IMG/VR virus record: IMGVR_UViG_3300032288_004964
Location: 124,001 to 188,000 of that record
DNA: 64,000 bases
Strand: one strand, 5' to 3'
In this document: positions 1-64,000 of the stretch, piece by piece
Numbering within the stretch: position 1 is the stretch's first letter
Layout of the letters: every line of letters begins with the position of its first letter
Translations under genes and position numbers: made by a program
Notes under the pieces: generated by a model
The model's database searches: none
What the model was told of the DNA's origin: nothing
The model's input: the letters and a program-made list of their open reading frames with translations, nothing else

Positions 1-1608
1 GGAGGTACTAGTCTAACAGAAGATCCATATTGGTATTCTGGTCAATCTTTACCTTTAATAATTCATAAAGGTGGTGTTGCTGTAATTGGATATAATTGGT
101 ATTGGTCAGGTGTTGCTGATGCTTATTTTGATAGTGCTGTTGGATCATCAACAATATCATTTTTTGATAGTGCTATTGGATTTAGAACAAGACCTGGATC
201 AGGATCTTTTGTTTATAGTATGTTTGTTTATCCAGGATATGTTGTCTTTTCAGATGCTCTAACTAGTGGTTCAACTAAATCTCCTATGATTAGATCTCAA
301 GGATCTACTTCACATTCTACACAAACAACACCAGATTTTACTTGGTACAACAATGATCAAACTGGTATTTTTAGACCATCAGCTAATGTTATAGCTTTTA
401 CTAATGATGGTTCTGAGTCGGCTAGAATTACAGCAGATGGATCTGTTATTATTGGAACATCTACTGTTACTCCTACTCCTATTCATACACTTACTCTTTC
501 TGAATTACTACTTGGTTATTCTAGTATGTTTCCATCTGTTACTCCAAAATTAAATATTCTTGTTGGTAATTCAATCTCAAATTATGAAGAGCTTATGGTT
601 TTAAGAGGACTTAAAGGTTCTGTTAGTAATACATTAACAAGATTAGGTATTATTATGAAACTTTCTGATGAGTATGATGCTAATGAGTCTAGTAAAATGG
701 GTGGTATGATTTTAGAATCAACACAAGGATACTCTAATTCACCATCATTGTATTTGACTACTGCTAATTCAAAAAGATTGGGTATAGATTATTATGGTAA
801 TGTCCTTATTGGAACAACAACTCCATTTTCATTAGGTACTGGTCAGGATTCTTTATTTACTCTTAATGGTACAGCCAGTGTTACTGCTGTATATCATGGC
901 ACTGGAACTAATAATTGGCCATCTATATCTTTTAAAAATGACCAAAGCACTGGTATTTATTGGGCATCTCCTTATACAATTGGTTTCTCTACTGCTGGCT
1001 CTCAAAGAATGACAATCAGTAATAATGTTGGTATTGGTTTATCAAGTCCTACTTATAAACTTACCGTAAATGGTGTAATACAAGGCAAATCTATTACTTC
1101 AAAAGTAGTTAGTGGGACTACATTAAATGTAGGTGGTAGTTTTTATAATGGTGATGTGCATTTATTATTTGGTCAAGTAAATGGGTCTAATAATTCATTT
1201 ATACAATCTACTTCAGGTGATGTGACTTATAGTGGATCTAATATTGGTACAGCTTCTTACACATTGATGTTAAATCCAGGTGGTGGTGTAGTTCAATACT
1301 TGACTGGTAATCTTGTAGCTATATCAGATTCTCGTGAAAAGAGAGATATAAATTATACATTTAATTATGGCTTAGATGAAGTTAATTTATTAAAACCAGC
1401 CACATTCAAATATCTTAACTCTGATGAATCAGTTATGGGATTTGTTGCTCAAGATATTATGGATATAATTCCTGATTTAATTTCTAAATATAAGATATCA
1501 GAAGATGAGGATAGATTATCATTAAAGGAAACTTCAATTATGCCAATTTTAGTAAAGGCTATACAAGAGTTATCAGATAGAGTTAAATACTTAGAATCTA
1601 ATAATTAA
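1..1608 (+). CDS. Tail fibre/spike protein with C-terminal intramolecular chaperone (peptidase S74); 5' partial
   Basis: Frame 1 is open from base 1. Repeated NVGIG/NVLIGTTTP fibre motifs. C-terminal SDSREKRDI...GFVAQD...LVKAIQEL is typical of the S74 autocleavage chaperone. Confidence 0.85.
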   Translation, partial: GGTSLTEDPYWYSGQSLPLIIHKGGVAVIGYNWYWSGVADAYFDSAVGSSTISFFDSAIGFRTRPGSGSFVYSMFVYPGYVVFSDALTSGSTKSPMIRSQGSTSHSTQTTPDFTWYNNDQTGIFRPSANVIAFTNDGSESARITADGSVIIGTSTVTPTPIHTLTLSELLLGYSSMFPSVTPKLNILVGNSISNYEELMVLRGLKGSVSNTLTRLGIIMKLSDEYDANESSKMGGMILESTQGYSNSPSLYLTTANSKRLGIDYYGNVLIGTTTPFSLGTGQDSLFTLNGTASVTAVYHGTGTNNWPSISFKNDQSTGIYWASPYTIGFSTAGSQRMTISNNVGIGLSSPTYKLTVNGVIQGKSITSKVVSGTTLNVGGSFYNGDVHLLFGQVNGSNNSFIQSTSGDVTYSGSNIGTASYTLMLNPGGGVVQYLTGNLVAISDSREKRDINYTFNYGLDEVNLLKPATFKYLNSDESVMGFVAQDIMDIIPDLISKYKISEDEDRLSLKETSIMPILVKAIQELSDRVKYLESNN

Positions 1609-2283
1609 TTATATCTTCTCAAACCACCAATTAAAGTAGATATAATTATCTCCAACTAAGTTGTAATAGTCAGGTCCATATTTTACTATGATTTTATCAT
1701 TATGAGATCTGATTAACTCAATCTCAATTCCTTTTTCCATTTTTAGTTGTTTACCAGTTTCTGTTGAATAACAAACTACTTCATCATTTAAAAGTTTATA
1801 CATTCCTGGCTCGGGTTTTAACCAAGCTTTAATAGTTTTAATTATTAAGCCTTTTGTTTTAATAATCCATTCTTTAGATTGATATAAGTCAAAATCTTTG
1901 AAAACTTCAGATTTGAACTCTGGATTATTCATAATATTTTTAATAACTCCCCAGTATTCTTCTTCTCCTATTATAAAACTAACATAAACATCATAATTAA
2001 TATTATTAGATTTAGAAATTCTAATAACTTTCATGCTTTTTATATCTTGATCCTCAAGAGCTAATTTACTTCTTAGATTTCTATAAACATTTGTACCAGC
2101 AAGTTGATGTAAAATGTCATTAACTCTAGACATCGCTGCTCTAATACCATCTTGAAACTTGTCAAAGGCATTAAGTGATGACTTTGGATCATCAACATGT
2201 GTAGAAGCTTGAGCAGAATCTGGATTCATTCTTTGAAGGTTAAATTCCGTAAATTCTAAAATTAATTTATTCTTGCGTTTCAT
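1609..2283 (-). CDS. Hypothetical protein
   Basis: 224-aa ORF preceded by an AATATATA box. Confidence 0.7.
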   Translation of the reverse strand: MKRKNKLILEFTEFNLQRMNPDSAQASTHVDDPKSSLNAFDKFQDGIRAAMSRVNDILHQLAGTNVYRNLRSKLALEDQDIKSMKVIRISKSNNINYDVYVSFIIGEEEYWGVIKNIMNNPEFKSEVFKDFDLYQSKEWIIKTKGLIIKTIKAWLKPEPGMYKLLNDEVVCYSTETGKQLKMEKGIEIELIRSHNDKIIVKYGPDYYNLVGDNYIYFNWWFEKI

Positions 2284-2318
2284 AATTAAATATATATATT
2301 AAAATCTATAACTATAAA

Positions 2319-2636
2319 ATGAAAATTAGAAAATTTAATGAAGATGAAGAAGTAAATATTTCATCTGAAAGAGTTGATGAAATACTAAAAGAATTAAAAC
2401 AATTCTCATCACAATTAGGTGAAAATTCAAAAATGATGGAATCTCTTATTAATGAGCTTTCTAATTATAAATCAGATACTACTAAAGGTAATGATCAAAT
2501 AGATGATTCTATTGCATCATCACAATTTGTTAAATCAAATATTGATGATGCTATTGATAAAGTAGATAATGTGATAAATAACCTTATGGATTATAATGAT
2601 AAAGGTAGAAAATATTTATACACAGAAAATAAGTAA
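2319..2636 (+). CDS. Coiled-coil hypothetical protein with CTS-like N-terminus
   Basis: Starts MKIRKFNE; heptad pattern. Confidence 0.7.
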   Translation: MKIRKFNEDEEVNISSERVDEILKELKQFSSQLGENSKMMESLINELSNYKSDTTKGNDQIDDSIASSQFVKSNIDDAIDKVDNVINNLMDYNDKGRKYLYTENK

Positions 2637-2641
2637 TTAAT

Positions 2642-3451
2642 ATGAGATTAAAAGAATCATTAAAAGATTTAATAGTAAATTCCGTTTTATATACAATTAC
2701 TTTAATTAGAAGCCTTTTTGGTAAAATGGAAAAGAGTAACTCTAATATTACTTCTAAAATGGAGTTAATATTTGAGGATAATTTTCAATCATTTAATAAA
2801 GATGTTTGGAGAATTGGTCAACCTTGGGGTAAATTTCATCCAGGTTCTCCTTATCAATATTATGGAGATGAATCTGTTTTTATACAAAATGACTGTTTGG
2901 TATTAAATCAGATATATTCACCTAAACAATTAACTACTTGGGAAGATCCTAAAGTATATGATATACCTTACTCTGTTGGATTGATAACATCATATGAAAG
3001 TTATGGATATGGATTTTATGAATTTGAAGTAGAACTACCTTATGGTTCTGGATTATGGCCAGCAGTTTGGTTAAGTTGTGTTGATTCATGGCCTCCTGAA
3101 ATAGATATTATAGAAGCTTACTCTGATAATAAAGCTAATTATAAGAATAACTTACAATCAAATTTTCATTTCAATATGGAAGACAAAAAGGAGTCTTCTG
3201 GTGCTAGAAATCATCCAGTTAATGTTCCATATGATAAATTGAAATTGGGTTGCTGGTGGACTAAGGATTTCATTAAAATCTACTATAATGGACATCTAGT
3301 TAGACAAATTACATCTGATTATATTTTAAAATGGTTTAGAGATAAGAAAATGTTAATTATATTAAACAATGCTATTAGACCAGAATATACTAAGGATATA
3401 GAATCTCAAATTTCAGAATTTAGGATTTATAGTGTAAAAGTATGGAAGTAA
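2642..3451 (+). CDS. Glycoside hydrolase family 16 (laminarinase/beta-glucanase-like)
   Basis: GLWPAVW and WPPEIDIIE (ExDxxE catalytic motif); FEDNF and YGFYE segments. Confidence 0.85.
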   Translation: MRLKESLKDLIVNSVLYTITLIRSLFGKMEKSNSNITSKMELIFEDNFQSFNKDVWRIGQPWGKFHPGSPYQYYGDESVFIQNDCLVLNQIYSPKQLTTWEDPKVYDIPYSVGLITSYESYGYGFYEFEVELPYGSGLWPAVWLSCVDSWPPEIDIIEAYSDNKANYKNNLQSNFHFNMEDKKESSGARNHPVNVPYDKLKLGCWWTKDFIKIYYNGHLVRQITSDYILKWFRDKKMLIILNNAIRPEYTKDIESQISEFRIYSVKVWK

Positions 3452-3714
3452 TCATTGGAAGAAAATCAGATAGTTTGATTGAACAAGGTTATGTTTATGC
3501 TCCTTATATTCCAATTCAAACATCATCTGTTGTAAATGGATATGATTCTAAAAATACAAATAGAAAAAGAAAGATTAATAAGATATTTGGCTTAGGTTTA
3601 AATATTAAAGATGAATTCTTACCAAGTAAATCAATTACAAGTAGATACTCAACAAAGAATATAAATAGTAAATATTACGGAACTATAGAAATTAAAAACA
3701 CCACTCAAATTTGA
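3442..3714 (+). CDS. Small protein resembling the C-terminal segment of T4-like major capsid protein gp23, with an insertion
   Basis: GRK...EQGYVYAPYIP...F.P...ITSRY...YYG matches the gp23 C-terminal pattern GYKG..E.DAG.YYAPY...F.P....TRY (recalled from memory). Confidence 0.65.
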   Translation: MEVIIGRKSDSLIEQGYVYAPYIPIQTSSVVNGYDSKNTNRKRKINKIFGLGLNIKDEFLPSKSITSRYSTKNINSKYYGTIEIKNTTQI

Positions 3715-3725
3715 ATGGTGTTTTT
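3694..3725. terminator. Bidirectional intrinsic terminator
   Basis: AAAAACACCA-CTCAAATTTGAA-TGGTGTTTTT between convergent genes. Confidence 0.75.
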
Positions 3726-3744
3726 AATTTATTTCATATTTTAA

Positions 3745-4083
3745 TTATCTAATATATCCTGTTTTTTCTTCACCAGTTTTAAAGTTATAACAAGTTATTG
3801 AATCATGACCTGGTACAACAATAACATCACCAAATACAAATGGATTCATTATATCATATTCAAAAATAGCAACTTCAATTTTACCGTCTTTTACAATAAG
3901 TACAAACTCTCTACCTTCTTCATCAAATCCTTCTTTTAATTCAGAACCATCTGGTAATTTACTCAAATTTCTTCCAATTTCTATTTCACCTTCTATTTCA
4001 TCTGCTGTTAATGATCCTACTAATTTGAATCCTAAATCATCACCAGATTCCATGTCTTCGTTAAATTTTCTTAAGTGTTTCAT
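3745..4083 (-). CDS. Hypothetical protein with CTS-like N-terminus
   Basis: Starts MKHLRKFNED. Confidence 0.7.
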   Translation of the reverse strand: MKHLRKFNEDMESGDDLGFKLVGSLTADEIEGEIEIGRNLSKLPDGSELKEGFDEEGREFVLIVKDGKIEVAIFEYDIMNPFVFGDVIVVPGHDSITCYNFKTGEEKTGYIR

Positions 4084-4113
4084 ATTATTTTATTTTTTTT
4101 AAGTATTGAATCT

Positions 4114-4392
4114 TTATTTCAAATCACTAAGACTCATAATCATTTTTTTAGCTTTTTCGGAAAGACCATTTAAATATTGGTCAACATCTTGAATACTATT
4201 CACATCAGGATATCCATTTAAATCCATTTGCAAATTATCAAATGTAAACTCACCACTTAAACCTCCTTTTTTTAATCCATGTGCAAGTCCTCTATAATAA
4301 GCTTGTTCTATTAAATCGGAAATGTTTTTAATAGTTCTTTCTTCAGCTCTTACGAAGTTAATATCTTCATTGAATTTCTTTAAGTGTTTCAT
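4114..4392 (-). CDS. Hypothetical protein with CTS-like N-terminus
   Basis: Starts MKHLKKFNED. Confidence 0.7.
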   Translation of the reverse strand: MKHLKKFNEDINFVRAEERTIKNISDLIEQAYYRGLAHGLKKGGLSGEFTFDNLQMDLNGYPDVNSIQDVDQYLNGLSEKAKKMIMSLSDLK

Positions 4393-4409
4393 AATTTATA
4401 TTTTTTTTA

Positions 4410-4976
4410 CTAGAAATAAGTTTGTTCAAAGTAAAGAACTTCAAATTTATTCTCATGATTTACTAACATTATCGCATTTAATAAGTCAGAATATTCAGCA
4501 ACTGCATCATTTTGAATATTAACATATCCTTGAATAAAATTAAATGTAGCTGGATGAACATTAAGCGATGATTTTTGACCTTCTGAATATTTTCCAAAAA
4601 GACCATATTCCATTTCATAAGCTAAACCAACAATCTCAACTAAATTATTAAATGTTTTTGTAGTTGGAGCTTGTGGTATAACTGGAAGTAAGTTCCATTG
4701 TGTTAAATAATCTTGAAGACCTTTAGCATGTTCTAATTCTGAACTAGCTTCGGCTTCAAAGAAAGAAGCAGCTTTTTTATAGTTCATATTTTTACACCAG
4801 TTAGCAGCGTTTCTATAGAAATAGTGAGCAGTATATTCATCTCCAATTCTATCATTTAGCATTTTTTCAATTGCCTCTGGAAGTACATTAGGTTTAACTA
4901 CACCACCTTCCATTTTTGTTTCTTCTTCTTGTTGAACTTGTGCCTGAGCTTGTGTTCCGAATTTTTTAATTTCCAT
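4410..4976 (-). CDS. Ferritin (non-haem, FtnA-like)
   Basis: LNDRIGDEYTAHYFY...A.FF...ASSELEHA four-helix ferroxidase pattern; Q..AVAE helix. Confidence 0.8.
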   Translation of the reverse strand: MEIKKFGTQAQAQVQQEEETKMEGGVVKPNVLPEAIEKMLNDRIGDEYTAHYFYRNAANWCKNMNYKKAASFFEAEASSELEHAKGLQDYLTQWNLLPVIPQAPTTKTFNNLVEIVGLAYEMEYGLFGKYSEGQKSSLNVHPATFNFIQGYVNIQNDAVAEYSDLLNAIMLVNHENKFEVLYFEQTYF

Positions 4977-4987
4977 GTGTTTGTATT

Positions 4988-5518
4988 TTATTTATTGTAA
5001 GTCAATTTATAAATTGTTCTATAAAGTAAAGCAACAACTTCATCAATTAAATTATGTAGATGTGTGTCTTCTTGTTTAATACAAGTTCTTTCTGTTTTAA
5101 CAAACTCAACAACTTGTTTATAATATTCTAATTTATCAGTTGATTTAGTTTCCTTAGTATCAATTACATCATATTCTTCAATAAGACCGTACTGACCTTG
5201 ATAAGTTTCAACTATTTCATCAATGTGTTCAATTACACCAGTGTAATAAGCTTCTAATGCTAAGTGAGCGGCGTGTGAACCCATATCGCCTTTAACAGTC
5301 CAGTGATAAACTTGAGCCATCTCTCTACTTTCTAATAATTTGGAGATAAACTTAGAAACTGATCCAGCTTCTTTACTTTCTTCTTTTTTATCTTCTGCTT
5401 TCTCTTCCGCTTTTTCTTCAGAACCTTCTGGTAGATTTGCTTTTGGCATACCCGCCATCATATCTTGATCCTCATTTAACTTTTTTAGTGGTGTTTTAAA
5501 ATCTGAAAACTTTTTCAT
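4988..5518 (-). CDS. Dps/ferritin-like four-helix protein (phage type) with CTS-like N-terminus
   Basis: YHWTVKG...HLALEAYY...IDEIVE, a Dps-like HW...H...D...E pattern. Confidence 0.7.
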   Translation of the reverse strand: MKKFSDFKTPLKKLNEDQDMMAGMPKANLPEGSEEKAEEKAEDKKEESKEAGSVSKFISKLLESREMAQVYHWTVKGDMGSHAAHLALEAYYTGVIEHIDEIVETYQGQYGLIEEYDVIDTKETKSTDKLEYYKQVVEFVKTERTCIKQEDTHLHNLIDEVVALLYRTIYKLTYNK

Positions 5519-5562
5519 ATTGTTTATTATTTTTAATAGAGTATATATTATTTATTTAAAAT

Positions 5563-5602
5563 AAAAAATCCTCATAAGTATATATTAAAAACTTATGAGG
5601 AT
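5563..5602 (-). terminator. Intrinsic terminator with a late-promoter-like box in its loop
   Basis: 12-bp stem ATCCTCATAAGT/ACTTATGAGGAT followed by a U-tract on the minus strand. Confidence 0.65.
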
Positions 5603-5623
5603 ATATTTAATTAATGTAAAATA

Positions 5624-6106
5624 TTACATTTTTATTCCATTTAACCACTTATTAACTTGTTTTTCCGCCATATCACATATTTGTTCTTTGGTGAATCCCA
5701 TATGAGCCATTATATCGAATATCATTATTAAACAATCTGTGGATTCTAATAGAATATTATAGTTAATTCTACCTTCATCTTCTGTTGTTCTTTTATATCC
5801 TTTTAATTTAAGAATTTCTGCTGACAGTTCGCCATATTCTTCGCCTAATTTAAGACCTCTTTCAATTAAGCCATGTTTTTCATATTTAGAAGCGTTTATA
5901 ACTAAGTCATAAACATAATCAATTAATGTTTCAGAGATTATTTCTTCTTCTACTGGTTTTGACTTTCTTTCAAACTCTTCTATTAAGATTGTTAAAATTG
6001 AAACTTTATTAGACTCTTCTTTAGATAATTCTACTCCGTGAATAGACTCTAAATACTTTTGAGCCTGTTGATAATCATACTGATTTGTTATTGGTTTTAG
6101 TTCCAT
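5624..6106 (-). CDS. HigA-like N-terminal domain fused to MazG-like NTP pyrophosphohydrolase
   Basis: LKPITNQYDYQQA...ILTILIEEFE (HigA N-domain-like); KLGEEYGEL...ESTD (MazG EExxE...ExxD). Confidence 0.7.
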   Translation of the reverse strand: MELKPITNQYDYQQAQKYLESIHGVELSKEESNKVSILTILIEEFERKSKPVEEEIISETLIDYVYDLVINASKYEKHGLIERGLKLGEEYGELSAEILKLKGYKRTTEDEGRINYNILLESTDCLIMIFDIMAHMGFTKEQICDMAEKQVNKWLNGIKM

Positions 6107-6165
6107 AATTTGAAAATGTGAAAATTAAATTTAATATATACTATGTAAAAAATATAAGATTATAT

Positions 6166-6432
6166 ATGAAATATGTAAAAAAGTTTGAGTCATTTGTTTC
6201 TGAGAAGTTAGTTGCTACTCAACCAGCTCCTTCTAAACCAGAAGTTGCTCCTGATACAATTGAGAAGCCTGCAATGCCAGCTACTCCAACACCTATTAAA
6301 AGAGATAGAACATCTCCAGTTCCTGCTCCAGCAAAAATGGTAAAAGCAACTGCAATGGATGTTGCTGAAAGATTTATAGAACTTGTTAACAAATCAGGAG
6401 ATGATATTAAAAAATATACAGAGATAAAATGA
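6166..6432 (+). CDS. Pro-rich hypothetical protein with CTS-like N-terminus
   Basis: Start moved to ATG 6166 (MKYVKKFESFVSE), downstream of AATATATA at 6133-6140. Confidence 0.7.
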   Translation: MKYVKKFESFVSEKLVATQPAPSKPEVAPDTIEKPAMPATPTPIKRDRTSPVPAPAKMVKATAMDVAERFIELVNKSGDDIKKYTEIK

Positions 6433-7946
6433 AAAGCTTTGAACAATTTTTAAAAGAGGAAATTTCTATTAAAGGAAATAAAGGTATACCTTCTGATAAA
6501 ATTTCAGATATTGAAAGACAAGGTGCTGAAAAAATCAGAGGAGTTAACCCACAACAATTAATGGGTCAGATCATGGGATTTCTTAGACAATCTCAATCAT
6601 TTACAAGAGGTAAAGAAAAAGAATTAGAAAAACTTGCAAAAGAAGTTATTGAAGATGCTTTTGGATTAGTTCTTGCTAATGTGGATTTAGACATAAATAT
6701 GTTAAAAGATGGCAACAAAATTGCTGAATTCGCTAAGAAAGAAGATGAAGAGAAAAAAGAGGAAGAAGCTCAAGAAGAAGAGGAAGAAGAGGAAGAATCT
6801 CAAGAAGAACCTGAAAATGAAATTGACTTAGAAGCTCAACCATCAAGAGAAGAAATAAAATTAGCAGTAGATAAAAGAAAGATAATGAATAACATTATCC
6901 AAGGTGAAGCTAAAAACACAAAACATATTTTACACTCTGATAAATGTAAAGAAGGATTAGAAAGAATATATGGTGCTAAATGGAGAGAAATCTTTGATAT
7001 TTGGGACAATATGTCTAAAATAGCTGATAAGTTAGATTGGATTATTCCTATTCAACATAAAGCTAATATGATGGAAAATGCTCCAGGTGGTATGGCTGGT
7101 TGTGTTAGTTGTAGATTTCCTAAAAAGAAAAAGAAAACAAAAGACGAAGAAAAAACAGCTGAAGATATTATTAAATCATTAGAAGATGGTGAAGATATGA
7201 TGGATAAGCAAGAAGATATCAAAAAACTTTTAGGAGTAACTAAACCTACAATTAAAGCTAGAGGTATTGATTTCCCTATGTTATTACATGAAACTGTTAA
7301 AGGTATATATGAAATGATTGCTGATGTTGCAATGCCTAAGGGTAAGAAATTAGCAACAGAAGTTCACAGACAAACTTCTTCATTTGCTGATGAAGCTGAG
7401 GATTTCAGATATGGTCCTTACTTAGCACAAGATTTAACAGATTTTATTGCAAAGAACTCTAAAGTAGACAAATATCCAAATATTAAAGAATATGTATTCG
7501 GTAAATTAATTGATTCTAGTAGATGGTCTGATGAAGAATGTTTATTAAATCTTAAAAATGTATTTTTAGAAAGTCCTGAGGGTAGACAACTAATTGATAG
7601 CTTAATTGATGAGACTATTGAAGAATTAGATGAGTATAATAAACAAATGGCTGAATGGGAAGCTAAAAATAAAGATTATGAAGATTCTAAAAAGAATGAG
7701 CCAAGTATTGAAGAAGTTCCAGAGTGGTGGAAAGAAGAAGGTGATAAATCTGAAGAATCTGAAGAAGTAGATTATTCTAAAATGTCTCAAAGAGAAATTC
7801 AATCAATGATTGATGATGCTTTAGATTCCGGAGATTTTGAAGTAGTTAAAAAACTAAGTCAATATCTTAAAGAAGGAAAAGAAATCTATTTGAAAGAAAT
7901 AGAAAGAATTAATGAAAGTCATAAATTTCATACAAGAATAAAATAA
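6429..7946 (+). CDS. Acidic hypothetical protein with CTS-like N-terminus (candidate internal head protein)
   Basis: Starts MKSFEQFLKEE; poly-Glu tracts; contains LLHETVKG. Confidence 0.75.
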   Translation: MKSFEQFLKEEISIKGNKGIPSDKISDIERQGAEKIRGVNPQQLMGQIMGFLRQSQSFTRGKEKELEKLAKEVIEDAFGLVLANVDLDINMLKDGNKIAEFAKKEDEEKKEEEAQEEEEEEEESQEEPENEIDLEAQPSREEIKLAVDKRKIMNNIIQGEAKNTKHILHSDKCKEGLERIYGAKWREIFDIWDNMSKIADKLDWIIPIQHKANMMENAPGGMAGCVSCRFPKKKKKTKDEEKTAEDIIKSLEDGEDMMDKQEDIKKLLGVTKPTIKARGIDFPMLLHETVKGIYEMIADVAMPKGKKLATEVHRQTSSFADEAEDFRYGPYLAQDLTDFIAKNSKVDKYPNIKEYVFGKLIDSSRWSDEECLLNLKNVFLESPEGRQLIDSLIDETIEELDEYNKQMAEWEAKNKDYEDSKKNEPSIEEVPEWWKEEGDKSEESEEVDYSKMSQREIQSMIDDALDSGDFEVVKKLSQYLKEGKEIYLKEIERINESHKFHTRIK

Positions 7947-7952
7947 AAATAT

Positions 7953-9920
7953 ATGAAACTACATAAGTATAATCAATTTTTAGGTGAAAAGCCATTAAAT
8001 GAAAATCTTGATAAGGCTAAAAAGTTCTTAAAAGATAGATTTATTATATCTACAGCTGTTAAGGATTTAGATTTATTAAAAGGTGAGCTAGCTGCTCAAA
8101 TGGAACATGGTGAAAAAAGAACTTTAAGTTTAAAAGATTTTACACCAGAACAACAAGATGAACTTAGAAAAAAAATCAGAGAGATTAAACTTACTGATGA
8201 ACAGATAAGAAATATTGAAAGAGAACCTGATTTTGTTAAATTAAGAGAATTATTAAAAGATAATTTAGGTTATTTATATAACTTCACTTATATGTATTTT
8301 GTAGAAATGGTTTCTTTTGATGAGATTAAATCTATGTATGATAGAGTTCTTAGTTATGGTCAATTACTAGACAAACTTCCTAAGAAATTTGATGCTAACT
8401 TTATTGATCCAAATGTTCCAAACAATGCTGAAAAGTTAGTTGATGGTTTAGATACATTAGAAGATTATAAAAAGATTAAAAAAGTAGTTGATAAATTAAC
8501 TCCTGAACTTAAAAGAGATTATACAGCAGCTCCTGAAATGATTAAAGATGAATTTGCTCAAGTAGCAAGAGCATTTAATGATTTAGGTAAGAAAAGTGAT
8601 GGTACTATTGATGAGGTTGAAAGAGAAAAGTTATGGAAAACTTTCTTTGGTGAAGTTAGAATTATTGATTCTGATCAAGTAATTCACGGTAAAGCTTATA
8701 AGAAAGGTGATAAAAGGTATTTTGGTCCACTTTTTAGATATAAAAATATTAGAGAGTTTATTAAAGCCGCTCAAAATCACTTAAAAGCATCTGATAATAA
8801 AGATACTATCGCTTTCTATGATAAGATTAATAAATGTAATGAAAAGTTTGGATATTTAGGCGCTGATGTTATGTTTGATGAAGAAGGTATATTAATAATT
8901 GAAGTTAAATCATTCCCAGCTAATGTATTCTTAAACGGTCACACAAGACACTGTATTAAAGATTACATGAGTCAGTGGGATAATTATGTAGGTAATCATA
9001 ATAATAAACAATATTATATTTATAACTTTAATATTCCTCAATATAATAACTTATCTGTTATTGGTGTTACAATTGAACCAGCTCAAAGAATTAGAGCGGC
9101 TCACGCTAAAGATGATAGTAATGTAGCAGGAACAATTAAAAACATTCTAAAGAATTGGGAAAGTGAGTATAAAATAGATACTGATTTATTTACTAATGCT
9201 CTTAAATCAATGACTAAAGAAGAAATTGATAGAAGAGAAAGAGCTAAAGTAGCTGAAAGAGAAATTGTTAGAAAAGGATTAACAATTGAACAAATACTTA
9301 AATATGTAAAAGAAGACGGTGCTAATATTAATAAAGATAATGCTAAGGCACTTGAAAATGCAGTAGAAGAAGGTAATATAGAAAAAGTAAAGGTTTGCTT
9401 AGAATTGGGAGCTTCTCCTAACTTAAAACCTAAAGGACCAGATGCTATTATATCAAAAGCTAAAGGATTAGATATGATTAAATTATTAGTATCTCATGGT
9501 GCTGAATTAACTGGAGATGTATTCAATCAGGTTCTTAGTGATATGGAAGCTCTTGAATATTGCCTTAAAGCTGGATTGGATCCTAACTTTAGTGCATCAC
9601 TTCCTTTTAGAAAAGTTTGTAAAGGTTCTTGGAAAAACAAAGATGAAATTGGAGAAGGTTATTTTGAACCATTTAAAATGTTACTTAAATTTGGTGCTAA
9701 ATTAACTGATGATAGAGGTAGAAATATGATTATTAAATGGGCAGCTGAATATGGTAGGATAGATTTTATTAAGTATTTAGTAGAAAATGGTTTAGATAAA
9801 TCATTTACTGACGGTGACTGGAAAGAAGCTATTACTTGGATTAATCACGCAAGAAAAATGCCAGAGGCTACTAAGAATGAGGTTGTTAAATATTTACAAT
9901 CTAATATAAAAGAAAAATAA
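7953..9920 (+). CDS. Protein with C-terminal ankyrin repeats and CTS-like N-terminus
   Basis: GANIN..ALENAVEEGNIEKVKVCLELGASPN and WAAEYGRIDFIKYLVENG are ankyrin-like. Confidence 0.75.
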   Translation: MKLHKYNQFLGEKPLNENLDKAKKFLKDRFIISTAVKDLDLLKGELAAQMEHGEKRTLSLKDFTPEQQDELRKKIREIKLTDEQIRNIEREPDFVKLRELLKDNLGYLYNFTYMYFVEMVSFDEIKSMYDRVLSYGQLLDKLPKKFDANFIDPNVPNNAEKLVDGLDTLEDYKKIKKVVDKLTPELKRDYTAAPEMIKDEFAQVARAFNDLGKKSDGTIDEVEREKLWKTFFGEVRIIDSDQVIHGKAYKKGDKRYFGPLFRYKNIREFIKAAQNHLKASDNKDTIAFYDKINKCNEKFGYLGADVMFDEEGILIIEVKSFPANVFLNGHTRHCIKDYMSQWDNYVGNHNNKQYYIYNFNIPQYNNLSVIGVTIEPAQRIRAAHAKDDSNVAGTIKNILKNWESEYKIDTDLFTNALKSMTKEEIDRRERAKVAEREIVRKGLTIEQILKYVKEDGANINKDNAKALENAVEEGNIEKVKVCLELGASPNLKPKGPDAIISKAKGLDMIKLLVSHGAELTGDVFNQVLSDMEALEYCLKAGLDPNFSASLPFRKVCKGSWKNKDEIGEGYFEPFKMLLKFGAKLTDDRGRNMIIKWAAEYGRIDFIKYLVENGLDKSFTDGDWKEAITWINHARKMPEATKNEVVKYLQSNIKEK

Positions 9921-9921
9921 T

Positions 9922-9949
9922 AAAAAACCCACTCTAAAGTGGGTTTTTT
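9922..9949 (+). terminator. Intrinsic terminator
   Basis: AAAAAACCCACT-CTAA-AGTGGGTTTTTT. Confidence 0.8.
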
Positions 9950-9966
9950 ATTTGATATATACTTCA

Positions 9967-9974
9967 TATATTTG
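9967..9974 (+). promoter_or_regulatory. Bacteroidota-type -7 box TAnnTTTG
   Basis: TATATTTG 4 nt upstream of ATG 9979; same octamer found at five other gene starts. Confidence 0.55.
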
Positions 9975-9978
9975 TTAA

Positions 9979-10206
9979 ATGAAAACAGGTTCAAGGGATA
10001 TAAATGGTAATTGGGTTGATGAAACACCACAAGCCAAATTAAGAAATATGTTAGGCTCATTTTGGACTTTATCTGAAATTATAAATGATAATCCAGAAAT
10101 TTTAACAGATAAAGAAGGGTTAGAATTGATAAAACAACTAGCTAAAACTTGTGAAGATCATAAAGATATAATTACAAATCTAATTAGCGAAACATGCAAG
10201 AAATAA
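9979..10206 (+). CDS. Hypothetical protein
   Basis: 75-aa ORF with its own promoter-like box. Confidence 0.6.
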   Translation: MKTGSRDINGNWVDETPQAKLRNMLGSFWTLSEIINDNPEILTDKEGLELIKQLAKTCEDHKDIITNLISETCKK

Positions 10207-10253
10207 CTTGGGATATATACGGTAATCCTGTTCTTCTAGATATAGAAGAATAA

Positions 10254-11264
10254 CTACTTTTTAAGTATTTGATGACTCTGAAGTAGTTTATTAAAATCAA
10301 AATAGTCCTTTTCTATTATAAATAGAAAATTATAACCATTCATCACACAATACTTTTCCTTCATTATATTTTTATCCAAATCAATATTATAAGTATAACT
10401 TGATTTTATTTCAATTATCAAATTTAGTTTTTCTATAAAAAAATCAGAATGATATGTGTGATTAGTGTTATTTGATTCTAAGATATATTCAATCGATGGT
10501 CCATTTGAAATTAAATCTATAATATTATTATTTTCACAATAATTCAAAAAATCTAACTCATATGAACCCTGTGTGAATAACTCATCATTATAGTATATTA
10601 TTTTATAAGATGATAGTAATTGTTTTTTAAAAACATTACAATCTTTCATTGGGTTTGTGACACCGTAGTTTAATAAAAAAGAGTTCTTCTTTTTATTCTT
10701 AACCTCTTCTATTTTTGAAACATTATTTACTCCGTAGTTAATTAATAATCTATCAACCATTTTATTTTTTATTTCATCTGATTGACTTGGATGTTTAACT
10801 CCATATCTTCTAATCATTCCTTCGGTCATTAGTTCTCTAATCTTGAAAGGACTATCTACTCCATAATTTAAAAGTGTAGTTTTTGATTTTTTATCTTTTA
10901 TTTCTTTAGATTTAGATGGATTATCTACTCCATAGTTCTTTAAGAAGGTCTTTATTTTTTTATCTTGAAAGTCCTTATTTAGTGATAAGTTATTATTTTT
11001 AAAATAAAATGATCTTTTTTTTAGTCCACAAGTCTTACAACTATAAATTCCATTTCTTTTTACATTTAAATTATATTTTGAATATCTAATTTCAGATTCA
11101 CTATTACATAAATCACAAATAGCAATAATTTTTACTTGAGATGACTTTTTTAAATCAATCACTTTTATTTCAATCTCATCATTTGAAAAGTCATATCCTA
11201 AATTTGAATAGTTTTGTTTTAGACCAGATGTTACTTTAAATTTTATAAATTTATCCTTTATCAT
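10254..11264 (-). CDS. Putative free-standing homing endonuclease (Zn-ribbon, YGV.NP repeats, PD-(D/E)XK-like C-terminus)
   Basis: CDLC and CKTC; five NYGVDNPS-type repeats; YHSDFFI...IIEIKS. Confidence 0.7.
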   Translation of the reverse strand: MIKDKFIKFKVTSGLKQNYSNLGYDFSNDEIEIKVIDLKKSSQVKIIAICDLCNSESEIRYSKYNLNVKRNGIYSCKTCGLKKRSFYFKNNNLSLNKDFQDKKIKTFLKNYGVDNPSKSKEIKDKKSKTTLLNYGVDSPFKIRELMTEGMIRRYGVKHPSQSDEIKNKMVDRLLINYGVNNVSKIEEVKNKKKNSFLLNYGVTNPMKDCNVFKKQLLSSYKIIYYNDELFTQGSYELDFLNYCENNNIIDLISNGPSIEYILESNNTNHTYHSDFFIEKLNLIIEIKSSYTYNIDLDKNIMKEKYCVMNGYNFLFIIEKDYFDFNKLLQSHQILKK

Positions 11265-11281
11265 AAGGTATATATTAAAAC

Positions 11282-11995
11282 CTACATATTCCTTTTGAGG
11301 ATTTGATAGATAGTAAAACTATCATTAACATCCTCATATGGTTTGGGAACTGTTGAGATGCTTAAAATATCTGATTTTACTAACTTACAGTGTTTTGTCC
11401 AATAATCATCCCAGTTTTTATTTTCCACTATGGACATAAACATTTCGGTTTTGGTGAATTTTCCGCCAGAAATTCCTATTGCATTTCTCCAAATGAATTC
11501 CTGTCTCGGTTTCTTACCACCAACCTCTTTAATAATAGGTGGATAAGTTAATTTACAAGATTCTAATTTAAGCGTTGATGGCGAAAGAACTGTGATGTCC
11601 TCAGATACTTTATCAAATAACTTTTTTCTTAAAAGAGTTGAGAATGTAACTAAATCTATAATATCACCTGCAGTTGATGAAAATGAATAACCTTCAATTC
11701 CAATCTTTGTAGGTTTAGTAGGGTCAATATTATCTAAAATGTCTTTGATAATACCATCAGTTATTCTATCATAATCTTTTAACTTTATAAGTTCTCCCTC
11801 TGAATAATCTTCAAATTCTCTATATTCAATAAATCTATAAGTTACATATTGTTCAGCCATTTTGAACCATTTTTTGATTCCGGTTTTACCAAATGCTGAT
11901 GATTCTCTACAATAGTTAAACATCTTGAAAGTATCACCAGAAGTGACAACAAGAGCGGTTGATATTAAAGATGGGTCTATAGCGACAATATTCAT
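11282..11995 (-). CDS. RuvC-like Holliday junction resolvase
   Basis: IVAIDPSL.ST, IGIEGYS and D..DS acidic RNase H-fold motifs. Confidence 0.7.
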   Translation of the reverse strand: MNIVAIDPSLISTALVVTSGDTFKMFNYCRESSAFGKTGIKKWFKMAEQYVTYRFIEYREFEDYSEGELIKLKDYDRITDGIIKDILDNIDPTKPTKIGIEGYSFSSTAGDIIDLVTFSTLLRKKLFDKVSEDITVLSPSTLKLESCKLTYPPIIKEVGGKKPRQEFIWRNAIGISGGKFTKTEMFMSIVENKNWDDYWTKHCKLVKSDILSISTVPKPYEDVNDSFTIYQILKRNM

Positions 11996-12074
11996 AGTCT
12001 ATATAGTAAGATTCTACCCTTCTATCAACAAAGCGTTATTTTTATGATATGTGATTTTTAATATATAGATTATT

Positions 12075-12809
12075 ATGAAGTATATTAAGAATTTTAATCA
12101 AATAAATGAATTAGTTAAAAATGTAACTCTTATCAATAGTTACTGTAAATCAATTTATTCAGAAATTTTGAAAATTAACAGTGATGTTAAGATGGATATA
12201 GAAGATGGTAGTATTAAGAGACGTGCGTCCTTTACCGGTCTTAAAGCTCAAGATTCTTCAAATCTTAAGAGGATTTTAAATAAATGGAAATCTTCTTTAG
12301 AAAAAGAAGATATTATTTTATCTTTTCGTGAGCCAACAGAAGAATGGATATCGGTCAACCAACTTGCCATTTACTTTAAAAATAAAATGACTATTAGAGT
12401 TCATCCAAATAGATGGATATTCCATTTTACAAAAGAATCAAAAAAGAATGATATTATAAAGAATGGATTAATACCACATGCTACTGGTGATCCTGGCTCT
12501 GCAACAAAAGGTGGAAACTGGGAGTATCCAAAATCCATATTTGCTATGAATAGTTATGGTAAATCATGGGGAGGTGGACGTGTAATATTCGCTATTAAAA
12601 CTTCTGGATTAAAAAATAAATGGTGGTATGATTTAAATCTCTACGATTCTTCCTCCGGTACAGATGCTATTATGACATTTGAACCTATATCACCAGATAA
12701 CATATATGAAATAAACCCAGAACAATACCGTAGAATTTGCTCATTACCAATGATGGGGTTCTCTGGTGAATCTCTTGATAGAAAGGTGATGGAAATTTTG
12801 GAAAAATAA
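12075..12809 (+). CDS. CTS-tagged protein with putative ADP-ribosyltransferase-fold (KptA/Tpt1-like) C-terminal domain
   Basis: IFHFT...IIKNGLIP...IFA...IFAIKT...EPISPDNI; starts MKYIKNFNQINE. Confidence 0.5.
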   Translation: MKYIKNFNQINELVKNVTLINSYCKSIYSEILKINSDVKMDIEDGSIKRRASFTGLKAQDSSNLKRILNKWKSSLEKEDIILSFREPTEEWISVNQLAIYFKNKMTIRVHPNRWIFHFTKESKKNDIIKNGLIPHATGDPGSATKGGNWEYPKSIFAMNSYGKSWGGGRVIFAIKTSGLKNKWWYDLNLYDSSSGTDAIMTFEPISPDNIYEINPEQYRRICSLPMMGFSGESLDRKVMEILEK

Positions 12810-12813
12810 ATTA

Positions 12814-13227
12814 TTAGTGTTTTTTATAATTAAATCTGTTTTGATTCTCAGGAACATGACCTATTTTGGATATTACTAATTCATAGTAAGCATCAGTTGA
12901 TCCAAAGTCTGATGTATAAACTTCTAGCCCATATTGTTTTAATTGAGAACTAACATCTGATATTAATTCAAACACTTTTGGCTCAATATAATGAAGAACA
13001 GGCATATCGGATGGAAAATTAATTGTCTTATCATACAATTCAATTACAAAACAATTATCATCTTCTTCTATTAAAGATGATTGTAATGAGCTTTCAACCG
13101 ACCAATCTAAGTTAGGAAATTCATCAGTAATATAATACATTATTTCTCCTAATTCAGCATATGTAATACCAAAGTCATTTTGAAGAGAGAATTTTTCTAC
13201 TATAAACTGGTGAAATTTCTTTATCAT
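12814..13227 (-). CDS. Hypothetical protein with CTS-like N-terminus
   Basis: Start moved to 13227 (MIKKFHQFIVE), 4 nt after AATATATA; this removes the overlap with the next gene. Confidence 0.7.
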   Translation of the reverse strand: MIKKFHQFIVEKFSLQNDFGITYAELGEIMYYITDEFPNLDWSVESSLQSSLIEEDDNCFVIELYDKTINFPSDMPVLHYIEPKVFELISDVSSQLKQYGLEVYTSDFGSTDAYYELVISKIGHVPENQNRFNYKKH

Positions 13228-13264
13228 AATGTATATATTATTTTGATATTCCATATATTTATAG

Positions 13265-13272
13265 TATATTTG
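13265..13272 (+). promoter_or_regulatory. Bacteroidota-type promoter (-7 TATATTTG; TTTG 19 nt upstream)
   Basis: TTTG at 13242-13245 plus TATATTTG at 13265-13272. Confidence 0.65.
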
Positions 13273-13288
13273 TATAAATAAAACCACT

Positions 13289-13741
13289 ATGACAGGACAT
13301 AAATTAAATAACTCAGAAGCTCTTAAATTTATCTTTGCTGGTAAATCAATTGTTACTTTACTTAATTCAAAAACTGGTAATAGATTCACTTTTAAAATAA
13401 AAGCCGCTAAAAATTCTAATCTTTATTTTGTTAGTGTTTTAACTAATCCCGAAACCTACTCCTATATTGGAACTTGCACTGAAGGATTTTTTAGACACGG
13501 TAAGAAATCAGTGATTTCTAAAGAAGCTCAGTCTGTTAAAGTATTTGAATATGTTCTTAATAAATTAAAAATAAATAACCTACCCGACTTTGTTGAGGTT
13601 TGGCATGAAGGAAAGTGTGGAAAATGTGGTAGAACACTTACTGTTCCTTCAAGTATCATCACTGGAATCGGACCAGAATGTGCTAAATCCTTGTCTAAGG
13701 CAGATAAAAGAGACAACTTCCTTAAATTAATACTTTCATGA
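13289..13741 (+). CDS. DUF6011-like Zn-finger protein
   Basis: HEGKCGKCGRTLTVPSSI..GIGPEC. Confidence 0.75.
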   Translation: MTGHKLNNSEALKFIFAGKSIVTLLNSKTGNRFTFKIKAAKNSNLYFVSVLTNPETYSYIGTCTEGFFRHGKKSVISKEAQSVKVFEYVLNKLKINNLPDFVEVWHEGKCGKCGRTLTVPSSIITGIGPECAKSLSKADKRDNFLKLILS

Positions 13742-14196
13742 TAAAATTTATATTCTTAACTATTCCTTTTATTTTTGTTATTTTTTTCTTCTTTCTTAAA
13801 AAGAGGAGAAAATCTATTTCTTTTGAGATTAGATATGGTCTTAAATGTTATTCTTGCATGGAGGATCTAACAGAAGATGGGGATTATTTTTTGGGGTCTC
13901 ATTCTAAAGAAGAGATAAAGATATGTAAAGTTTGTAATAGAGAGGAAAAATTTAATACTTTACATGATAAGTTTAATGTTAATAGAGTAAAAAGATTTCT
14001 TCTTTCTAAAAAATCTGAAAAATTTCAAAATATTATTTTGATGTTATCAATTGTATTTATAGCTATAGATGCTACTTTAATTTACAGATATAATATTAGA
14101 TGGTTTTGGATATTTAATAGTATAGCTAACCTAATATTCTGGTTAATTTTCTTTCTAAGATACTATGTTACTACAATAAAAAAACCCTCTAATTAA
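13738..14196 (+). CDS. Membrane protein with CxxC...CxxC
   Basis: N-terminal TM, CYSC/CKVC, two C-terminal TMs. Confidence 0.65.
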   Translation: MIKFIFLTIPFIFVIFFFFLKKRRKSISFEIRYGLKCYSCMEDLTEDGDYFLGSHSKEEIKICKVCNREEKFNTLHDKFNVNRVKRFLLSKKSEKFQNIILMLSIVFIAIDATLIYRYNIRWFWIFNSIANLIFWLIFFLRYYVTTIKKPSN

Positions 14197-14207
14197 AGAG
14201 GGTTTTT
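14178..14207. terminator. Bidirectional intrinsic terminator
   Basis: AAAAACCCTCT-AATTAA-AGAGGGTTTTT. Confidence 0.8.
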
Positions 14208-14240
14208 AGGGCCGACCAATTTTGCCGACGATCCACCACC

Positions 14241-14453
14241 TTATTTTTCTAAACAAGGAAACTTATTTTTATCAATATAATTGACAACTCCTCTTATGAA
14301 TAACTCTTTTATGACTGATTCACAAGTGTATGTTTTGTCATAATAAAACTCAATGTTTTGTTTGACATTCTCCATACCCACTTTATATAAATCATCGACT
14401 GAAAAGTTTTTAACATTTCTTTGTCTTAGTAGTTCTTGAATTAAATGTCTCAT
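14241..14453 (-). CDS. Hypothetical protein
   Basis: 70-aa ORF co-oriented with uvsX. Confidence 0.5.
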   Translation of the reverse strand: MRHLIQELLRQRNVKNFSVDDLYKVGMENVKQNIEFYYDKTYTCESVIKELFIRGVVNYIDKNKFPCLEK

Positions 14454-14473
14454 TGAATTTAACTTATTTTTTA

Positions 14474-14650
14474 TTATTTTGATGCTTTTCCTTCAGCTGT
14501 TGAAGCCGCTCTATATGGAGTAATTAATTTCTTAATCTCACCTAAAGCCTTACGAGCATCTGCATCAGACTTCTTAGTTGTTTTGTTATGATTAGTATCA
14601 AATGATTCCCATAACTTTTTTAATTCTACATAAAGTTCTTGTTTGTTCAT
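14474..14650 (-). CDS. Histone H1-like (Hc1-family) small basic protein
   Basis: KKSDADARKALGEIKKLITPYRAAS resembles the Bacteroidota Hc1 RARK..L.K..K.YR..S pattern; start moved to MNKQ. Confidence 0.55.
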   Translation of the reverse strand: MNKQELYVELKKLWESFDTNHNKTTKKSDADARKALGEIKKLITPYRAASTAEGKASK

Positions 14651-14694
14651 ATTATTTATTTTATTTTTGTAACCCAATTAAGGGTTTGGTTTTA

Positions 14695-15927
14695 CTAACT
14701 AAAGATATCATCCGCATCTGCTGAATCAACAAATCCATTTGAATCATCATCTTCATCATCACCCATTACTTCATTAAATTTCTTTTCAACTTCTTCAATC
14801 TCATCTAATGATTTAAATCTGAAATAATCATTTACAATTGGTGCCATTTTTTCTAAAACTGTTGGTGTAAATATCTCAGCAGAAAATAGTTGTTTAGTTG
14901 GAACTGATTTATTTAAGTGATTTACATACCATCTGTTACCACCAGGTACAAAAGTCATTTCTCCTGTTTTCTTATCAACATCCATTTTACCACAAGCAAT
15001 TCCTATTTGATCAAAATACTCTGGTCTACAGAATGCGTCTAATCCAGTATATGGATTCATACCATGTGCAAAAGAGATATCAAATCTAATTTTCTTTGGT
15101 TTAGCCATACGGTTTTTTGATGTTTTGAAAAGAACTGAAATACCTGATTGACCTAAATCCATATCATCTTCTTCTCCTGTTTTTAGTTTAGATTTGCTCA
15201 TAAATCCAATTACTGATGCTGAATACAATAAACCATTACCTCCCTTTAATTTCTCGGCTGGATAGAGATCTAAAGTTAAGTATGTATGGTTACAAACGAT
15301 CATAGGTATTTCCAAATATCCTAAATCTGTATTAATAGATCTGAACATAGATCCTAAAGCTTTTGCTTTTGTCATATCTTGTTTAATATCACCTTTTAAT
15401 AAATCTGCTTTTTCTTTATTTGATGCCATTTGACCAAGTGAGTCAAGTACAATCATTAGTTTAGGTATTTCGTATCCATCTAACTTTTGTTGTTTTAAAT
15501 CATCAACTAGTTGTGTTAATAAAATATTAACATCTTCTACTTTATTAGATCTAATTAGTCTGAATTTTTCTAAAGATGGATCAATTCCAAATTTTGGTAA
15601 ATCTTCTAAGTCAATTGCTTGTTCAGTATCAATATAAATAACTGAATATCCTGCTTTCTGTGCGTGTTTAGAAACAGAATAAGCGATAAATGATTTACCT
15701 GCTCCTGATTCTCCAGCGAATGCTGTTATTCTATTAGTAGCCACACCACCACCTAATAATTTACCAGATAAAGCAGCGTCTAATAAATAAACTCCTGTTG
15801 TGATGAATTTCTTTTCTTTAATTTCTTTTTCAATTTGAATAGGAATTGATTTTGCTATATTATCTAAAATCGAACCAATCTTACTGAATTCGAATTTTTT
15901 TACTTCTTTTGCTTCCTTTTTAGCCAT
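14695..15927 (-). CDS. uvsX: UvsX/RecA-like recombinase
   Basis: Walker A GESGAGKS; YIDTE; IVLDSLG; NHTY; GG.GL.YSAS. Confidence 0.9.
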   Translation of the reverse strand: MAKKEAKEVKKFEFSKIGSILDNIAKSIPIQIEKEIKEKKFITTGVYLLDAALSGKLLGGGVATNRITAFAGESGAGKSFIAYSVSKHAQKAGYSVIYIDTEQAIDLEDLPKFGIDPSLEKFRLIRSNKVEDVNILLTQLVDDLKQQKLDGYEIPKLMIVLDSLGQMASNKEKADLLKGDIKQDMTKAKALGSMFRSINTDLGYLEIPMIVCNHTYLTLDLYPAEKLKGGNGLLYSASVIGFMSKSKLKTGEEDDMDLGQSGISVLFKTSKNRMAKPKKIRFDISFAHGMNPYTGLDAFCRPEYFDQIGIACGKMDVDKKTGEMTFVPGGNRWYVNHLNKSVPTKQLFSAEIFTPTVLEKMAPIVNDYFRFKSLDEIEEVEKKFNEVMGDDEDDDSNGFVDSADADDIFS

Positions 15928-15967
15928 TTTTAATTAATTATTTTTATACTTTATATATAAATTTTTC

Positions 15968-16023
15968 ATTCCCCCTTTTAACATTTTTATTAAAATACCT
16001 AAATAAAAATCAAAAGGGGGAAT
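15968..16023. repeat. Perfect 12-bp inverted repeat between divergent uvsX and endonuclease genes
   Basis: ATTCCCCCTTTT (15968-15979) and AAAAGGGGGAAT (16012-16023). Confidence 0.8.
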
Positions 16024-16043
16024 ATATTTTTAATATATACTAT

Positions 16044-17108
16044 ATGACTAAGCAAGAATTTCTATATAGAGCTAGAGAAAAACACGGATATAAATATCAA
16101 TATCCCAATCTAAGTGATAAAATTTTATCAAATGATGATATAGATATAATTTATAATGATGTTTTGTATAAGCAAAAAGTAGTTAAACATATAACTTTGG
16201 GTAGATGTCCTGAAAAAAATACACCTAAAAAAACAACAGAGGATTTTATTAGAGAGGCTGAGGAAGTTTGGGGTAAAGGAAAATATGATTACTCATTAAC
16301 AGAGTACAAGGGAGCTCTTAGAAATATTAAAGTTATATATGATGGTATAGTATTTAACCAAATAGCATCTACACACTTAAGATCTGCTCCTGAATTAAAT
16401 ATGAATAGAGATTGGTTTATTAAGAGGTCTCAAGATAAATGGGGAAAAGATAAATATGATTACTCTTTAGTTGAGTATAAACATTGTAAGTCAAAAGTTA
16501 AAATAATATATAATAAGACAGGAGAGGTATTTGAACAAACTCCACACTTACACTTATATAGAGCACCTGAAAATATTAAATTAGCTGTTAGAAAAACAAC
16601 AGAACAATTTATAAAGGAATCAAATATAGTACATGATAATAAATATTTATATGATAAGACAGAGTATATTAAAAATCAAATAAAAGTTATTATAACTTGT
16701 CCTATACATGGTGACTTCTCTCAAATACCACTTTCTCATATACAAGGTAGTGGATGTCCAAATTGTAATGAATCTAAGGGTGAGAAAGAAATTGCAAAGT
16801 TTCTCAATAAGTATGATATAAATTATGATAGACAACATAAATTTTCAGATTGTAAAAATATATTTCAACTACCTTTTGACTTCTATATTCCTTCTATTCG
16901 TACTTGTATTGAGTTTGATGGTAAACAACATTATGAACCAATTGATTACTTTGGGGGAGTAAAAGCTTATGAGTCACTTAAACTAAATGATAAAATCAAA
17001 TCTGACTATTGTGAAGATAATTATATTAGTTTAATTAGGATTAGATATGATCAGATTGATGATATTTGGAGAATACTTTGGGATAATCTAAAGGAACATA
17101 TTAAATAA
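16044..17108 (+). CDS. Putative free-standing homing endonuclease (KYDYS repeats, C-terminal very-short-patch/PD-(D/E)XK-like nuclease)
   Basis: Repeated F..RA...G.KYDYS.VEY; CPIHG...GCPNC; PFDFY...IEFDGKQH...D..K...LIRI. Confidence 0.75.
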   Translation: MTKQEFLYRAREKHGYKYQYPNLSDKILSNDDIDIIYNDVLYKQKVVKHITLGRCPEKNTPKKTTEDFIREAEEVWGKGKYDYSLTEYKGALRNIKVIYDGIVFNQIASTHLRSAPELNMNRDWFIKRSQDKWGKDKYDYSLVEYKHCKSKVKIIYNKTGEVFEQTPHLHLYRAPENIKLAVRKTTEQFIKESNIVHDNKYLYDKTEYIKNQIKVIITCPIHGDFSQIPLSHIQGSGCPNCNESKGEKEIAKFLNKYDINYDRQHKFSDCKNIFQLPFDFYIPSIRTCIEFDGKQHYEPIDYFGGVKAYESLKLNDKIKSDYCEDNYISLIRIRYDQIDDIWRILWDNLKEHIK

Positions 17109-17661
17109 TTTCCATATCTTCTATATTTCTTGTTACCCACATAGGAACAACAATTCTATCACCAGATTCTATAGTATTTACCTTATGTAAACACCTTTCA
17201 TCACTTGTAAATATAACAATAGAACCTTTTTTTGGAATACTAACATAGTTATCTATAACTGTTTCACCACCTTTGTAATTATCATTTATGTATGTTACTG
17301 ATGAATAATGTCTATTATTAAATTCACTTTGTTCATACCCATTATCTTTATGTAGTTCCATTCTTTTACCACATCTCCATAAAACAATATCTGTGAGAAC
17401 TGGAAATAATACTTCATTATATAAAGATGATGATATATCAGTAACTTTTCTTCTATGGTTGTCTAGAATTTCCTTTACTACTTTATCTTCAACTTTTTTT
17501 ATTGAAATTCTATCACCATCAAACCATGGTAGAGTATCTATGTTATAAGAGTCCTTTTTGCACTTATCTATCATAAAATTTGATAATATATCACATTCTT
17601 GTTCAGTTATAAAGTTATCAAATCTGTGTATTAAAGGATTGTTTGTTTCTACTTTAAACAT
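17101..17661 (-). CDS. 2OG-Fe(II) oxygenase (prolyl-hydroxylase-like)
   Basis: LHKD...YINDNYKGGE...LHKV..I.SGDR. Confidence 0.85.
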   Translation of the reverse strand: MFKVETNNPLIHRFDNFITEQECDILSNFMIDKCKKDSYNIDTLPWFDGDRISIKKVEDKVVKEILDNHRRKVTDISSSLYNEVLFPVLTDIVLWRCGKRMELHKDNGYEQSEFNNRHYSSVTYINDNYKGGETVIDNYVSIPKKGSIVIFTSDERCLHKVNTIESGDRIVVPMWVTRNIEDMEII

Positions 17662-18095
17662 TATTTCTTTTTTTCGTGTCTTTCTTTAGCTTCTTCTACT
17701 TTTCTTTTCATCTTATCTTTATAAGATTCTTCTTTTTCAACACCAAGTTCTTTAGCCTTTTTGTCATATTCTTTTTGAAGTTCTTTGATTCTTTTAGCTA
17801 ATTCTTCAAGTTCTTTTTTACTATTAGCATCAACTGACTCATTGAATTCTTCTTCTTTAACATCTAAGTCAAAATAGTTTTTTAGAACTTTAATAGTGTC
17901 TACATCATTTGCCATATACCATAATTCTGGTGGAAGTAAAGAAACTTTTTGATCAGCTATTAACTCACCTAATTCAGCTTCATTTGAAAATAATTCAGCT
18001 TCAGTTTCATTAATATCTAATTTAGCAGATCCATTTGTTTGAGGTCCGGGAACTTGTTTATTTTCATTTACAAACTGATTGTATTTCTTTATCAT
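17661..18095 (-). CDS. Hypothetical protein with CTS-like N-terminus
   Basis: Starts MIKKYNQFVNE; internal FNE-S. Confidence 0.7.
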   Translation of the reverse strand: MIKKYNQFVNENKQVPGPQTNGSAKLDINETEAELFSNEAELGELIADQKVSLLPPELWYMANDVDTIKVLKNYFDLDVKEEEFNESVDANSKKELEELAKRIKELQKEYDKKAKELGVEKEESYKDKMKRKVEEAKERHEKKK

Positions 18096-18766
18096 AATTC
18101 TAATTTATTTTGTGGCTTTATTTTATAGTATAAAATAACAGCTAATATTAAGATGTTAGTTGCGTAATTTAGAAGTAATGGTAGGTCTAATTTATCATAA
18201 ACATAAGCTAGTGCGAATATTTCACCAAATGCCCAAAGAAGAACAAATCCCCAAGATATACCATCAGAGTGTTTATCTTTATAAGATTGCCAAGCTTGTG
18301 GAATACCACAGATTGCTAAACAGATTGATCCTAACCAACCCATTATTTCAAATATAGTCATATTTTTAGCCATACTTGCTATACCAGCTTCAGTTAGTTC
18401 ATCTTCAACTTTTTGTTCAGGAACATTATATCCATATTCTGATTCAATATGAGAAGCCAATTTACCGTATAATTCAATAAATTTAGCAGAATCTTTACTA
18501 TTAATATTAGATTTAATTTCATCTAATATTTCTGATAATTTCTCATCTTTAGATTTCTCTTTTCTAATTGTAGATATTTCTTCAATTTGATTTTTATAAA
18601 CTTCTACACCATCTTTTTCAGTTTGAACTGACATAGAGGTTGGTGTTGTAGTTTGAGACATTGCTGGTGAAGTTGCGAGAGCACCCATTAGTCCGGCTGC
18701 TGCGATTCCTCTTCTGAAATCTATTTCTTCATTAATGAAGGTTTCATATGTTTTTAATTTCTTCAT
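18092..18766 (-). CDS. CTS-tagged protein with C-terminal PQ-loop (SemiSWEET-like) membrane domain
   Basis: MKKLKTYETFINE; GIPQAWQSYKDKHSDGISWGF plus three TMs. Confidence 0.75.
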   Translation of the reverse strand: MKKLKTYETFINEEIDFRRGIAAAGLMGALATSPAMSQTTTPTSMSVQTEKDGVEVYKNQIEEISTIRKEKSKDEKLSEILDEIKSNINSKDSAKFIELYGKLASHIESEYGYNVPEQKVEDELTEAGIASMAKNMTIFEIMGWLGSICLAICGIPQAWQSYKDKHSDGISWGFVLLWAFGEIFALAYVYDKLDLPLLLNYATNILILAVILYYKIKPQNKLEL

Positions 18767-18776
18767 AGTTTATATA

Positions 18777-20063
18777 TTAAAATTTGTGTGGGAAAATATG
18801 TCTCCATTCATGTCCTTGTGGGACATCTTTAGCTTTAACGCCGAATATCTTTTTTTCTGGACAAGTGTCTTTACCATCCATTAAGAAGTTATTATTACAA
18901 GCCCAAACTTCAGCAGTTCTATTTAGAATTTGACCAACTGAGAAAGGGAATCTCATTCCTGTTTCATTTTCAATATTGGTAATTCTACCGTCAGGATTCT
19001 TTTTAACAGTAATTATTAATCTTGGATTTCTTTTATTAGTGAATACTACTTCTCTTTCATATATAGATTCTTTAATTGGTTCATCACCTATTAAATCAGC
19101 CGCTTTATTCATATTAATTTTAATATTTTCAATTCTTTTAGCTTCTTTATCATTTTCATATACTGATTTAACTAACTCAGATAATTCTTTAAGTATTTTG
19201 GCACTAGCTTTACAATTTTCAGGATCACCCTCACAAATTACTTCTAATTTATAAAACTCTCCACTGTTATACTTACATAGGTTTTTACTTAGTAAAAAAT
19301 CCTGTGATCTGGTGTCAAATCCATTTGGTTTAGTAACACACCATATTCTTATAGGAGTGTCATCAAAATCAACTTTAAATTTATCTATTTGATGACTATT
19401 ATTTCCATATATAGCATATCCGTCATCATTTCTTGTAGTAGATTTTTCTATCTTATAAGGTGAGATACCTTTTACTTTTTTTAAACGAGCTATATACTCT
19501 AAGGCAATTTTATCATCTTCAGTTAATTTCTTAGAAAGGAAGTCAAAAAGACCTTCTTCTAATAAATCAGCAGCTGGGTTTATTTCAGTTTGAATTCTTT
19601 CAATTCTTTTTCTTTCTTTATCCTCTTTATAGATTTTGTCTATTAGATGAAATAGTTTTATGCGATAAGATTCTTTAGATCTAATTCTTTCACACAAACC
19701 AGTGTCATTTCCAATAAATAATTTCCATTTATTTACACATTTTTCTTCTTTTACAAACTCGCCAGTTATGGTGTTTACTAAGTTATGTCTATCATTTGAT
19801 ATAAGCAAATCAACATCATCAAATCTAACAACATATATTACACTGTAATATTCTGATTTAACTCTATTTTCAGTAGTATCTGCGGCATTTTGCATCCAAG
19901 CAGGTAACCTCATATCTTCACTCATTATATCATGAATTTCATATGGATTTTTATCTTTAACTTTTTCAAGACGATGTGTCATATCCAATGTGATTTTATC
20001 ATCATTGGTATCTTTCTTAAAATAATCTAAGAAACCTTCATCATATCTTTTTAAGTGTTTCAT
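18777..20063 (-). CDS. CTS-tagged multidomain protein with internal tandem duplication
   Basis: Start moved to MKHLKRYDEG; EG(F/L)..(Y/F)...DDKI.L...RL.KVK...PY...AADL occurs twice. Confidence 0.7.
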   Translation of the reverse strand: MKHLKRYDEGFLDYFKKDTNDDKITLDMTHRLEKVKDKNPYEIHDIMSEDMRLPAWMQNAADTTENRVKSEYYSVIYVVRFDDVDLLISNDRHNLVNTITGEFVKEEKCVNKWKLFIGNDTGLCERIRSKESYRIKLFHLIDKIYKEDKERKRIERIQTEINPAADLLEEGLFDFLSKKLTEDDKIALEYIARLKKVKGISPYKIEKSTTRNDDGYAIYGNNSHQIDKFKVDFDDTPIRIWCVTKPNGFDTRSQDFLLSKNLCKYNSGEFYKLEVICEGDPENCKASAKILKELSELVKSVYENDKEAKRIENIKINMNKAADLIGDEPIKESIYEREVVFTNKRNPRLIITVKKNPDGRITNIENETGMRFPFSVGQILNRTAEVWACNNNFLMDGKDTCPEKKIFGVKAKDVPQGHEWRHIFPHKF

Positions 20064-20080
20064 TAAACTATATATTATTT

Positions 20081-20953
20081 TTAGAAACAAGAAAGATATC
20101 TTTCACCTCTATCACATAATATAGTTATGATATTTCCTTCCATTTCTGGATATTTTTCTAACAATCTTTCTGATGCTAAGATATTAGCACCTGAGCTAAT
20201 TCCTACAAATAAACCTTGTTCTTTAGCTAATCTTATAGCTCTTTCTTTAGCATCCTCAGTTGAGATAACCATAATATCATCAACTTCTTTTAGATCAACT
20301 AAGAATTTAGAACCATCACCAATCCCTTGAATACCATGAAGTCCTGGTTGACCACCTGACATAACTGGCGATTCCGCTGGTTCAACTGCTACAACTTTCA
20401 TTTCGTGATTATACATCTTTAAAACACGAGAAGTGCCCATAAGAGTTCCTCCAGTTCCTGTTCCATCTACAAAAGCCGCAATTCTTCCTTTACTTTGGTG
20501 TAAGATTTCAACACCTGTTCCTTTTTCATGAGCTTCTATGTTTAGTGGGTTATGAAATTGATTAGGGTTAAAGTATCCATTTTCATAAGCCATTTTATCT
20601 CTTAAAGCAATAGCATCATCAAATTTACCATCTGGTACTTCAATTAGTTCAGCACCATAAAGTCTTAACATTTGTTTTCTTTCTTCGCTCATATTAGAAG
20701 GCATAATGATTATACATTTATATCCTCTTTCAGCTGCTATGAAAGCAAATGCGATTCCAGAGTTTCCAGATGTTGCTTCAATAATTGTATCACCTTTTTT
20801 AATAAGGTTATTCTTTTCAGCGTCATTTATTATATAAGATGCCATTCTGTCCTTTATTGAACCACTTGGGTTTTGACCTTCAAACTTTGCGAATATTCTT
20901 TCAGAGATTTTTATAAGTGGTGTTTGACCAACTACAGAGGATAATTTTTCCAT
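20081..20953 (-). CDS. cysK: Cysteine synthase (O-acetylserine sulfhydrylase)
   Basis: NPSGSIKDR (PLP lysine); EATSGNSG; GTGGT; HGIQGIG; GISSGAN; DRGERYLS. Confidence 0.92.
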   Translation of the reverse strand: MEKLSSVVGQTPLIKISERIFAKFEGQNPSGSIKDRMASYIINDAEKNNLIKKGDTIIEATSGNSGIAFAFIAAERGYKCIIIMPSNMSEERKQMLRLYGAELIEVPDGKFDDAIALRDKMAYENGYFNPNQFHNPLNIEAHEKGTGVEILHQSKGRIAAFVDGTGTGGTLMGTSRVLKMYNHEMKVVAVEPAESPVMSGGQPGLHGIQGIGDGSKFLVDLKEVDDIMVISTEDAKERAIRLAKEQGLFVGISSGANILASERLLEKYPEMEGNIITILCDRGERYLSCF

Positions 20954-21061
20954 TAATATGTTTATTTTTATGTTTTATATATCTAAATTATCATAGTTTA
21001 ATCAAAAAAAATTCCATGAGTAAAAGTTAAAAGGGAAAGTCCTTTTTATAATATATAACTT

Positions 21062-21892
21062 ATGAAATGGACAGACGAAGAAATTGAAATTTTAAAAAAC
21101 AACTATGAACAAGGTGCTAATTATCTGACTTCTTTATTAGAAAGAGATAGATCTTCTATACAACATAAATTAAATAGATTGAGACTCTTTGTATCTAAAG
21201 AAACAAAGTCAAAGATATCAAAAGTGAATTCATCTAAAAGAAAATTTGATGATTCATTTTATTCAGTTTGTGATATAACAAAAAATATTAATGAATACTC
21301 AGCTTATATTTTAGGATTCCTATGGACTGATGGATTTCTTCTGAAAAATAGAAAAACTACAGGTATTACAATTATTAAAGATGATATGATTGAGATAAAT
21401 TGGATATTTAACAAGTTTGGAACTTGGTATTCTCAAGATAGAGTTAGAAAGAATAAAAGAGAGTCTAGTACCTTAACCGCATATAATCCATATCTATTAG
21501 ATAGTTTAATTTCATATGACTTTGATAAAAAATCATATATATCTCCTGAAAAGTTATTTAGTTTAATACCACAAAAGTATTTAAAATATCTAATTAGAGG
21601 TATAATAGATGGTGATGGTTGCTTCTATCTGAATACAAAGAGATATACCTATCAATTAACTATTGCTTCTACATATGAACAGGATTGGTCATTTTATATA
21701 GACTTTTTTAATAAATTAGGATTTGAATTTAAAATACAAAAGAGAATAAATAAAAAAAGTAAATCTTCTATAATAAGATTATGTCAACGCCAAAAGATAT
21801 CTGATCTTTCTAAGTGGTTATATGATGGGTATGAGTTTGATAAAATTGGACTCTCAAGAAAATACAACAAATCTATTTTATTTGATAAATAA
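21062..21892 (+). CDS. Free-standing LAGLIDADG endonuclease
   Basis: AYILGFLWTDG and YLIRGIIDGDG; N-terminal WTDEE HTH-like segment. Confidence 0.85.
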   Translation: MKWTDEEIEILKNNYEQGANYLTSLLERDRSSIQHKLNRLRLFVSKETKSKISKVNSSKRKFDDSFYSVCDITKNINEYSAYILGFLWTDGFLLKNRKTTGITIIKDDMIEINWIFNKFGTWYSQDRVRKNKRESSTLTAYNPYLLDSLISYDFDKKSYISPEKLFSLIPQKYLKYLIRGIIDGDGCFYLNTKRYTYQLTIASTYEQDWSFYIDFFNKLGFEFKIQKRINKKSKSSIIRLCQRQKISDLSKWLYDGYEFDKIGLSRKYNKSILFDK

Positions 21893-21898
21893 TATCCT

Positions 21899-21906
21899 TA
21901 TATTTG
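21899..21906 (+). promoter_or_regulatory. Bacteroidota-type -7 box
   Basis: TATATTTG 4 nt before ATG 21911. Confidence 0.6.
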
Positions 21907-21910
21907 TAAT

Positions 21911-22516
21911 ATGAATATATGGTTTACATCAGACACACATTTTGGACACACTAACATTGCTGGTCCTAAAATTTCTAATTGGTCTTCAGGATACAGAAAC
22001 TTTAACTCTGTACATGAAATGAATATGACACTTGTTGATGGTATCAACAAATATGTTAAAGAAGATGATATACTTTATCATCTTGGTGATTGGAGCTTTG
22101 GAGGATCTCAAAATATATTTCAATTCAGAAATTATCTTATATGTAAGAATATACACTTGATTTTAGGCAACCATGATCAACATATAGTTGATAAAGAGAT
22201 AAACTATCATGATACATCATTTAATCCAGTTGAACTTTTCTCATCTGTTCAAGATGTTCTAACTTTAGATATTGGTAAAACAAAACTATTTTTATCACAT
22301 TATTCACATAGAGTTTGGTTGGGTAGTCATAAGGGTGTTATACATCTTTATGGCCACTCACACGGATCTATTCCCGATTATGGAAAATCTATGGATGTTG
22401 GTGTTGATGTTGCTTTTAAGAAGTTTGGAGAATATAGACCTTTTAATATTGGCGACATCACTAATATTATGTCAAAGAGAAGTATAGAGAAAATTGATCA
22501 CCACGGAGATATGTAG
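21911..22516 (+). CDS. Calcineurin-like metallophosphoesterase
   Basis: SDTH, LGD, GNHD, SHY, GHSH. Confidence 0.9.
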   Translation: MNIWFTSDTHFGHTNIAGPKISNWSSGYRNFNSVHEMNMTLVDGINKYVKEDDILYHLGDWSFGGSQNIFQFRNYLICKNIHLILGNHDQHIVDKEINYHDTSFNPVELFSSVQDVLTLDIGKTKLFLSHYSHRVWLGSHKGVIHLYGHSHGSIPDYGKSMDVGVDVAFKKFGEYRPFNIGDITNIMSKRSIEKIDHHGDM

Positions 22517-22517
22517 T

Positions 22518-22682
22518 ATGAGAAAATTAGAATCTGAATTATCCTATTATAAAGTTTTAATTAATTCTCAGTATGGTACAAATACCAGTACAACAATGTT
22601 AGATAAAGCCTATCAACTAAGAAGAAAAATTATCACTGTAAAAAATAGAAAAAATAAAATTAAAAAGATATTTAATATATGA
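22518..22682 (+). CDS. Small protein containing family-B DNA polymerase motif B plus R-tag
   Basis: KVLINSQYG (KxxxNSxYG); C-terminal NRKNKIKKIF; start moved to ATG 22518. Confidence 0.55.
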   Translation: MRKLESELSYYKVLINSQYGTNTSTTMLDKAYQLRRKIITVKNRKNKIKKIFNI

Positions 22683-23008
22683 TAGATAGATGGGATTGTC
22701 AAAGAGTTGTTTGTATAAAAGAATATAAAACTCTTAAAATAGGTAGTCATTATGATATTAAGGGTAGAGGTAATTTAGAATTTAATGCTGATAAAGAAGT
22801 TGGTGATAAAAGAGGATATGGATATTGTGTAGAAGATGGTCTCTATGGTTCCTACTCTGGTAAAAAAGATTGGTGGAAATTACCATATGCTGAGAAAGTT
22901 AAGTGGTATTATTTTACTGAGGAAGAAATGTCTGAATATTTTATAACAGAAGAAGAAGATTATAAAGTATATTTAAGAGACGAAAAACTAAAACAATTGC
23001 TTAATTAA
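22679..23008 (+). CDS. Hypothetical protein with C-terminal R-tag
   Basis: Ends LRDEKLKQLLN. Confidence 0.7.
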   Translation: MIDRWDCQRVVCIKEYKTLKIGSHYDIKGRGNLEFNADKEVGDKRGYGYCVEDGLYGSYSGKKDWWKLPYAEKVKWYYFTEEEMSEYFITEEEDYKVYLRDEKLKQLLN

Positions 23009-23009
23009 C

Positions 23010-23882
23010 ATGAAAGATATAAAAGGATTTTGTAAATTATTTGATTTAAGTATTCCCGAACATGATGAGTTTGATTATTATATCAATCAATTTGTTCGGT
23101 TAGAAAAGTTTAAACATATTAAAGATATGATTCCTCTCTATGAGAAAGCTGAAGAGGAATTTGGTGATATTTTTGCCTTAAAAATTGAAAAGTCTAATCA
23201 GATTGTTCAATTTTTACAATCAACTCGTGCCTTAAATGAGTTAAATGATGATAATTTAATACCTGATCTTCCTACTACAAAGAGCTTTCAATATTCAGAA
23301 GATAAAAAATATATCTCTATTGATATGAGAATGGCTAATTGGCAAGTTCTTAAAAAGTATGATCCTCACTTTGAGAATGAGTTAGGAGATAGTTATATTG
23401 AACTACTTAAAAAGTTTGATGTACCTGAGGTATTTTGGAATTCTAAGCAATTTAGACAATATATCTTTGGTAATATTAATCCTAAGCGACAAGGAAAAGC
23501 TCAAAGAGTAATGATTCAAGAAATACTTGATAAGTATAGTCATTTGAATTTAGAAGTAGCTTGTATTAAGAATGATGAGGTTATTTACTCATTTGACTCA
23601 TTTGATGATATTATTCAAATTATAAATGAAATAGATAGTAAAAGGTTTAAGATTAAACTTTTCACAGTAAAAAGAGTACAAGATTTTCGAATTAATTCTT
23701 ATATGGATGAAAGTGGAAACTTTCTATATAAAGAAATGATTGGATGTAACGGAAATTCATTCTTCTTATTACTTAAACAGTATATTTTTAATGAACCTTT
23801 AGACATAAGAGACCTTTATTTTAGGATGGATGGTAATTTAGCCATTTGGAAAGTAGATGGTCTAAAATTAGAACTAAAATGA
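23010..23882 (+). CDS. Hypothetical protein, possibly polymerase-palm-like
   Basis: ISIDMRMAN and IKNDE acidic motifs; functional call weak. Confidence 0.45.
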   Translation: MKDIKGFCKLFDLSIPEHDEFDYYINQFVRLEKFKHIKDMIPLYEKAEEEFGDIFALKIEKSNQIVQFLQSTRALNELNDDNLIPDLPTTKSFQYSEDKKYISIDMRMANWQVLKKYDPHFENELGDSYIELLKKFDVPEVFWNSKQFRQYIFGNINPKRQGKAQRVMIQEILDKYSHLNLEVACIKNDEVIYSFDSFDDIIQIINEIDSKRFKIKLFTVKRVQDFRINSYMDESGNFLYKEMIGCNGNSFFLLLKQYIFNEPLDIRDLYFRMDGNLAIWKVDGLKLELK

Positions 23883-24502
23883 TAGATATTTTTGATAAGA
23901 AACCGATTGATTTGGCAAATATTATTTGTCACTCTGGTGGTGCTGAAGGCTCAGATACTGCTTGGGAGAAAATTGGTGAAAAGTTTGGTGTTAAAACAAA
24001 AGCTTACTCATATAAAACTAAGGTACATACTTCACCAAACAAAGTAGAAATATCTGATGAAGATTATAAAGAAGGTATTTCTGAAGTCAATAAGGCAAAT
24101 AAGTTTTTGAATAGATATGGAATCCATAAATATATGAATCTCTTAGCACGTAACTGGGCACAAGTTAAATATTCTAAACAAATATTTGCAATAGGAACTA
24201 TTATTAAACCAGGTGAGAAGAATTCAAAGGGTTACTACAATAAAGGTAAGTATGATATAATTGATGGTGGTACTGGATACGCTGTTCAAATGGGTATTAA
24301 TAATGAAAGAGAAGTTTTTGTTTTTGATCAAGTAAGAGATAAATGGTTTAGATGGTCTTATTCTACTCTAAAATTTGTAGAGATTAAAGATATTCCTACT
24401 ATAACTAATAATGATTTTGCCGGTATAGGAACAAGAGAATTAGAACCAAACGGGTTGAAGGCAATTCGTGATGTATATGATAAATCCATAAAAAATAAAT
24501 AA
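23879..24502 (+). CDS. SLOG-superfamily (DprA/YpsA-like Rossmannoid) protein
   Basis: HSGGAEGSD...LLARN...GGTGYAV...VFVFDQ; start moved to ATG 23879. Confidence 0.65.
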   Translation: MIDIFDKKPIDLANIICHSGGAEGSDTAWEKIGEKFGVKTKAYSYKTKVHTSPNKVEISDEDYKEGISEVNKANKFLNRYGIHKYMNLLARNWAQVKYSKQIFAIGTIIKPGEKNSKGYYNKGKYDIIDGGTGYAVQMGINNEREVFVFDQVRDKWFRWSYSTLKFVEIKDIPTITNNDFAGIGTRELEPNGLKAIRDVYDKSIKNK

Positions 24503-24506
24503 TATA

Positions 24507-24977
24507 ATGACAAAGATGATTTTAACATCAGAAGGTAAAAAGAAGCTATTAGAAGAACTACACTTTTTATCAACAACAGAAAAAACAAGAATGATAAATG
24601 AACTTGCTGATGCTAGAGATAGAGGTGGTGTTTCTGAAAACTCAGAGTATGAAATTGCTAAAGATGAATATCAAAAACTACAAGTTAAAATAGTTAATTT
24701 AGAGGAAAAAATTGCCAATTCGGTTTTGATTAGCACTGCCGGTATTGATACTGAACAAGTTTCTGTTTTATCAACTGTAAAAGTTCTTAATAAGAAAACT
24801 AATACCGAAGTTAAATTCACAATAGTTACTGAAACAGAGATTGATATTAAAGCTGGTAAAATATCCTTAAATAGTCCTATTGCGGTTGGACTGTTAGGAA
24901 AAAAAGTAGGTGAAACTGCAAAAGTTGTTATCCCTGCTGGAACACTTGAGTTTGAAATTTTAGAAATAACTGCGTAA
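24507..24977 (+). CDS. greA: Transcription elongation factor GreA-like
   Basis: LT.EG..KL.EEL; ARDRGGVSENSEY; ISL.SPIA.GLLGKKVG...P.G. Confidence 0.9.
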   Translation: MTKMILTSEGKKKLLEELHFLSTTEKTRMINELADARDRGGVSENSEYEIAKDEYQKLQVKIVNLEEKIANSVLISTAGIDTEQVSVLSTVKVLNKKTNTEVKFTIVTETEIDIKAGKISLNSPIAVGLLGKKVGETAKVVIPAGTLEFEILEITA

Positions 24978-24978
24978 T

Positions 24979-25374
24979 ATGAAGATAAGTTTTGATTTTG
25001 ACGGAACACTAGATGATGAGTTTGATGGTGGATATAACATCTCAAAGGAAGAGATTCAATCACTTGCTAAAAAATATGTTGATGAAGGAAATGATGTTTG
25101 TATCATAACTAAAAGATATGACTCTAATAATAGACATATGGGTAAAGGAAATGAACACATTATTGTTTATGACTTAGCCAAAGAATTAGGAATTACTAAA
25201 ATTTATTTCACTAACAGAGAAATGAAGTTCTCACATATTCTAAATTTAGGAATTGAAATGCACTTTGAAAACTCTGAATATGAGGTTAGTTTGATAAATC
25301 TAGCTTGTAAACAGAAGGATCATAACTGTATAGTTGTTCACGTGGAAAACCCAAATTGGAGAGAATCTTTATGA
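24979..25374 (+). CDS. HAD-superfamily protein
   Basis: ISFDFDGTL. Confidence 0.7.
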   Translation: MKISFDFDGTLDDEFDGGYNISKEEIQSLAKKYVDEGNDVCIITKRYDSNNRHMGKGNEHIIVYDLAKELGITKIYFTNREMKFSHILNLGIEMHFENSEYEVSLINLACKQKDHNCIVVHVENPNWRESL

Positions 25375-26225
25375 AGATAATTAAAGCAAAATATTCTAAG
25401 GTAGATGTTACTGATATTATAAAACAAAAAGTTGTAAATGATAGACTTGTTATTAAAGTAGATAACAACATCTGTGGTGATCCTGAAGTTGGAGTTGTTA
25501 AGTCACTAACTATTGATTATGAATTAGAAGGTAAGTTGCTAACAAAATCATGTTTGGAAAACTCTATTTTGTCAATTCCTGATTCTAAATATGACAGACT
25601 TGGTATATTTTATTCTAATAATAACAATCCTGCAACTTATAAAACAATTAATGATTCTTTAGAGTCTATTAAAATTGCTAGTGAGGGAAAAGCTGATATT
25701 TTAACCTGTGTTTGGAATTCAATTCCAACAAATCCATTTATTCAAATAATTGCACAGACTAAAACATCATCACATCTAAATCAAGTTTTACAGATACTAC
25801 AATTACTATATACCGCTAGAAATATCAATCAGTATAAATATGTTTCCTTTTTAGAACATGATTGTTTATATCCTGTTGGTGTATTTGATTACCCTGACTT
25901 TGAAGAAGGATTAATATGTAATATGAATTATATCGGAGTTTGTAAAGGTGGTTGGCAAAAAAGAAATCAAGATGATAAACCTCTATCTCAAATTACTATG
26001 AAGTTTGATGATGCTATTAAACACTTTGAATCTATTTTACCCAATGCTATTTTAACAAACTCTGGATTAGTTGAACCTCAATTAAAAATCAAAGAATGGA
26101 GAAGTGAGAATTCATCGGTTCATGTTAATCACGGTCATCATTTTACATCACATTTTAGTATTTATAGTAAGAATAATTTAATTGAAGAACACTCTTATTG
26201 GGGAAGTTGGAGAAAATATTTATAA
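25371..26225 (+). CDS. Putative glycosyltransferase (GT-A-like) with N-terminal lectin-like domain
   Basis: AKY..DVT...GDP..GVVKSL.IDY N-domain; FLEHDCLY DxD-like motif. Confidence 0.55.
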   Translation: MKIIKAKYSKVDVTDIIKQKVVNDRLVIKVDNNICGDPEVGVVKSLTIDYELEGKLLTKSCLENSILSIPDSKYDRLGIFYSNNNNPATYKTINDSLESIKIASEGKADILTCVWNSIPTNPFIQIIAQTKTSSHLNQVLQILQLLYTARNINQYKYVSFLEHDCLYPVGVFDYPDFEEGLICNMNYIGVCKGGWQKRNQDDKPLSQITMKFDDAIKHFESILPNAILTNSGLVEPQLKIKEWRSENSSVHVNHGHHFTSHFSIYSKNNLIEEHSYWGSWRKYL

Positions 26226-26255
26226 ATAGTATCTTTGAATAATAATATATAATGT

Positions 26256-26732
26256 ATGATTAAATTCAGTCATATGATAAATGAAAGTGAAAGTTATAAA
26301 TTTAAATTAGGTTTAGATTTACATGGTGTTATTGATTCAATGCCTAAAGAATTTGCATTTCTAACAAATGCTATTGTTTCTGCTGGTGGTGAAGTACACA
26401 TATTAACAGGTGGTTCTTGGACACCTGAATTGGAAAACCAAGTAAAATCATATGGTATAAAATGGACTCACAGTTTTTCAGTTTATGACCATTTGATAAA
26501 AACTGCTAAAACTGTTGGTGAAATACAATTCCCGGATGGTACTATTCAAAAGAAATTTGAGAATGGTGTTTGGGATCATGTAAAAGCTGATTATTGTAGA
26601 GAGAACGGTATATCATTGCATATAGATGATACACTAATTTACAATGATTTCTTTACTACACCATTTGCTAGATTATGGACTCATACTAATACACCAAAGG
26701 GGTCACATAAAGATGTAAGACATTTAGATTAA
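26256..26732 (+). CDS. HAD-like protein with CTS-like N-terminus
   Basis: LGLDLHGVI...ILTG...K...HIDD; starts MIKFSHMINES. Confidence 0.65.
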   Translation: MIKFSHMINESESYKFKLGLDLHGVIDSMPKEFAFLTNAIVSAGGEVHILTGGSWTPELENQVKSYGIKWTHSFSVYDHLIKTAKTVGEIQFPDGTIQKKFENGVWDHVKADYCRENGISLHIDDTLIYNDFFTTPFARLWTHTNTPKGSHKDVRHLD

Positions 26733-26733
26733 T

Positions 26734-27210
26734 ATGATTAGTAGATGGTTTGATTTTGATCCGTTTGAAAGTAAGATGAAGAAGTCTGCGGGAGTTATTA
26801 TTATATTAAATGGACAAAAGGTTCTACTTTGTCATCCAACTAACTCAAGATGGTTTGGTACTTACTCATTTCCTAAAGGTGGACTAAATAAAGGAGAAAC
26901 AGAAATAGATGCTGCTATTAGAGAATTAAGAGAAGAATCATCAATTGTTATTGATAAATCTAAAATTACAAATCCAAATAGTCCTATTATTGTTGATTAT
27001 GTCAATAAAAAAGGTGAAAAAAAGTATAAACAACTTTATTTATATACAGTTTATATAAATGATATTTCTGAAATTGGATTAGATTCTGAAATAATTCCAA
27101 AAGAAAAACTACAACTATCCGAGATTGATTGGTGTGGATTTTTACCTAAACAAGAAGCCAAACATAGAATTTTCTATAGAGTTGTTCATCTGTTAGATAT
27201 GATAAACTAA
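26734..27210 (+). CDS. Nudix hydrolase
   Basis: PKGGLNKGETEIDAAIRELREES Nudix box. Confidence 0.88.
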   Translation: MISRWFDFDPFESKMKKSAGVIIILNGQKVLLCHPTNSRWFGTYSFPKGGLNKGETEIDAAIRELREESSIVIDKSKITNPNSPIIVDYVNKKGEKKYKQLYLYTVYINDISEIGLDSEIIPKEKLQLSEIDWCGFLPKQEAKHRIFYRVVHLLDMIN

Positions 27211-27246
27211 ATACTATTTTATAGTATAATAAATAAAAATATTATT

Positions 27247-27591
27247 ATGCTTGATAAAATTGAATTAGATTTAAATAATCCTATATTTGTCGCTTATGTT
27301 GATGTTAAAAATATGAGTAGACAATCGGCAGAAGAATATCTTATCAGAACTAAAGAAAATTTTGAAATTTACAAAAATATCACCGTTTGGACAATTGCTT
27401 CTGATCAAACTAAAATTGAATGTGTTTATGATGGTAAGTCCAAAATTAGAGAAAAAGAATTAAATGACTTAATAAAAGAAATAAATACAAGAATAGATAT
27501 AATGTCTCAATCACATTCTTTTGAAGATTTTAAGATAAATATCAGAGATTGGAGAATAAATAATATTATAGATGGCGATAACCAAAAATAA
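27247..27591 (+). CDS. Small protein with T4 portal (gp20)-like segment plus R-tag
   Basis: IFVAYVDVKNMSRQSAEEYL versus gp20 (V/I)(W/F)Y(V/I)D.GN(M/L)P..KAE.(Y/H); C-terminal IRDWRINNII. Confidence 0.55.
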   Translation: MLDKIELDLNNPIFVAYVDVKNMSRQSAEEYLIRTKENFEIYKNITVWTIASDQTKIECVYDGKSKIREKELNDLIKEINTRIDIMSQSHSFEDFKINIRDWRINNIIDGDNQK

Positions 27592-27977
27592 AACCGAATT
27601 AATTGATAGAACCATATCATTAGAATCCGCTATTGAAGAATACTTTAGTGAAGGATATGATGATTACTATTATGATGATTTTTACTATGGTTGTTGTTGC
27701 TCAGCCTGTAATGGTTATTATACTGATGATTTTGAATATTTAGAAGATGAGAAGTGTAATCTAATTTATTTATTTATTTAGAAGAGGTATATTAATGTCT
27801 TTTGGCAAAAAACCTCAGATTGGTAGAATGATTGATATGAAAACGGTTTATTCAAAGGATATAATGAGACAAAAAAATATAGATATAGTATTAGGTTTGT
27901 CAAAAGAGTTTCAAAAAATAACAATAGGTGATTTATATGAAGAATATAGAAATATTCAGGGGAAGTTGGACAGTTGA
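27572..27977 (+). pseudogene. Gene split by a (TTTA)4 tract (ORFs 27572-27781 and 27795-27977)
   Basis: Removing one TTTA unit at 27765-27780 fuses the two ORFs in frame (LIYLFRRGILMSFGK). Confidence 0.55.
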
Positions 27978-29031
27978 TTATGTTAGAAACAACCCTGATA
28001 AAATATTTGTTTATAGTGATAATACATTTAAACAAGGTAAAGTAGGTCAATCTATAATCCGTGATTTACCAAATACTGTTGGTCTTAGAATCAAAAAAGG
28101 ACCAAACACTAAATCGGCCGCTTTTTATACAGACACTGAATTTATACAAAATAGAAAATATATCTTTGAGGATATATTAAAGATTAAAAATTATTTGATG
28201 TTAGGTAAAACAATAGTTTTATCAGAACAAGGGTATGGTAAATTAGATGGGTTAGAAACTAAATGTCCAATAACTTACAAATATATTTGTAGATGTTTGA
28301 AAGACCACTTTCAATATGATAATGAAACTGGTAGAACTTGGATGAGAATTCCATCACATTCTGAGATAATGAATGCAAAAGAGTTTATAATTGAAACTCT
28401 GACATATCAAAAAAACTCAAAAATATTATTAGAAATAGGAATCAATAAAATATTTGATTCTATAAAAGAAAGAAAAAAGATAGCTGTTTCACATGAAGAG
28501 ATATTTAATAATGGTGATATAGTAAAATTTATTTCTAAATGGGGAAATGAATGTATTATTTGTAAAGTAGTAACTGAGTCATATCCAGTTATCTCTATTC
28601 CAAAAGAATATTGGTCATCTTTTGAAGGAATTCCTTATAACTTTTCATATGAAGATGCTAAAACCCAATATCAATTTCAATTTCAATATATTTGCACTGT
28701 AGATATTGCTGGAACTATGACATTTAGTGAAGAATTATTCACTGATCCTGATCCATCAAAAGCTCCTAAAAGAGAAGAACCTAAGAAAGAAAAACCAAAG
28801 GAAAAAGAAAAAATTAAAAAGGAAAATAAAGAAATTGAAAACCAAGTAGCTGCTTCTGATGTTGTATTTTTATTTAATAAATTACAATCAAAAATTGATA
28901 CATTAATAGAACAAAAAAATTCTATTACAATTGATAGTGATGTTTATGATAAGTTAAAAGAACATCTAAAAGATAAGAATATCAGTATAAAAGACTACAT
29001 AGAAAATCTAATAAAAACTTCTTTAAGTTAG
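27928..29031 (+). CDS. Multidomain hypothetical protein (phage FV(F/Y)xDN domain, ASCH-like middle, RHH-like C-terminus)
   Basis: IFVYSDN...GQSIIR; SITIDSDVYDKLKEHLKDKNISIKDYIENLI. Confidence 0.55.
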   Translation: MIYMKNIEIFRGSWTVDYVRNNPDKIFVYSDNTFKQGKVGQSIIRDLPNTVGLRIKKGPNTKSAAFYTDTEFIQNRKYIFEDILKIKNYLMLGKTIVLSEQGYGKLDGLETKCPITYKYICRCLKDHFQYDNETGRTWMRIPSHSEIMNAKEFIIETLTYQKNSKILLEIGINKIFDSIKERKKIAVSHEEIFNNGDIVKFISKWGNECIICKVVTESYPVISIPKEYWSSFEGIPYNFSYEDAKTQYQFQFQYICTVDIAGTMTFSEELFTDPDPSKAPKREEPKKEKPKEKEKIKKENKEIENQVAASDVVFLFNKLQSKIDTLIEQKNSITIDSDVYDKLKEHLKDKNISIKDYIENLIKTSLS

Positions 29032-29041
29032 AAAAATTCCT

Positions 29042-29049
29042 TATATTTG
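29042..29049 (+). promoter_or_regulatory. Bacteroidota-type -7 box for the tRNA
   Basis: TATATTTG 10 nt before the tRNA 5' end. Confidence 0.6.
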
Positions 29050-29059
29050 TATAAATAAT

Positions 29060-29129
29060 GGTCCGGTGGCCGAGTGTTAGGCGGAGGCTCGCAAAGCCTC
29101 ATACGGTAGCTCACAACTATCCCGGACCT
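29060..29129 (+). tRNA. tRNA-Cys(GCA), atypical
   Basis: Acceptor GGTCCGG/CCGGACC with U73; anticodon stem GAGGC/GCCTC with loop TC-GCA-AA; T stem GGTAG/CTATC; no encoded CCA. Confidence 0.75.
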
Positions 29130-29142
29130 CTAAATAATATTT

Positions 29143-29535
29143 ATGGGTAAGAAATTTAATAAGATAGAAAATTGGGCAAAATCTCATGGTTATACTGTAA
29201 GATTTTCAATACGTGATGAAGTCAATTATACCGACAAGGAAATAACTCTCCGTAATCACAAGAATAAAGATAAAATGATGTATTCACTTTTGCATGAGTG
29301 TGGACATATAATAGTATCTGATAAAAAATCCTATAACAAAAACTATAAAATCCTTAATAAAGGATATGTAGATGGTAGACACACTAAAGGTCTTCTTTAT
29401 AAGTATAAACAATTAAGAGAGGAGATACAAGCTTGTGAAAGTGGATTTAAGCTTTCTAAGAAACTTGGAATAAAAATAAACAAAGAAGACTATGATAAAT
29501 ATGCTTCTGTTTGTTTTAATACTTACACTAAATAA
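29143..29535 (+). CDS. Zinc metallopeptidase-like (HExxH, ImmA/IrrE-like)
   Basis: LLHECGH...EEIQA. Confidence 0.65.
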   Translation: MGKKFNKIENWAKSHGYTVRFSIRDEVNYTDKEITLRNHKNKDKMMYSLLHECGHIIVSDKKSYNKNYKILNKGYVDGRHTKGLLYKYKQLREEIQACESGFKLSKKLGIKINKEDYDKYASVCFNTYTK

Positions 29536-29537
29536 AA

Positions 29538-30104
29538 ATGGATAGATGGTATAGATTAACTCCAGATGAGTTAAAAAAGGAATTTAGAGATTTCAAGCTA
29601 AAAGTTATGGATGATGTTATTGTTTTTAACATCACCAATGATGCTATTGATAATTTAAGTGAAGAATTAGACTTTGTGAAAAATACATTTAGAGAAGATG
29701 ATATTTTAACTGGGTCTATAGCTCTTAGATTATTTGGCCTTTTACATAGAAGATCTAGCGATGTTGACATTCTAATCAAAGATAAGAATAGATACTCTGG
29801 ATATATTAAAGAAAGATATGGTGATGATGAAACATCTACACCAAATAGACTAGGATATCTAAATTTTAAATATAAGCCAGGTATTTTTTATAAAACAAAA
29901 GAATATGAGGTTGATTTTTTTGAAGATTTAGGATCTAATTTTACTGAAATACCTGTTGGTGATTTTTTATATACTAGATATATTAGAATTCATAATCCTA
30001 TTGAGATTTTGGATTTTAAAATGAAAATGGCTATTGATGGTAAATCTGACAAACACAATGAGGATTTAACTAATATATTTCTTGGAACTACCAGTTTAAT
30101 TTAG
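29538..30104 (+). CDS. Nucleotidyltransferase-fold protein
   Basis: LTGSIAL...SDVDIL...EVDFF (hG[GS]...DxD...D). Confidence 0.7.
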   Translation: MDRWYRLTPDELKKEFRDFKLKVMDDVIVFNITNDAIDNLSEELDFVKNTFREDDILTGSIALRLFGLLHRRSSDVDILIKDKNRYSGYIKERYGDDETSTPNRLGYLNFKYKPGIFYKTKEYEVDFFEDLGSNFTEIPVGDFLYTRYIRIHNPIEILDFKMKMAIDGKSDKHNEDLTNIFLGTTSLI

Positions 30105-30115
30105 TATATTTGTGT

Positions 30116-30754
30116 ATGCCAAAATATACAAACTATCGATATATTTACCCACCCCGTCCTAGAAATGCAATCCCTGATACAGAGTTAGATTTCTGGGACA
30201 ATGGATCTTTAGTTGCTCAACCAAAGTTAAATGGTTCAAATACTACCATCTATACTAATGGTGTTAAGCATATTGTTATGAACCGTCATAGTCAAAGACT
30301 GACCAACTTCCAACTTACTGATAATGAGATTAAAGATATTTACCGTGGAACTGGTGAATGGATGGTTATCAATGGTGAATATATGAATAAATCAAAATCT
30401 GATGAAAATAATCAGGTATTTAATCATAAGTTTGTTATCTTTGATATTCTAACATTTGATGGTGAGTATTTAGTTGGTGATACTTTTGAACAAAGAATTC
30501 AACTATTGGATAAATTATATGGTCAAGTAGATTCTGAAAAAGACTATCTTTATAAGATATCTCAAAATGTTTATCGCGTTAAATCTTATTATAATGGATT
30601 CAAACCTTTATTTGATAAATTGACTCAAATTGATATGATTGAAGGATTAGTGATGAAAAGAAAGAATGCTAAATTAGAATTAGGTACTTCTGAAAACAAC
30701 AATACTAAAAGTCAATTGAAGTCTAGAAAGTCTACAAAAAACTATAAATACTAA
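30116..30754 (+). CDS. ATP-dependent ligase adenylation domain (no OB-fold)
   Basis: QPKLNG (I), INGE (III), FVIFDIL (IIIa), EGLVMK (IV); TATATTTG box at 30105-30112. Confidence 0.75.
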   Translation: MPKYTNYRYIYPPRPRNAIPDTELDFWDNGSLVAQPKLNGSNTTIYTNGVKHIVMNRHSQRLTNFQLTDNEIKDIYRGTGEWMVINGEYMNKSKSDENNQVFNHKFVIFDILTFDGEYLVGDTFEQRIQLLDKLYGQVDSEKDYLYKISQNVYRVKSYYNGFKPLFDKLTQIDMIEGLVMKRKNAKLELGTSENNNTKSQLKSRKSTKNYKY

Positions 30755-30778
30755 CCACCTGAAATAGGTGGTTTTTTT
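30753..30778 (+). terminator. Intrinsic terminator
   Basis: AACCACCT-GAAAT-AGGTGGTTTTTTT. Confidence 0.8.
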
Positions 30779-30809
30779 ATTTTAATATATAAGAAAAACT
30801 TATATTTTA

Positions 30810-31376
30810 ATGAAAAGGTTCAGTAGTTTAAAACCAAAGGATGAATTTAAAGAAGGGAAAGAAAAGGTTCTTTTTTCTGATAAAAATCTAAAAATTGTTC
30901 AATTTGAAGATTGGTCTGTAATAAAAGACCGTGATATTGCTGTTTGTATTCCTTACTTAATTGATACTAATCAAATAATTCTAAGATATGAGTATATTCC
31001 TACATTTAAGTATGTAGATGGTCAAGAATATCATGTTACTTTAATCGGTGGTGGTATAGAAGTTGGAGAAAGTCCAGAAAAAGCTATTGTTAGAGAGTTA
31101 GAAGAAGAAGCTGGTATTGTTTTAAGAGAAGATTTTAAATTAGAAGAAATGAAACCTCTTTTTATGACTAAGGGAACAGCTAATAAATATTATCCTTATA
31201 TTTTAACTTTAACTGAAAGAGATTATCATGAAGTTGTTGCTAAAGGCGATGGTTCTAAAGTTGAAGATATTAGTAAATCAGTAAAGGTAGATGCTAAATA
31301 TATTAAGTCACTTAATCCATCAGATTTAATAACAGATTATATGTTAATGAAAATAAAAGAATATCTTAATCAATAA
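30810..31376 (+). CDS. Nudix hydrolase (ADP-ribose pyrophosphatase-like)
   Basis: GGGIEVGESPEKAIVRELEEEAG. Confidence 0.85.
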   Translation: MKRFSSLKPKDEFKEGKEKVLFSDKNLKIVQFEDWSVIKDRDIAVCIPYLIDTNQIILRYEYIPTFKYVDGQEYHVTLIGGGIEVGESPEKAIVRELEEEAGIVLREDFKLEEMKPLFMTKGTANKYYPYILTLTERDYHEVVAKGDGSKVEDISKSVKVDAKYIKSLNPSDLITDYMLMKIKEYLNQ

Positions 31377-32729
31377 TTATTTAGATAAGTATCTCTTTAA
31401 GTCTGAATTAATATCTTTATTTAAAGCTACTGAATCCACATCTCCCCAATCCGAAAAGTGTGGTTCCATAGAATAGTTAAAACCCATTTCTCCGCAATAC
31501 TCCTTGAATAAGTCTACTAAGTCTCTACCCTTTAAATATTCAGCATCTGTATTTTCAGTCCAATCATTATTAAATTGAATTATATAGAATGTCACCATTT
31601 CTTTATACTCTTTTCTGGTTTGATTGCCTTCGGCATCTTTTGTTGTATAATATTTAGTAACTTCTTTTTCTGTTTTAGTGTATGAAAATTCTTTTTCAAC
31701 TATTTCATCAAATTCATCAAGAATTTCTTTATAGTTTGAATCAACATGAGCATTCATTTCCCAGTCTCCAATAGTTTGTCTTACTTCTTGACAGATTTCA
31801 GAATCCTTACATAATTGCTTTAATGTTGTATAAAATCTTTCCTTTAATAAAAAATCAATAACTTCATCTTCTGATTTATCTTTAACACTTTCATATGCTT
31901 CATCTGAACACTCATCACCAATATGATTAATCATACTTTCTAATCCACCAACTTCTTTAATCATAGATTTTACTAATAAAACTCCATTTTCCTTATTTAA
32001 TGTATATTCAAACATTGATAGTGTATCTGGTTGATAATCATGACCATAGTAATTATCATACATATTCTCTTCACCTTTTATTAAAATATCTTTATAATCT
32101 GATTTTCTTGATAACATAGCATCTGCCATATCTTCTATATCAACATGAATATAAACATTATCACCTTTTACTTCACAACTACTTTCCCATTCATAATAAT
32201 CAACTAAGTCAGCTTGTGTGAATTTAACTAATTCTTTTTGTTTAACAAATAGTGCTATATAACCATCAGCTTCTAACAATTCTGGTTCAGATGAATTCCA
32301 ATTATCTGTAAAGAATAAACCTCCTTTAACTTGTATGCCTTCTATATCTCCAATACCACCATCTGTATCATGTATAGATATATCAGCATTAGCTTTTTCT
32401 TTTATTATACTATAAGCAAATTTGATAGAATCACTAACATCTTCATTAGATACTCTATCACTTTCAGATATTCTAATCCAGTAAGCAGGTCTAATAGAAT
32501 CACCGGCTAAAACTTTTTCAGTAAAGACATCTTTTTCGGTTGATGGTTTATTGTAATGATGTTGAGTTACTTTTTGACAAAAGCCAAATTCAACTTCTAT
32601 AATATATCCTTCATCATCTAAATCTCTTAGATAATCTTGAATCTCATCTTCTGTTATTTTCCAGATAGATTGTTCTTCTATATCTTCTTTAATAGATTCT
32701 TTTATGAAGTCTAAATACTTTTTAATCAT
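31377..32729 (-). CDS. Acidic hypothetical protein with CTS-like N-terminus
   Basis: Starts MIKKYLDFIKESIKE. Confidence 0.75.
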   Translation of the reverse strand: MIKKYLDFIKESIKEDIEEQSIWKITEDEIQDYLRDLDDEGYIIEVEFGFCQKVTQHHYNKPSTEKDVFTEKVLAGDSIRPAYWIRISESDRVSNEDVSDSIKFAYSIIKEKANADISIHDTDGGIGDIEGIQVKGGLFFTDNWNSSEPELLEADGYIALFVKQKELVKFTQADLVDYYEWESSCEVKGDNVYIHVDIEDMADAMLSRKSDYKDILIKGEENMYDNYYGHDYQPDTLSMFEYTLNKENGVLLVKSMIKEVGGLESMINHIGDECSDEAYESVKDKSEDEVIDFLLKERFYTTLKQLCKDSEICQEVRQTIGDWEMNAHVDSNYKEILDEFDEIVEKEFSYTKTEKEVTKYYTTKDAEGNQTRKEYKEMVTFYIIQFNNDWTENTDAEYLKGRDLVDLFKEYCGEMGFNYSMEPHFSDWGDVDSVALNKDINSDLKRYLSK

Positions 32730-32740
32730 AAACTATATAT

Positions 32741-32773
32741 AAAAAAAGAGAGACTATTTTGTCTCTCTTTTTT
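32741..32773 (-). terminator. Intrinsic terminator
   Basis: AAAAAAAGAGAGAC-TATTTT-GTCTCTCTTTTTT. Confidence 0.8.
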
Positions 32774-32794
32774 AGCTGTTCACTTTATTTAATT

Positions 32795-33796
32795 TTATAT
32801 TTTAGATAATAATTCTGCTTTTTTTGTTGAGAATTCTTCATCTGTTAGGATACCTGCTGAATGTAAATCGGCTAATTTTTTGATTAGATCGATAACATCA
32901 TCAGATTCTCTTTTTAAGATATCTTTTAACTTAACTCCATTTACTTTTACCTTACCTTGTAAGTTAATTTCCTGTTCTTTAATATCCTTAGTTTCAACTG
33001 GTTTTCTACTTTCAGGTAATATCTGAATAATAGTAGAAGCGATATAATTATTTTCAAAGTCCATATCAATTTCAGTGAATTTCTGCGAAGATGATGAACC
33101 CTTTTCAACTCTACCTGTTTCCATATCTGATAACATGTGAGCTGATATAGGAATTGTATTAAGGTTTGAATTATTTAATACATTACTTAAATTTACCGTA
33201 TTTGATGTATAAGTGCAATTTATATTATCACTGCTTGAATACATAGCTGTATCAGAAGTTGTGAATGTGTTATTTGTACCATACAAATTTCCACCAGTTG
33301 TTATTGTAGTACCAATTATTGGTGATGTTGTTCCATACCAAAGTGGTCTATATGATGGATAATAGGTTGGATAATATACAGGATACCATTTTTCAACAAT
33401 GATTTTATCCATTTTAGTTTTCCAATTATCTAAAGTGATAATATCCTCTTTATAGAAGAACACTTCTAAAAGACCATTGTTTTGAGTCGCATCTAATGAC
33501 TCTTGACTTCCATCTATTTGATATGTAGAAAAGATGAATTTCTTTTTATCATCAATAAAACAATCAAGATAGAATCTTTGACCTGGTTTTAAAACTAGTC
33601 CAGTTTTTGAGATTGATTGGCCGTTTAATTTAATATCAGCGAGAACTGAAACGGTTAGTGGGTTAAACAATTCAATTTCGAATTCTTCTCCGTCATTTAA
33701 GAATGTTTTTCCGTTTTTAATTGATTTTCTGCCTCGATCCTTAGGAGAGACAATCCATGCACTTGGTTTAGTGCTACTTTGAGCAATTTTTGCCAT
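32795..33796 (-). CDS. Hypothetical protein with C-terminal SHOCT domain
   Basis: IKKLADLHSAGILTDEEFSTKKAELL; ETGRVEKG. Confidence 0.75.
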   Translation of the reverse strand: MAKIAQSSTKPSAWIVSPKDRGRKSIKNGKTFLNDGEEFEIELFNPLTVSVLADIKLNGQSISKTGLVLKPGQRFYLDCFIDDKKKFIFSTYQIDGSQESLDATQNNGLLEVFFYKEDIITLDNWKTKMDKIIVEKWYPVYYPTYYPSYRPLWYGTTSPIIGTTITTGGNLYGTNNTFTTSDTAMYSSSDNINCTYTSNTVNLSNVLNNSNLNTIPISAHMLSDMETGRVEKGSSSSQKFTEIDMDFENNYIASTIIQILPESRKPVETKDIKEQEINLQGKVKVNGVKLKDILKRESDDVIDLIKKLADLHSAGILTDEEFSTKKAELLSKI

Positions 33797-33911
33797 AGTT
33801 ATTCATTTTATTTTTGACCTATATCTTTGATTCTTTTCAAAATCTCAGCGATATCCAATTGATACCCGACATAAGTTGTAGCGAACAGCTAATATTATAT
33901 ATTGAAAAAGT

Positions 33912-34457
33912 TTATTCTTGTTGTAAACTTGTTCCACATTTTGGACAAAATTTAAAATTATTATTTTCAGTTCCACAATTATAACAGAACTTAATTTCAA
34001 CCGTTGATAATTTTGTTTCCTTAATAGGAGTAATCAAATTCTTTTTTCTTGTCATAAATATTCCATTTGTTGGAATTGTTATTCTACCATCTCTTTTACC
34101 TGGAATAAATACTTGTGGATTTGATACAACCTGATAATCCCAGTAATCCTTTATCCATCTAGTAAATATTTTTGTTTTTTGATTAATTTGTTCTCTATTT
34201 TCACCATTTATAAAAATAATAGCATTTTGGATATTATTCATTTCAGCATATCCCATACTTAACTCTATTAATGTATTCATAATAGTAAAAACTTCTCTAG
34301 CATCACCATCTTCTTTTGATAATTTTATAAAATCAATTGTCCAAAAGCCGGATCCTGGTGCAGTTTCATGTATTTTTGCCATATACGAAATACCAGAATC
34401 GGTGGTATATTTGTAAATACCATCCCATTCCATTCCTCTATCAATAACATAACTCAT
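33912..34457 (-). CDS. Hypothetical protein with C-terminal zinc ribbon
   Basis: FCYNCGTE...FCPKCGTSL. Confidence 0.7.
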   Translation of the reverse strand: MSYVIDRGMEWDGIYKYTTDSGISYMAKIHETAPGSGFWTIDFIKLSKEDGDAREVFTIMNTLIELSMGYAEMNNIQNAIIFINGENREQINQKTKIFTRWIKDYWDYQVVSNPQVFIPGKRDGRITIPTNGIFMTRKKNLITPIKETKLSTVEIKFCYNCGTENNNFKFCPKCGTSLQQE

Positions 34458-34515
34458 ATATCTATATATTATTTATTTATTGTTACTAATAATTTTGTTT
34501 TTAGTGAAAATTCCG

Positions 34516-34523
34516 TATATTTG
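34516..34523 (+). promoter_or_regulatory. Bacteroidota-type -7 box
   Basis: TATATTTG with TTTG about 18 nt upstream. Confidence 0.6.
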
Positions 34524-34543
34524 TATAATTAATCTAAATAAAA

Positions 34544-35728
34544 GTGATAAACAAAGATAACTTCATATTTGAAACATTTTTGAAACTAACATCAAATACA
34601 TATCCATATGGATATGAAGAAGTATTAGCAGAAGAAATGATTAAATCAGGTCTTTTTCCCGAACAAATTCAAAAAGACCAACACGGTAACTATTTTATAA
34701 AAATTGGTGAATCTAGAACTGTATTTACCTCTCATTTAGATACCGCTTGTAAAGACCACACTTCTGTATCTCATGTTTTAAGAGGTAACATGATTGAGAC
34801 AGATGGTAAAACTATTTTAGGTGCTGATGATAAAGCTGGTATGACTATTATGTTATGGATGATGTTACATAATATTCCAGGTCTTTATTACTTTTTTATT
34901 GGTGAAGAAGTTGGTTGTATTGGATCTGGATTAGCTTCTAAATACGGAGATTTCAAAGGTAAATATGATAGAATGATTTCATTTGACCGTAGAGGTTTAG
35001 ATTCTGTAATCACTTATCAATCTTCTTCAAGATGTTGTTCAGATGATTTTGGTAAACAATTAGCAAAACAATTAAATAAATCAGGATTAGGATTAGCTTA
35101 TAAAACAGATGATACTGGTGTTTATACAGACTCTGCTGAGTTTGTTGATATTATTCCAGAGTGTACTAATTTATCAGTTGGTTACTATAAAGAACATACT
35201 ACAGGTGAGAAACAAGATATAGAACATTTAAAGAAATTAGCAAAAGCTTGTTTATTAGTTAATTGGGAAGAATTAGTTACCAAGAGAGATATGACTAAAA
35301 CCGAGTATAAATCTCATAACTATGGATATGGTTCATATGGAAGAAAAACAACACCATCACATAGATGGTCTTATGATAATGATAATGATAATTGGAGGAG
35401 TCGTGACTTTGGGACTAAAAAATCGGCTAGAAGAGATTATGGATATCATGATGATTGGTATGACCAAAGTGAGTCTTTTAAGAAACAAGGTAAGAAATAC
35501 TATGACAATGGAAGTGGACTAATTGATATCACTGAAAATAAAAAGATTGTTAATACAAACTCTAATAAAAGAGGAGATTCTTATGAGTGGATTATGTCTA
35601 AATTTGTTGGTAAACTAACAGAAGATGATTTAGATATTATAAAAGAACAATATTTGGATTTAGATAATAACTCAGATAAATTATTTTATACTTACTTAGT
35701 TCAGTATGTTAGCGAGCAAGATCAATAA
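34544..35728 (+). CDS. M20/M28-like zinc peptidase
   Basis: SHLDT, LGADDKAG, GEEVG, SFDRRG, YYKEHT. Confidence 0.85.
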   Translation: MINKDNFIFETFLKLTSNTYPYGYEEVLAEEMIKSGLFPEQIQKDQHGNYFIKIGESRTVFTSHLDTACKDHTSVSHVLRGNMIETDGKTILGADDKAGMTIMLWMMLHNIPGLYYFFIGEEVGCIGSGLASKYGDFKGKYDRMISFDRRGLDSVITYQSSSRCCSDDFGKQLAKQLNKSGLGLAYKTDDTGVYTDSAEFVDIIPECTNLSVGYYKEHTTGEKQDIEHLKKLAKACLLVNWEELVTKRDMTKTEYKSHNYGYGSYGRKTTPSHRWSYDNDNDNWRSRDFGTKKSARRDYGYHDDWYDQSESFKKQGKKYYDNGSGLIDITENKKIVNTNSNKRGDSYEWIMSKFVGKLTEDDLDIIKEQYLDLDNNSDKLFYTYLVQYVSEQDQ

Positions 35729-35921
35729 TATCTTTTGTCTTTATTATTTCATCTGGAGCATTCTTAATTTTAGAATTAGGAATGTTGTGTGTAACTTTAT
35801 AGGATTGTTTAGATACTTTCTCAAGTATTTTAACAGGTGTAATCATATCATTATACCAATATTCTATAAGAATGATATCACCTTCATTGTAAAAAGATTT
35901 ATATTCAAGTAAAAACTTCAT
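35709..35921 (-). CDS. Small SH3-like protein with CTS-like N-terminus
   Basis: MKFLLEYKSFYNE; AATATATA-GTTT-ATG. Confidence 0.6.
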   Translation of the reverse strand: MKFLLEYKSFYNEGDIILIEYWYNDMITPVKILEKVSKQSYKVTHNIPNSKIKNAPDEIIKTKDIIDLAR

Positions 35922-35935
35922 AAACTATATATTAA

Positions 35936-36865
35936 ATGTTCAAACGGCTTATTTTTAATTCAGAAATGATTGACTTCCTATCAGTTACTTCAGATAGAAT
36001 ATCTGATATTTTATTACATGGTGGTGGTGATTTAATTTCAGAAGAAGGAAACTTTATTAAAAAAGAAGATGATGATTTTCTATCTTATTTACCAAAATCA
36101 AAGTATAGTAAGGTAGATGAATTTGACCCTTATGATAAAGGTATAGGTAGAGTTAAAATAAGAATAGGTAGATTTATTAGAAAGTTTATTTCAGAAAAGG
36201 CTTTTAGTTCCTTTGCAATCAATGACCAATTGATTGAATCTTTTGTTAATTCTTTTAAGTCATATTTCAACTCTACTACAGACTCTATTAAAATAATAGA
36301 AGGTGATGAAATATTAAAATGGTATTTAGAGGAAAATTACTATACACCAAGTGGTAATAGATTTGGATCTTTATGGAATTCCTGTATGAGATATTATGAT
36401 CGTAATAATTATATGAGAATTTATGCTAAGAATTCTAATATCAAAATGGCTGTATTTTTAGTTGATGATAAAGTAAGATGTAGAGCTTTACTTTGGGATA
36501 ATGCTTTTGATCTTGATGGTAATAAACATAAGATAATGGATAGAATTTATTCTGTTTATGACCATGATGTTATCCTATTTAAAAAATGGGCAAGTGAAAA
36601 TGGATATATTCCAAAATGGGTTCAAAGTGCCAAATCCGAAAAGATTTTTGATGTTGGTGGTGTTGCAACTACAATTGATTTAATTGTTAAGTTAGAAAAT
36701 TCTAATTTTAGATACTATCCTTATTTAGATACATTTAAGTATTATAATGAATATAAAGGAACTTTCTCTAATAGTAGAAAGTGGAGTTATGATTATACAC
36801 TAGTTCAAAGTAATGGTTCTGTTGAACCAGAGCCTGAGCCAGATACAGAGTTTGATGAAAATTAA
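35936..36865 (+). CDS. Conserved phage hypothetical protein
   Basis: SCMRY...RALLW...MDRIY...PYLDTF. Confidence 0.7.
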   Translation: MFKRLIFNSEMIDFLSVTSDRISDILLHGGGDLISEEGNFIKKEDDDFLSYLPKSKYSKVDEFDPYDKGIGRVKIRIGRFIRKFISEKAFSSFAINDQLIESFVNSFKSYFNSTTDSIKIIEGDEILKWYLEENYYTPSGNRFGSLWNSCMRYYDRNNYMRIYAKNSNIKMAVFLVDDKVRCRALLWDNAFDLDGNKHKIMDRIYSVYDHDVILFKKWASENGYIPKWVQSAKSEKIFDVGGVATTIDLIVKLENSNFRYYPYLDTFKYYNEYKGTFSNSRKWSYDYTLVQSNGSVEPEPEPDTEFDEN

Positions 36866-36867
36866 AT

Positions 36868-36894
36868 AAAAAACCCACTTTTTAAGTGGGTTTT
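36868..36894. terminator. Bidirectional intrinsic terminator
   Basis: AAAACCCACTT-TTT-AAGTGGGTTTT. Confidence 0.75.
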
Positions 36895-36897
36895 ATT

Positions 36898-37707
36898 TTA
36901 TAAATTATTTTGATATTTATATTTTTCATATCTATCTACTAGATCTATTAAGAATTTATTTCTTACAATATCTTCTACTTCAAATCTATGACTATAAACT
37001 TCCTTTAATTGTGTCTTATAGTTTTGTTGGCTTTTTGTATCATCGGCTTTATAATCATATTCACCAGTTACAATTGAAATAAAATCTAAGAATTTAGAAT
37101 CTCTTTTTTTAATATCATATTGAGAAATATCACCCATCATTATTGCTTTAGAGTTTTTACCTAAACGGGTAGACCATAACATTAATTGATGCATGGTGCA
37201 GTTTTGAGCTTCATCTAATAACATAATAGCATCATCATAAGTAGTTCCTCTCATATAAGCGATTGGTTCAACAACAATTTCACCTATTGATTTCATAAAT
37301 TCAAATGTTTGTTTTCCAATAATTTTTTGAAATGTAGAAAAGTAAGATTGCATATATGGATCAGTCTTTTCTTCAATTGTTCCTGGTAAAAATCCTAAAT
37401 TCTCACCACTTTCTTGAATCGGTTTTGTTAAGATAATTCTTTCTATTTTTTTATCTGCTAATAAACCAAGTGCTGCATAACAAGCAACAAATGTTTTTGC
37501 TGTACCTGCTGGTCCTTGACAGATTGTTAAAGTGTTATTTCTAACTCCTTTATAAAGTTCAAGTTGTTTAGGAGTTAAAGAAATAATATTTTTAACTTTT
37601 TCCCATTCGGTTTTATTAATTCCTGTTTTTCTAGGAGTTCTACTTCGGTTAAAATCATCAACCATGCTGTCTATTTCCCTTTGGTTTTTTTGTTTTTCTT
37701 TACTCAT
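36898..37707 (-). CDS. phoH: PhoH-like ATPase
   Basis: GPAGTAKT; LGFLPG; AYMRGTTY; LDEAQN; GDISQYD; DIVRN. Confidence 0.92.
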   Translation of the reverse strand: MSKEKQKNQREIDSMVDDFNRSRTPRKTGINKTEWEKVKNIISLTPKQLELYKGVRNNTLTICQGPAGTAKTFVACYAALGLLADKKIERIILTKPIQESGENLGFLPGTIEEKTDPYMQSYFSTFQKIIGKQTFEFMKSIGEIVVEPIAYMRGTTYDDAIMLLDEAQNCTMHQLMLWSTRLGKNSKAIMMGDISQYDIKKRDSKFLDFISIVTGEYDYKADDTKSQQNYKTQLKEVYSHRFEVEDIVRNKFLIDLVDRYEKYKYQNNL

Positions 37708-37813
37708 TAGAAAGATTATTTTTTATTATATATTGGTGTTAATCAATTACCTTTTATATGTTGATAAGAAGTATAAAGTTTTAATATATAAGATAAAATT
37801 TGGCTTTTTATAG

Positions 37814-38029
37814 GTGAAAAGTGAAGATGATTTAATATATGATTTGATTTTTTCAGATAAAGTTGATTATAATATAGATATATCTGATTATTCTTCAGAT
37901 ATCTATAAACATAATGAATTTGTTGATAGAATTAAATCTATTCTGAAAAAATCAAAAGTTAAAATTTTAAAAAGTGCGGTTTTATTGGATAGTAAAACTG
38001 TAGTATGGGAATTAAAAGTAAAAAAATAA
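37814..38029 (+). CDS. Hypothetical protein
   Basis: GTG start after AATATATA. Confidence 0.55.
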   Translation: MKSEDDLIYDLIFSDKVDYNIDISDYSSDIYKHNEFVDRIKSILKKSKVKILKSAVLLDSKTVVWELKVKK

Positions 38030-38032
38030 CAT

Positions 38033-41000
38033 ATGTGGAAATTAGACGAATACAATAAGTGGTATAGACAAACAGACTCACTAACTAAAGAAAATTATGA
38101 CTATCTAAAACAAACATTAGATAGTGTTAGATTTTATAGTAAATGCTTAAGCGGTGCTACCTATTATCCAGTTAATGATTTAAATAATATCTATGATATA
38201 TTAGGATATTATGTTCCTAGGAATTGGTATGTAGTTAGTCCTTATGGTACACCTACTATACCTGCTACCTATCCAAGAGCAATTTCAGCCACGACTTCAA
38301 CAGAATATTTTGACAAATACTCCGAAGAATATGGACTAACATTAAAAAATCTATTTACTCCAAAAAGATTAATTGATGATTCTCTTAATAACTTTATATA
38401 TGTTGATGTTTGTAGCACTGAGGAAATTCAAAATATAGCTGATGTAAAGATTGGATTAATTATAGATGGTGTTACTTTAAAAGAAGGTCATAGAGTCTTA
38501 GTTAAAGATCAAAGAACAAATGTTACTTTATCTAATCTTATTGACCCTGATTCTTATTTTTATCCAACTAATTATTATGGAGCTGATAATCAAGCTGTTG
38601 GTTCTGTAGATACAGATTACTATTACTATAATGAGTTTAATGGTATTTATATTTATAAAAATAGTAAGTTGGTTAAAGAAACCGACTTAGATGTTTATGC
38701 TGATTGTGTAAGATATAGTATTTGTGTTAAGTTAGGTAGCACAAATAAAGATAAACAGTTTCATTTAACTAGAATGAGAGATGGTTATTATCCCACAACT
38801 TCAGAAAATTTACCAATTGAGTTTAAGGAAAAACACAATTGGATTATAAGAAATAAAGTTGATTACAATAATGTTCTTGATTTAAATTATTATGATATAC
38901 TAAAACATTCTACACAGACATATTATGATTCTGTAACAGATTTCACATATAGTATACCTGAAAGATTAATCGCAGTTGGAGAATTTGGTGGTATTATTAA
39001 CTATCAAAATGAAATAGAACACATTATAAATAATAAGTATAAAGTTAATATAAGAAGTATTACTGAAGTTAATGGGTATTATTGGACTTGTGGTGATGAA
39101 GGAACATTGTTAAAAGTTTCTAAAATAGACTTTAGTATAGAAAAATCAAATATTAATGTTTTATCATCACTTAGATCTATTTCATTTTTTAATGATTTAA
39201 GAGGTGTTTTAGTAGGTGATTTTAATATTATCTATTATACTGATGATGGTGGTCATAATTGGAATCAGATTAATGTAGATGATTTTTCTGGATATAGTTA
39301 CAATAAAGTTATTTACTATTCAATAAATAAATTTTATGTAGGTGGTGATTCTGGAGTTTTCTTAGAATTTATATTGACTAGCGGTGAATGGACAATAAAT
39401 AAGAAAAGAGTTGCCAAGTATATAGATGATGATGATGAGTATATATTAGTTGAAGATATTAATTCAATTGTTCCTTTTACTAGTAGTAATTGGGGATTAA
39501 CTTATTCTTATGGTACATCAAGTATACCATCTTATAAAGAAGGTTTAATGTTAGTTACTAATAATAATCATTTTATTGTTTATAATCTTAATGGGTTTGT
39601 GGATTATGACTTTCTTTATTTAGATTTTGGACCAACTTATAGTTACGGTGATATTAATTCAGTTACTTGGAAATCAGATACTAATGAGTTTTATTTTGCT
39701 GGTCAAGAAATATATTCTTTTGATATTAATAACTTTCAAACTATTGGAAGTTCAATGTCTAATATAATTTATGGTGCAACCGGAGCTACATTGTCACAAA
39801 ATGTTTATGCTAATTCAATTAGAGATTATAATCAATCTGTTCTATTAGTAGCTGGTAATAATTCTTTATTTGATTATGCTACTTATAGTTATTTAATAGA
39901 TGAGGTTTTAGATTCTACTTTTGGTGTTAGATTAAAATCTAAGTTATTATTTTTAGATTATGATATTGCTTCTAAGTTAAACTTCTTTGATGATCAACAA
40001 AACTATAGACTTCCTGATTCTGTTACTTTTTCAACATATTCAACATTCTCTACATCAACTTATCTTAACCTAAAACCTCTTAGTGGTGAAACTAATTGGT
40101 TAACTTACTGGTCTGATAGATTGAAAACATTTGAATATTATAGTAATTCTCCTTTAAGTGATTCATCTAAGGTAGAAATGTCTTTTACATTTAGTCATAC
40201 AAATAAAAATACATCTGTAACATTTACATCATCTATAGTTACAATAAGTTATAATGATATTTATAATTTAGCACCTCATATTGGAGACACCTCAACTTTT
40301 GGACCTGGTGTTACGGGATCTCCACAATTAAGTAGATATAATGGATATGGACTAACTGCTGTATCCGCACCAACATCATCACATTCTTTATTTCTATATG
40401 ATTATCTAATGATAATTAAATCTAATAGTTTAAATTACGTTGGAGTTGGTGATTTGGTTAGATTTGAGTCTGATGTTGTATCTGATAACTTCATTATTAA
40501 TAAAAAAGTTATAATAGGAACTCATAGTTATTTATATTTATACACTGAATTCAATCAAAATATATTAAATGATATTAAATCAAGTACTCAGTCTATTACT
40601 ATTACAAATTTAAATAAGTATGGTAACCTAAGTGAGTTAGAAACTAGATTTAATTTACATCCAATATCAAATGCTTATGAATTTTCTTACACAACAGCAT
40701 CTGTTACAGGTACATCATCATTGTTAAATCATATACAAATTAGTCCTAAGTTTAATTACTTAACATCATATTATAACTTAGCTTCGGAAGTTAATTTTTC
40801 AGGAATAACATATAGCATGTCTTATGAGGATACTTTCTTGAAATTTGGATATAAGCCAACTTATGATATATCCTCGTATTTAGAAAATATCAATAGTTTA
40901 TTATTTAGTCCATCCAAAGAATTTTTAGCTATGCCTAATTACAACTCTATTCCAGGTGTTGACTATCAATACTATACAGGATTTTCGGGATTAACTGCTG

Positions 41001-43183
41001 GTAATATTTATATAGATACTAACTCTTCAACAAATAAATTAGTATTTGGTGAAGATTTAAAATTAGAATGGCAAAGTTTATTACAATATACATATGTTGA
41101 TGTTAGTTTATCAGCTTGGTCTAATATATTGACATCTACCGGTTCTACAACATTTAATACTGATAAATTATTAATTATTAATAAATATGAAACAGATAAT
41201 TTCTTAGGAGGTGGTCAAAAAGCTTATATTATAGAATTTCATAAGAAATTAAATTATAGTTTATACTATGATATTGAGTTTGTTTCTATTACATCTAGAA
41301 GATTTTTATCACAGATTAGTAGTGATTTACAAGATTTGTCTAATACTCAAAGATCATCTTCTACTAAACAAATAGCTACTGGATATACTTATTCTAATTA
41401 TGAATCCGATTTAAACTTTAAGTTTCCTACAGATTCATATGCTAAGATTTTATTATCTGATTCAGATGTTATTGAGAATCTAAGTGGTGTTATATACACT
41501 GACTATAAAAATGAATTAGCACTTAATATAACTAAATTAGATAAAGAAGTTGAGGTTTCTATATTATCAACTACTAATTTTGCAACAGGTTCAAATAACT
41601 ATCTTTATATCGCATGTTCTGATAAACACGGTCTGAAAGAAGGAGATGGTGTTGTTTTAGAATTTACTGGAGGAACTGGTTCTTCTCAAGATTTAAATCC
41701 TCAGTATTTTGGATTTAATACAGTTGGTACTTTTCCCGGTGATGACTATAACTTATTTGTTTATACTCAATTTGGTGTACCTTCTTTAATAGGATCTGAT
41801 CCTGGTACTATTAAATATGTTAGAAAAGATCCTTTCTTTAACTATCAACCTGTTGATTTAATTGACTTAGGTGTTGATAGAAAAACTAAAATATCTATTA
41901 ATTTACAACCAGAAAATACTGATTTGGTTGGAAGTGTACATAAATTAGTTGATGTTGATTATACTAATTATAAATTTAAATTACTTGATGGATTAACACT
42001 TGATATTATTACTACCTTATATCCTTGGTTATTAGAAGCTGAGATATCAGATGCTATTATAGGAATGGATGCTAATATGAATTTAATTTGGTATACTGGT
42101 ATATGGTATTGTGGTAGATGGTTTGGTAGTTCTAATGGTAAATTAGCTACTTGGGTATCTGGTATATGGATATCAGGTGATTGGTATGGTGGTATTTGGA
42201 AATCAAATTCAATTACTAATAAGCTTATTTCAGTGGATATTCAAAAAGTATCAAATACTACAAATTCTAAATGGTATGATGGTAGATGGTATGATGGTGT
42301 TTGGGAAAATGGTACTTGGGAAAATGGTAGATGGTATGGTGGTACTTGGAGTACAGGTAACTGGTTTAATGGTATTTGGAATGATGGTACTTGGATAGAT
42401 GGTAACTTTACCGGTGGTGTTTGGGTTTTAGGAAAATGGAAGAATGGTATATTCAACACAAATAACAAACCTGCTTATTGGTTAGATGGAACTTGGGATG
42501 GTGGTGATTTTGAAAATGGCATTTGGTATAATGGTATCTGGGACCAAAAAAATAACAAAAAATCTAGATTTGGTGTTAAATCATTTAATAGCAGAACTTC
42601 TACATGGCATGCTGGTAAATGGGTCACTGGTGAATTTCATAGTAGATTAAATTTAAATGATCAAGGGTTACCTGATGTCTCATCTGTTCATAAGTTATCT
42701 ATTTGGAGAACAGGAATATGGTCAAGTGGTGATTGGTATGGTGGGATTGCATATAATATTAATTTTAGATCTGGTACATGGCATGGTGGTATTTTAGAAG
42801 ATATACAAATATGTGGTGTAGATACAACTGATAATACATTTCAGTTAAATGGTATATTTAAATTTAATATTGGAGATACCATAAAAGTCATAGATAATCA
42901 ATATGGAGGGTCTTTTTCAGTTTATGGTAGTAATGACATACCAACTACATATACGGTTTTATATCAAACAGAAGACGCTGCTGGTAAATTCTCAACAATT
43001 TATGTTGATGAAAATTTAACAGGAACTTATTCAATAACTGAAAAAGATTTGAATTTAAGAATTGCTAGTTACTTTGAAGGTTCTAATTGGAATTCTGGTA
43101 TCTGGATGAATGGAATATTTAATAATGGATTATGGGATGGTGGTATTTGGTACAATGGTGTATTTAATGGTACTTGGGGATAA
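38033..43183 (+). CDS. Large virion structural protein (BNR/YCF48-like propeller plus GxWxx pentapeptide repeats)
   Basis: IDGVTLKEGHRVLVKDQ; YTDDGGHNW Asp-box; many G-x-W-x-x repeats near the C-terminus. Confidence 0.7.
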   Translation: MWKLDEYNKWYRQTDSLTKENYDYLKQTLDSVRFYSKCLSGATYYPVNDLNNIYDILGYYVPRNWYVVSPYGTPTIPATYPRAISATTSTEYFDKYSEEYGLTLKNLFTPKRLIDDSLNNFIYVDVCSTEEIQNIADVKIGLIIDGVTLKEGHRVLVKDQRTNVTLSNLIDPDSYFYPTNYYGADNQAVGSVDTDYYYYNEFNGIYIYKNSKLVKETDLDVYADCVRYSICVKLGSTNKDKQFHLTRMRDGYYPTTSENLPIEFKEKHNWIIRNKVDYNNVLDLNYYDILKHSTQTYYDSVTDFTYSIPERLIAVGEFGGIINYQNEIEHIINNKYKVNIRSITEVNGYYWTCGDEGTLLKVSKIDFSIEKSNINVLSSLRSISFFNDLRGVLVGDFNIIYYTDDGGHNWNQINVDDFSGYSYNKVIYYSINKFYVGGDSGVFLEFILTSGEWTINKKRVAKYIDDDDEYILVEDINSIVPFTSSNWGLTYSYGTSSIPSYKEGLMLVTNNNHFIVYNLNGFVDYDFLYLDFGPTYSYGDINSVTWKSDTNEFYFAGQEIYSFDINNFQTIGSSMSNIIYGATGATLSQNVYANSIRDYNQSVLLVAGNNSLFDYATYSYLIDEVLDSTFGVRLKSKLLFLDYDIASKLNFFDDQQNYRLPDSVTFSTYSTFSTSTYLNLKPLSGETNWLTYWSDRLKTFEYYSNSPLSDSSKVEMSFTFSHTNKNTSVTFTSSIVTISYNDIYNLAPHIGDTSTFGPGVTGSPQLSRYNGYGLTAVSAPTSSHSLFLYDYLMIIKSNSLNYVGVGDLVRFESDVVSDNFIINKKVIIGTHSYLYLYTEFNQNILNDIKSSTQSITITNLNKYGNLSELETRFNLHPISNAYEFSYTTASVTGTSSLLNHIQISPKFNYLTSYYNLASEVNFSGITYSMSYEDTFLKFGYKPTYDISSYLENINSLLFSPSKEFLAMPNYNSIPGVDYQYYTGFSGLTAGNIYIDTNSSTNKLVFGEDLKLEWQSLLQYTYVDVSLSAWSNILTSTGSTTFNTDKLLIINKYETDNFLGGGQKAYIIEFHKKLNYSLYYDIEFVSITSRRFLSQISSDLQDLSNTQRSSSTKQIATGYTYSNYESDLNFKFPTDSYAKILLSDSDVIENLSGVIYTDYKNELALNITKLDKEVEVSILSTTNFATGSNNYLYIACSDKHGLKEGDGVVLEFTGGTGSSQDLNPQYFGFNTVGTFPGDDYNLFVYTQFGVPSLIGSDPGTIKYVRKDPFFNYQPVDLIDLGVDRKTKISINLQPENTDLVGSVHKLVDVDYTNYKFKLLDGLTLDIITTLYPWLLEAEISDAIIGMDANMNLIWYTGIWYCGRWFGSSNGKLATWVSGIWISGDWYGGIWKSNSITNKLISVDIQKVSNTTNSKWYDGRWYDGVWENGTWENGRWYGGTWSTGNWFNGIWNDGTWIDGNFTGGVWVLGKWKNGIFNTNNKPAYWLDGTWDGGDFENGIWYNGIWDQKNNKKSRFGVKSFNSRTSTWHAGKWVTGEFHSRLNLNDQGLPDVSSVHKLSIWRTGIWSSGDWYGGIAYNINFRSGTWHGGILEDIQICGVDTTDNTFQLNGIFKFNIGDTIKVIDNQYGGSFSVYGSNDIPTTYTVLYQTEDAAGKFSTIYVDENLTGTYSITEKDLNLRIASYFEGSNWNSGIWMNGIFNNGLWDGGIWYNGVFNGTWG

Positions 43184-43211
43184 AATTAAATTAGAAATTA
43201 ATATATAGTTT

Positions 43212-43568
43212 ATGATTAAAAAGTATTTTGAATATATTAAGGAATCTCAAGATGACAATAAATATCAAGAATTAGAGGATAAAGTTATTTCTTTAATTCA
43301 AGATACTGTTGATACTGAAAAACAATATGATTCTGTTGATTCTTTTGTTGATGCCTTTATAAAAAAAGGTGATGTTGAGATAAGAGGTTTGATAAAACAA
43401 GATGATCTTTATCAGTTTTACTTAGATTGGAGAAATGATATAGATGAAATACTAAATAATATCAATTTCTTTGATGAGGTACCAAGTAAGATGAATTCTA
43501 TTGGACTTTATGACTATATCATAGCTGGTGTTAAAAGAGCTGTTAAAGAAGTAGTTAAAATGATTTAG
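43212..43568 (+). CDS. Hypothetical protein with CTS-like N-terminus
   Basis: MIKKYFEYIKES; AATATATA-GTTT-ATG. Confidence 0.7.
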   Translation: MIKKYFEYIKESQDDNKYQELEDKVISLIQDTVDTEKQYDSVDSFVDAFIKKGDVEIRGLIKQDDLYQFYLDWRNDIDEILNNINFFDEVPSKMNSIGLYDYIIAGVKRAVKEVVKMI

Positions 43569-44002
43569 AATATCATTTTAATATAACTCCAAGTATCAAG
43601 ATGTAAATGATAATGATTTATAACTAAATATAAATATATTAATAGTTTTGATAAGATAACTATAAATCCTAAAATTTTATCAATAAGTGTAAATTCTATC
43701 GGTCTTTTTACTAAGTTTATAATTAGAGTAATTATAAATAAAGAAAGAAATACATACCAACTATTTGTTAGTAACCCTAAAATGGACCAAGTGAATTCAA
43801 ACATCATAAGTGATGAAAATGAGTTATATAGAATAGACTCTTCTTTACTTCTAAAATCTCTTTCTTTAGGTGTTTTACCAGTTACTTTTTTGAATTTTGT
43901 ATACCACTCTTTAATATTTGTTATTTGTTTAAATTTAACTAATATGGTAAGTAATGATACTACTATGATTAGTCCAAATGTGTAATATATGTGTCCTAGC
44001 AT
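43565..44002 (-). CDS. Membrane protein
   Basis: About four hydrophobic segments. Confidence 0.7.
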   Translation of the reverse strand: MLGHIYYTFGLIIVVSLLTILVKFKQITNIKEWYTKFKKVTGKTPKERDFRSKEESILYNSFSSLMMFEFTWSILGLLTNSWYVFLSLFIITLIINLVKRPIEFTLIDKILGFIVILSKLLIYLYLVINHYHLHLDTWSYIKMIF

Positions 44003-44111
44003 CTTAAATGATTTTTTATTTTATATATAAATAAGAAGAATAGTTTGCTATTTTTAATACAAACAGAAGTGTGAAATAAATATATATAGATAATAAAATT
44101 AATTTAATTAG

Positions 44112-46871
44112 ATGGCAAGTACACCACTTTATAAGAAACTTAAAGATAATGGCACAACCTTTTATTGTTTTCCAGGTGCTGCAGAAGATATATCAGCAGC
44201 TTATCAGAATCAAAATTATAAAATGTATTTTTCTAAATATGCTTTATTGAATTTTCCAAAACAAAATTTACAAAACATAGGTGGTACACAAGCTACTCCA
44301 ATTTATTGGGATTTTGATGTATTTAAAAAATCATCAAATGCTTCAATTTCAACAGACTACTCTGAGCAATTAGTTGAGTCATTAAGAAACTATGTGGCTA
44401 ACCAAGAGGTGGTTGTAAAAGAATCTAGATTGAATAATAGTCAGTACTATTATGATAATAATGAACCATATACTACCACCGAGAAAATATTTTGGAAGTG
44501 GTGTAAGAAATTAAATGTTATTCAGTTTGAACCTGCTTCTCCAAGTGATGAATACTTTTCAAATTTAGATGAGTTTTCAAGTGCTGATCCAAATGATGAT
44601 ACTTACTTTCCAGAGTATATTTGGAAAGAAAGAGAGATTGTAGATTGGCCTGTTTATACATTTTATGAAAGTTCAAATCAACCTGGGTATTTAGAAGCCG
44701 AATTTTATGCAACAACAAATTTTAGAGTAGGTGATATTGTTAAATTTACTGGTATAAGTTCTTTAACTAATACGGAAATACCTGGTATAGAATCAGATAC
44801 TTTACAAACAACTGTTACTGAATTAATAGCTGCTGGTGCTACACAAGGTCAAAAAGTTATCTTTGATATACCAACAAATGGCTTAGTTTCTGGAACTTAT
44901 TTTGAAAATGGTGATGGCTCTATTGGCTTAGTTTATAACAGATTAGTTCAGTATATTGGTGAGGTAAATGGTATTAATAATGTTCAAGAGGCTAACAGAT
45001 CATATACAGAAGTTTATGCTTTAGTTCCAGATCATACTGGTCAAACTCCTGATATTTTATTTAGATTACATAGTGATAATAATTATAAACCCAATTTAAC
45101 GTTCCCAATTATACCTAGTCAATATCAGCCTGAGATTATAGGAGCTGAATTATTCACATCTCCGATTGTTAACACTCCTCAAAATTACCCTGGTTCATAT
45201 TTTGGTCAGTTTGATACTGAAGATTACACATATGAAGTTTCTAATGGTGACTCTATTAGAAGAAGTGGAGATTATTATGGTGTTAGTGGTGATATAAATA
45301 ATCCTGTTATTGATGGATCAACAATAGATGGTGCTATTTTAGACTTTAATACTACACATTATGTTAAAATGAATATTAATAGTGGAACTATTCAAACATT
45401 TGACCAGTTCAATGCTATGGAGGTTAATAATTTACCACCTAATGATTTTGAATTTAATGCTATTCTATGGTATTATACTATTGAAGATATTAATGGAAAT
45501 ATTTCAACCAATTTATATGGTATATCATTTTTAGATAATCCAATGAATAATCCTGTTACAGAGGAAATTGGCATAAAACTACCAATTTATAAAAAGTTAG
45601 TTTCTAATGGAGTCCATGATGGTACTTCTTATGCTTTTAGTTTAAATTTAAGTTTTAATATAATTAATGAGAATCCACAAGATTCCTATAATCCACAATC
45701 AATTAATACTTTATTTGGTATGGATTTATTTAATACAGCTATGACTAGGTTGGCTTCAATTAATGATACATTCTTAACAATGGTTGCTGAAAATATTGAT
45801 ATTAAGACAGAGATAGATAATATCAGACAATTACTTTATACACAAACTGAACTTGATACAATAAACGCCAAGATTAAAAATCTTGAAAATTTACTAATAC
45901 TTTACAAGACAAATCAATTACAAACTTCGGATACAATTAAAGTTGTTCAACAAGAAACTCCAAGTTTTACAGTTCTAACTTTAGAAAACATTGATACTGG
46001 ATATAAAACAATTACATCAGTTAAAACTACTGACTTATATACAACAACTGGAGTAATTCCTATTAATGTATCAGTTCCTGAGAATAAGGATTTTTTTGTT
46101 AAAATAATTAACAATGATGAGGTTAATTTAACTCTACCCAATGAGGATAGATTAGTTGTTGTTTTAGATAAAGATTTGTCTTATAGACAATCGTGTCAGT
46201 TTGTAATTGATTCAACATCCACATCAACACAAAATAAAAAGCTTGATATTTATATTAAATATGTCTATAATCCTAACTCCAATATTTCAGCAGGTGAAAC
46301 AATTTATATAACTAACACTAATGTATTACCGGTTGAGACACCATTGATAACAAATATTGATTTACCGGTTGCTTTTAATAGTGTTACTCAACAAGCTAAC
46401 TTCTCATATGTAAGTGATAAGTTCAACTTTAATGTTGATTTAAATAATCCTATTATATTAAATGCTGGTAGTATTCTACAAGTTCCTCTTGATACAAATT
46501 ATGTGTTATTAAATAATACATTAAAGTCTGGAGATACACTTATGATGAATGACTTCTTAGTTGGTACTACTTCCGTGTTTAATTTCTCTGGTCAGTATGA
46601 TATTTCAAGTGTTGGTACTACAAGTTCCTATATTTATTTAGATATATCTAGTAATAATGAACTGGTTGCTTATGGAGCAAGTGCTACGCCAAAATATATT
46701 CATGATCCTAACGGATTTATGACACTTGGTACTTATTCAACAGAATTGTCAAATATTCCCTACTTTAGTTTAAATAAAGGATATAGATTTACAATTACTA
46801 GAATATCAGATTCAGATATTTCTTCAATAACTGATAGATATTTAATTCAAACTGAACATCTTTTAAAATAA
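44112..46871 (+). CDS. Putative virion structural (tail/baseplate) protein
   Basis: 919 aa; N/T/S-rich; short coiled coil; in the structural cluster behind a late box. Confidence 0.55.
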   Translation: MASTPLYKKLKDNGTTFYCFPGAAEDISAAYQNQNYKMYFSKYALLNFPKQNLQNIGGTQATPIYWDFDVFKKSSNASISTDYSEQLVESLRNYVANQEVVVKESRLNNSQYYYDNNEPYTTTEKIFWKWCKKLNVIQFEPASPSDEYFSNLDEFSSADPNDDTYFPEYIWKEREIVDWPVYTFYESSNQPGYLEAEFYATTNFRVGDIVKFTGISSLTNTEIPGIESDTLQTTVTELIAAGATQGQKVIFDIPTNGLVSGTYFENGDGSIGLVYNRLVQYIGEVNGINNVQEANRSYTEVYALVPDHTGQTPDILFRLHSDNNYKPNLTFPIIPSQYQPEIIGAELFTSPIVNTPQNYPGSYFGQFDTEDYTYEVSNGDSIRRSGDYYGVSGDINNPVIDGSTIDGAILDFNTTHYVKMNINSGTIQTFDQFNAMEVNNLPPNDFEFNAILWYYTIEDINGNISTNLYGISFLDNPMNNPVTEEIGIKLPIYKKLVSNGVHDGTSYAFSLNLSFNIINENPQDSYNPQSINTLFGMDLFNTAMTRLASINDTFLTMVAENIDIKTEIDNIRQLLYTQTELDTINAKIKNLENLLILYKTNQLQTSDTIKVVQQETPSFTVLTLENIDTGYKTITSVKTTDLYTTTGVIPINVSVPENKDFFVKIINNDEVNLTLPNEDRLVVVLDKDLSYRQSCQFVIDSTSTSTQNKKLDIYIKYVYNPNSNISAGETIYITNTNVLPVETPLITNIDLPVAFNSVTQQANFSYVSDKFNFNVDLNNPIILNAGSILQVPLDTNYVLLNNTLKSGDTLMMNDFLVGTTSVFNFSGQYDISSVGTTSSYIYLDISSNNELVAYGASATPKYIHDPNGFMTLGTYSTELSNIPYFSLNKGYRFTITRISDSDISSITDRYLIQTEHLLK

Positions 46872-46914
46872 AGATTTTTAATTTTAATATATACATTAAA
46901 ATTATTAATAACTT

Positions 46915-48060
46915 ATGGCAGGATGTGGATCATCATTATTTGGAAACAGTAGTCAATTCATTAAAATAAATGGTGGTGACTTTGTAGCTATACAAGGTTC
47001 CGATACAAGAGAAAGGCTTATAACATCTGATTTAAGAATGCCTTATAAGCAAATTTTAAAAAGCAGAGTAATCTTAAAAGTAGGACAAACAAATTATTTA
47101 CTTAATCATTTAGGTCTTGGTGATAATGCTACTTTTCTTTGTCTTAGAGCTACTTATGACCCAAAATCAGTAAATGAAGAAGATAACTATATTAACTGGA
47201 GCTATTATGATGATCCAACTAGAATAAATACATTTGCTCAAATGATGGTTCTAACTGGAAATTCAACACATAGAATTCCTCAACTTTATTTAACAAATCC
47301 AAGTACTAAATATACTGTTTTTATTGATGTTATGGTTGCTGTTATTGATGAAGAATATTCATTCTTCGGTGATGTATTAAATCAATCAGGTACATCTTTC
47401 ACAGGCTTAGAATATACAGATATTAAATCACATATTATTGGAGAATCAATAGTAATTAATGATAAAAATTCACCACCTAGACCTTTAATTTATATACTAT
47501 TAAACAGTATAAATTCTATAGAGAAAAGTGGAACTATATTAATAATTGATAACACAACATATGGTACTTTATTTTTGCAGTTCCTAACTGAGAATGATGC
47601 TTTTCAAGCACATTCATTATTAAATTATATACTTGAAAATCCATCTGTTGATATTGATAGTTTAAGTCCGGTGGGTGATTTAGTTGATCCGGTTCTTCAT
47701 TTTTATAGTAATGTAGGAGCATCTGCTTCTTTAGACTATATTGCATTTAATGGTGATATATATGGTGTTCCTTATAATACTTCAGATGGTTTTACTTTTT
47801 CTACTACTATATCATTGGCACAATCTGGTGTTTCTGGTTCTATAACTAGATCTAGATTAATTGACTTATTAATTGACTACATAGAAGATAATAGAGATGG
47901 TTATATGAACATGAATACATATAATTTAATTATTACTGGAACTAGCGGTGTTGTTACTACAGTTTCAAATCCTGGTACATATTCATTAACATTTGACTTC
48001 TCTGATATAGCACAAAACTATTTAGATGGAGTTATAGTAGATTTAAATATAACAGCTTAA
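46915..48060 (+). CDS. Putative structural protein
   Basis: 381 aa; beta-rich; structural cluster. Confidence 0.5.
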   Translation: MAGCGSSLFGNSSQFIKINGGDFVAIQGSDTRERLITSDLRMPYKQILKSRVILKVGQTNYLLNHLGLGDNATFLCLRATYDPKSVNEEDNYINWSYYDDPTRINTFAQMMVLTGNSTHRIPQLYLTNPSTKYTVFIDVMVAVIDEEYSFFGDVLNQSGTSFTGLEYTDIKSHIIGESIVINDKNSPPRPLIYILLNSINSIEKSGTILIIDNTTYGTLFLQFLTENDAFQAHSLLNYILENPSVDIDSLSPVGDLVDPVLHFYSNVGASASLDYIAFNGDIYGVPYNTSDGFTFSTTISLAQSGVSGSITRSRLIDLLIDYIEDNRDGYMNMNTYNLIITGTSGVVTTVSNPGTYSLTFDFSDIAQNYLDGVIVDLNITA

Positions 48061-48076
48061 AAAATAAATAATAGAA

Positions 48077-50365
48077 ATGAGTTATAGTTACGATAGATTC
48101 TTAAGACCGATAACATCAACCGATAGAAATATACAAATCTTAGATAATACTGGTATTATTAAATATACTATTAATCCATTTTCTGTCGTTGAGTCGATGG
48201 TTTCTAATAATTTATTAAAAATTAATATAAAGGGTGCTAGAATTATAACTATAAACTTTTCTACATCCAATGAAGCTAAGTTAGCTTTACCTAGATTACA
48301 ACAGCAAATTGATACATTAACTCAGAAAGTACCACTTGTAATTGATAAAGATATAAAAAATTATATAGATAGTGTAGTTGGAAATACTGGCACAAGTGGT
48401 TCATCTGGATCATCTGGTACATCTGGTGTTGATGGTACTTTTTATGGGTCAAGTGGATCTTCTGGTGTAAATGGCACATCTGGTGTTTCTGGTGCTACTG
48501 GTGCTACTGGATCTAATGGATCATCTGGTACATCTGGTACATCTGGTATATCTGGTGGATCTTATGATTATAGTAATGGAATAACTTTAACTGGATTAAC
48601 TGTTAGTTTAGGTGGTACACTTAGTCAAACCGTGATATTAAATGGTGATCTAAATGATTTACTTTTCACAGGATTTGATAACTTGGTTTTTACTAGTTCT
48701 GTATTTGATGTTGTTTCTGATCTTATTAGTTTAGATTCAAATGATTCTACTCAAATATTATCTATTAATGATATTACAATAAATGCTGGTGGTCAAATAT
48801 CTTTAAGTGGTGATTCTGGATTGGTTTCCATTGGAAATACACAAGGTTTAGTTTATCAATCTGATTATAAATTAGGATTTGTAACACACTCATTAGTTGA
48901 TAAGGGTTATGTGGATTTCGCAATTGAAGGTGTGTCTAAATACAGAGGAACTTCTAGTACTCAAATTGTTGTACCTGAAGCTGGATATGTTGTAACATTT
49001 ACTACACAAACTAATTTAGCTTATACACCTGGTGAAACTATTGTAATGTATGATACCTATCCAAACCTATATATGATTGATGATTATGTAGAAGATGGTG
49101 TTAGTGGTAATATAATAGGTACAGTTGATTCATATAATATACTTACTGGTAGTATATCAGTTGTTGTTGATTATTCAGAATCTATTGGTAATACATATAG
49201 TTATTGGTATATAAATTTAAGTGGTAAAACTGGTGTTGGTTTAATTGGAGCTACTGGAGCTACAGGTTTCAGTGGTACTAATGGTACTTCTGGTACAAGT
49301 GGGTCATCTGGTACAAGTGGATCATCTGGTACAAGTGGATCATCTGGGACATCAGGTTCTAGTGGAACATATGGTTCTAGTGGATCATCTGGGACATCAG
49401 GTTCTTCTGGTCCTTCTGGTTTATCTGGTACTTCTGGTACATCCGGTACTTCTCAAAATGTTTCTGCTAGTTATATGAGAGGTTCTCGTTCTACTCAACA
49501 AACCACTAATTTAACTATTAATAGTTTAGTTGCCTTTACCCAAACTGATAATTCAACTGGATCTGATATATCATTGAACACATCAACTGGTCAAATTACA
49601 CTTGCTGCAAATAGAACTTATAGATTATTAGCTCAAGTACCAACTTGGGAAGGATTGAGTGGTGCTAGACCATCTTTTAGATGGTATGATGAAACGTCAG
49701 CCTCTTATATAGGTAGTTTATCAGCCGCTTATAATCCAGGTGATGCTGGTGCTTATGGTGCATTTGGTGGCACATCCGATGTTGTTATCACAACAACACA
49801 AACAACAGTTGTTTCTTTTAGAATAGTTAATGGTACTAACTTATCTGGACTAGGTGGTAACGGTGATTTTAGTACAGGTGGTTCTTATCCTTGGTTTGAT
49901 ATTGAAGTTATATCTGGATATGTACCAATAGTTAATGATACAAGTTTATCTTTATCAGAAACACTTACAGTTACTGGTACTGCTTCTTTTAATGGATTAA
50001 CTGTTTTACAAGAAGTATCTGAAGTTATAAATTCAACACCTGGGGCTACTGCATCAACTGTTATATATGACTTCTCAACAGGTTCTAATTGGTATCATTC
50101 ATCTGCTACTACTAACTATACTGCTAATTTTACAAATATTCCAACAGATAATAATAGAGCAACAACTGTTACTATAGTTATAAATCAAGGTTCAACTGCT
50201 TATATACCAACTGCTGTTCAAATAGGTGGTACTCCATCAACTGTTAAATGGGCTGGTGGTACTGCTTCTGGGAATGCTAATCAAGTCGATATAGTTGGAT
50301 TTACATTTATTAGAAGTGGTAATGCCTGGGCTCAAGTCTTAGGACAAATAAACACTTTTGATTAA
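48077..50365 (+). CDS. Collagen-like (Gly-Thr/Ser-Ser) fibre protein
   Basis: Two G-X-Y tracts (GTS/GSS/GAT); C-terminal VKWAGG..GNANQVDIVG..QVLGQ domain. Confidence 0.75.
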   Translation: MSYSYDRFLRPITSTDRNIQILDNTGIIKYTINPFSVVESMVSNNLLKINIKGARIITINFSTSNEAKLALPRLQQQIDTLTQKVPLVIDKDIKNYIDSVVGNTGTSGSSGSSGTSGVDGTFYGSSGSSGVNGTSGVSGATGATGSNGSSGTSGTSGISGGSYDYSNGITLTGLTVSLGGTLSQTVILNGDLNDLLFTGFDNLVFTSSVFDVVSDLISLDSNDSTQILSINDITINAGGQISLSGDSGLVSIGNTQGLVYQSDYKLGFVTHSLVDKGYVDFAIEGVSKYRGTSSTQIVVPEAGYVVTFTTQTNLAYTPGETIVMYDTYPNLYMIDDYVEDGVSGNIIGTVDSYNILTGSISVVVDYSESIGNTYSYWYINLSGKTGVGLIGATGATGFSGTNGTSGTSGSSGTSGSSGTSGSSGTSGSSGTYGSSGSSGTSGSSGPSGLSGTSGTSGTSQNVSASYMRGSRSTQQTTNLTINSLVAFTQTDNSTGSDISLNTSTGQITLAANRTYRLLAQVPTWEGLSGARPSFRWYDETSASYIGSLSAAYNPGDAGAYGAFGGTSDVVITTTQTTVVSFRIVNGTNLSGLGGNGDFSTGGSYPWFDIEVISGYVPIVNDTSLSLSETLTVTGTASFNGLTVLQEVSEVINSTPGATASTVIYDFSTGSNWYHSSATTNYTANFTNIPTDNNRATTVTIVINQGSTAYIPTAVQIGGTPSTVKWAGGTASGNANQVDIVGFTFIRSGNAWAQVLGQINTFD

Positions 50366-50366
50366 T

Positions 50367-52847
50367 ATGTTTAGTAGATTATCATCATTTTCAGGACCAT
50401 TATCGCCTGTTTTTAGACTACCAGGTGGATTTACACTTAATGGTTTAATTTTAAGATATGTTATAGGAGATACTAACTCTTATTCAGGAACTAGTAGTGT
50501 CATCGACTTACAAGGTAATTCTAATGGAACTTTATACAATGGACAAGATATTGTTGGTATTGGTCCAACATATTCACTTAATGGTTACTTAAATTTTGAT
50601 GGAGTCAATGATTATATTATGACAAATACATCACTTAATTCTAAATTGTCACCAGCAAATACATCAACAATAATATCACATTTTATTTGGATATATCCTC
50701 AGGATAATGGTGTTATTGTCACTGAACAAGGTGATACATCTTTAAATGGTGTTGGTTGGCATGATTCACAAATTGAAATAGTTTCAGGAACATTAAAGTT
50801 TGGTGTTTGGAATGGTATAATTATATCTTCGTCTATTTCAATATCTTTATATAATTGGTACTATGTTGGCTTAACTTATGATGGAATAACACTAAGAGGT
50901 TATGTAAATGGTCAACTTGCCGGATCTATTACTGGTAGTAGATCAACTCCTCAATCAGCTGGTAATGGACTACATTATGCTATTGGTGCTAATGATGGTA
51001 CAAGTTTAGGTGACGGTAGTTATGCTAAAATGAAACTTGGTGATTTTCATGTTTATAATACAGCTCTTAGTCAACAACAAATTCTTAATAATTACAATGC
51101 TACTAAAAATGATTATATTTATACAGGTAGTATGTCTATTTGGATTGATGCGAATGACCCAGCGAGTTTTTCAGGTGGTTCAATTAGTGATTTGAGTGGT
51201 AATGGTTATACACACTCTTTAGTTGCTACTTCATCTACAATATTTGGTTTCAAGTCTTTTAATTGCACAGCGGTGTCAAATAATTATATAAGAGTAAACG
51301 GAACAGGTCCATTATTACCTACATCAGGTTATACATATGTTGCTTGGGCAAGAATTTCAGCAGATTCTTCTACATATAGAACATTATATAGAAGTTCTCC
51401 AAATGATCATGCTCTTTTAGTTCAAATAAATACTGATAATTTAGGATTTTGGGATAATGATTCAAATTCTTTTAAAGATTCTGGTTATGATGTAAGCTCA
51501 ATTGAAGAAAAATGGGTTCAATATTCGGTAGTTGGTGATTCATCTAGTAGTATATTCTATATAAATGATGTAGAAGTTGGTGCAACCAATTCCGGTGCTA
51601 GTGGTAATAGACATGATTACTTTGGTGGTATTGATGGACAACCTTTTGGTTATGTTGGTAATATGATGTTATATAATAAAAAATTATCTCAATCTGAAAT
51701 TAAACAAAATTATGATGCTCTTAAAAATGTTTATAAGAATGGTGATTTTGTAATTAGTAATATAGGTATATCTTTACTACCGTCTAATGCTGGTAGTACT
51801 ATTTGGTCCGATTCAAAAGGCAATTTTAATGCCACAATGTCAGGATCGCCATCATATAATAATACTGGTTATACATTTAATGGAACTTCTCAGTATGGTA
51901 GAATTGTTAGTTCTACAGGTATTACCGATTTTACAAATACAAATAATTATACTATCGAGGTATGGACTAAACCATCTTCAGGACAACCAAATTCAACAAC
52001 AACCATTTTGGAAAAATGGAATTTAGGAAATTCATCAAATTATCCTTATACATTAAGATTTACTGAAGGTTCAAGTACTGCTTATTTTGCTTGTTATGAT
52101 GGAACTAATTTCCCTCAAGGTACTTTAACCGGAGTTTCAGTAGGTAACTGGTATCAATTAGTTGGTGTTTTTAATTTCACCACTGATGTTTTAACAGTTT
52201 ATAAAAATGGTATTTCTGCTGGAACTGCAAGTTTAGTTGGGGTTGGTGGTTTAAGTAATACAAGTCCTGTGGGAATTGCTCATAGAGTAAGTATTGACGG
52301 ATCATCTGCTGAGTTTATGTTTAAGGGTTCAATTGGTATTATAAGAATTTATAGTTCTGCTCTCAGCGCCTCTGATGTATCTAAAAACTTTGAGGCAAAT
52401 AGAAATATTTATGGAATTTCAGACTCGATCACTACAACTACTACGACTGTTGCTCCGACAACTACAACTACTACGACTGTTTTTCAAGGTGGTCCAATAA
52501 GTGAAATCTCCGTTAATCTTGGAATTAATGGTGTTGTTTATACACTAGCTGATGGACATGATTTTGAAAGTGGTCCTTTCGAACAAATGTTTTCAACAAC
52601 TACACTAAATATGTTTACTGCGTTAACCAATTATTTAGGTGATACACCTAATGCTGAATTTAATTTAGATATTACTCAAGTATTTGATAATCAAGGAAAT
52701 CTAGATGGTTATTCAATTAATTTATATCTAAGTACCCCAGGGAATGGATACAATGTTGGTGATATTATAACCATACCTGGAAGTGAAATTGGTGGAACCG
52801 ATAACACTGATGATGACTTAATAATAACTGTTACTTCAATATCATAG
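50367..52847 (+). CDS. Multi-LamG (concanavalin A-like) adhesin/fibre tip protein
   Basis: Three repeats of FDG..DY/FNG..Y...W..V...Y.NG...YN.ALS..I..NY; Thr-rich linker; start at MFSRLS (or 50358). Confidence 0.8.
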   Translation: MFSRLSSFSGPLSPVFRLPGGFTLNGLILRYVIGDTNSYSGTSSVIDLQGNSNGTLYNGQDIVGIGPTYSLNGYLNFDGVNDYIMTNTSLNSKLSPANTSTIISHFIWIYPQDNGVIVTEQGDTSLNGVGWHDSQIEIVSGTLKFGVWNGIIISSSISISLYNWYYVGLTYDGITLRGYVNGQLAGSITGSRSTPQSAGNGLHYAIGANDGTSLGDGSYAKMKLGDFHVYNTALSQQQILNNYNATKNDYIYTGSMSIWIDANDPASFSGGSISDLSGNGYTHSLVATSSTIFGFKSFNCTAVSNNYIRVNGTGPLLPTSGYTYVAWARISADSSTYRTLYRSSPNDHALLVQINTDNLGFWDNDSNSFKDSGYDVSSIEEKWVQYSVVGDSSSSIFYINDVEVGATNSGASGNRHDYFGGIDGQPFGYVGNMMLYNKKLSQSEIKQNYDALKNVYKNGDFVISNIGISLLPSNAGSTIWSDSKGNFNATMSGSPSYNNTGYTFNGTSQYGRIVSSTGITDFTNTNNYTIEVWTKPSSGQPNSTTTILEKWNLGNSSNYPYTLRFTEGSSTAYFACYDGTNFPQGTLTGVSVGNWYQLVGVFNFTTDVLTVYKNGISAGTASLVGVGGLSNTSPVGIAHRVSIDGSSAEFMFKGSIGIIRIYSSALSASDVSKNFEANRNIYGISDSITTTTTTVAPTTTTTTTVFQGGPISEISVNLGINGVVYTLADGHDFESGPFEQMFSTTTLNMFTALTNYLGDTPNAEFNLDITQVFDNQGNLDGYSINLYLSTPGNGYNVGDIITIPGSEIGGTDNTDDDLIITVTSIS

Positions 52848-52986
52848 GAACTGATGAATCTGTTAAATAAAAAATTTATTTTTTAATTGATACTTATAAT
52901 ATAATGATATAGCAATTGTCAAGTAGCAAAAAATAGAAAAAATTAATATTTGAAATATAATATATAATAAAAAATAACAATAAAAT

Positions 52987-53220
52987 ATGCAAATATCATT
53001 AACAAATCCGAAGAAAGTAGTTTTACAAGAAGAAAAAAGTAAAACAGTAACGACACTAACAGTATCACGAATTGTGGACTTACCGAAGAAGAAAATGGTT
53101 AGAGCTTTTGTAGAAGAATTAGACGAGCCTGTAGTATTATGGGAAGGCGCGGCTTATGATTCAATTGGTCAATGGACTGATGCAAATGTTGAAGCTAGAT
53201 TAGCTGAATTGTATTCATAA
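52987..53220 (+). CDS. Small hypothetical protein (possibly fibre-associated)
   Basis: 77 aa with a late box and its own terminator. Confidence 0.6.
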   Translation: MQISLTNPKKVVLQEEKSKTVTTLTVSRIVDLPKKKMVRAFVEELDEPVVLWEGAAYDSIGQWTDANVEARLAELYS

Positions 53221-53238
53221 TCTCTTTTGAAACTAATT

Positions 53239-53265
53239 AAAACCCTCTTAAAAAGAGGGTTTTTT
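53239..53265 (+). terminator. Intrinsic terminator
   Basis: AAAACCCTCTT-AAA-AAGAGGGTTTTTT. Confidence 0.8.
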
Positions 53266-53270
53266 ATTTT

Positions 53271-53297
53271 AAACTAAATTGTAATAAATCATATAAT
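53271..53297 (+). promoter_or_regulatory. AAACTA-N15-TATAAT putative promoter
   Basis: Same architecture at 27204-27230, 44020-44046(-), 56273-56299(-) and 20974-20999(-). Confidence 0.55.
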
Positions 53298-53313
53298 AAA
53301 TAAAACTTTTTTA

Positions 53314-54195
53314 ATGTATTCAATATTTCACATAGAAGGAGGAATTGGTAAGAATATTTTAGCAACCGCAGTTATTGATTCCCTCAAGAAAACAGACCCA
53401 GAAAGAAAAATCATTTTAGTTTCAGCTTGGCCTCAAGTTTGGTTTAACAACCCAAACATTGAACAAATATTCCCAATGGGTCAAGTCGCTAACTTTTATA
53501 AAAACTTTATCAAAGACCAAGATGTAAAAATATTCCGTGTTGATCCTTATCATACAGAAGATTATATCCTAAATAAAAAACATTTAATTGAAATTTGGTG
53601 TGATTTAGTTGGAGCTAAATATGATGGAGAACTACCTAAACTTTACTTTTCACCTTTAGAGTTGGAAGGAATTAGATCAAAAATTTTACAAGGAGTAAGT
53701 AAACCTATTTTTTTACTACACACAAATGGTGGTGGTTCTGGTCCTAAATCAAGACCTTATTCTTGGTATAGAGACATACCAATGCAAAATGCTGTAGATA
53801 TTGTTAACTACTTCAAAAATGATTATCATATCTATCAACTTGGATATCAAGGACAATCTTTAATACCAGGTTGTAATAAATTAACTTTAGAAACTAGAGA
53901 AATTTTAGCAGCTCCTCTTTTTTCTAAAAAGAGATTATTAATTGATTCTTTTTCTCAACATGCTTCAGTTGCACTTGGTATGCAATCAGTTGTTTGTTGG
54001 GTTGGAAATAAACCTGAGGTTTTAGGTTATGATAGTCATCTTAATATAAAACCTGTTGCTAAACCCGTATTTGACACTTACCACTCATCTTACTTAGATG
54101 ATTTTGATATTGGAGGTAATCCAGTTCAATTCCCTTATGATAAATTGAAAGTATTTGATTCAAACGAAATAATAAATAAATTATTAACATTATGA
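53314..54195 (+). CDS. Glycosyltransferase, GT9/heptosyltransferase-like (GT-B)
   Basis: GGIGKNILAT.VI..LK...P; F.NNPNI; LLIDSFSQHASVALG. Confidence 0.7.
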   Translation: MYSIFHIEGGIGKNILATAVIDSLKKTDPERKIILVSAWPQVWFNNPNIEQIFPMGQVANFYKNFIKDQDVKIFRVDPYHTEDYILNKKHLIEIWCDLVGAKYDGELPKLYFSPLELEGIRSKILQGVSKPIFLLHTNGGGSGPKSRPYSWYRDIPMQNAVDIVNYFKNDYHIYQLGYQGQSLIPGCNKLTLETREILAAPLFSKKRLLIDSFSQHASVALGMQSVVCWVGNKPEVLGYDSHLNIKPVAKPVFDTYHSSYLDDFDIGGNPVQFPYDKLKVFDSNEIINKLLTL

Positions 54196-54998
54196 GAAAA
54201 ATTCATTATATAGGTGGTCTACCGAGAAGTGGGTCAACTTTATTAACAAACATTCTTTTACAGAATCCAAAATTTGCTACAACAGCAACATCTTCTCTTT
54301 TAGACTTTCTCTTACAAGTAAGAGATAATTGGAATAAATTAGAAGGACATAAAGTTTATGAAGAAGGCCAGGATAAATGGGCAGTTATCAGAGCAATTAT
54401 GTATAACTATCACAAAACTGATAAAGAAGTTATCTTCGATAAAAACAGAGGTTGGTCTACACATATTGAATTTATGGAAAAAGCAACTGGTGAAGGAGTT
54501 AAAATAATTGCTTGTGTTAGAAATCTTGAAGATATCTGTTCTTCTTTTGAAAAACTATTTAGAAAGAATAGAGCTGATGGTGAAATACACGGTGAATTTT
54601 CTAATCCTAAAATGAAAAATAGAGAAGGTAGAGTTGGTGTTTGGACATCAGATGAAGGAGTTATAGGAAGACCTTATATTTCTTTATTAGATACAATCCA
54701 AAGAGGTTTAGGTGATAGAATATTATTCTTCCCATATGAAGAATGGTCATCTAATCCTGACTTCTGGTTTAAGAAATTATATGAGTTTGTAGGTGAAGAA
54801 TATTACCAACATGATTTTAATAATATCGAACAAGTTATTAGAGAAAATGATGCTGGTTATGGTTGGGGATCTGATTTGCATGAAATTAAAAATGGTAGAT
54901 TATTACCAGCTAAATCAGATGCTATTGAAATATTAGGTAGAGATTGGTTTGTTAAATTACATGACACAGAATTCTGGAAGACTAAGAAAAAGAAATAA
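54192..54998 (+). CDS. PAPS-dependent sulfotransferase
   Basis: 5'-PSB loop GLPRSGSTLL; 3'-PB IIACVRN..DI.SS; YEE...P. Confidence 0.85.
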   Translation: MRKIHYIGGLPRSGSTLLTNILLQNPKFATTATSSLLDFLLQVRDNWNKLEGHKVYEEGQDKWAVIRAIMYNYHKTDKEVIFDKNRGWSTHIEFMEKATGEGVKIIACVRNLEDICSSFEKLFRKNRADGEIHGEFSNPKMKNREGRVGVWTSDEGVIGRPYISLLDTIQRGLGDRILFFPYEEWSSNPDFWFKKLYEFVGEEYYQHDFNNIEQVIRENDAGYGWGSDLHEIKNGRLLPAKSDAIEILGRDWFVKLHDTEFWKTKKKK

Positions 54999-54999
54999 T

Positions 55000-55032
55000 A
55001 AAAAAACCTCTCAAATTTGAGAGGTTTTTTTT
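55000..55032. terminator. Bidirectional intrinsic terminator
   Basis: AAAAAACCTCTCAAATTTGAGAGGTTTTTT palindrome. Confidence 0.85.
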
Positions 55033-55237
55033 ATTCATCCATTTTAATAAATTTATACCAAAATCTTTCATGTATAAAGTAGATAATAGGTTTTAAGACT
55101 AACTCACTAACACCTAATAAAGAAGCAATTTTAAGAGGTGCCCCTAACAATGTAGCTGTTATAACTGTTGTTAAAGTTCCTAAAATTCTATATGTTATAG
55201 TTTTATAAAGGTGTCTCTTTATAGCTTTATCCTTCAT
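55031..55237 (-). CDS. DUF2061-like small membrane protein
   Basis: RHLYKTITYRILGT...K.IIYFIHER.W. Confidence 0.8.
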   Translation of the reverse strand: MKDKAIKRHLYKTITYRILGTLTTVITATLLGAPLKIASLLGVSELVLKPIIYFIHERFWYKFIKMDE

Positions 55238-55685
55238 TTACCATTAGATTTTTTATTACATCTTCTTGTATAGACTCGTGAACCATTGTTCTCCAAGAAT
55301 CATCACCATTCTTAATAGAATCTCTGATTTTTGTAGCTGAGATAAATGCGATGTCACCTGGAGGTGTAAACTCATTTATTTCATAACCAACACCTCTTCC
55401 ATAATTAACAGATTCAATATCAGGGATAATCATTACTTTAACATCATCATTTTTAGCAGCATGATACTTCTCAATCATTTCTACTGTTTGTTCAGTTGTA
55501 AAAGGATTCTTTTCATCTGGTTCGATGTCTCTAACCATAATTAAAGCTGGTATACCTGCATCTAATTTTTGTTGAATTAATTCAATATGTCCATAATGAT
55601 AAGGTTGGTATCTACCTACAAAGATAGCATACTTTTTATCTGGATTCTTAGTGGGTTCTCCACCGTGATTTACTTTTGACCACAT
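55227..55685 (-). CDS. HxGH nucleotidyltransferase (cytidylyltransferase-like)
   Basis: FVGRYQPYHYGH; NPF; YGRGVGY; ISATKIR. Confidence 0.8.
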   Translation of the reverse strand: MWSKVNHGGEPTKNPDKKYAIFVGRYQPYHYGHIELIQQKLDAGIPALIMVRDIEPDEKNPFTTEQTVEMIEKYHAAKNDDVKVMIIPDIESVNYGRGVGYEINEFTPPGDIAFISATKIRDSIKNGDDSWRTMVHESIQEDVIKNLMVNEG

Positions 55686-55686
55686 A

Positions 55687-56268
55687 TTATTTGTTATTTT
55701 TTAATATTAACTCAGTAAGAAAGTTTACATTTTTTTCTAAATCTTCTTCTGTGTTATTTTTTAGTACTGTTGCATTTTGAGGAGTTTCAAAAGGAGATGA
55801 GATTCCTGTAAATTCTTTAATTTCACCAGCTCTTGCTTTTTTGTAAAGACCTTTAGGGTCTCTAGTTTCACAAGTAGAAAGTTCAGCATCAATGAAAATT
55901 TCCATAAATCCTTCACCAATAATTTCTTTAGCTTGGTTTCTATTCTTTTCAAATGGAGAGATAAAAGAACAGATTACAATTAGACCAGCATCATTCATAA
56001 GTTTACAAACTTCTGAAACCCTTCTAATGTTTTCTACTCTTGCTTCTTCTGAGAATCCTAAATCTTTGTTAAGACCCATTCTAGTGTTATCACCATCTAA
56101 AATATAGGTGTGATATCCCAAACTGATTAGTTTTTCTTCAACTAAATTAGCAATAGTTGATTTTCCTGAACCGGATAATCCAGACATCCAAATGGTACAA
56201 GCCTTTTGATTTTTGATAGATTCACGGTTTTCTTTTGTTGTTTTAAAATTGTGCGTAGTTATATTCAT
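55687..56268 (-). CDS. cysC: Adenylyl-sulfate (APS) kinase
   Basis: GLSGSGKST; LDGD..R; R.ENIRR; FISP; RDPKGLY.KAR.GEI..FTGI. Confidence 0.95.
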   Translation of the reverse strand: MNITTHNFKTTKENRESIKNQKACTIWMSGLSGSGKSTIANLVEEKLISLGYHTYILDGDNTRMGLNKDLGFSEEARVENIRRVSEVCKLMNDAGLIVICSFISPFEKNRNQAKEIIGEGFMEIFIDAELSTCETRDPKGLYKKARAGEIKEFTGISSPFETPQNATVLKNNTEEDLEKNVNFLTELILKNNK

Positions 56269-56371
56269 ATGAATTATATTTTACAGAGTCTATTTGTTTT
56301 AAAAAATCACATAAAAGAATTTTTTTACATTATAATTTTAATATATACTCTATAAAAAATATTTTTTAACT

Positions 56372-59300
56372 ATGCCAACACAAAGTTTAGTACTTAGAGG
56401 TTTAATCGGAAGAAGACTAACCATCGAAGAAATGGATGGAAACTTCACATATTTAGAGTCATTAGCTCAAGAACAAGGAGATCAACCAAATCATCAAATT
56501 GCAATAGGAACAGGCACTGGTCTGACTTCATCTGAAAATTTTACATTTGATTATGAGTGTAATAATTTAATATCAGGTAATAATACCATTTGTTCTTGTT
56601 CATCAGAATCTAGTATCATTGGTGGTAATAACAATTGTGTTACTTGTTCTTATGAATCTAGTATCATTGGTGGTCATAACAATTGTGTTGTTTGTTCAGG
56701 TGGATCAACAATCATTGGTGGTTTTAATAACACGGTTACCTACTGTGCTGATTATTCTTCAATTGTTGGTGGTAGAAATAATACTATAAATGGTAGTTGT
56801 TATTATAATACTTATTACTCTTCTATAGTTGGTGGTGAGTATAATACTATTGGTTTAGGATCTTGTGATGCTAGTATAATAGGTGGTTCAGATAATTCTG
56901 TTGATTATTCTTGTAAAGCTGGTATCTTTTCTGGTGTTAGTAGTCATATATGTGATTATTCAGAAAGATCTACTATCTTAGGAGGTTCTCAAGATAGAAT
57001 ATCAAATGAATCTTGTAGATCTACTATTGTTGGTGGTTTTAGAAACTGTATTGTTGATGGTTCTTGTAATTCATCTGTTATGTCTGGATGTTGTAATGAT
57101 ATCTGTTATGGATCAGACAACTCTGTGATATCTGGTGGTTATTGTAATGAGATATGTTGTTACTCTTGTGAGTCTTCTATTATTGGTGGTATTCGTAATA
57201 CAATTAATTGTCAAACTTGTCAATCTACTATTGTTGGTGGGTATTGTAATAGAATTTCAAGCAATGAAGGTTCTGTGGTTTTGGGTGGTCGTTATAATGA
57301 TGTTTGTTGTAGTTCAAACTACACTGTAATATCAGGTTCTAATAATAAAATTTGTTGTGAATCTTGTAATTCATCTATTCTTGGTGGTAATTTTAATATA
57401 GTAGACGGATATTCTTGTAATTCATCTATTATCGGTGGTCAATCTAACTGCATTTGTGGTTCTAATTATGTATCTGGTCCTTATTCTTGTAAGTGTGATT
57501 ATGGTTCTTGTAATTCAGTTATTCTTGGTGGATGTTGTAATCAAATAATTTGTGATTCAGACAACACATCAATTATTGGTGGATGTTGTAATCAAGTTGT
57601 TGGTGATGGTGGTTCTGGAAGAAACTCTATTGTAGGTGGTGCTGATAACACAATTTGTTATTCAGATCACTCGGCAATTATTGGAGGTGAACAAAACAAA
57701 ATTTATGGAGAATCAGATTATTCTGTTATTATTGGTGGATGTTATGGTTTTATTTATGAAACACAATACTCTGCTATAATTGGTGGATGTTGTAATACAA
57801 TATGTATAGGTGGTAATAATGGCAATGGATATGGTGTTATTTTAGGTGGTGGTTCCAATACTTTAAATTGCTATTCTAATAATTCTGGAATTCTAGGTGG
57901 ATATTGTAATACTATAGATTGTTACTCAACTAAATCATCAATTATTGGAGGTGAATCAAATTTAATTATTACAAGTGGTCTTACTGCTAGTGATAATTAT
58001 GGTGTTTATAATGTTTGTCTTGGTGGTAACTCAATTATTGGTGGTCTTACAAATAGTATCATTGATTCTGAAAACTCAGTTATCTTAGGTGGTACTGGTT
58101 TAACATTAGCTACTCAAAGTAACACTGTTTTAGTTCCTCACTTAAAAATTAATAATTTAGATGTTTGTAACTCAGATGATAGAATATTAGTATCTGATGC
58201 TTTTGGTAATATTAATTATAGAGAAGCTTCTACATTAGGTGGAGGTGGTTCATTCTATTCTTGTTGTAATACATTGGATAATACTTCGGTTTCAAATATT
58301 ATAGGCGGTTGTTATAACACAATATGTAATTCTTTTGAGAGTACTATAATCGGTGGTGAAAATAACTATTTATGTGAAGTTGGATTAGGATCTACTATTG
58401 TAGGTGGTATTTGTAATACAATTAATAATGGCGTAGATGCTTCTGGTATTTTTGCTGGTAGATGTAATAAAATTTGTGGAAATAGTGATGGAAATTATTA
58501 TTCAGCTATTATTGGTGGTTATTGTAACTTAATATCAGATGGTAATGAAAGTTCTGTAATCTTAGGTGGTTGTCGTAACTGTATATGTGATTATTCTTAC
58601 AATTCTATGATATCATCTGGGTGTTGTAATTATATATGTGAGTCTGATAGAACATCTATTATAGCGGGGCGTTGTAATACAATTTGTTGTTCTTCAGAGG
58701 ATTCTGTAATTATGGGTGGTTGTTATAATAGAATTGATAGAAACTCTGATAGATCATCTATTGTTGGTGGTGGTTGGAACTCAATTTGTACATATTCTTC
58801 TAGATCAGGTATTCTTGCTGGTTCTGGTAATCATATTTATGATGGATCTTGTCATTCTACAATTGTAGGTGGTCATTGTAACCATATTTATAATTATTCT
58901 TGTCATTCTACAATTGTAGGTGGTGAATGTAACACATTATATAATGACGCTATTAACTCTACAATCAATGGTGGATTTAGAAACTGCTTAGATAGTGTTT
59001 ATAACTCATCAATCTTAGGTGGATATAGAAACTGTGCTCACTATACAATCAACTCAACAATTGTTGGTGGATGTAGAAATATGATATATTATGGTTCTAA
59101 TGAAGGTGCTATATTAGGTGGTGGTTGTAATTCTATTTCTGGTAGTTCTTATCAAGCATCAATTGTTGGTGGTAGATGTAATGAAATAAACAATCATTCT
59201 CATGACTCTTCAATAATTGGGGGTTATAATAACTCAATTTATAGTTGTTCGGAAAAATCTACAATTGTTGGTGGTTTTGATAACTGTATTTGTTGTTCAA

Positions 59301-61402
59301 ATAACTCTGGTATAATTGGTGGTTATAATAATGAGATTTTTGAATCAAGTAGATCTTTAATCTTAGGTGGTTCAAATATGACTCTTAATAATGAAGATGA
59401 TACAGTTTTAGTAAATCGTCTTAAAATTGATACTCTTCAAAATGAACCAGGTGATACTAGAATTGTTACTGCTGATTCTGATGGTAGAATTAGATACAGA
59501 ACAGTTTCTGGTTTAGTTCCAGAATTTGGAGGTATTGTAAATGGCGCTACTAATTCAATGACTGGATTTATGAATAGTATTTATAACTCTAATAATGGTT
59601 CAGTTGTTGGTGGTTCTTATAATGGTGTAACATCTTCAAATTCATCTTCAATAATTGGAGGTGATGCTGGTGTAATTAGTTGTTCACCTGAATCAAGTAT
59701 TATTGGAGGTCAATGTAACACTATATGTTGTTACTCTTGTGACTCATCAATTATAGGTGGTTGTAACAACCACCTAAATTGTAGTTCTAGTTTATCATCT
59801 ATAATTGGTGGTGGTTGTAACACTATAAATTGTTTTTCTATTAGCTCAGCAGTAATTGGTGGTTATCGTAACTTTACATGTAATTACGCAATTGAATCAT
59901 CTGTAATTGGTGGTAGATGTAATAGTGTTTATAACACCTCTTGTAAATCATCTGTAATTGGTGGTTACTATAACTGTATTTATAATGGATCTTGTGAATC
60001 ATCTATTATTGGAGGTCGTGATAACTGTATTTATAACGGAGCTTGTGATTCATCTATCATCGGTGGTGAATGGAACAGAGTTGCTTGGGGTACTTATAAC
60101 TCAACAGTTATTGGCGGTGATTGGAATAGAGTATTCGATTCTTGTGGGGCATCAGTAGTTGGTGGAGCTGGTAATAGAGTAAATGAAACTTATAGATCTG
60201 GTATTTTTGAAGGACATTGTAATCATATTTGTTGTTATTCTGATGATTCTACTATTGTAGGTGGTCACTATAACTGTATTGAGTATTATTCTTGCCAATC
60301 TTCTATAATTGGTGGATGTTGTAATGAAATCTGTTGTACTAATTACGCTTCTATTGTAGGTGGTGCTTGTAACCATATCTGTCAGCGTTCTTATTATTCA
60401 TCTATACTTGGTGGATGTTATAACTGCGTTGTTGATTATTCTTGTTATTCATCTATCTTAGGTGGTGGAAGAAACTGTATTTATAACTCTGATTATACAT
60501 CTATAATTGGTGGTAGATACACTTGTTTAGATAACTCTGATTACTCATCTGTAATTGGTGGATGTTGTAATGGTATGTATAATTCAAGCTACTCATCTGT
60601 AATTGGTGGATGTTGTAATAGACAAACATATTCCGATTTAGCATCTATTGTTGGTGGATATTGTAACTGTATCTGGTCAGGTGATTGCTCAAGTATCATT
60701 GGTGGTTATGGTAATCGATTATGTGGTGGTTATTACGGTGATGACTCAAGAGGATCTTCAATTTTCGGTGGTAATTATAACTGTATGTATAATGGTGTTT
60801 GTAGATCTTCAATTATTGGCGGTTATAGTAATGAAATAAAATGTTACTCTTGTGATTCATCAATAATTGGTGGTTGTAATAATGGAATTTGTTGTGCTTC
60901 TTGTCAATCTTCTATTATTGGTGGTTGTAACAATTATATGTGCTGTTCTTGTAACTCAGTTATATTAGGTGGACAAGATTTAGATGTTTGTAATATAGAC
61001 AATACAGTATTCATGAATGGTACAACTTGGTTAAAACAAACAGTTGAGACATCATTTGAAACTACTGTAAGTGCTGCCACTTTTAGTGTTAACTTTTTAG
61101 AGGGTGGTATTAAATACTTATCATCATTAAGTAATGACTTCCAAGTTGACTTTACAAACTTTCCTGATCCTACTATTGCCAACTCTGTTATAACTTATAC
61201 ATTAATCTTAAATCAAGGTGTTACTCCTTATATGATTACTGGATTAACTATAAATGGTGGTGGTACTCAAACAATTAAGTGGAATGGTGGAAATGTTCCT
61301 ACCGGTAACGCTAATCAAGTTGATACAATAGGTTTAATGTTTGTTTATAATAGTACAGGTTTATTAAGTCAAGTATTGGGTCAAGTTGGAACATTTGCAT
61401 AA
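56372..61402 (+). CDS. Giant cysteine-rich repeat fibre protein (S-x-I-x-GG-x-x-N beta-solenoid)
   Basis: Dozens of 16-17-aa repeats; N-terminal LT..EMDGNF; C-terminal IKWNGG..GNANQVD..QVLGQ domain. Confidence 0.8.
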   Translation: MPTQSLVLRGLIGRRLTIEEMDGNFTYLESLAQEQGDQPNHQIAIGTGTGLTSSENFTFDYECNNLISGNNTICSCSSESSIIGGNNNCVTCSYESSIIGGHNNCVVCSGGSTIIGGFNNTVTYCADYSSIVGGRNNTINGSCYYNTYYSSIVGGEYNTIGLGSCDASIIGGSDNSVDYSCKAGIFSGVSSHICDYSERSTILGGSQDRISNESCRSTIVGGFRNCIVDGSCNSSVMSGCCNDICYGSDNSVISGGYCNEICCYSCESSIIGGIRNTINCQTCQSTIVGGYCNRISSNEGSVVLGGRYNDVCCSSNYTVISGSNNKICCESCNSSILGGNFNIVDGYSCNSSIIGGQSNCICGSNYVSGPYSCKCDYGSCNSVILGGCCNQIICDSDNTSIIGGCCNQVVGDGGSGRNSIVGGADNTICYSDHSAIIGGEQNKIYGESDYSVIIGGCYGFIYETQYSAIIGGCCNTICIGGNNGNGYGVILGGGSNTLNCYSNNSGILGGYCNTIDCYSTKSSIIGGESNLIITSGLTASDNYGVYNVCLGGNSIIGGLTNSIIDSENSVILGGTGLTLATQSNTVLVPHLKINNLDVCNSDDRILVSDAFGNINYREASTLGGGGSFYSCCNTLDNTSVSNIIGGCYNTICNSFESTIIGGENNYLCEVGLGSTIVGGICNTINNGVDASGIFAGRCNKICGNSDGNYYSAIIGGYCNLISDGNESSVILGGCRNCICDYSYNSMISSGCCNYICESDRTSIIAGRCNTICCSSEDSVIMGGCYNRIDRNSDRSSIVGGGWNSICTYSSRSGILAGSGNHIYDGSCHSTIVGGHCNHIYNYSCHSTIVGGECNTLYNDAINSTINGGFRNCLDSVYNSSILGGYRNCAHYTINSTIVGGCRNMIYYGSNEGAILGGGCNSISGSSYQASIVGGRCNEINNHSHDSSIIGGYNNSIYSCSEKSTIVGGFDNCICCSNNSGIIGGYNNEIFESSRSLILGGSNMTLNNEDDTVLVNRLKIDTLQNEPGDTRIVTADSDGRIRYRTVSGLVPEFGGIVNGATNSMTGFMNSIYNSNNGSVVGGSYNGVTSSNSSSIIGGDAGVISCSPESSIIGGQCNTICCYSCDSSIIGGCNNHLNCSSSLSSIIGGGCNTINCFSISSAVIGGYRNFTCNYAIESSVIGGRCNSVYNTSCKSSVIGGYYNCIYNGSCESSIIGGRDNCIYNGACDSSIIGGEWNRVAWGTYNSTVIGGDWNRVFDSCGASVVGGAGNRVNETYRSGIFEGHCNHICCYSDDSTIVGGHYNCIEYYSCQSSIIGGCCNEICCTNYASIVGGACNHICQRSYYSSILGGCYNCVVDYSCYSSILGGGRNCIYNSDYTSIIGGRYTCLDNSDYSSVIGGCCNGMYNSSYSSVIGGCCNRQTYSDLASIVGGYCNCIWSGDCSSIIGGYGNRLCGGYYGDDSRGSSIFGGNYNCMYNGVCRSSIIGGYSNEIKCYSCDSSIIGGCNNGICCASCQSSIIGGCNNYMCCSCNSVILGGQDLDVCNIDNTVFMNGTTWLKQTVETSFETTVSAATFSVNFLEGGIKYLSSLSNDFQVDFTNFPDPTIANSVITYTLILNQGVTPYMITGLTINGGGTQTIKWNGGNVPTGNANQVDTIGLMFVYNSTGLLSQVLGQVGTFA

Positions 61403-61419
61403 AAAAAATTAAGAAATAG

Positions 61420-64000
61420 ATGTTAAGTAAACTATCAACGCATTTAGGACCAGGTTCTCTCTTTTCAGGAGATGAACCACTAGTATTGGAATTTAGTAAT
61501 TCAACTTGGATAAGTACAAATGTTGGTACTTATTCATTAGTTGATGCTTGGAATGAATTTTTTGTAACCATAGAAACACCATTCAAAGATGTAAGTATTG
61601 ATGGTAATAAAATTTCACTAATTGGTGGTAAAGATTTAGAATTAAAAACTAGTTGTTTTAGTAGTAGTGACTTAGTTTCAATTAAAGATAATTCTAGAAT
61701 AATTACAACATTAGGTACTTATTCATTTGATGATTGTTCATTATTAACAGATGCTACCTTAAAAGGAGTTACTTATTCGTATGGTGGATCTTTTAGAGAT
61801 AATGTGAGTTTAACAACTATAATTCTTCCTAATTTACAAGAGATTTTAGGTGATGGTTATTTCTTTTATAATTGTGGATCTGTTAGTAACTTCAATTTAC
61901 CTTTACTTAATAGTATATCAGGTGTTTCTAACTTTTATAATTGTAATAGTATGTCAACTTTAAATTTACCTGTTTGTACTACTTTAGGTGATACAGTACT
62001 TAATAATGATAACTTTGATTCTATTACTGGTAAAACAATAGATTTGACAGTAACTCCTGAATTACTTACTTGTAATGGTGGTACTCCAGATGTTGATATA
62101 CAATATCTACAATCTAATAACACAGTAACTATTCATATACCAACTTCAATTACTTCATTTACTCCAACATCAGCTACTTTCTCAGGTACAACTGTTAGTG
62201 TTGTGGGTAAAGGATTCTACGCCATTGATTCAGTAAAAATAGGTGGAGTTGAAGTTGCGACTTATTCACTTGATAGTTTTACTAATTTAAGTTTAGTTAC
62301 AGGTACTGTTTCAGATGGTTCTGTTTCAATTACTGGTACTTATGGTTCAGCTTCCAAATCTGGATTTGAATGGGATGCTACCGTTAAGTTTAGTTATATT
62401 GCCACTCCTTTAAATGTTTTACCAAATACTTGGACTGATTTATCGTCTTACTATAAAGATTTAGAAATTAAATCAGGCGTATCACTTGATACACTATATT
62501 CAGTTTTATTTGATGGTAGTAATTCAGGATATGGAACTTCAAGTCAAATGACTGTAAAATACACAAATGGATTTACAATAGAAACTTGGGTTAATTTCTC
62601 ATCATTAACATCTGCTAATTATATAATGCAGTTTGTTGATCAAGATTATACAAATACTAATCCAGATTTAACTCTACTTACTATTGATAATGATTTAAGA
62701 ATTCAATCAAGTAATTCTGTTAGTTTTTCTACTAATATAACTGCTAATAAATTCATCAAGGCTGTTGTTACATATGATTCATCAAATGGTGAAACTAAAA
62801 CATATATAAATGGTCAATTAACAAATACTAGTACACTTAATTTATCCACAAGCTATAAGAAAACAATTGGTAAACTTTTTGTTGGTAATATAGGATCTAA
62901 TCAACCTATGAGAATAGGCATGTTAAACTTTGTAAATTATATACAAGATTCAACAACTATTCTTAATAATTATAACAATGAAAGAAACACTTATGATGAA
63001 GCTAAAGGAAGTTTCTTATTTAATTCATCAAGTAGTCAATACTTATCATCTAGCTCACCTGATTATGTAATTGGTACAAATAGCTTTACTTTAGAAGCAT
63101 TTGTTAAAACAACATCTCAAAGCGGTTATGATGGTGTGATTTCAATGTTAGATAACAATGCTCCATTTAATGGTGTTTCTATTAATATTTTTGATGGTAA
63201 TTTTGACTTCTATTCTAAAGGTGGTCAATATACTTCATATACTGCTTCTAATGATACATGGTACCATGTTGCTATAGCAAGAGATAATGGAACTATAAGT
63301 TATTTTGCTAATGGTAGATTGGTAGCTCAATACTCTGATTCTTATAATTATACTCTTCAAGATTTAGTTATAGGTAGATATTATACAGATCTTAATGACC
63401 ACTATATAGATGGTGTTATTGCACAACCTAGATTAACAATAGGCACTGCATTATATAATGGTACATTTAGTGTAACTCCTCCATTAACAAGCGGTTCTAA
63501 TACTAAATTATTATTATTAGATGCTTATAATAACCAATTATTAGATTCTTCTGGACTTACACACTCTGTTATCTCTAATAATAATGTTGGTTGGACAAGT
63601 AGTTTACCTTCAACTATAGGAAGTACTTATGTACAAGATGCTCTTCAGTTTTATGTAGATGCTTCATTAAATACATCTTATCCTGGTTCAGGTACAATTT
63701 GGTATGATATATCAGGAAACTCAAGAGATCTTTCTTGGGGTTATGGATTAACTTATGATTCTGCAAATGGTGGTAATATTCATTTTGATGGTACTAATAG
63801 AGCACTAAGTGGTTCTAACTATACAATTAACTTCTCTAATGGAATTACGGTTGAGGCGGTTGCTAAATATCATTCAGGTTTTTATGGTGGTGTATTTGCA
63901 TTCAATGGTGGTGGTGACTATATTAATGTTCAATTTATGTCTTCTGGTACACAACTTAGATTTGAGCTTGATGCGGGTCAATCCTTATACACAACTGGAG
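61420..64000 (+). CDS. Adhesin/fibre tip protein: BspA-like LRR, IPT/TIG and LamG domains; 3' partial (absent from the ORF track)
   Basis: ATG 61420 (MLSKLSTHLGP), frame open to window end; F.NC..L....LP repeats; ITSFTPTS...G..VSVVGKGF; FTIETWV/FTLEAFV...WYHVA. Confidence 0.8.
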   Translation, partial: MLSKLSTHLGPGSLFSGDEPLVLEFSNSTWISTNVGTYSLVDAWNEFFVTIETPFKDVSIDGNKISLIGGKDLELKTSCFSSSDLVSIKDNSRIITTLGTYSFDDCSLLTDATLKGVTYSYGGSFRDNVSLTTIILPNLQEILGDGYFFYNCGSVSNFNLPLLNSISGVSNFYNCNSMSTLNLPVCTTLGDTVLNNDNFDSITGKTIDLTVTPELLTCNGGTPDVDIQYLQSNNTVTIHIPTSITSFTPTSATFSGTTVSVVGKGFYAIDSVKIGGVEVATYSLDSFTNLSLVTGTVSDGSVSITGTYGSASKSGFEWDATVKFSYIATPLNVLPNTWTDLSSYYKDLEIKSGVSLDTLYSVLFDGSNSGYGTSSQMTVKYTNGFTIETWVNFSSLTSANYIMQFVDQDYTNTNPDLTLLTIDNDLRIQSSNSVSFSTNITANKFIKAVVTYDSSNGETKTYINGQLTNTSTLNLSTSYKKTIGKLFVGNIGSNQPMRIGMLNFVNYIQDSTTILNNYNNERNTYDEAKGSFLFNSSSSQYLSSSSPDYVIGTNSFTLEAFVKTTSQSGYDGVISMLDNNAPFNGVSINIFDGNFDFYSKGGQYTSYTASNDTWYHVAIARDNGTISYFANGRLVAQYSDSYNYTLQDLVIGRYYTDLNDHYIDGVIAQPRLTIGTALYNGTFSVTPPLTSGSNTKLLLLDAYNNQLLDSSGLTHSVISNNNVGWTSSLPSTIGSTYVQDALQFYVDASLNTSYPGSGTIWYDISGNSRDLSWGYGLTYDSANGGNIHFDGTNRALSGSNYTINFSNGITVEAVAKYHSGFYGGVFAFNGGGDYINVQFMSSGTQLRFELDAGQSLYTTG

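What the first reader, a model, noticed from the sequence alone, without database searches (positions are those of the whole stretch)
3442..27591. Candidate decoy system: fragments of capsid, DNA polymerase and portal each fused to one short R-tag
Seen in sequence: three unlinked small ORFs each carry one conserved patch of a phage hallmark protein, a gp23-like C-terminal segment (3442-3714), PolB motif B (22518-22682) and a gp20 portal-like segment (27247-27591). Each also carries an R-x-x-[KR]-I-x-x-I tag (NRKRKINKIF, NRKNKIKKIF, IRDWRINNII). Established: portal and capsid proteins are triggers of bacterial pattern-recognition defences (Avs4 portal sensing; CapRel and Lit capsid sensing). 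Inference: these are bait-plus-tag mini-proteins that sponge immune sensors or deliver them to a common partner or protease, or that poison assembly of competing phages. Three independent fragment-plus-tag combinations argue against random pseudogene debris.
Basis: partly seen in the sequence, partly recalled or inferred. Interest (0 to 1): 0.92.

Follow-up and report, generated by a model that had tools for sequence, protein, structure and literature searches.

The report
Megaphage-wide C-terminal peptide tag
The 'R-tag' is real: about one in ten proteins of this giant-phage lineage carry this short helical peptide near their C-terminus, and one tagged mini-protein is a conserved copy of the end of a capsid protein. 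The polymerase and portal resemblances and the proposed decoy function remain unproven.

Summary
The three ORFs exist and are real genes under purifying selection (dN/dS 0.18-0.35).

- **ORF1 (3442-3714):** a genuine copy of the last ~65 residues of a gp23-type major capsid protein, with the tag inserted between two capsid blocks. It has 261 size-conserved relatives, and all 120 listed relatives keep the tag.
- **ORF2:** its 'PolB motif B' is only a 9-residue pattern with no statistical support.
- **ORF3:** no portal similarity by profile, pairwise or fold search.

**The tag** is far beyond chance, but it is not specific to hallmark fragments. In the complete 634-kb relative LR745206, the motif [IL]-R-[DENK]-x-K-[IL]-x-x-[ILV]-[LIF] lies within 12 residues of the stop codon in 100 of 942 genes (0.5 expected). 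These proteins are unrelated and have no known domains. Sampled stretches of a second megaphage give about 12%. Codon analysis shows a peptide-level signal, not an RNA-level one.

**A subclass,** RKxKIxxIF, sits on 40-90 aa mini-ORFs. Several of these copy pieces of the capsid protein, the prohead protease/scaffold and PolB motif A.

**Best reading:** a lineage-specific helical docking peptide that links many accessory proteins to one unknown partner. ORF1 and ORF2 belong to the mini-protein subclass. A decoy or poison function is possible but untested.

The parts
3442..3714 (+). ORF1, 90 aa: a capsid-C-terminus mini-protein with the architecture block A, tag helix, block B.
   Evidence: Pfam Gp23 303-376/376. 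tblastn to capsid-protein C-termini. Alignment. 261 relatives of 84-103 aa. dN/dS 0.18 and 0.35.
3487..3513 (+). ORF1 block A (GYVYAPYIP), matching a conserved strand region near the C-terminus of gp23-type capsid proteins.
   Evidence: Columns G16, Y17, P21 and Y22 are invariant or nearly so in alignment A1.
3562..3588 (+). ORF1 tag RKRKINKIF (K/F subclass). It lies in a ~22-aa insertion relative to real capsid proteins and is predicted to be a helix.
   Evidence: Six-frame scan. Present in 120 of 120 listed relatives. AF2 helix 37-49 with block pLDDT ~90.
3640..3681 (+). ORF1 block B (SRYSTKNINSKYYG), matching the TRYAKKM..FYG block at the end of gp23-type capsid proteins.
   Evidence: R68 is invariant; S67, Y69 and Y79 are nearly invariant.
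22518..22682 (+). ORF2, 54 aa (62 aa from the TTG at 22494): a conserved mini-protein with a K-x3-NS-x-YG pattern and a C-terminal tag.
   Evidence: 7 relatives of 48-60 aa. Alignment. Conserved position between the metallophosphatase gene and the 109-aa gene. dN/dS 0.24.
22551..22577 (+). ORF2 KVLINSQYG pattern. It resembles PolB motif B and also capsid block B; its origin is unresolved.
   Evidence: Pattern match only. No significant match to the polymerase or to the ORF1 family.
22647..22673 (+). ORF2 tag RKNKIKKIF (K/F subclass), 2 residues from the stop codon.
22679..23008 (+). 109-aa gene of unknown function carrying the D/L-subclass motif RDEKLKQLL at 22976-23002, one residue from the stop codon.
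   Evidence: The ortholog in the relative ends RDRKINSII. dN/dS 0.16.
27247..27591 (+). ORF3, 114 aa: a conserved small protein of unknown function with no portal similarity.
   Evidence: 372 relatives. dN/dS 0.20-0.23. No profile or fold hits to a portal.
27544..27570 (+). ORF3 motif RDWRINNII (D subclass), always 6 residues from the stop codon in relatives.
   Evidence: R100, D101, W102 and R103 are invariant in alignment A3.

Best explanation
The 'R-tag' is a lineage-specific peptide signal of about 10 residues: [IL]-R-[DENK]-x-K-[IL]-x-x-[ILV]-[LIF]. It is normally followed by 0-6 residues and the stop codon. It forms a short alpha-helix whose conserved residues (positions 0, 3, 4, 7, 8) lie on one face. 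This megaphage clade attaches it to roughly a tenth of its proteins. Nearly all of these are small, mutually unrelated accessory proteins without known domains.

The most likely function is docking: the helix plugs many different client proteins into one common partner. The partner has not been identified. Candidates are a sliding clamp, the procapsid or scaffold (as a packaging signal), an unfoldase or protease, or the membrane.

The window holds four clients: ORF1, ORF2, gene 22679-23008 and ORF3. ORF1 and ORF2 carry the basic/aromatic variant RKxKIxxIF, which is confined to mini-proteins of 40-90 aa.

Some members of that subclass are built from short pieces copied from core proteins. ORF1 is the clear case. 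It consists of the two conserved C-terminal blocks of a gp23-type capsid protein, with the tag helix inserted between them, and it has no fold of its own. Such a protein would most plausibly act by occupying a site that normally binds that capsid segment while being held at the hub by the tag.

Shown: the motif, its position, its peptide-level selection, its proteome-wide spread, the two subclasses, the capsid origin of ORF1, and purifying selection. Inferred: docking as the function, and competitive mimicry by ORF1.
For: **Beyond chance, and positional**
- LR745206 has 100 C-terminal hits in 942 genes, against 18 elsewhere (about 50-fold per residue). The shuffle mean is 0.48 and the maximum 3.
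- Sampled stretches of LR756502 give 13 of 111 and 8 of 65 genes.
- The window gives 3 C-terminal hits plus 1 internal, against 0.01 expected.

**On unrelated proteins**
- 96 N-terminal parts fall into 95 BLAST clusters.
- None of the 20 largest tagged proteins has a Pfam domain.

**Peptide-level, not RNA or DNA**
- Synonymous codon usage at conserved positions matches the genome-wide usage.
- 36% of tagged genes lack a close co-directional downstream gene, and spacing to the next start codon varies.
- Wobble positions vary between tag copies.
- No DNA is conserved beyond the tag.

**Helix**
- AF2 models ORF1 residues 37-49 as a helix with block pLDDT ~90, and the rest as coil.
- ORF3's motif lies in the last predicted helix, in a low-confidence model.

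**Two subclasses**
- K/R at position 1 is coupled to F/W/Y at position 8 (Fisher p 3.5e-9).
- Median length is 52 aa for that subclass against 105 aa for the other (p 5e-7).

**Clade-specific**
- Only 9 of 1082 genes carry it in more distant loci.

**ORF1**
- Capsid origin.
- Tag kept in 120 of 120 listed relatives.
- dN/dS 0.18-0.35.
- The clade's own capsid proteins are full-length and untagged, so ORF1 is not a detached piece of a split gene.

**Other core-protein fragments in the K/F subclass**
-.
Against: - No partner protein was found, and no interaction could be modelled or tested.
- The docking role is inferred from the pattern of conservation only.
- In ORF1 the tag is internal (41 residues from the end), unlike nearly all other instances. 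The ORF1-family tag may therefore act differently.
- The ORF3 structure model is of low confidence.
- Only 3 of 19 K/F mini-ORFs in the relative have statistically robust parent genes. Weak 'parent' hits (E 0.004-0.03) also appear in the D/L-subclass control, so enrichment of core-protein fragments is suggestive rather than proven.
- No transcript data could be found.
- Gene sets were called by a simple longest-ORF rule, not by a trained gene finder.
Confidence: 0.55

Rival explanations
1. One reading: dedicated bait-plus-tag decoys. Fragments of hallmark proteins sponge host pattern-recognition defences (Avs-, CapRel- or Lit-type sensors), and the tag hands the captured sensor to a common partner or protease.
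For: - Tagged mini-ORFs carrying pieces of the capsid protein, the prohead protease/scaffold and PolB motif A exist in the clade.
- ORF1 is strongly conserved.
- Avs-type sensors are reported to recognise capsid proteins and DNA polymerases (paper 10.64898/2026.01.04.697583).
- ORF1 has no fold of its own, as expected of a binding epitope.
Against: - Most tagged proteins (about 88%) are not hallmark fragments.
- ORF3 is not portal-like, and ORF2's polymerase origin is unsupported.
- The paper cited reports that sensors recognise conserved core folds, and a 65-residue unfolded piece may not present such a surface.
- No sensor, protease or anti-defence homology was found.
Confidence: 0.15
2. Inter-phage weapon: tagged mini-proteins are dominant-negative pieces that poison capsid assembly or replication of competing phages in the same cell.
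For: - The ORF1-family profile scores canonical T4-type capsid C-termini at 28-62 bits, but the clade's own 80 capsid proteins at 17 bits or less. ORF1 thus resembles capsid proteins of another lineage more than its own.
- The syntenic mini-ORF in LR756502 instead resembles the clade's own capsid protein. This suggests the fragment is exchangeable.
Against: - The high-scoring comparison set was chosen from ORF1's own search hits, which biases the contrast.
- No evidence of co-infecting T4-type phages.
- No assembly data.
- The relatives' versions resembling their own capsid protein would risk self-poisoning.
Confidence: 0.12
3. Packaging signal: the tag (or the capsid/scaffold-like fragment) targets small proteins into the procapsid, to be ejected with the DNA. 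This would be analogous to the T4 capsid-targeting sequence or to encapsulin cargo-loading peptides.
For: - The robust parents of K/F mini-ORFs are head-assembly proteins: the capsid protein and the prohead protease/scaffold repeats.
- The clients are small ORFan proteins, typical of ejected or early effectors.
- The signal is terminal and peptide-level.
Against: - About 100 different packaged proteins would be very many.
- The PolB-motif-A mini-ORF does not fit.
- There is no sequence similarity to known targeting peptides (from my own knowledge; not tested here).
- No virion proteome exists for this clade.
Confidence: 0.1
4. Nucleic-acid-level signal: the 'tag' is the translation of a conserved RNA or DNA element at gene ends, such as an initiation region for the next gene, a terminator or a recombination site.
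For: - The motif is A-rich and lies at gene ends, often 26-32 nt before the next start codon.
- Some mini-ORFs end inside terminator hairpins.
Against: - Conservation is codon-periodic with fully variable x positions.
- Synonymous codons follow genome-wide usage.
- 36% of tagged genes have no close downstream gene.
- The downstream start codon falls in two different frames, about equally often.
- No DNA is conserved outside the tag.
Confidence: 0.03
5. Debris or chance: the ORFs are pseudogene remnants and the tag is a composition artefact of a K/R/I-rich, AT-rich genome.
For: - The genome is 28% GC, which favours K, N and I codons.
- ORF2 and ORF3 have no family hits.
Against: - Shuffles give 0.000 strict tags in the window against 2 observed, and 0.48 against 100 in the relative.
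- dN/dS is 0.18-0.35.
- There are hundreds of size-conserved relatives.
- Positions are syntenic across phages whose neighbouring proteins are only 33-55% identical.
Confidence: 0.02

Closest known systems
Hub-binding short linear motifs at protein C-termini (PCNA PIP-box Q-x-x-[ILM]-x-x-[FY]-[FY]; bacterial beta-clamp motif; T4 gp45-binding tails)
   Same: - A short peptide near the extreme C-terminus, shared by many unrelated proteins, that docks on one hub.
- The spacing of hydrophobic positions (4, 7, 8) matches the PIP-box spacing.
- Basic flanks are common in both.
- Reviews were found (PMC6881253, PMC11139829). The spacing comparison rests on my own knowledge.
   Different: - No glutamine at position 1.
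- An invariant arginine and lysine that PIP-boxes lack.
- About 100 clients in one phage.
- The relative's own polymerase C-part ends in a different tail.
- Clamp binding was not tested.
T4 capsid-targeting sequence and encapsulin cargo-loading peptides
   Same: Short terminal peptides that route unrelated proteins into an HK97-fold shell. The robust parents of the tagged mini-ORFs are head-assembly proteins.
   Different: - The T4 signal is N-terminal and is cleaved.
- Encapsulin peptides have a different consensus (my own knowledge).
- No virion data exist for this clade.
MinD/FtsA-type C-terminal membrane-targeting amphipathic helix
   Same: A short basic-plus-hydrophobic C-terminal helix. 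One relative's tag ends KIKNIFGG, reminiscent of the MinD tail (my own knowledge).
   Different: - The invariant arginine sits in the middle of the hydrophobic face (my own helical-wheel inference).
- The majority subclass has an acidic residue at position 1.
gp23-type major capsid protein (Pfam PF07068)
   Same: ORF1 is collinear with the last ~65 residues, with conserved blocks A and B.
   Different: - Only about 12% of the protein is represented.
- It carries a 22-aa helical insertion.
- It has no independent fold.
- It is a separate gene, alongside an intact capsid gene in the clade.
Split or fragmented core genes of T4-like phages (for example a two-part gp43 polymerase)
   Same: The relative has a two-part family-B polymerase, so detached functional pieces of core genes do occur in this clade.
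   Different: The mini-ORFs duplicate segments that are also present in the intact or two-part gene. They are extra copies, not the missing piece.

Membership tests
gp23 major capsid protein family (PF07068), for ORF1 | Profile match above the curated threshold | tested here: inconclusive
   23.9 bits against a cut-off of 24.4, E 3.4e-5, covering profile positions 303-376 only. Two relatives carry a precomputed PF07068 hit. Full-length capsid proteins are recovered at their C-termini.
gp23 major capsid protein family (PF07068), for ORF1 | Complete HK97-type capsid fold able to form capsomers | tested here: not met
   Only 90 aa. AF2 predicts one helix (the tag) and otherwise coil. No structural match. 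ORF1 is a fragment homolog, not a capsid protein.
Family-B DNA polymerase, for ORF2 | Motif B pattern K-x3-N-S-x-Y-G | tested here: met
   KVLINSQYG at 22551-22577. The same pattern also fits capsid block B of the relative's mini-ORF.
Family-B DNA polymerase, for ORF2 | Significant profile or pairwise similarity to a polymerase around motif B | tested here: not met
   No Pfam, PHROG or tblastn hit. The family HMM does not hit the relative's polymerase. BLASTP gives E 6.5 and does not align at motif B.
gp20-type portal protein, for ORF3 | Profile or pairwise similarity to a portal protein | tested here: not met
   No portal family in Pfam, PHROGs or NCBIfam. tblastn hits only orthologs. The family HMM hits only the ortholog among the 942 genes of the relative.
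gp20-type portal protein, for ORF3 | Portal-like fold | tested here: inconclusive
   The AF2 model has pLDDT 57. Foldseek against PDB and BFVD gives a best E of 0.035 and no portal. The model is too weak to exclude remote similarity.
Clade-wide C-terminal motif [IL]-R-[DENK]-x-K-[IL]-x-x-[ILV]-[LIF] (defined here) | Match to the motif profile, within ~12 residues of the stop codon | tested here: met
   ORF2, gene 22679-23008 and ORF3 meet both criteria. ORF1 matches the profile, but 41 residues from the end.
PIP-box / clamp-binding motif | Q at position 1 and aromatic residues at positions 7-8 | tested here: not met
   Position 1 is D, E, N or K. Position 7 is I, L or V. Position 8 is L, I or F (logo). 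Only the spacing agrees.
PIP-box / clamp-binding motif | Binds a sliding clamp | not testable with these tools
Phage anti-defence decoy | Binds or neutralises a host immune sensor | not testable with these tools
   No sensor was identified. It needs co-expression or binding experiments.

The most novel reading that the evidence does not exclude
A giant-phage lineage has evolved its own peptide 'address label' that routes about a tenth of its proteome to a single hub. On top of it sits a modular class of tagged mini-proteins, made by copying short conserved segments of core virion and replication proteins: capsid C-terminus, capsid spine region, scaffold repeats and polymerase motifs. The copied segments sometimes resemble another phage lineage more than the phage's own proteins. 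These mini-proteins would act as tethered mimics that neutralise host sensors or sabotage rival phages.
Probability: 0.2. Interest if true: 0.9.

Novelty: new variant of a known kind. Interest (0 to 1): 0.75.

Why it matters
Most genes of huge phages are unannotatable. A single peptide signal shared by about 10% of the proteome would give an experimental handle on roughly a hundred dark-matter proteins at once, because finding the tag's partner shows where all of them go.

Terminal docking or targeting peptides are a known kind of device. My searches of the held literature found no description of a lineage-specific one on this scale in a phage.

The conserved capsid-fragment mini-protein family (261 relatives by word-index search; 133 representative clusters by exhaustive search) is a concrete candidate for protein mimicry of a core virion component. 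That bears on how phages evade capsid-sensing immunity or compete with each other.

Tried and rejected
- **Stop-codon recoding or a split capsid gene as the source of the small ORFs.** Rejected. The window is densely coding under the standard code. ORF1 is in a different frame from its upstream gene. The clade's 80 capsid genes are full-length and untagged.
- **Tagged fragments as exons of an in-situ fragmented polymerase.** Rejected. The neighbours of the motif-A mini-ORF are unrelated genes.
- **A mobile DNA cassette carrying the tag.** Rejected. No DNA is conserved outside the 27 nt of the tag.
- **An initiation-region or terminator artefact.** Rejected on codon usage and spacing.
- **One large paralogous family.** Rejected. 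There are 95 BLAST clusters among 96 N-terminal parts.
- **Functional theme from domains.** None of the 20 largest tagged proteins has a Pfam hit.
- **Structure and solved-structure searches for ORF1, and fold searches for ORF3.** Nothing significant.
- **NCBIfam and the protein atlas.** Nothing informative. The JGI name 'antirestriction protein' on two ORF3 relatives found no support.
- **RNA runs.** None was listed.
- I rebuilt the alignment from permitted database proteins only.
- **Weak 'parent' hits at E 0.004-0.03.** Discounted after a control set gave similar values.

Full report
**What the window is.** The window is AT-rich (26-33% GC) and densely coding under the standard code. It carries phage-type genes: a tail-fibre chaperone domain, GH16, ferritin-like, RecA-like, NUDIX, collagen-repeat and Laminin_G_3 proteins, and two ORFs of about 1,700 aa. 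Its nearest annotated relatives are two uncultured 'huge phages', LR745206 (634,780 bp) and LR756502 (642,428 bp). It is identical to part of a 385-kb IMG/VR contig. No full-length capsid, portal or polymerase gene is detectable in the window.

**The three ORFs.** All exist as described.
- **ORF1 (3442-3714, 90 aa).** It matches Pfam Gp23 at profile positions 303-376 of 376 (E 3.4e-5, 23.9 bits against a 24.4 cut-off). By tblastn it matches the extreme C-termini of annotated major capsid proteins of Microcystis, Flavobacterium, Bacillus, Listeria and Streptococcus phages. The alignment shows two collinear blocks, GYVYAPYIP and SRYS.K.INSKYYG. They are separated by a ~22-residue insertion, absent from real capsid proteins, that holds the tag.
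- **ORF2 (22518-22682).** It has no Pfam, PHROG or tblastn hit.
- **ORF3 (27247-27591).** It hits only orthologs in the two megaphages and no portal family.

**The tag is real, and larger than the finding.**
- Strict RK.KI..I[FW] occurs exactly twice in the six-frame translation of the window, in ORF1 and ORF2.
- The syntenic small ORFs of the relatives carry the same motif.
- I assembled LR745206 from 13 pieces. The strict motif occurs 10 times there, always in stop-to-stop segments of 36-79 aa and within a few residues of the stop codon.
- The motif was then broadened to R-[KRDENQS]-x-[KR]-[IL]-x-x-[ILV]-[LIFWY]. It lies within 12 residues of the stop codon in 100 of 942 called genes and occurs only 18 times elsewhere, about 50-fold per residue. 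Within-protein shuffles give a mean of 0.48 and a maximum of 3.
- Two 50-kb samples of LR756502 give 13 of 111 and 8 of 65 genes.
- The motif is rare in more distant loci (9 of 1082 genes). It is also rare around the clade's capsid genes (3 of 502).
- In the window, a profile built from the 100 instances picks out exactly four ORFs: ORF2, gene 22679-23008, ORF3 and, internally, ORF1. There is a clean gap to the next hit (E 0.02 to 1.2).

**Nature of the signal.**
- The N-terminal parts of the tagged proteins are unrelated: 95 BLAST clusters among 96.
- None of the 20 largest has a Pfam domain.
- Synonymous codon usage at the conserved positions matches genome-wide usage. A third of tagged genes have no close co-directional downstream gene. 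The distance and frame to the next start codon vary.
- Wobble positions differ between copies, and no DNA is conserved beyond the tag.
- The signal is therefore selected at the peptide level.
- AF2 models ORF1's tag as the only confident element: helix 37-49 with block pLDDT about 90. ORF3's motif lies in the last helix of a low-confidence model.
- The conserved positions 0, 3, 4, 7 and 8 fall on one helical face. This is my own geometric inference, and it is the pattern expected of a docking helix.

**Two subclasses.** K/R at position 1 is coupled to F/W/Y at position 8 (10, 2, 4 and 84 in the 2x2 table; p 3.5e-9). That subclass sits on much shorter ORFs, with a median of 52 aa against 105 aa (p 5e-7). 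ORF1 and ORF2 belong to it. ORF3 and gene 22679-23008 belong to the majority R-[DEN]-x-K-I-x-x-I-L subclass.

**Core-protein fragments.** These were found in LR745206:
- The syntenic 75-aa mini-ORF matches the genome's own capsid protein (E 2.9e-5) and the ORF1-family HMM (E 3e-11).
- An 83-aa mini-ORF consists of 3-4 copies of the 14-residue repeat of the gp21-like prohead protease/scaffold gene next to the capsid gene (E 4e-17).
- A 79-aa mini-ORF carries polymerase motif A, with 11 of 17 residues identical to the real N-part (E 7e-6).
- A fourth matches a mid-capsid segment only weakly (E 0.006).

Weak hits of similar E-value also appear in a control set from the other subclass, so only the first two or three cases are robust.

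The relative's polymerase is itself split into two distant genes. ORF2's KVLINSQYG fits motif B as a pattern. However, it shows no significant similarity to that polymerase or to the ORF1 family, so its origin is unresolved.

**The ORFs are genes.**
- ORF1 has 261 relatives. The 120 listed are 78-123 aa long (most 84-90) and 69-99% identical, and all 120 keep the tag.
- The exhaustive search finds 133 representative clusters: 117 short proteins and 16 longer ones, among them full-length capsid proteins hit at their C-termini. The commonest tagged architecture among the short ones is block A, tag, block B. There are also permuted and doubly tagged forms, and none of the capsid proteins is tagged.
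- dN/dS is 0.18 and 0.35 for ORF1, 0.24 for ORF2 and 0.20-0.23 for ORF3, like their neighbours.
- Positions are syntenic.
- The clade's 80 capsid genes are full-length, so ORF1 is an extra copy and not a detached exon.
- The ORF1-family profile scores canonical T4-type capsid C-termini at 28-62 bits, against 17 bits or less for the clade's own capsid proteins. The comparison set is biased, because it was drawn from ORF1's own hits.

**Interpretation.**
- *Best supported (confidence 0.55):* a lineage-specific helical docking peptide that ties many accessory proteins to one unidentified partner. The window holds four such clients. ORF1 is an exapted capsid fragment that probably acts as a tethered mimic.
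- *Disfavoured:* a nucleic-acid-level signal.
- *Unsupported:* the portal claim for ORF3.

I found no prior description of the motif or of tagged capsid-fragment mini-proteins in the held literature. That library does not cover subscription journals.

Noticed in passing
window 2642-3451: The GH16 glycoside-hydrolase gene directly upstream of ORF1 (10-nt overlap) is absent from several relatives. There, a tagged mini-ORF of 46-81 aa ending KIRKDKIKRLFNVNR occupies that position instead.
   Followed up: partly
L095:36803-38341 (+) and L093:32571-33992 (-), i.e. LR745206 232803-234344 and 130568-131992: The relative's family-B DNA polymerase is split into two genes about 100 kb apart on opposite strands. 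The exonuclease domain and motif A are in one, and motifs B and C in the other.
   Followed up: partly
L095:2546-4666 (LR745206 198546-200669): A 707-aa gene next to the capsid gene has a weak gp21-type prohead-protease match and a long array of 14-residue repeats (YSEYLAENLDKNI-like), probably a protease-scaffold fusion.
   Followed up: partly
LR745206 255013-255237, 189488-189646, 261397-261504 (loci L096, L094): Several K/F-tagged mini-ORFs end inside a GC-rich hairpin followed by a T-run, so the stop codon lies within an intrinsic-terminator-like structure.
   Followed up: no
window 21062-21892: A 276-aa ORF with a weak LAGLIDADG_3 homing-endonuclease-like match (E 8.5e-4, below the cut-off), two genes upstream of ORF2.
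   Followed up: no
window 4410-5518: Adjacent ferritin-like and DUF5856 genes on the minus strand. The ferritin-like gene is widespread in IMG/VR viral contigs (91 loci confirmed).
   Followed up: no
window 24507-24977: The 156-aa gene corresponds to a gene with precomputed GreA/GreB transcription-factor Pfam hits in a syntenic relative contig.
   Followed up: no
proteins P0293, P0299, P0272 (ORF1-family relatives): Circularly permuted (block B, block A, tag) and doubly tagged versions of the capsid-fragment mini-protein exist. This suggests tandem duplication and re-framing of the unit.
   Followed up: partly
proteins P0179, P0213 (ORF3 relatives): JGI names two ORF3 relatives 'antirestriction protein'. 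No Pfam or NCBIfam support was found. Many relatives have a ~30-aa N-terminal extension beginning MPLPFFNN.
   Followed up: partly
window 48077-52847: Consecutive large genes with collagen triple-helix repeats and three Laminin_G_3 (concanavalin-like) stretches, probably fibre or receptor-binding proteins.
   Followed up: no

What the first reader, a model, noticed from the sequence alone, without database searches (positions are those of the whole stretch)
3442..3714. Stand-alone 90-aa major-capsid C-terminal fragment with the tag inserted in a loop
GRK...EQGYVYAPYIP and F.P..SITSRY...YYGTIEI flank an insertion containing NRKRKINKIFG. The insertion sits where gp23 has a short turn, so the ORF looks like a rebuilt minimal capsid sub-domain displaying the tag, not a truncation. 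It lies far from the structural genes and is translationally coupled to a GH16 gene.
Basis: partly seen in the sequence, partly recalled or inferred. Interest (0 to 1): 0.75.

Follow-up and report, generated by a model that had tools for sequence, protein, structure and literature searches.

The report
Tagged capsid-fragment mini-protein in jumbo phage
A freshwater giant phage keeps a conserved 90-residue gene made of the last two conserved blocks of a T4-type capsid protein wrapped around a short shared peptide tag, and it is one of about ten such tagged fragment genes per genome, a kind of gene set I could not find described anywhere.

Summary
ORF 3442-3714 (+) is real. It overlaps the GH16 gene stop by 10 nt (ATGGAAGTAA) and belongs to a conserved stand-alone family of 78-123 aa proteins, found only in uncultured AT-rich freshwater jumbo phages. 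Its two halves match the C-terminus of canonical T4-type major capsid proteins (profile-profile E 1e-20). They barely match the phage's own divergent capsid protein (E 8e-4). The tag lies in a 22-residue insert at a short loop.

AlphaFold gives no autonomous fold; only the tag is confidently helical. Relatives include circularly permuted and mosaic versions.

The tag, R-K-x-[KS]-I-x-[KRN]-[IL]-[FY], occurs 39 times in five related genomes, always in ORFs of 33-90 aa and mostly at the C-terminus. It never occurs in reversed controls. Its carriers are fragments of capsid, portal, prohead protease, tail sheath, and probably PolB, terminase and helicase.

The tag has the spacing and placement of T4 sliding-clamp-binding tails. 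One tagged ORF sits where the late sigma factor's clamp-binding tail should be.

Best reading: a disordered two-part peptide, with a hub-docking tag (probably clamp-binding) plus capsid-mimic blocks, acting in trans. Its biological role is not shown.

The parts
3442..3714 (+). 90-aa ORF: stand-alone capsid-C-terminus-like mini-protein with an internal tag
3448..3540 (+). Block 1 (residues 3-33, IIGRKSDSLIEQGYVYAPYIPIQTSSVV). Matches the canonical gp23-type strand region (LIGHKG..GYVYAPYIPLQ).
3541..3606 (+). 22-residue insert relative to capsid proteins (residues 34-55, YDSKNTNRKRKINKIFGLGLNI)
   Evidence: The insertion point corresponds to the coil at residues 449-454 of the P0166 model.
3562..3588 (+). 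Tag core RKRKINKIF (residues 41-49), an instance of R[KRM].[KS][IL].[KRN][IL][FY]. It forms the C-terminal part of the only confident helix (residues 37-49).
3607..3699 (+). Block 2 (residues 56-86, KDEFLPSKSITSRYSTKNINSKYYGTIEIKN). Matches canonical DDFTPRKGIMTRYAKKMVNNRFYG.I.V.
2642..3451 (+). Upstream GH16-family gene whose stop overlaps the ORF's start. This neighbourhood is not conserved in relatives.
2319..2636 (+). 105-aa coiled-coil gene (MKIRKFNEDE...). It is the conserved upstream neighbour of the family in all relatives examined.
22494..22682 (+). Second tagged mini-ORF in the window (62 aa). It carries a PolB motif-B-like K...NS.YG and the C-terminal tag RKNKIKKIFNI*. Orthologues are in G001 and G004.
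   Evidence: Neither Pfam nor tblastn supports the PolB assignment; it rests on the motif and its conservation.

Best explanation
The ORF encodes a conserved, largely disordered two-part peptide. It belongs to a clade-wide set of 'tagged hallmark-fragment' mini-proteins in AT-rich freshwater jumbo myophages.

Part one is mimicry. The ORF carries the two most conserved C-terminal sequence blocks of a canonical T4-type (gp23) major capsid protein. These blocks are not those of the phage's own, very different capsid protein.

Part two is a 9-residue helical short linear motif, R-K-x-[KS]-I-x-[KRN]-[IL]-[FY], placed in the loop between the blocks. About 8-12 other 33-90 aa ORFs per genome carry the same motif, usually at their C-terminus. 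Their N-terminal parts are fragments of capsid (spine helix, A-domain), portal, prohead protease and tail sheath. By motif only, others look like PolB, terminase and replicative helicase.

I infer that the tag docks all these peptides onto one common hub. The most likely hub is the phage's sliding clamp, as the [ST]LDFL[FYL] tails of T4 gp43, gp55 and gp33 do. The fragment part would then present a linear copy of a conserved segment of a T4-type protein to whatever normally binds that segment. On this reading the protein acts in trans as an adaptor, competitor or decoy, and is not a building block of the capsid.

Shown: existence, conservation, homology, the insertion, the helix, the shared motif and its statistics, and a closer likeness to canonical than to the resident capsid protein.

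Inferred: hub binding, the clamp as the hub, and mimicry as the mode of action.

Not established: the ultimate biological role. Candidates are regulation of late functions, interference with co-infecting T4-like phages, or decoying host sensors.
For: Conserved stand-alone family:
- 261 clusters of 78-123 aa and 432 profile hits.
- 19 IMG/VR loci on contigs of 5-476 kb, the clear family members on 34-476 kb contigs.
- dN/dS about 0.43.

Homology to the canonical capsid C-terminus, not the own one:
- hhalign E 1.1e-20 against canonical versus 7.9e-4 against own-type.
- BLASTP E 1e-14 to 6e-11 versus 0.02.
- GYVYAPYIP is identical in 103 of 128 canonical capsid proteins and in 0 of 120 own-type ones.
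- In cultured phages the only matches are annotated capsid C-termini.

The tag is inserted at a loop.

No autonomous fold: the only confident element is a helix at the tag.

The tag is a real shared motif:
- HMM at 7 bits or more: 48 ORFs in 5 genomes versus 1 in reversed sequences.
- Strict pattern: 39 hits, all in ORFs of 33-90 aa, 0 in reversed sequences, mean 0.5 in shuffles; 32 of 39 lie within 12 residues of the C-terminus.
- Codons of the tag differ between carriers, so conservation is at protein level.

Carriers are fragments of hallmark proteins:
- Gp23 model 139-185, E 1.5e-8; model 154-194, E 8.6e-7; model 222-259, E 0.01.
- Portal_T4 model 387-427, E 0.003.
- The 62-aa ORF matches only gp21-like prohead protease genes in 24 phage records, each match weak.
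- The sheath-like ORF hits the N-terminus of the own 1314-aa ORF that I take to be the tail sheath (size and N-terminal motif only; no family search was run), E 9e-4.
- Relatives carry the same repertoire.

Clamp-binding analogy:
- T4 tails read from the T4 record are gp43 KASLDFLFG*, gp55 SPSLDFLYEAND* and gp33 TNTLDFLL*. They have the same K-x-S-h-x-x-h-aromatic spacing as RKKSINKIF.
- The gp55-like late sigma gene (PHROG 234, E 4e-7; T4 gp55, E 0.003) stops at profile position 106 of 181. A 58-aa ORF ending RKEKIQNIF... overlaps it, in this genome and in G004.
- The C-terminal PolB half found in G002 ends ...KRLSVVMDIFSGF....
- A gp44-like clamp loader is present.

Permuted and mosaic relatives argue for linear-motif function.
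Against: - No sliding clamp gene was recognised in the genome.
- The tag is basic whereas T4 clamp-binding tails are acidic. It also lacks the Q and the second aromatic residue of a strict PIP box.
- In this particular ORF the tag is internal, with 41 residues after it.
- The only complex prediction I could run gave no answer and did not test the clamp. It combined the own and canonical capsid bodies lacking their C-termini with the 90-aa protein.
- About half of the tagged ORFs have no recognisable parent. The 'hallmark fragment' pattern is therefore partly an ascertainment effect.
- The PolB, terminase and helicase assignments rest on short motifs only.
- Nothing shows that the protein is made: no RNA run could be listed.
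- Synonymous sites are unusually conserved. This is unexplained and could point to a constraint that is not on the protein.
Confidence: 0.4

Rival explanations
1. Inter-phage weapon. The tagged fragments are natural dominant-negative peptides, like 'genetic suppressor elements'. They would poison folding or assembly of canonical T4-like phages that co-infect the same host. The jumbo phage's own divergent proteins would be immune. This is a specific version of the mimicry reading.
For: - The fragment is much closer to canonical T4-type capsid proteins than to the resident one.
- The same holds for the spine-helix pieces: Pfam E 1.5e-8 versus own capsid protein E 0.4.
- dN/dS is fairly high, 0.5-0.8, in close pairs while motif residues stay fixed.
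- The targets would be several essential proteins.
Against: - Some carriers hold buried catalytic motifs (Walker A and B, PolB motif B). These are not assembly interfaces.
- The PolB piece continues the clade's own split PolB (...KQLEAEL* and then RKLESEL...). It therefore derives from the clade's own gene, not from a competitor's.
- No co-infecting T4-like phage is known.
- The complex prediction gave no answer.
Confidence: 0.2
2. Localisation tag rather than clamp tag. The basic amphipathic helix would send the peptides to the inner membrane (like the C-terminal MinD membrane-targeting sequence). Alternatively it would send them into the prohead or scaffold, like a capsid-targeting sequence. 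On that reading the protein is an accessory of head assembly or a packaged internal protein.
For: - The helix is cationic with 3-4 hydrophobic residues.
- The flanking genes have MK..KKFNE N-termini that resemble the T4 capsid-targeting sequence (the resemblance is from memory).
- One relative (P0198) carries a transmembrane segment after the capsid-like unit.
- The tag also resembles the canonical capsid N-arm motif FP[IM]VRR[VI]F[GS].LL.
Against: - R at -4, K at -3 and I at 0 are almost invariant across unrelated carriers. That fits a specific protein pocket better than generic lipid binding.
- The fragments resemble canonical proteins, not the own structural proteins they would have to co-assemble with.
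- The ORF has no prohead-protease-type N-terminal signal.
Confidence: 0.15
3. One reading: a rebuilt, autonomously folding minimal capsid sub-domain that displays the tag. A related version sees it as a piece of a capsid protein encoded 'in pieces', which reassembles with the other capsid fragments.
For: - The insert lies in a loop between two strands.
- The residues that are invariant in capsid proteins are kept.
- Other capsid pieces exist in the genome: N-terminal 139 aa, spine helix twice, A-domain.
- Circular permutants exist, as can happen with true domains.
Against: - AlphaFold pTM is 0.27, with no tertiary packing.
- The three strands belong to two different sheets of the HK97 fold (general knowledge of the fold).
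- There are mosaics with protease and spine-helix pieces inside the unit.
- The pieces are scattered over 260 kb and cover only part of a capsid protein.
- A complete capsid gene is present.
Confidence: 0.08
4. Genetic debris. The ORF would be a relic of a displaced or captured canonical capsid gene, carried along in a plastic, homing-endonuclease-rich region. It would have no function of its own, or would function only at the DNA or RNA level.
For: - Endonuclease-like genes lie nearby in some relatives (DUF723 in L011). A gene that looks like a LAGLIDADG endonuclease, by motif only, lies next to the second tagged ORF.
- Synonymous divergence is half that of the neighbouring gene, and minor codons are fixed. 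This could mean recent horizontal spread or a nucleotide-level constraint.
Against: - The frame, length and motif residues are kept in hundreds of variants down to about 35% identity, in a genome where random frames close after about 12 codons.
- dN/dS is below 1.
- There is no nucleotide-level likeness to canonical capsid genes: 55-57% identity, third positions not conserved, and no exact 26-mer elsewhere.
- Tag codons vary between carriers.
Confidence: 0.07
5. Immune decoy. The peptides would copy the conserved segments of phage proteins that bacterial sensors recognise, and would soak up or mislead those sensors. Known sensed proteins include terminase and portal for Avs, and capsid for CapRel or Lit-Gol.
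For: - The parent proteins (capsid, portal, terminase, polymerase, helicase, sheath) overlap with known triggers of bacterial defence (established literature).
- In T4 a short linear capsid segment, the Gol peptide, is read in trans together with EF-Tu (PMC3014915).
- The blocks are consensus-like.
Against: - Known sensors mostly recognise folded surfaces.
- The phage's own proteins are already divergent.
- No sensor or host is known.
- A Gol-like peptide would activate a Lit-type protease rather than block it.
Confidence: 0.1

Closest known systems
C-terminus of T4-type major capsid proteins (Pfam PF07068 Gp23; T4 gp23 and gp24)
   Same: The two blocks are homologous to the last ~65 residues of canonical gp23-type proteins. 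The same invariant residues are kept (G-Y-V-Y-A-P-Y, S/T-R-Y, Y-Y-G).
   Different: - It covers only 75 of 376 model positions.
- It has a 22-residue insert.
- It shows no fold of its own.
- It is a stand-alone gene 96 kb from the real capsid gene.
- It is closer to other phages' capsid proteins than to its own genome's.
Sliding-clamp-binding tails of T4 gp43, gp55 and gp33 ([ST]LDFL[FYL]); PIP-box-like motifs
   Same: - It is a short motif shared by unrelated proteins and mostly at the extreme C-terminus.
- The spacing is the same: K/S at -3, S at -1, then h-x-x-h-aromatic.
- One carrier sits where the late sigma factor's tail should be.
   Different: - The context is basic rather than acidic.
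- No clamp has been identified.
- Binding has not been tested.
- In this ORF the motif is internal.
- The carriers are gene fragments rather than enzymes or transcription factors.
Dominant-negative gene fragments ('genetic suppressor elements', pathogen-derived resistance such as Gag-derived restriction factors)
   Same: Short expressed pieces of essential viral proteins that could act by competing with the full-length protein. This is a conceptual likeness only.
   Different: Those are experimental constructs or host-captured viral genes. Here a virus itself carries a conserved, tagged set of such pieces, and no interference has been shown.
Gol peptide of T4 gp23
   Same: It is a precedent that a ~29-residue linear segment of a T4-type capsid protein has a specific partner in trans, namely EF-Tu and the Lit protease (PMC3014915).
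   Different: Gol is the N-arm region inside the full-length protein, not the C-terminus and not a separate gene. The tag resembles its first half only loosely.
Genes in pieces in T4-like phages (split gp43, split NrdA, gp39/gp60)
   Same: The same genomes have a split PolB. The 43A-like ORF ends just before motif B in all five genomes.
   Different: Split genes give two halves that together make the whole enzyme. The tagged ORFs hold 20-65 residues of the parent and cannot rebuild it.

Membership tests
Pfam PF07068 (Gp23 major capsid protein) | Score at or above the curated gathering cut-off (24.4 bits) | tested here: not met
   23.9 bits, E 3.4e-5. A few relatives carry a precomputed PF07068 hit (P0046, P0067).
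Pfam PF07068 (Gp23 major capsid protein) | Homology to the family over an aligned region | tested here: met
   Model positions 303-376. hhalign against the canonical clade gives E 1.1e-20. The family profile hits full-length capsid proteins.
Pfam PF07068 (Gp23 major capsid protein) | Complete HK97-type fold (N-arm, E-loop, spine helix, P and A domains) able to form a shell | tested here: not met
   The ORF has only the last ~65 residues plus an insert. AlphaFold pTM is 0.27.
T4-type clamp-binding tail proteins (gp43, gp55, gp33) | Motif [ST]-L-D-F-L-[FYL] at or near the C-terminus | tested here: inconclusive
   The spacing matches and S at -1 is frequent, but the residues differ (I-N-K-I-F). 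32 of 39 motif copies are C-terminal, but not in this ORF.
T4-type clamp-binding tail proteins (gp43, gp55, gp33) | A gp45-type clamp encoded by the phage, and binding to it | tested here: inconclusive
   A clamp loader homologue was found (phmmer E 1e-21). No clamp was recognised by Pfam, phmmer, tblastn-type search or PHROGs on the neighbouring genes. Binding could not be tested.
Canonical PIP box | Q-x-x-[ILM]-x-x-[FY]-[FY] | tested here: not met
   K replaces Q and [IL] replaces the first aromatic residue. The spacing alone is kept.
MinD-type membrane-targeting sequence | Amphipathic helix at the extreme C-terminus, tolerant of sequence change | tested here: inconclusive
   A helix is predicted. 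It is internal in this ORF, and positions -4, -3, 0, +3 and +4 are nearly invariant across carriers. Membrane binding cannot be tested with these tools.
T4 capsid-targeting sequence proteins (internal head proteins) | N-terminal ~10-residue signal ending in a prohead-protease site ([LI]-x-E) | tested here: not met
   The ORF starts MEVIIGRKS. The MK..KKFNE signature is on neighbouring genes, not on this one.
Pseudogene or decaying gene remnant | Broken or variable frame, no purifying selection, no conservation as a unit | tested here: not met
   Length and frame are kept in hundreds of clusters. dN/dS is 0.43.
In-frame mobile DNA insertion (Rickettsia palindromic element type) | Insert conserved at the nucleotide level between copies, palindromic | tested here: not met
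   Tag codons differ between the seven copies in this genome.

The most novel reading that the evidence does not exclude
A large clade of freshwater jumbo phages maintains a library of about ten small peptides per genome. Each is a copy of a highly conserved segment of a T4-type core protein (capsid, portal, protease, sheath, polymerase, terminase, helicase) fused to one shared docking motif. The phage would use this library for molecular mimicry, either to sabotage co-infecting T4-like phages or to blind host sensors of conserved phage proteins. That would be a protein-level counterpart of virus-borne mini-CRISPR arrays in conflicts between viruses.
Probability: 0.25. Interest if true: 0.9.

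Novelty: categorically new. Interest (0 to 1): 0.8.

Why it matters
If the set of tagged fragments is functional, it is a new way for a virus to use pieces of conserved viral proteins. Its own capsid-type gene family would become a source of trans-acting peptides that share one docking signal.

It would give a defined 9-residue motif and about ten natural carriers per genome to test for a common partner. It would also open questions about clamp-centred regulation, or competition between phages, in an abundant but uncultured clade. The resident capsid type of that clade has about 2000 clusters at 90% identity, on contigs up to 611 kb.

It matters for annotation as well. Weak Gp23, portal or polymerase hits on 40-90 aa ORFs in jumbo phages should not be dismissed as noise, nor called structural genes.

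Tried and rejected
- Solved structures: a profile of the family found nothing relevant in PDB sequences.
- ESM Atlas: only unnamed viral clusters below the useful score.
- Complex prediction: own capsid body (41-491) plus canonical capsid body (P0166 1-417) plus the 90-aa protein gave 'no answer', score 0.00. It is evidence for nothing. This used the single job, so the clamp idea could not be modelled.
- Guide RNA or recombination template idea: rejected. No exact 26-mer occurs elsewhere in IMG/VR. Nucleotide identity to two canonical capsid genes is 55-57%, with third positions not conserved.
- Mobile in-frame DNA element: rejected, because tag codons vary.
- Recent duplicate of the own capsid gene: rejected.
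- GH16 as a functional partner: rejected as a general feature, because it is absent in several relatives.
- Promoter, terminator and TATAAATA scans: uninformative in this AT-rich sequence.
- RNA evidence: no RNA run could be listed. DNA runs place the phage in lakes, groundwater and drinking water.
- The search for related loci with single short mini-ORFs: found almost nothing because it needs exact 8-mers. I fetched four whole relatives instead.
- Clamp search: Pfam gp45 families, T4 gp45 by phmmer and by genome search, and PHROGs on genes around the replication module were all negative. A 257-aa clamp-like candidate next to the PolB C-terminal half in G002 had no Pfam hit and no orthologue in the other genomes.
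- Terminase-like and PolB-like mini-ORFs: no tblastn or Pfam support. They rest on motifs conserved between orthologues.
- Literature: four full-text searches found no description of such fragment genes.
Full report
**What is at the coordinates.** The window is bases 124001-188000 of a 385,333-bp IMG/VR virus record (28.7% GC, 95% complete). ORF 3442..3714 (+) encodes 90 residues. Its ATG lies within the last codons of a GH16-family gene (2642..3451; PF00722, E 3.6e-12; ATGGAAGTAA overlap). Upstream on the same strand is a 105-aa coiled-coil gene, and genes on the opposite strand flank the trio.

**Is the capsid likeness real?** Yes.
- Pfam Gp23 aligns residues 3-84 to model positions 303-376 of 376. 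E is 3.4e-5 and the score of 23.9 bits is just under the 24.4 cut-off.
- A profile of 25 family members, searched against 1.8 billion representative proteins, gave 432 hits. Full-length capsid proteins of 450-640 aa were matched in two stretches (profile 3-33 and 57-85) on either side of the tag.
- hhalign of the small family against 43 canonical T4-type capsid proteins gave probability 99.3% and E 1.1e-20. Identity was 39% over 66 columns, with the query's residues 34-55 unaligned.
- In GenBank phages the only matches are the C-termini of annotated major capsid proteins: Microcystis Mel-JY01, Flavobacterium immuto and Bacillus SP-15.
- An AlphaFold model of a canonical relative (P0166, pLDDT 74.6) puts the insertion point in a 6-residue coil (449-454) between two strands. 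The 'short turn' statement therefore holds.

**It is a gene, not a remnant.**
- A word-indexed search restricted to similar lengths found 261 clusters of 78-123 aa at 67-99% identity.
- The profile search added many more divergent members, down to about 35% identity, with the same length and motifs.
- Nineteen IMG/VR loci carry it.
- Pairwise dN/dS is about 0.43.
- All clear members sit on AT-rich contigs, many of 90-476 kb. DNA runs holding the locus come from lake, groundwater, drinking-water and plankton metagenomes.
- The conserved neighbour is the 105-aa gene, not GH16. Several relatives lack GH16 and have other mini-ORFs there instead.

**It is not derived from the resident capsid gene.**
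- The genome's capsid protein (560 aa, genome 30982-32664) belongs to a large, well-conserved lineage of its own. That lineage has about 2000 clusters, the listed ones at 74-100% identity, and is only 15-21% identical to canonical T4-type proteins.
- BLASTP of the ORF gives E 0.02 against its own capsid protein, but 1e-14 to 6e-11 against canonical ones.
- hhalign gives E 7.9e-4 against own-type versus 1.1e-20 against canonical.
- The 9-mer GYVYAPYIP is identical in 103 of 128 canonical proteins. The own lineage has IIFVPYLMA at that place.

**No autonomous fold.** AlphaFold2 with a 52-row alignment gave pLDDT 67 and pTM 0.27. The only confident element is a helix at residues 37-49, which is the tag; the capsid-like blocks come out extended. 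Among 270 collected proteins the architectures were as follows:

| Count | Architecture |
|---|---|
| 146 | block1-tag-block2 (this ORF's type) |
| 17 | circularly permuted, block2-block1 (tag then at the C-terminus when present) |
| 12 | other long inserts |
| 2 | both blocks followed by a C-terminal tag |

Some relatives are mosaics:
- a spine helix inside the unit (P0212);
- a prohead-protease motif inside it (P0218);
- the N-arm region fused to it (P0207, P0235, P0270).

Order and context are therefore free, which suggests linear motifs rather than a domain.

**The tag is a genome-wide motif.** In this genome the exact pentapeptide INKIF occurs four times in six frames. Three of those are in small ORFs that Pfam calls Gp23 fragments.
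- An HMM of the tag scores 7 bits or more in 48 ORFs of five related genomes. I fetched four relatives whole for this. The reversed control gave 1.
- The strict pattern R[KRM].[KS][IL].[KRN][IL][FY] occurs 39 times, always in ORFs of 33-90 aa. It never occurs in reversed sequences and averages 0.5 in shuffles. In 32 of 39 cases it lies within 12 residues of the C-terminus.
- Codons differ between copies, so the conservation is in the peptide.
- Several carriers form arrays of two or three overlapping ORFs: genome 342282-342796, G001 434186-434657, G004 62818-63326.

**What the carriers are.** Tool-supported identities:
- Capsid spine helix: 67 aa with E 1.5e-8, and 86 aa with E 8.6e-7.
- Capsid A-domain piece: 61 aa, E 0.01.
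- Portal C-terminus: 53 aa, Portal_T4 model 387-427, E 0.003.
- Prohead protease: 62 aa. All 24 tblastn matches fall in gp21-like genes, though each is weak.
- Tail-sheath N-terminus: 80 aa, E 9e-4 to the start of the own 1314-aa ORF that I take to be the sheath on its size and N-terminal motif; no family search was run on it. Here the tag again lies between two conserved blocks.

Identities by motif conserved among orthologues only:
- PolB motif B (K...NS.YG; window 22494..22682).
- Terminase Walker A (ARQTGKS).
- DnaB-type Walker B (DIIIVDHI).

Pfam and tblastn did not confirm these three. About half of the tagged ORFs are unrecognisable, so the 'conserved block' pattern is partly what one is able to recognise. 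Relatives G001-G005 each have one full capsid gene or capsid-length Gp23 match where the record holds it (G001, G002, G004; in G002 the match crosses two stop codons). All five also have several small Gp23-fragment ORFs, and a ~260-aa paralogue was detected in G001 and G004.

**What the tag resembles.** I read the T4 record directly. The tails are gp43 ...EEKASLDFLFG*, gp55 ...SPSLDFLYEAND* and gp33 ...TNTLDFLL*. These are the classical sliding-clamp-binding tails, one short motif shared by three unrelated proteins (established T4 biology).
- The tag has the same spacing: K at -3, often S at -1, then h-x-x-h-aromatic. Compare RKKSINKIF, RMNSINKIF and RKRKINKIF. Its C-terminal placement is also the same.
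- The genome's gp55-like late sigma factor (108 aa; PHROG 234, E 4e-7, profile 50-106 of 181; T4 gp55, E 0.003) ends before the part that carries the tail in T4. A 58-aa ORF overlaps its end and finishes RKEKIQNIFKIKNPLN*. The same pair exists in G004.
- PolB is split in this clade. The N-terminal ORF stops just before motif B in all five genomes. The C-terminal half was found only in G002 (PF00136, E 3.5e-20) and ends ...KRLSVVMDIFSGFGKGGF*.
- A gp44-like clamp loader is present, but I could not recognise a clamp.
- The clamp reading is therefore an inference from pattern, position and gene context, not a test.
- Other readings of a basic amphipathic helix remain open: membrane, scaffold, or the capsid N-arm motif FP[IM]VRR[VI]F[GS].LL.

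**How it most likely works.** The protein is a disordered two-part peptide. The tag helix docks it on a hub shared with the other tagged ORFs, most probably the sliding clamp. The two blocks present a linear copy of the most conserved C-terminal segments of T4-type capsid proteins. It then acts in trans on whatever binds those segments. I cannot decide which partner that is: a regulatory partner, the capsid protein of a competing T4-like phage, or a host sensor.
- Against pure assembly interference: some carriers hold buried catalytic motifs, and the PolB piece continues the clade's own split gene.
- Against a role with the phage's own capsid: the blocks resemble canonical rather than resident sequences.

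**Unexplained.** Synonymous divergence of the gene is about half that of its neighbour in the same genome pairs: 27% versus 56% of four-fold sites differ. Minor codons are fixed (Y79 TAC, K72 AAG, K44 AAG, P87 CCC). Recent spread between genomes, high expression or an RNA-level constraint could each explain this. A nucleotide-level relation to canonical capsid genes is excluded for the cases tested.

**Comparison with what is known, and novelty.** The ORF is homologous to part of the Gp23 family but is not a capsid protein. It fails the family cut-off narrowly and lacks the fold. The tag works like, but is not shown to be, a T4-type clamp-binding tail, and it is not a canonical PIP box. Four full-text searches found no description of tagged fragment genes of this kind. 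I therefore rate the gene set as categorically new. The caveat is that function is inferred and nothing shows expression.

Noticed in passing
window 2319-2636 (+), 3745-4083 (-), 4114-4392 (-), 4988-5518 (-), and about 14 more ORFs across the genome: About 18 ORFs begin MK[HY][LI][KR][KR][FY]NE.... This resembles the 10-residue capsid-targeting sequence of T4 internal proteins, which ends in a prohead-protease site (from memory). These may be processed, packaged head proteins. Two clusters of them lie next to tagged fragment ORFs.
   Followed up: partly
genome 100317-102017 (outside the window); G002 317542-318975 (L084:17542-18972): PolB is a split gene in this clade. The N-terminal ORF ends ...EIKQLEAEL* just before motif B in all five genomes. 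The C-terminal half (motifs B and C, thumb) was found only in G002. G000, G001 and G004 carry the tagged motif-B mini-ORF instead.
   Followed up: partly
genome 41205-41667 (-) (L112:208-667): The gp55-like late sigma factor gene is truncated relative to the PHROG profile. A 58-aa tagged ORF in the +1 frame overlaps it by 41 nt. This could be a two-subunit arrangement or a programmed frameshift.
   Followed up: partly
window 21062-21892 (+): A 276-aa ORF with two LAGLIDADG-like motifs (LGFLWTDG, IIDGDG). It looks like a free-standing homing endonuclease and lies two genes upstream of the second tagged mini-ORF. This is by eye only.
   Followed up: no
window 4410-4976 (-) and 4988-5518 (-): Adjacent ferritin (PF00210, E 1.5e-19) and DUF5856 (Dps-like) genes in a phage genome.
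   Followed up: no
L026:3709-4541 and L030:3721-4517: A different jumbo-phage lineage also has small ORFs made of capsid pieces (C-terminal block, E-loop strand plus spine helix). They carry another shared tag, DP[VI]EKLMKKIGYE, sometimes twice per ORF. The phenomenon may therefore have arisen more than once.
   Followed up: partly
window 3442-3714 compared with 2319-2636, across 11 related loci: Four-fold sites differ in 27% of comparisons in the 90-aa gene against 56% in the adjacent 105-aa gene. Several minor codons are fixed. This is unexplained.
   Followed up: partly
genome 84933-85721 (-) and 190610-191029 (+) (L005, L006): A 262-aa short capsid paralogue (present in G001 and G004 too; possible vertex protein) and a 139-aa ORF resembling the capsid N-terminus without a tag. 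The latter lies directly upstream of the sheath-like tagged ORF.
   Followed up: no
window 220-1608 (+): A tail-fibre-like protein with a C-terminal Peptidase_S74 intramolecular chaperone domain (PF13884, E 1.1e-8), 1.8 kb upstream of the ORF. The region is therefore not free of structural genes.
   Followed up: no

What the first reader, a model, noticed from the sequence alone, without database searches (positions are those of the whole stretch)
20974..56299. A third promoter class AAAC[TA]A-N15-TATAA[TA] links cysK to the sulfation cassette
Exact N15 spacing at 27204-27230 (+, portal fragment), 44020-44046 (-, membrane protein), 53271-53297 (+, GT/sulfotransferase) and 56273-56299 (-, cysC operon). 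Spacing is N14 at 20974-20999 (-, cysK). All sulfur-pathway transcription units share it despite being 35 kb apart, suggesting a regulon read by a second phage or host alternative sigma factor.
Basis: seen in the sequence. Interest (0 to 1): 0.6.

Follow-up and report, generated by a model that had tools for sequence, protein, structure and literature searches.

The report
Phage middle-gene promoter class, ECF-sigma type
The repeated AAAC…TATAAT signal is a real, conserved two-part promoter found about 30 times across this 385-kb freshwater jumbo phage. It drives DNA-replication and accessory genes as well as the sulfur genes, is probably read by the phage's own ECF-type sigma factor, and so marks a timing class rather than a sulfur regulon.

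Summary
All five sites are at the stated coordinates. The window alone gives weak support: 4 exact N15 matches against 0.71 expected, reached by 3 of 100 shuffles. The whole 385-kb phage genome settles it. In its 24 kb of non-coding DNA, AAAC[AT][AT]-Nx-TATAA[AT] occurs 20 times at N15 and 8 at N16, against about 1.9 at other spacings; coding DNA shows no peak. The peak recurs in a distant relative. In orthologous upstream regions only the AAAC and TATAA boxes stay conserved.

It is one of three promoter classes:
- Host Bacteroidota sigma-A type (TTTG/TAnnTTTG), on early genes and tRNAs.
- A -10-only TTAATATATA class, on capsid, portal, protease and terminase genes.
- This bipartite class.

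Its roughly 30 members precede RNR, DnaB-like and XPD-like helicases, SbcC, thioredoxin, glycosyltransferases, cysK, cysC and two sulfotransferase cassettes. The sulfur genes are co-timed, but the class is not sulfur-specific.

The phage encodes one ECF-type sigma factor, outside the window. A conserved copy of this promoter precedes its gene, and the -35 box carries the ECF hallmark AAC. The likely mechanism is therefore an autoregulated phage ECF sigma directing host RNA polymerase. No RNA data exist, so transcription starts are untested.

The parts
20974..20999 (-). Class-3 promoter of cysK (AAACTA-N14-TATAAA), ending 20 nt upstream of the ATG.
   Evidence: exact match. AAACT[TA] at the same N14 distance from TATAAA is kept in cysK orthologues of related phages; 7 of 10 unique orthologous upstream regions carry the dyad, against 0.15 in shuffles.
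20081..20953 (-). cysK-like cysteine synthase (290 aa).
   Evidence: PALP domain, 4.8e-69; cysKM/cysK 314-328 bits, just below the equivalog cut-offs.
27204..27230 (+). Class-3 promoter (AAACTA-N15-TATAAT), ending 16 nt upstream of the ATG at 27247.
   Evidence: PWM score 15.0, above the threshold that allows about 1 false positive.
27247..27591 (+). 114-aa ORF of unknown function. There is no evidence that it is a portal fragment.
   Evidence: Searches find no significant family. One search places the portal gene at genome 35912-37615 (-).
44020..44046 (-). Class-3 promoter (AAACTA-N15-TATAAA), ending 17 nt upstream of the ATG at 44002.
   Evidence: PWM score 17.4.
43565..44002 (-). 145-aa hydrophobic protein, a predicted multi-pass membrane protein.
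   Evidence: translation. Searches find no family hits.
53239..53263 (.). Intrinsic-terminator-like hairpin immediately upstream of the promoter. It isolates the 293-aa/sulfotransferase unit.
   Evidence: 11-bp stem followed by a T run, detected on both strands.
53271..53297 (+). Class-3 promoter (AAACTA-N15-TATAAT), ending 16 nt upstream of the ATG at 53314.
   Evidence: PWM score 16.3; relatives L107 and L108 carry a dyad ahead of the orthologous cassette.
53314..54998 (+). Two-gene sulfation cassette: a 293-aa protein with no family assignment (53314-54195) and a 268-aa sulfotransferase (54192-54998).
   Evidence: Sulfotransfer_3 1e-12 and Sulfotransfer_1 5e-10; a paralogous cassette (37% identity) at genome 16340-18046 also has a class-3 promoter.
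55000..55031 (.). Terminator-like hairpin between the two convergent class-3 units.
   Evidence: 14-bp stem followed by a T run.
56273..56299 (-). Class-3 promoter of the cysC operon (AAACAA-N15-TATAAT). It ends only 4 nt upstream of the ATG, which implies a leaderless mRNA.
   Evidence: PWM score 16.3. AAACAA is kept at the same distance from the ATG in all 4 orthologous loci, while the -10 is degenerate in 3 of them.
55031..56268 (-). cysC operon: APS kinase (55687-56268), a 152-aa cytidylyl/adenylyltransferase-like protein (55227-55685) and a 68-aa ORF (55031-55237).
   Evidence: APS_kinase 2e-65 and CTP_transf_like 5.5e-08; apsK 240 bits, above its cut-off; in relative L105 these genes and the 293-aa/sulfotransferase genes form a single same-strand operon.
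6159..6186 (-). Candidate class-3 site (AAACTT-N16-TATAAT), ending 52 nt upstream of the 160-aa ORF 5624-6106 and overlapping the start of a divergent gene.
   Evidence: PWM score 16.4. No footprint was made, so membership is uncertain.
41260..41285 (-). N14 pattern match inside, and antisense to, the 1716-aa ORF. Probably chance and not counted as a member.
   Evidence: fully coding, with no downstream gene within 3.5 kb; matches in coding DNA are at background level.

Best explanation
The five sites belong to a genome-wide bipartite promoter class of about 30 members in a 385-kb Mahaphage-clade jumbo phage of freshwater Bacteroidota.

The class has a -35-like box AAAC(T/A)(T/A) preceded by T, a 15-16 nt spacer (14 at cysK), and a -10-like box (A/G)TATAA(T/A). 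It is one of three tiers:
- Host sigma-A-type promoters (TTTG/TAnnTTTG) on early genes, tRNAs and the operon leading into the sigma gene.
- This class, on DNA-replication, nucleotide-metabolism, glycan-modification and sulfur genes (early/middle).
- A -10-only TTAATATATA class on head and packaging genes (late).

The most likely reader is host core RNA polymerase carrying the phage's single ECF-type sigma factor (202 aa, genome 235740-236348, outside the window). That sigma would first be made by read-through from early host-type promoters and would then amplify itself from its own class-3 promoter.

The cysK, cysC and sulfotransferase units are therefore co-timed with replication genes rather than forming a sulfur-specific regulon.

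Shown: the existence, spacing constraint, conservation and gene content of the class; the presence and type of the sigma gene; and the promoter in front of it. Inferred: that this sigma reads the class, the temporal order, and transcription starts, including leaderless mRNAs where the -10 box ends 4-5 nt from the ATG.
For: **Real and spacing-constrained**
- Spacing histograms peak only at N15/N16, and only in non-coding, sense-oriented DNA.
- A PWM scan gives 23-33 sites where 1-5 false positives are expected.
- The same peak appears in the 270-kb relative G003.

**Functional constraint**
- An unbiased MAFFT alignment of 30 distinct upstream regions of DnaB-like helicase orthologues shows only the AAAC and TATAA columns (and the ATG) at 90% conservation or more.
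- The dyad is present in 25 of 30 DnaB, 18 of 25 XPD, 7 of 10 cysK and 10 of 16 sigma upstream regions. Shuffles give about 0.1-0.5.

**Distinct from the other classes**
- The 116 TTAATATATA sites show no AAAC box at any preferred spacing. They precede the major head, portal, protease and terminase genes.
- TAnnTTTG sites with an upstream TTTG(G) precede tRNAs, ligase, UvdE and a 5'-3' exonuclease. They match the Bacteroidetes consensus (PMC6847099).

**Sigma assignment**
- Only one clear sigma gene is present, with region 2 plus region 4_2. It scores 76 bits on TIGR02937 sigma70-ECF against a 42.9-bit cut-off, and SigW is its best solved relative.
- No RNA polymerase beta-subunit domain was found.
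- A class-3 promoter lies 97 nt upstream of the sigma gene (genome 235615-235642). It is conserved in relatives and in G003, where sigma is only 46% identical. Autoregulation is typical of ECF sigmas (PMC5758882).
- The -35 box has the ECF hallmark AAC followed by a T-rich stretch (PMC1540707).
- Aligned to E. coli sigma-E, the phage sigma keeps K at 171 (contact to C-31) and R at 149 (T-tract). It has N in place of R176 (the G-35 contact), which matches the missing upstream G.
- The recognition helix KSQIRNGR is invariant across most orthologues of 46-82% identity.
- No terminator-like site separates the early ligase operon from the sigma gene.
Against: - No transcription start or expression data exist. 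All 20 sequencing runs that hold this DNA are DNA metagenomes.
- The TATAAT-like -10 is unlike the CGT-type -10 of characterised ECF sigmas.
- S at position 172 would predict G, not A, at -34 under the Lane and Darst correlation.
- F175 is replaced by R.
- Co-occurrence of sigma and motif across relatives is co-conservation, not covariation, so it cannot exclude another reader.
- A weak region-2-like ORF (genome 41341-41739, E = 0.002-0.007) is a second possible sigma-like protein.
- The temporal labels rest on gene content only.
- Gene calls are my own simple ORF calls.
Confidence: 0.6

Rival explanations
1. Sigma appropriation, as at phage T4 middle promoters. The TATAAT-like box is read by the host primary sigma, and the AAAC box is bound by a phage activator (MotA-like, perhaps with an AsiA-like co-factor) that replaces -35 recognition.
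For: - The three-tier layout and the gene content (replication and nucleotide metabolism) mirror T4 early/middle/late organisation.
- If the transcript starts at the ATG in the sites where the -10 box ends 4 nt upstream, the AAAC box centres near -29 to -30, where the MotA box sits (the T4 positions are from my own knowledge).
Against: - No AsiA or MotCF domain was detected, although that search had no positive control.
- Bacteroidetes sigma-A needs TAnnTTTG and is reported not to use TATAAT-type promoters (PMC6847099).
- This model does not explain why the one ECF sigma gene carries a conserved copy of the promoter.
Confidence: 0.15
2. The class is read by a host alternative sigma factor, such as a host ECF sigma, which the phage exploits. 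The phage sigma would then serve another, undetected promoter set.
For: - The phage sigma's nearest families include the Bacteroides-expansion ECF family, TIGR02985 at 94.6 bits. Host paralogues with similar specificity are therefore plausible.
- The -35 AAC box is generic to ECF sigmas.
Against: - Motif and phage sigma are conserved together across phages as divergent as 46% sigma identity, and the promoter sits in front of the phage sigma gene itself.
- No other spacing-constrained motif emerged that the phage sigma could read, though I ran no exhaustive motif discovery.
- A lytic programme that depends on a stress-gated host ECF sigma seems fragile (inference).
Confidence: 0.1
3. One reading: a dedicated sulfur-metabolism regulon that links cysK to the sulfation cassette.
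For: - All four sulfur-related units found carry the motif: cysK, the cysC operon and two sulfotransferase cassettes.
- In relative L105, cysC and the sulfotransferase genes are fused into one operon behind this promoter.
- Thioredoxin is also a member.
Against: - Most members are unrelated to sulfur: RNR small chain, DnaB-like and XPD-like helicases, SbcC/Rad50, Fpg, topoisomerase, NADAR, a methyltransferase, GT1 and GT2, and the sigma gene itself.
- The two sulfotransferase cassettes are paralogues, so they are not independent.
- cysK (sulfide assimilation) and PAPS-dependent sulfation are different branches of sulfur metabolism (established biochemistry).
Confidence: 0.03
4. Chance or compositional artefact of an AT-rich (28.7% GC) genome.
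For: - In the window alone, 3 of 100 shuffles reach 4 matches, and the pattern was defined after the fact.
- TATAA[AT] is very common, with 2654 copies in the genome.
Against: - The N15/N16 peak is sharp and confined to non-coding, sense-oriented DNA.
- It is replicated in another genome.
- The boxes are conserved while spacers diverge.
Confidence: 0.01

Closest known systems
ECF (group IV) sigma-dependent promoters, e.g. E. coli sigma-E GGAACTT-N16-TCAAA and B. subtilis sigma-W TGAAAC-N16-CGTA
   Same: - An invariant AAC in the -35 box followed by a T-rich stretch.
- A strict 15-16 nt spacer.
- A copy of the promoter in front of the sigma gene, implying autoregulation.
- The candidate reader is a two-domain sigma (regions 2 and 4).
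Sources.
   Different: - No upstream G; the phage sigma has N where R176 contacts G-35.
- The -10 box is TATAAT-like rather than CGT- or TCAAA-like.
- It is encoded by a lytic jumbo phage and appears to run a whole temporal gene class rather than a stress regulon.
- No anti-sigma partner was identified.
Phage-encoded sigma cascades (Bacillus phage SPO1 gp28 and gp33/34; T4 gp55 late sigma with the TATAAATA promoter)
   Same: - A switch from host-sigma early promoters to phage-specific promoter classes.
- The late class here (TTAATATATA, with no -35 box) resembles T4 late promoters in architecture.
- The class under study occupies the 'middle' position and drives replication genes.
Sources. The SPO1 and T4 facts are from my own knowledge and the PMC13401047 abstract.
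   Different: - A different host phylum (Bacteroidota), different motifs, and an ECF-type rather than gp28- or gp55-type sigma.
- Nothing here has been tested biochemically.
T4 middle promoters (MotA box plus sigma-70 -10, using AsiA/MotA sigma appropriation)
   Same: A bipartite promoter with a non-canonical upstream box near -30 and a TAnnnT-type -10 box, placed in front of replication and nucleotide-metabolism genes.
   Different: - The box sequence is AAAC(T/A)(T/A), not TGCTT.
- The spacing is 15-16 nt rather than 11-13.
- No MotA or AsiA homologue was detected (inconclusive).
- A dedicated sigma gene carrying the same promoter argues for direct sigma recognition.
Bacteroidetes primary-sigma promoter (-33 TTTG / -7 TAnnTTTG)
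   Same: - It coexists in the same genome.
- The positional rule is shared: the -7/-10 box ends either 4-5 nt or about 16-26 nt before the ATG.
   Different: Class-3 sites lack both the TTTG of the -7 element and the -33 TTTG. Their boxes are AAAC and TATAAT.
Huge phages of the Mahaphage clade (Al-Shayeb et al. 2020, PMC7162821; GenBank LR745206.1 and LR756502.1)
   Same: - These are the closest database genomes: terminase 78-79% identical, sigma 71-77% identical.
- They are predicted to have Bacteroidetes hosts, which fits the host-type promoters seen here.
   Different: - Those genomes are 634-642 kb and this record is 385 kb.
- The paper's only mention of 'promoter' concerns CRISPR spacers that target host intergenic regions. 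My limited literature search found no description of promoter classes for this clade.

Membership tests
ECF (group IV) sigma-dependent promoter | A conserved AAC motif in the -35 element. | tested here: met
   AAAC is 92-96% conserved in the PWM of 23-26 sites. It is at least 90% conserved in the MAFFT footprint. The definition comes from PMC1540707 and PMC5758882.
ECF (group IV) sigma-dependent promoter | An upstream G region (G at -35, contacted by the conserved R176 equivalent). | tested here: not met
   The positions before AAAC are T/A-rich with 1-8% G. The phage sigma has N at the R176-equivalent position, so the deviation is internally consistent.
ECF (group IV) sigma-dependent promoter | A T-rich stretch downstream of AAC, with R149 retained in the sigma. 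| tested here: met
   AAAC is followed by (T/A)(A/T)(A/T)T. In the DnaB orthologues the consensus is AAACTTA. The R149 equivalent is R.
ECF (group IV) sigma-dependent promoter | A group-specific -10 box, typically CGT-like, about 16 nt from the -35 box. | tested here: inconclusive
   The spacing of 15-16 nt fits. The -10 box is (A/G)TATAA(T/A), unlike characterised ECF -10 elements. ECF -10 elements are group-specific, so this does not exclude membership.
ECF (group IV) sigma-dependent promoter | The promoter is present upstream of the cognate sigma gene (autoregulation). | tested here: met
   AAACTT-N16-TATAAA lies at genome 235615-235642, 97 nt before the sigma ATG. It is found in 10 of 16 orthologous loci and in the distant relative G003.
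ECF (group IV) sigma-dependent promoter | Sigma-dependent initiation at a mapped transcription start. | not testable with these tools
   No RNA run holds this phage, and no cultured host is known.
ECF-type sigma-70 family protein (the candidate reader, genome 235740-236348) | Only regions 2 and 4 are present, and the protein matches the ECF superfamily model above its cut-off. | tested here: met
   Sigma70_r2 4e-15 and Sigma70_r4_2 4e-11. TIGR02937 scores 76.3 bits against a 42.9-bit cut-off. The best PDB relative is SigW, 5wuq, at 2e-17.
T4-type middle promoter (MotA/AsiA sigma appropriation) | A MotA box (TGCTT core) 11-13 bp upstream of the -10 box, plus MotA and AsiA proteins. | tested here: not met
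   The box is AAAC(T/A)(T/A) at 15-16 nt. The AsiA and MotCF Pfam searches of the genome found nothing, but had no positive control.
Bacteroidetes sigma-A promoter | A -7 element TAnnTTTG, with or without a -33 TTTG. | tested here: not met
   Class-3 -10 boxes are TATAA(T/A) without TTTG. Sites with TAnnTTTG form a separate set in front of other genes.
Dedicated sulfur-metabolism regulon | The motif is restricted to, or strongly centred on, sulfur genes. | tested here: not met
   Only 4 of about 30 units are sulfur-related. The others encode replication, repair, nucleotide-metabolism and glycosyltransferase functions.

The most novel reading that the evidence does not exclude
A clade-wide transcription programme in Mahaphage-type huge phages of Bacteroidota. 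A phage-encoded, self-amplifying ECF-type sigma with an atypical specificity (AAAC -35 without the upstream G, and an E. coli-like TATAAT -10) would re-programme a host polymerase whose own sigma cannot use TATAAT promoters. It would run the entire replication and auxiliary-metabolism gene class, including PAPS-dependent sulfation. About 40% of its transcripts would be leaderless. That would be the first defined promoter code and sigma cascade for this uncultivated clade, and an orthogonal sigma/promoter pair for Bacteroidota.
Probability: 0.5. Interest if true: 0.6.

Novelty: new member of a known kind. Interest (0 to 1): 0.45.

Why it matters
Huge phages of the Mahaphage clade are known only from metagenomes, and their gene-expression logic has not been described. 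The analysis yields a three-tier promoter code: host sigma-A type, an AAAC/TATAAT class tied to a phage ECF sigma, and a -10-only late class.

- **Annotation.** Any gene in these genomes can be assigned a provisional temporal class from sequence alone. The sulfur genes (cysK, cysC and the sulfotransferases) then appear as replication-phase functions, which suggests that host or phage glycans are sulfated while the genome is replicating rather than during virion assembly.
- **Testability.** The model gives a directly testable sigma/promoter pair, which could also serve as an orthogonal expression module in Bacteroidota.
- **Limits.** It is not a new principle. Phage sigma cascades and autoregulated ECF sigmas are both well known.

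Tried and rejected
- **RNA evidence.** The look-up of sequencing runs listed 24 runs. The 20 that hold the stretch are DNA metagenomes kept as contigs (lake, freshwater, groundwater, plankton) and none is RNA. I therefore did not use read laying, because contigs cannot show transcript starts.
- **Relatives through the 1676-aa neighbour.** This search found only one weak 30-residue match. I switched to the DnaB-like, XPD-like, cysC, cysK and sigma proteins.
- **First PWM scan.** It used antisense upstream regions as the control. That control is contaminated by divergent promoters sharing the same intergenic regions, and the scan range excluded sites close to the ATG. I redid it with shuffled controls.
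- **Box-anchored conservation table.** It is circular for the boxes, because the sequences were selected by the same regular expression. I replaced it with an unbiased MAFFT footprint.
- **Eukaryotic giant virus.** I considered this because of the collagen, ankyrin and LRR genes and the genome size. No NCLDV capsid hit was found, but that search had no positive control. The idea was dropped once phage head, portal and terminase genes, a sigma factor and Bacteroidetes-type promoters were found.
- **Phage multisubunit RNA polymerase.** No beta-subunit domain was found, and the search's controls were positive.
- **AsiA/MotA.** Nothing was found, but without a positive control this is inconclusive.
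- **PAPS reductase/CysD.** Absent, with positive controls.
- **Rfam and ARAGORN on the window.** Neither found anything.
- **Handling notes.** No alternative genetic code was needed: code 11 gives 94% coding.

Full report
**Observation**

The exact pattern AAAC[AT]A-N15-TATAA[AT] occurs four times in the window, at exactly the coordinates and strands given. The N14 version occurs at 20974-20999 (-), plus one unlisted intragenic site at 41260-41285 (-).

Within the window the excess is modest: 4 matches against 0.71 expected, reached by 3 of 100 dinucleotide shuffles. The pattern was also defined after the fact, so the window alone would not be convincing.

**What the sequence is**

The window is bases 124001-188000 of a single 385,333-bp IMG/VR virus record with 28.7% GC and a CheckV completeness estimate of 95%.

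- My own ORF calling under code 11 gives 462 genes and 94% coding density.
- The genome encodes a major head protein, head protease, portal and large terminase.
- No RNA polymerase beta-subunit domain was detected.
- The nearest GenBank records are LR745206.1 and LR756502.1, uncultured huge phages of 634-642 kb. Their terminase is 78-79% identical. They match the 634- and 642-kb genomes that Al-Shayeb et al. 2020 place in the Mahaphage clade, with predicted Bacteroidetes hosts (PMC7162821).
- Near-identical DNA occurs in lake, freshwater, groundwater and plankton metagenomes from 14 studies. No RNA run holds it.
- Start codons are not preceded by Shine-Dalgarno sequences but by A-rich stretches, as described for Bacteroidetes (PMC6847099).

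**Is the dyad more than chance?**

Yes, and decisively so once the whole genome is used.

- In 90-nt upstream windows read in the sense of the gene, the spacing between AAAC[AT]A and TATAA[AT] is 15 nt eleven times and 16 nt eight times. Every other spacing from 5 to 30 occurs 0-3 times.
- For the slightly wider box AAAC[AT][AT], restricted to the 24,016 non-coding bases, the counts are 20 (N15) and 8 (N16) against a mean of 1.9 for the other spacings (Poisson P about 2e-14 and 7e-4).
- The 361 kb of coding DNA shows no peak at N15/N16, at 10 each, within a 4-15 scatter across spacings.
- A PWM built from the sites and scanned against dinucleotide-preserving shuffles finds 23-26 sites where about 1 false positive is expected, and 32-33 where about 5 are expected.
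- The consensus is t-AAAC-(T/A)(A/T), then 15-16 nt, then (A/G)TATAA(T/A).
- The distance from the -10 box to the ATG is bimodal: 4-5 nt in about 40% of sites and 16-26 nt in most of the rest.

**Conservation in related phages**

Relatives are numerous in IMG/VR, with contigs up to 483 kb.

- An unbiased MAFFT alignment of 30 distinct 75-nt regions upstream of DnaB-like helicase orthologues (64-89% protein identity) shows only three column groups at 90% conservation or more: the AAAC box, the TATAA box and the start codon. The spacer and flanks vary.
- The dyad is present in 25 of 30 DnaB, 18 of 25 XPD-like helicase, 7 of 10 cysK and 10 of 16 sigma-gene upstream regions. Shuffles give 0.1-0.5, and the reverse complement gives 0-1.
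- For cysC, the AAACAA box keeps its distance to the ATG in all four orthologous loci, while the -10 box is degenerate in three.
- I fetched the whole 270-kb relative G003, whose XPD-like helicase and sigma are only 46% identical. It reproduces the non-coding peak at N15 = 12 and N16 = 8 against 1.3.

**Three promoter classes**

1. **Late, -10-only class.** The commonest upstream motif is (T)TTAATATATA, with 116 genes carrying AATATATA within 65 nt upstream. It has no upstream partner box: AAAC shows no preferred spacing there. It precedes the major head protein, protease, portal and terminase, and the very large structural-looking ORFs of the window, including the 1676-aa gene divergent from cysC. 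This looks like a late class in the manner of T4 late promoters.
2. **Host-type class.** There are 87 non-coding TAnnTTTG elements, many with TTTG(G) about 19 nt upstream. They precede tRNA genes, NAD-dependent ligase, UvdE, a 5'-3' exonuclease and a NUDIX-kinase. This is the Bacteroidetes primary-sigma consensus. It supports a Bacteroidota host and an early class.
It precedes:
   - ribonucleotide reductase small chain, a DnaB-like helicase, an XPD/DEAD_2 helicase and SbcC/Rad50;
   - thioredoxin, NADAR, a thymidine-kinase-like ATPase and a methyltransferase;
   - GT2 and GT1 glycosyltransferases and DUF2452;
   - more weakly, Fpg and a type II topoisomerase subunit;
   - cysK, the cysC operon and the 293-aa/sulfotransferase cassette.

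**The sulfur link**

All sulfur-related units I could find are members.

- They include a second, paralogous cassette (294 aa plus sulfotransferase, 37% identical) at genome 16340-18046, outside the window.
- In relative L105, five genes form one operon behind the cysC promoter: cysC, the small nucleotidyltransferase, a 145-aa ORF, the 293-aa gene and the sulfotransferase. The PAPS-making and PAPS-using genes are therefore functionally tied.
- Sulfur units are still only 4 of about 30 members, and two of the four are paralogues.
- cysK belongs to a different branch of sulfur metabolism.
- No PAPS-reductase/CysD domain is present.
- The correct statement is that the sulfur genes share the temporal class of the replication genes. 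The motif does not define a sulfur regulon.
- Terminator-like hairpins at 53239-53263 and 55000-55031 delimit the two convergent units.

**Who reads it**

- The genome has one clear sigma gene (genome 235740-236348), with regions 2 and 4_2 only. It scores 76 bits on the ECF superfamily model against a 42.9-bit cut-off. Its best family and structure matches are SigW and the Bacteroides-expansion ECF family.
- The gene lies at the end of a same-strand gene string that starts with host-type promoters at the ligase gene. No terminator-like site was detected in between.
- Its own 133-nt upstream gap holds AAACTT-N16-TATAAA, 97 nt before the ATG.
- That promoter is conserved upstream of sigma orthologues and in the distant G003.
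- Promoter copies in front of the sigma gene are the classical signature of ECF autoregulation, and are the basis on which ECF promoter specificities are usually predicted (PMC5758882).
- The -35 box has the ECF hallmark AAC followed by a T-rich stretch (PMC1540707).

I aligned the phage sigma to E. coli sigma-E. I inferred the residue numbering from a three-residue offset in chain 1or7_A, using the sigma-E sequence from memory, and it reproduces the residues named in the paper.

| sigma-E residue | Role | Phage residue | Reading |
|---|---|---|---|
| R171 | contact to C-31 | K | compatible |
| R149 | T-tract | R | compatible |
| R176 | contact to G-35 | N | consistent with the missing upstream G |
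| S172 | -34 specificity | S | would predict G, not the observed A |
| F175 | contact at A-33 | R | not conserved |

The recognition helix KSQIRNGR is essentially invariant from 46% to 82% overall identity, even though G003's sigma has an insertion of about 80 residues just before it. This is co-conservation with an unchanged -35 box, not covariation.

The alternatives are a T4-like activator working with host sigma (0.15) and a host alternative sigma (0.1). Near-zero weight remains for a sulfur-specific regulon or for chance.

**Positional rule and leaderless mRNAs (inference)**

In F. johnsoniae the -7 element ends 4-5 nt before the transcription start. In this phage all three classes place the end of their -7/-10 box either 4-5 nt or about 16-28 nt before the ATG.

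The first group should therefore give mRNAs that begin at, or next to, the start codon. The cysC promoter is of this type. The cysK, 27204, 44020 and 53271 promoters would give leaders of roughly 10-15 nt. This is untested.

**Limits**

- There are no expression data of any kind.
- The gene calls are my own.
- The temporal labels rest on gene content.
- The related phages are not independent samples, although the variable spacers show that the boxes are under selection.
- The AsiA and MotA searches lacked positive controls.
- The literature search was limited. I found no description of promoter classes for this clade.

**Verdict**

It is a new member of a well-known kind of system, the phage sigma cascade with ECF-type autoregulated promoters, in an uncultivated clade where nothing comparable has been described.

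Noticed in passing
whole genome; in the window e.g. 56372 (1676-aa gene), 44112, 46915, 21062, 16044: The dominant promoter-like motif is (T)TTAATATATA with no -35 partner. AATATATA lies within 65 nt upstream of 116 genes. It precedes the major head protein, protease, portal, terminase and the giant structural-looking ORFs, so it is probably the late class.
   Followed up: partly
whole genome; in the window e.g. 21899-21906, 29041-29048, 30105-30112, 34516-34523: Classic Bacteroidetes sigma-A promoters (TTTG(G)-about 19 nt-TAnnTTTG) occur before tRNA genes and early-looking genes. There are 87 non-coding TAnnTTTG elements. This points to a Bacteroidota host.
   Followed up: partly
all three promoter classes genome-wide; window 56273-56299 is an example: Between about a fifth and half of promoters, depending on class, end 4-5 nt before the ATG: 50 of 116 for class 1, about 40% for class 3, and about a fifth of the non-coding TAnnTTTG sites. 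This implies unusually frequent leaderless mRNAs. In F. johnsoniae, 87% of transcripts are reported to have leaders longer than 10 nt.
   Followed up: partly
genome 235643-235739 (L013:15643-15739), the leader of the sigma gene; G003 68678-68722: The 97-nt leader between the sigma gene's class-3 promoter and its ATG carries repeated ACGGCAA(T)-like words. The last one abuts the start codon, and they are conserved in relatives. The distant relative G003 has AATAGCA repeats in the same place. These may be an operator or a translational control element.
   Followed up: no
genome 41341-41739 (-) (L004:1341-1739): A small ORF (94-132 aa) has weak similarity to sigma region 2 only (E = 0.002-0.007). 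It is a candidate gp55-like late sigma for the -10-only class, but this is speculative.
   Followed up: partly
window 29056-29132 (+): A host-type promoter (TATATTTG at 29041-29048) is followed by a cloverleaf-folding RNA of about 70 nt. It has a 7-bp acceptor-like stem, a class-II-like D arm, a possible GCA (Cys) anticodon and a non-canonical T loop. The fold is -30.2 kcal/mol with z = -2.3. Neither ARAGORN nor Rfam calls it.
   Followed up: partly
genome 16309-18046 (L002:16309-18046), outside the window: A second cassette paralogous to window 53314-54998, a 294-aa protein (37% identical) plus a 272-aa sulfotransferase, also sits behind a class-3 promoter that ends 4 nt before the ATG.
   Followed up: yes
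L105:3970-7163 (relative IMGVR_UViG_3300032321_002024): In this relative, five genes lie in one same-strand operon behind the cysC promoter: cysC, the small nucleotidyltransferase, a 145-aa ORF, the 293-aa gene and the sulfotransferase. In the window they form two convergent units.
   Followed up: partly
window 55227-55685 (-): A 152-aa cytidylyl/NMN-adenylyltransferase-like protein is co-transcribed with APS kinase. No ATP sulfurylase or CysD was found in the genome, so it could be a minimal sulfate-activating or other nucleotidyl-transfer enzyme. Its function is open.
   Followed up: no
window 21062-21892 (+): A 276-aa ORF divergent from cysK has a weak LAGLIDADG_3 match (E = 8.5e-4, below the cut-off). 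A 445-aa homing-endonuclease-like gene lies at genome 65932-67269. Mobile endonucleases seem common in this genome.
   Followed up: no
window 44112-63999 (+): A run of very large ORFs carries collagen repeats, Laminin_G_3/concanavalin-like domains and BspA-type LRRs. An endosialidase-chaperone domain occurs further upstream, at 220-1608. These are likely fibre or adhesin proteins, mostly behind late-class promoters.
   Followed up: no
G003 68723-69583 (distant relative's sigma gene): The orthologous ECF sigma carries an insertion of about 80 residues within region 4, just before an unchanged recognition helix.
   Followed up: no
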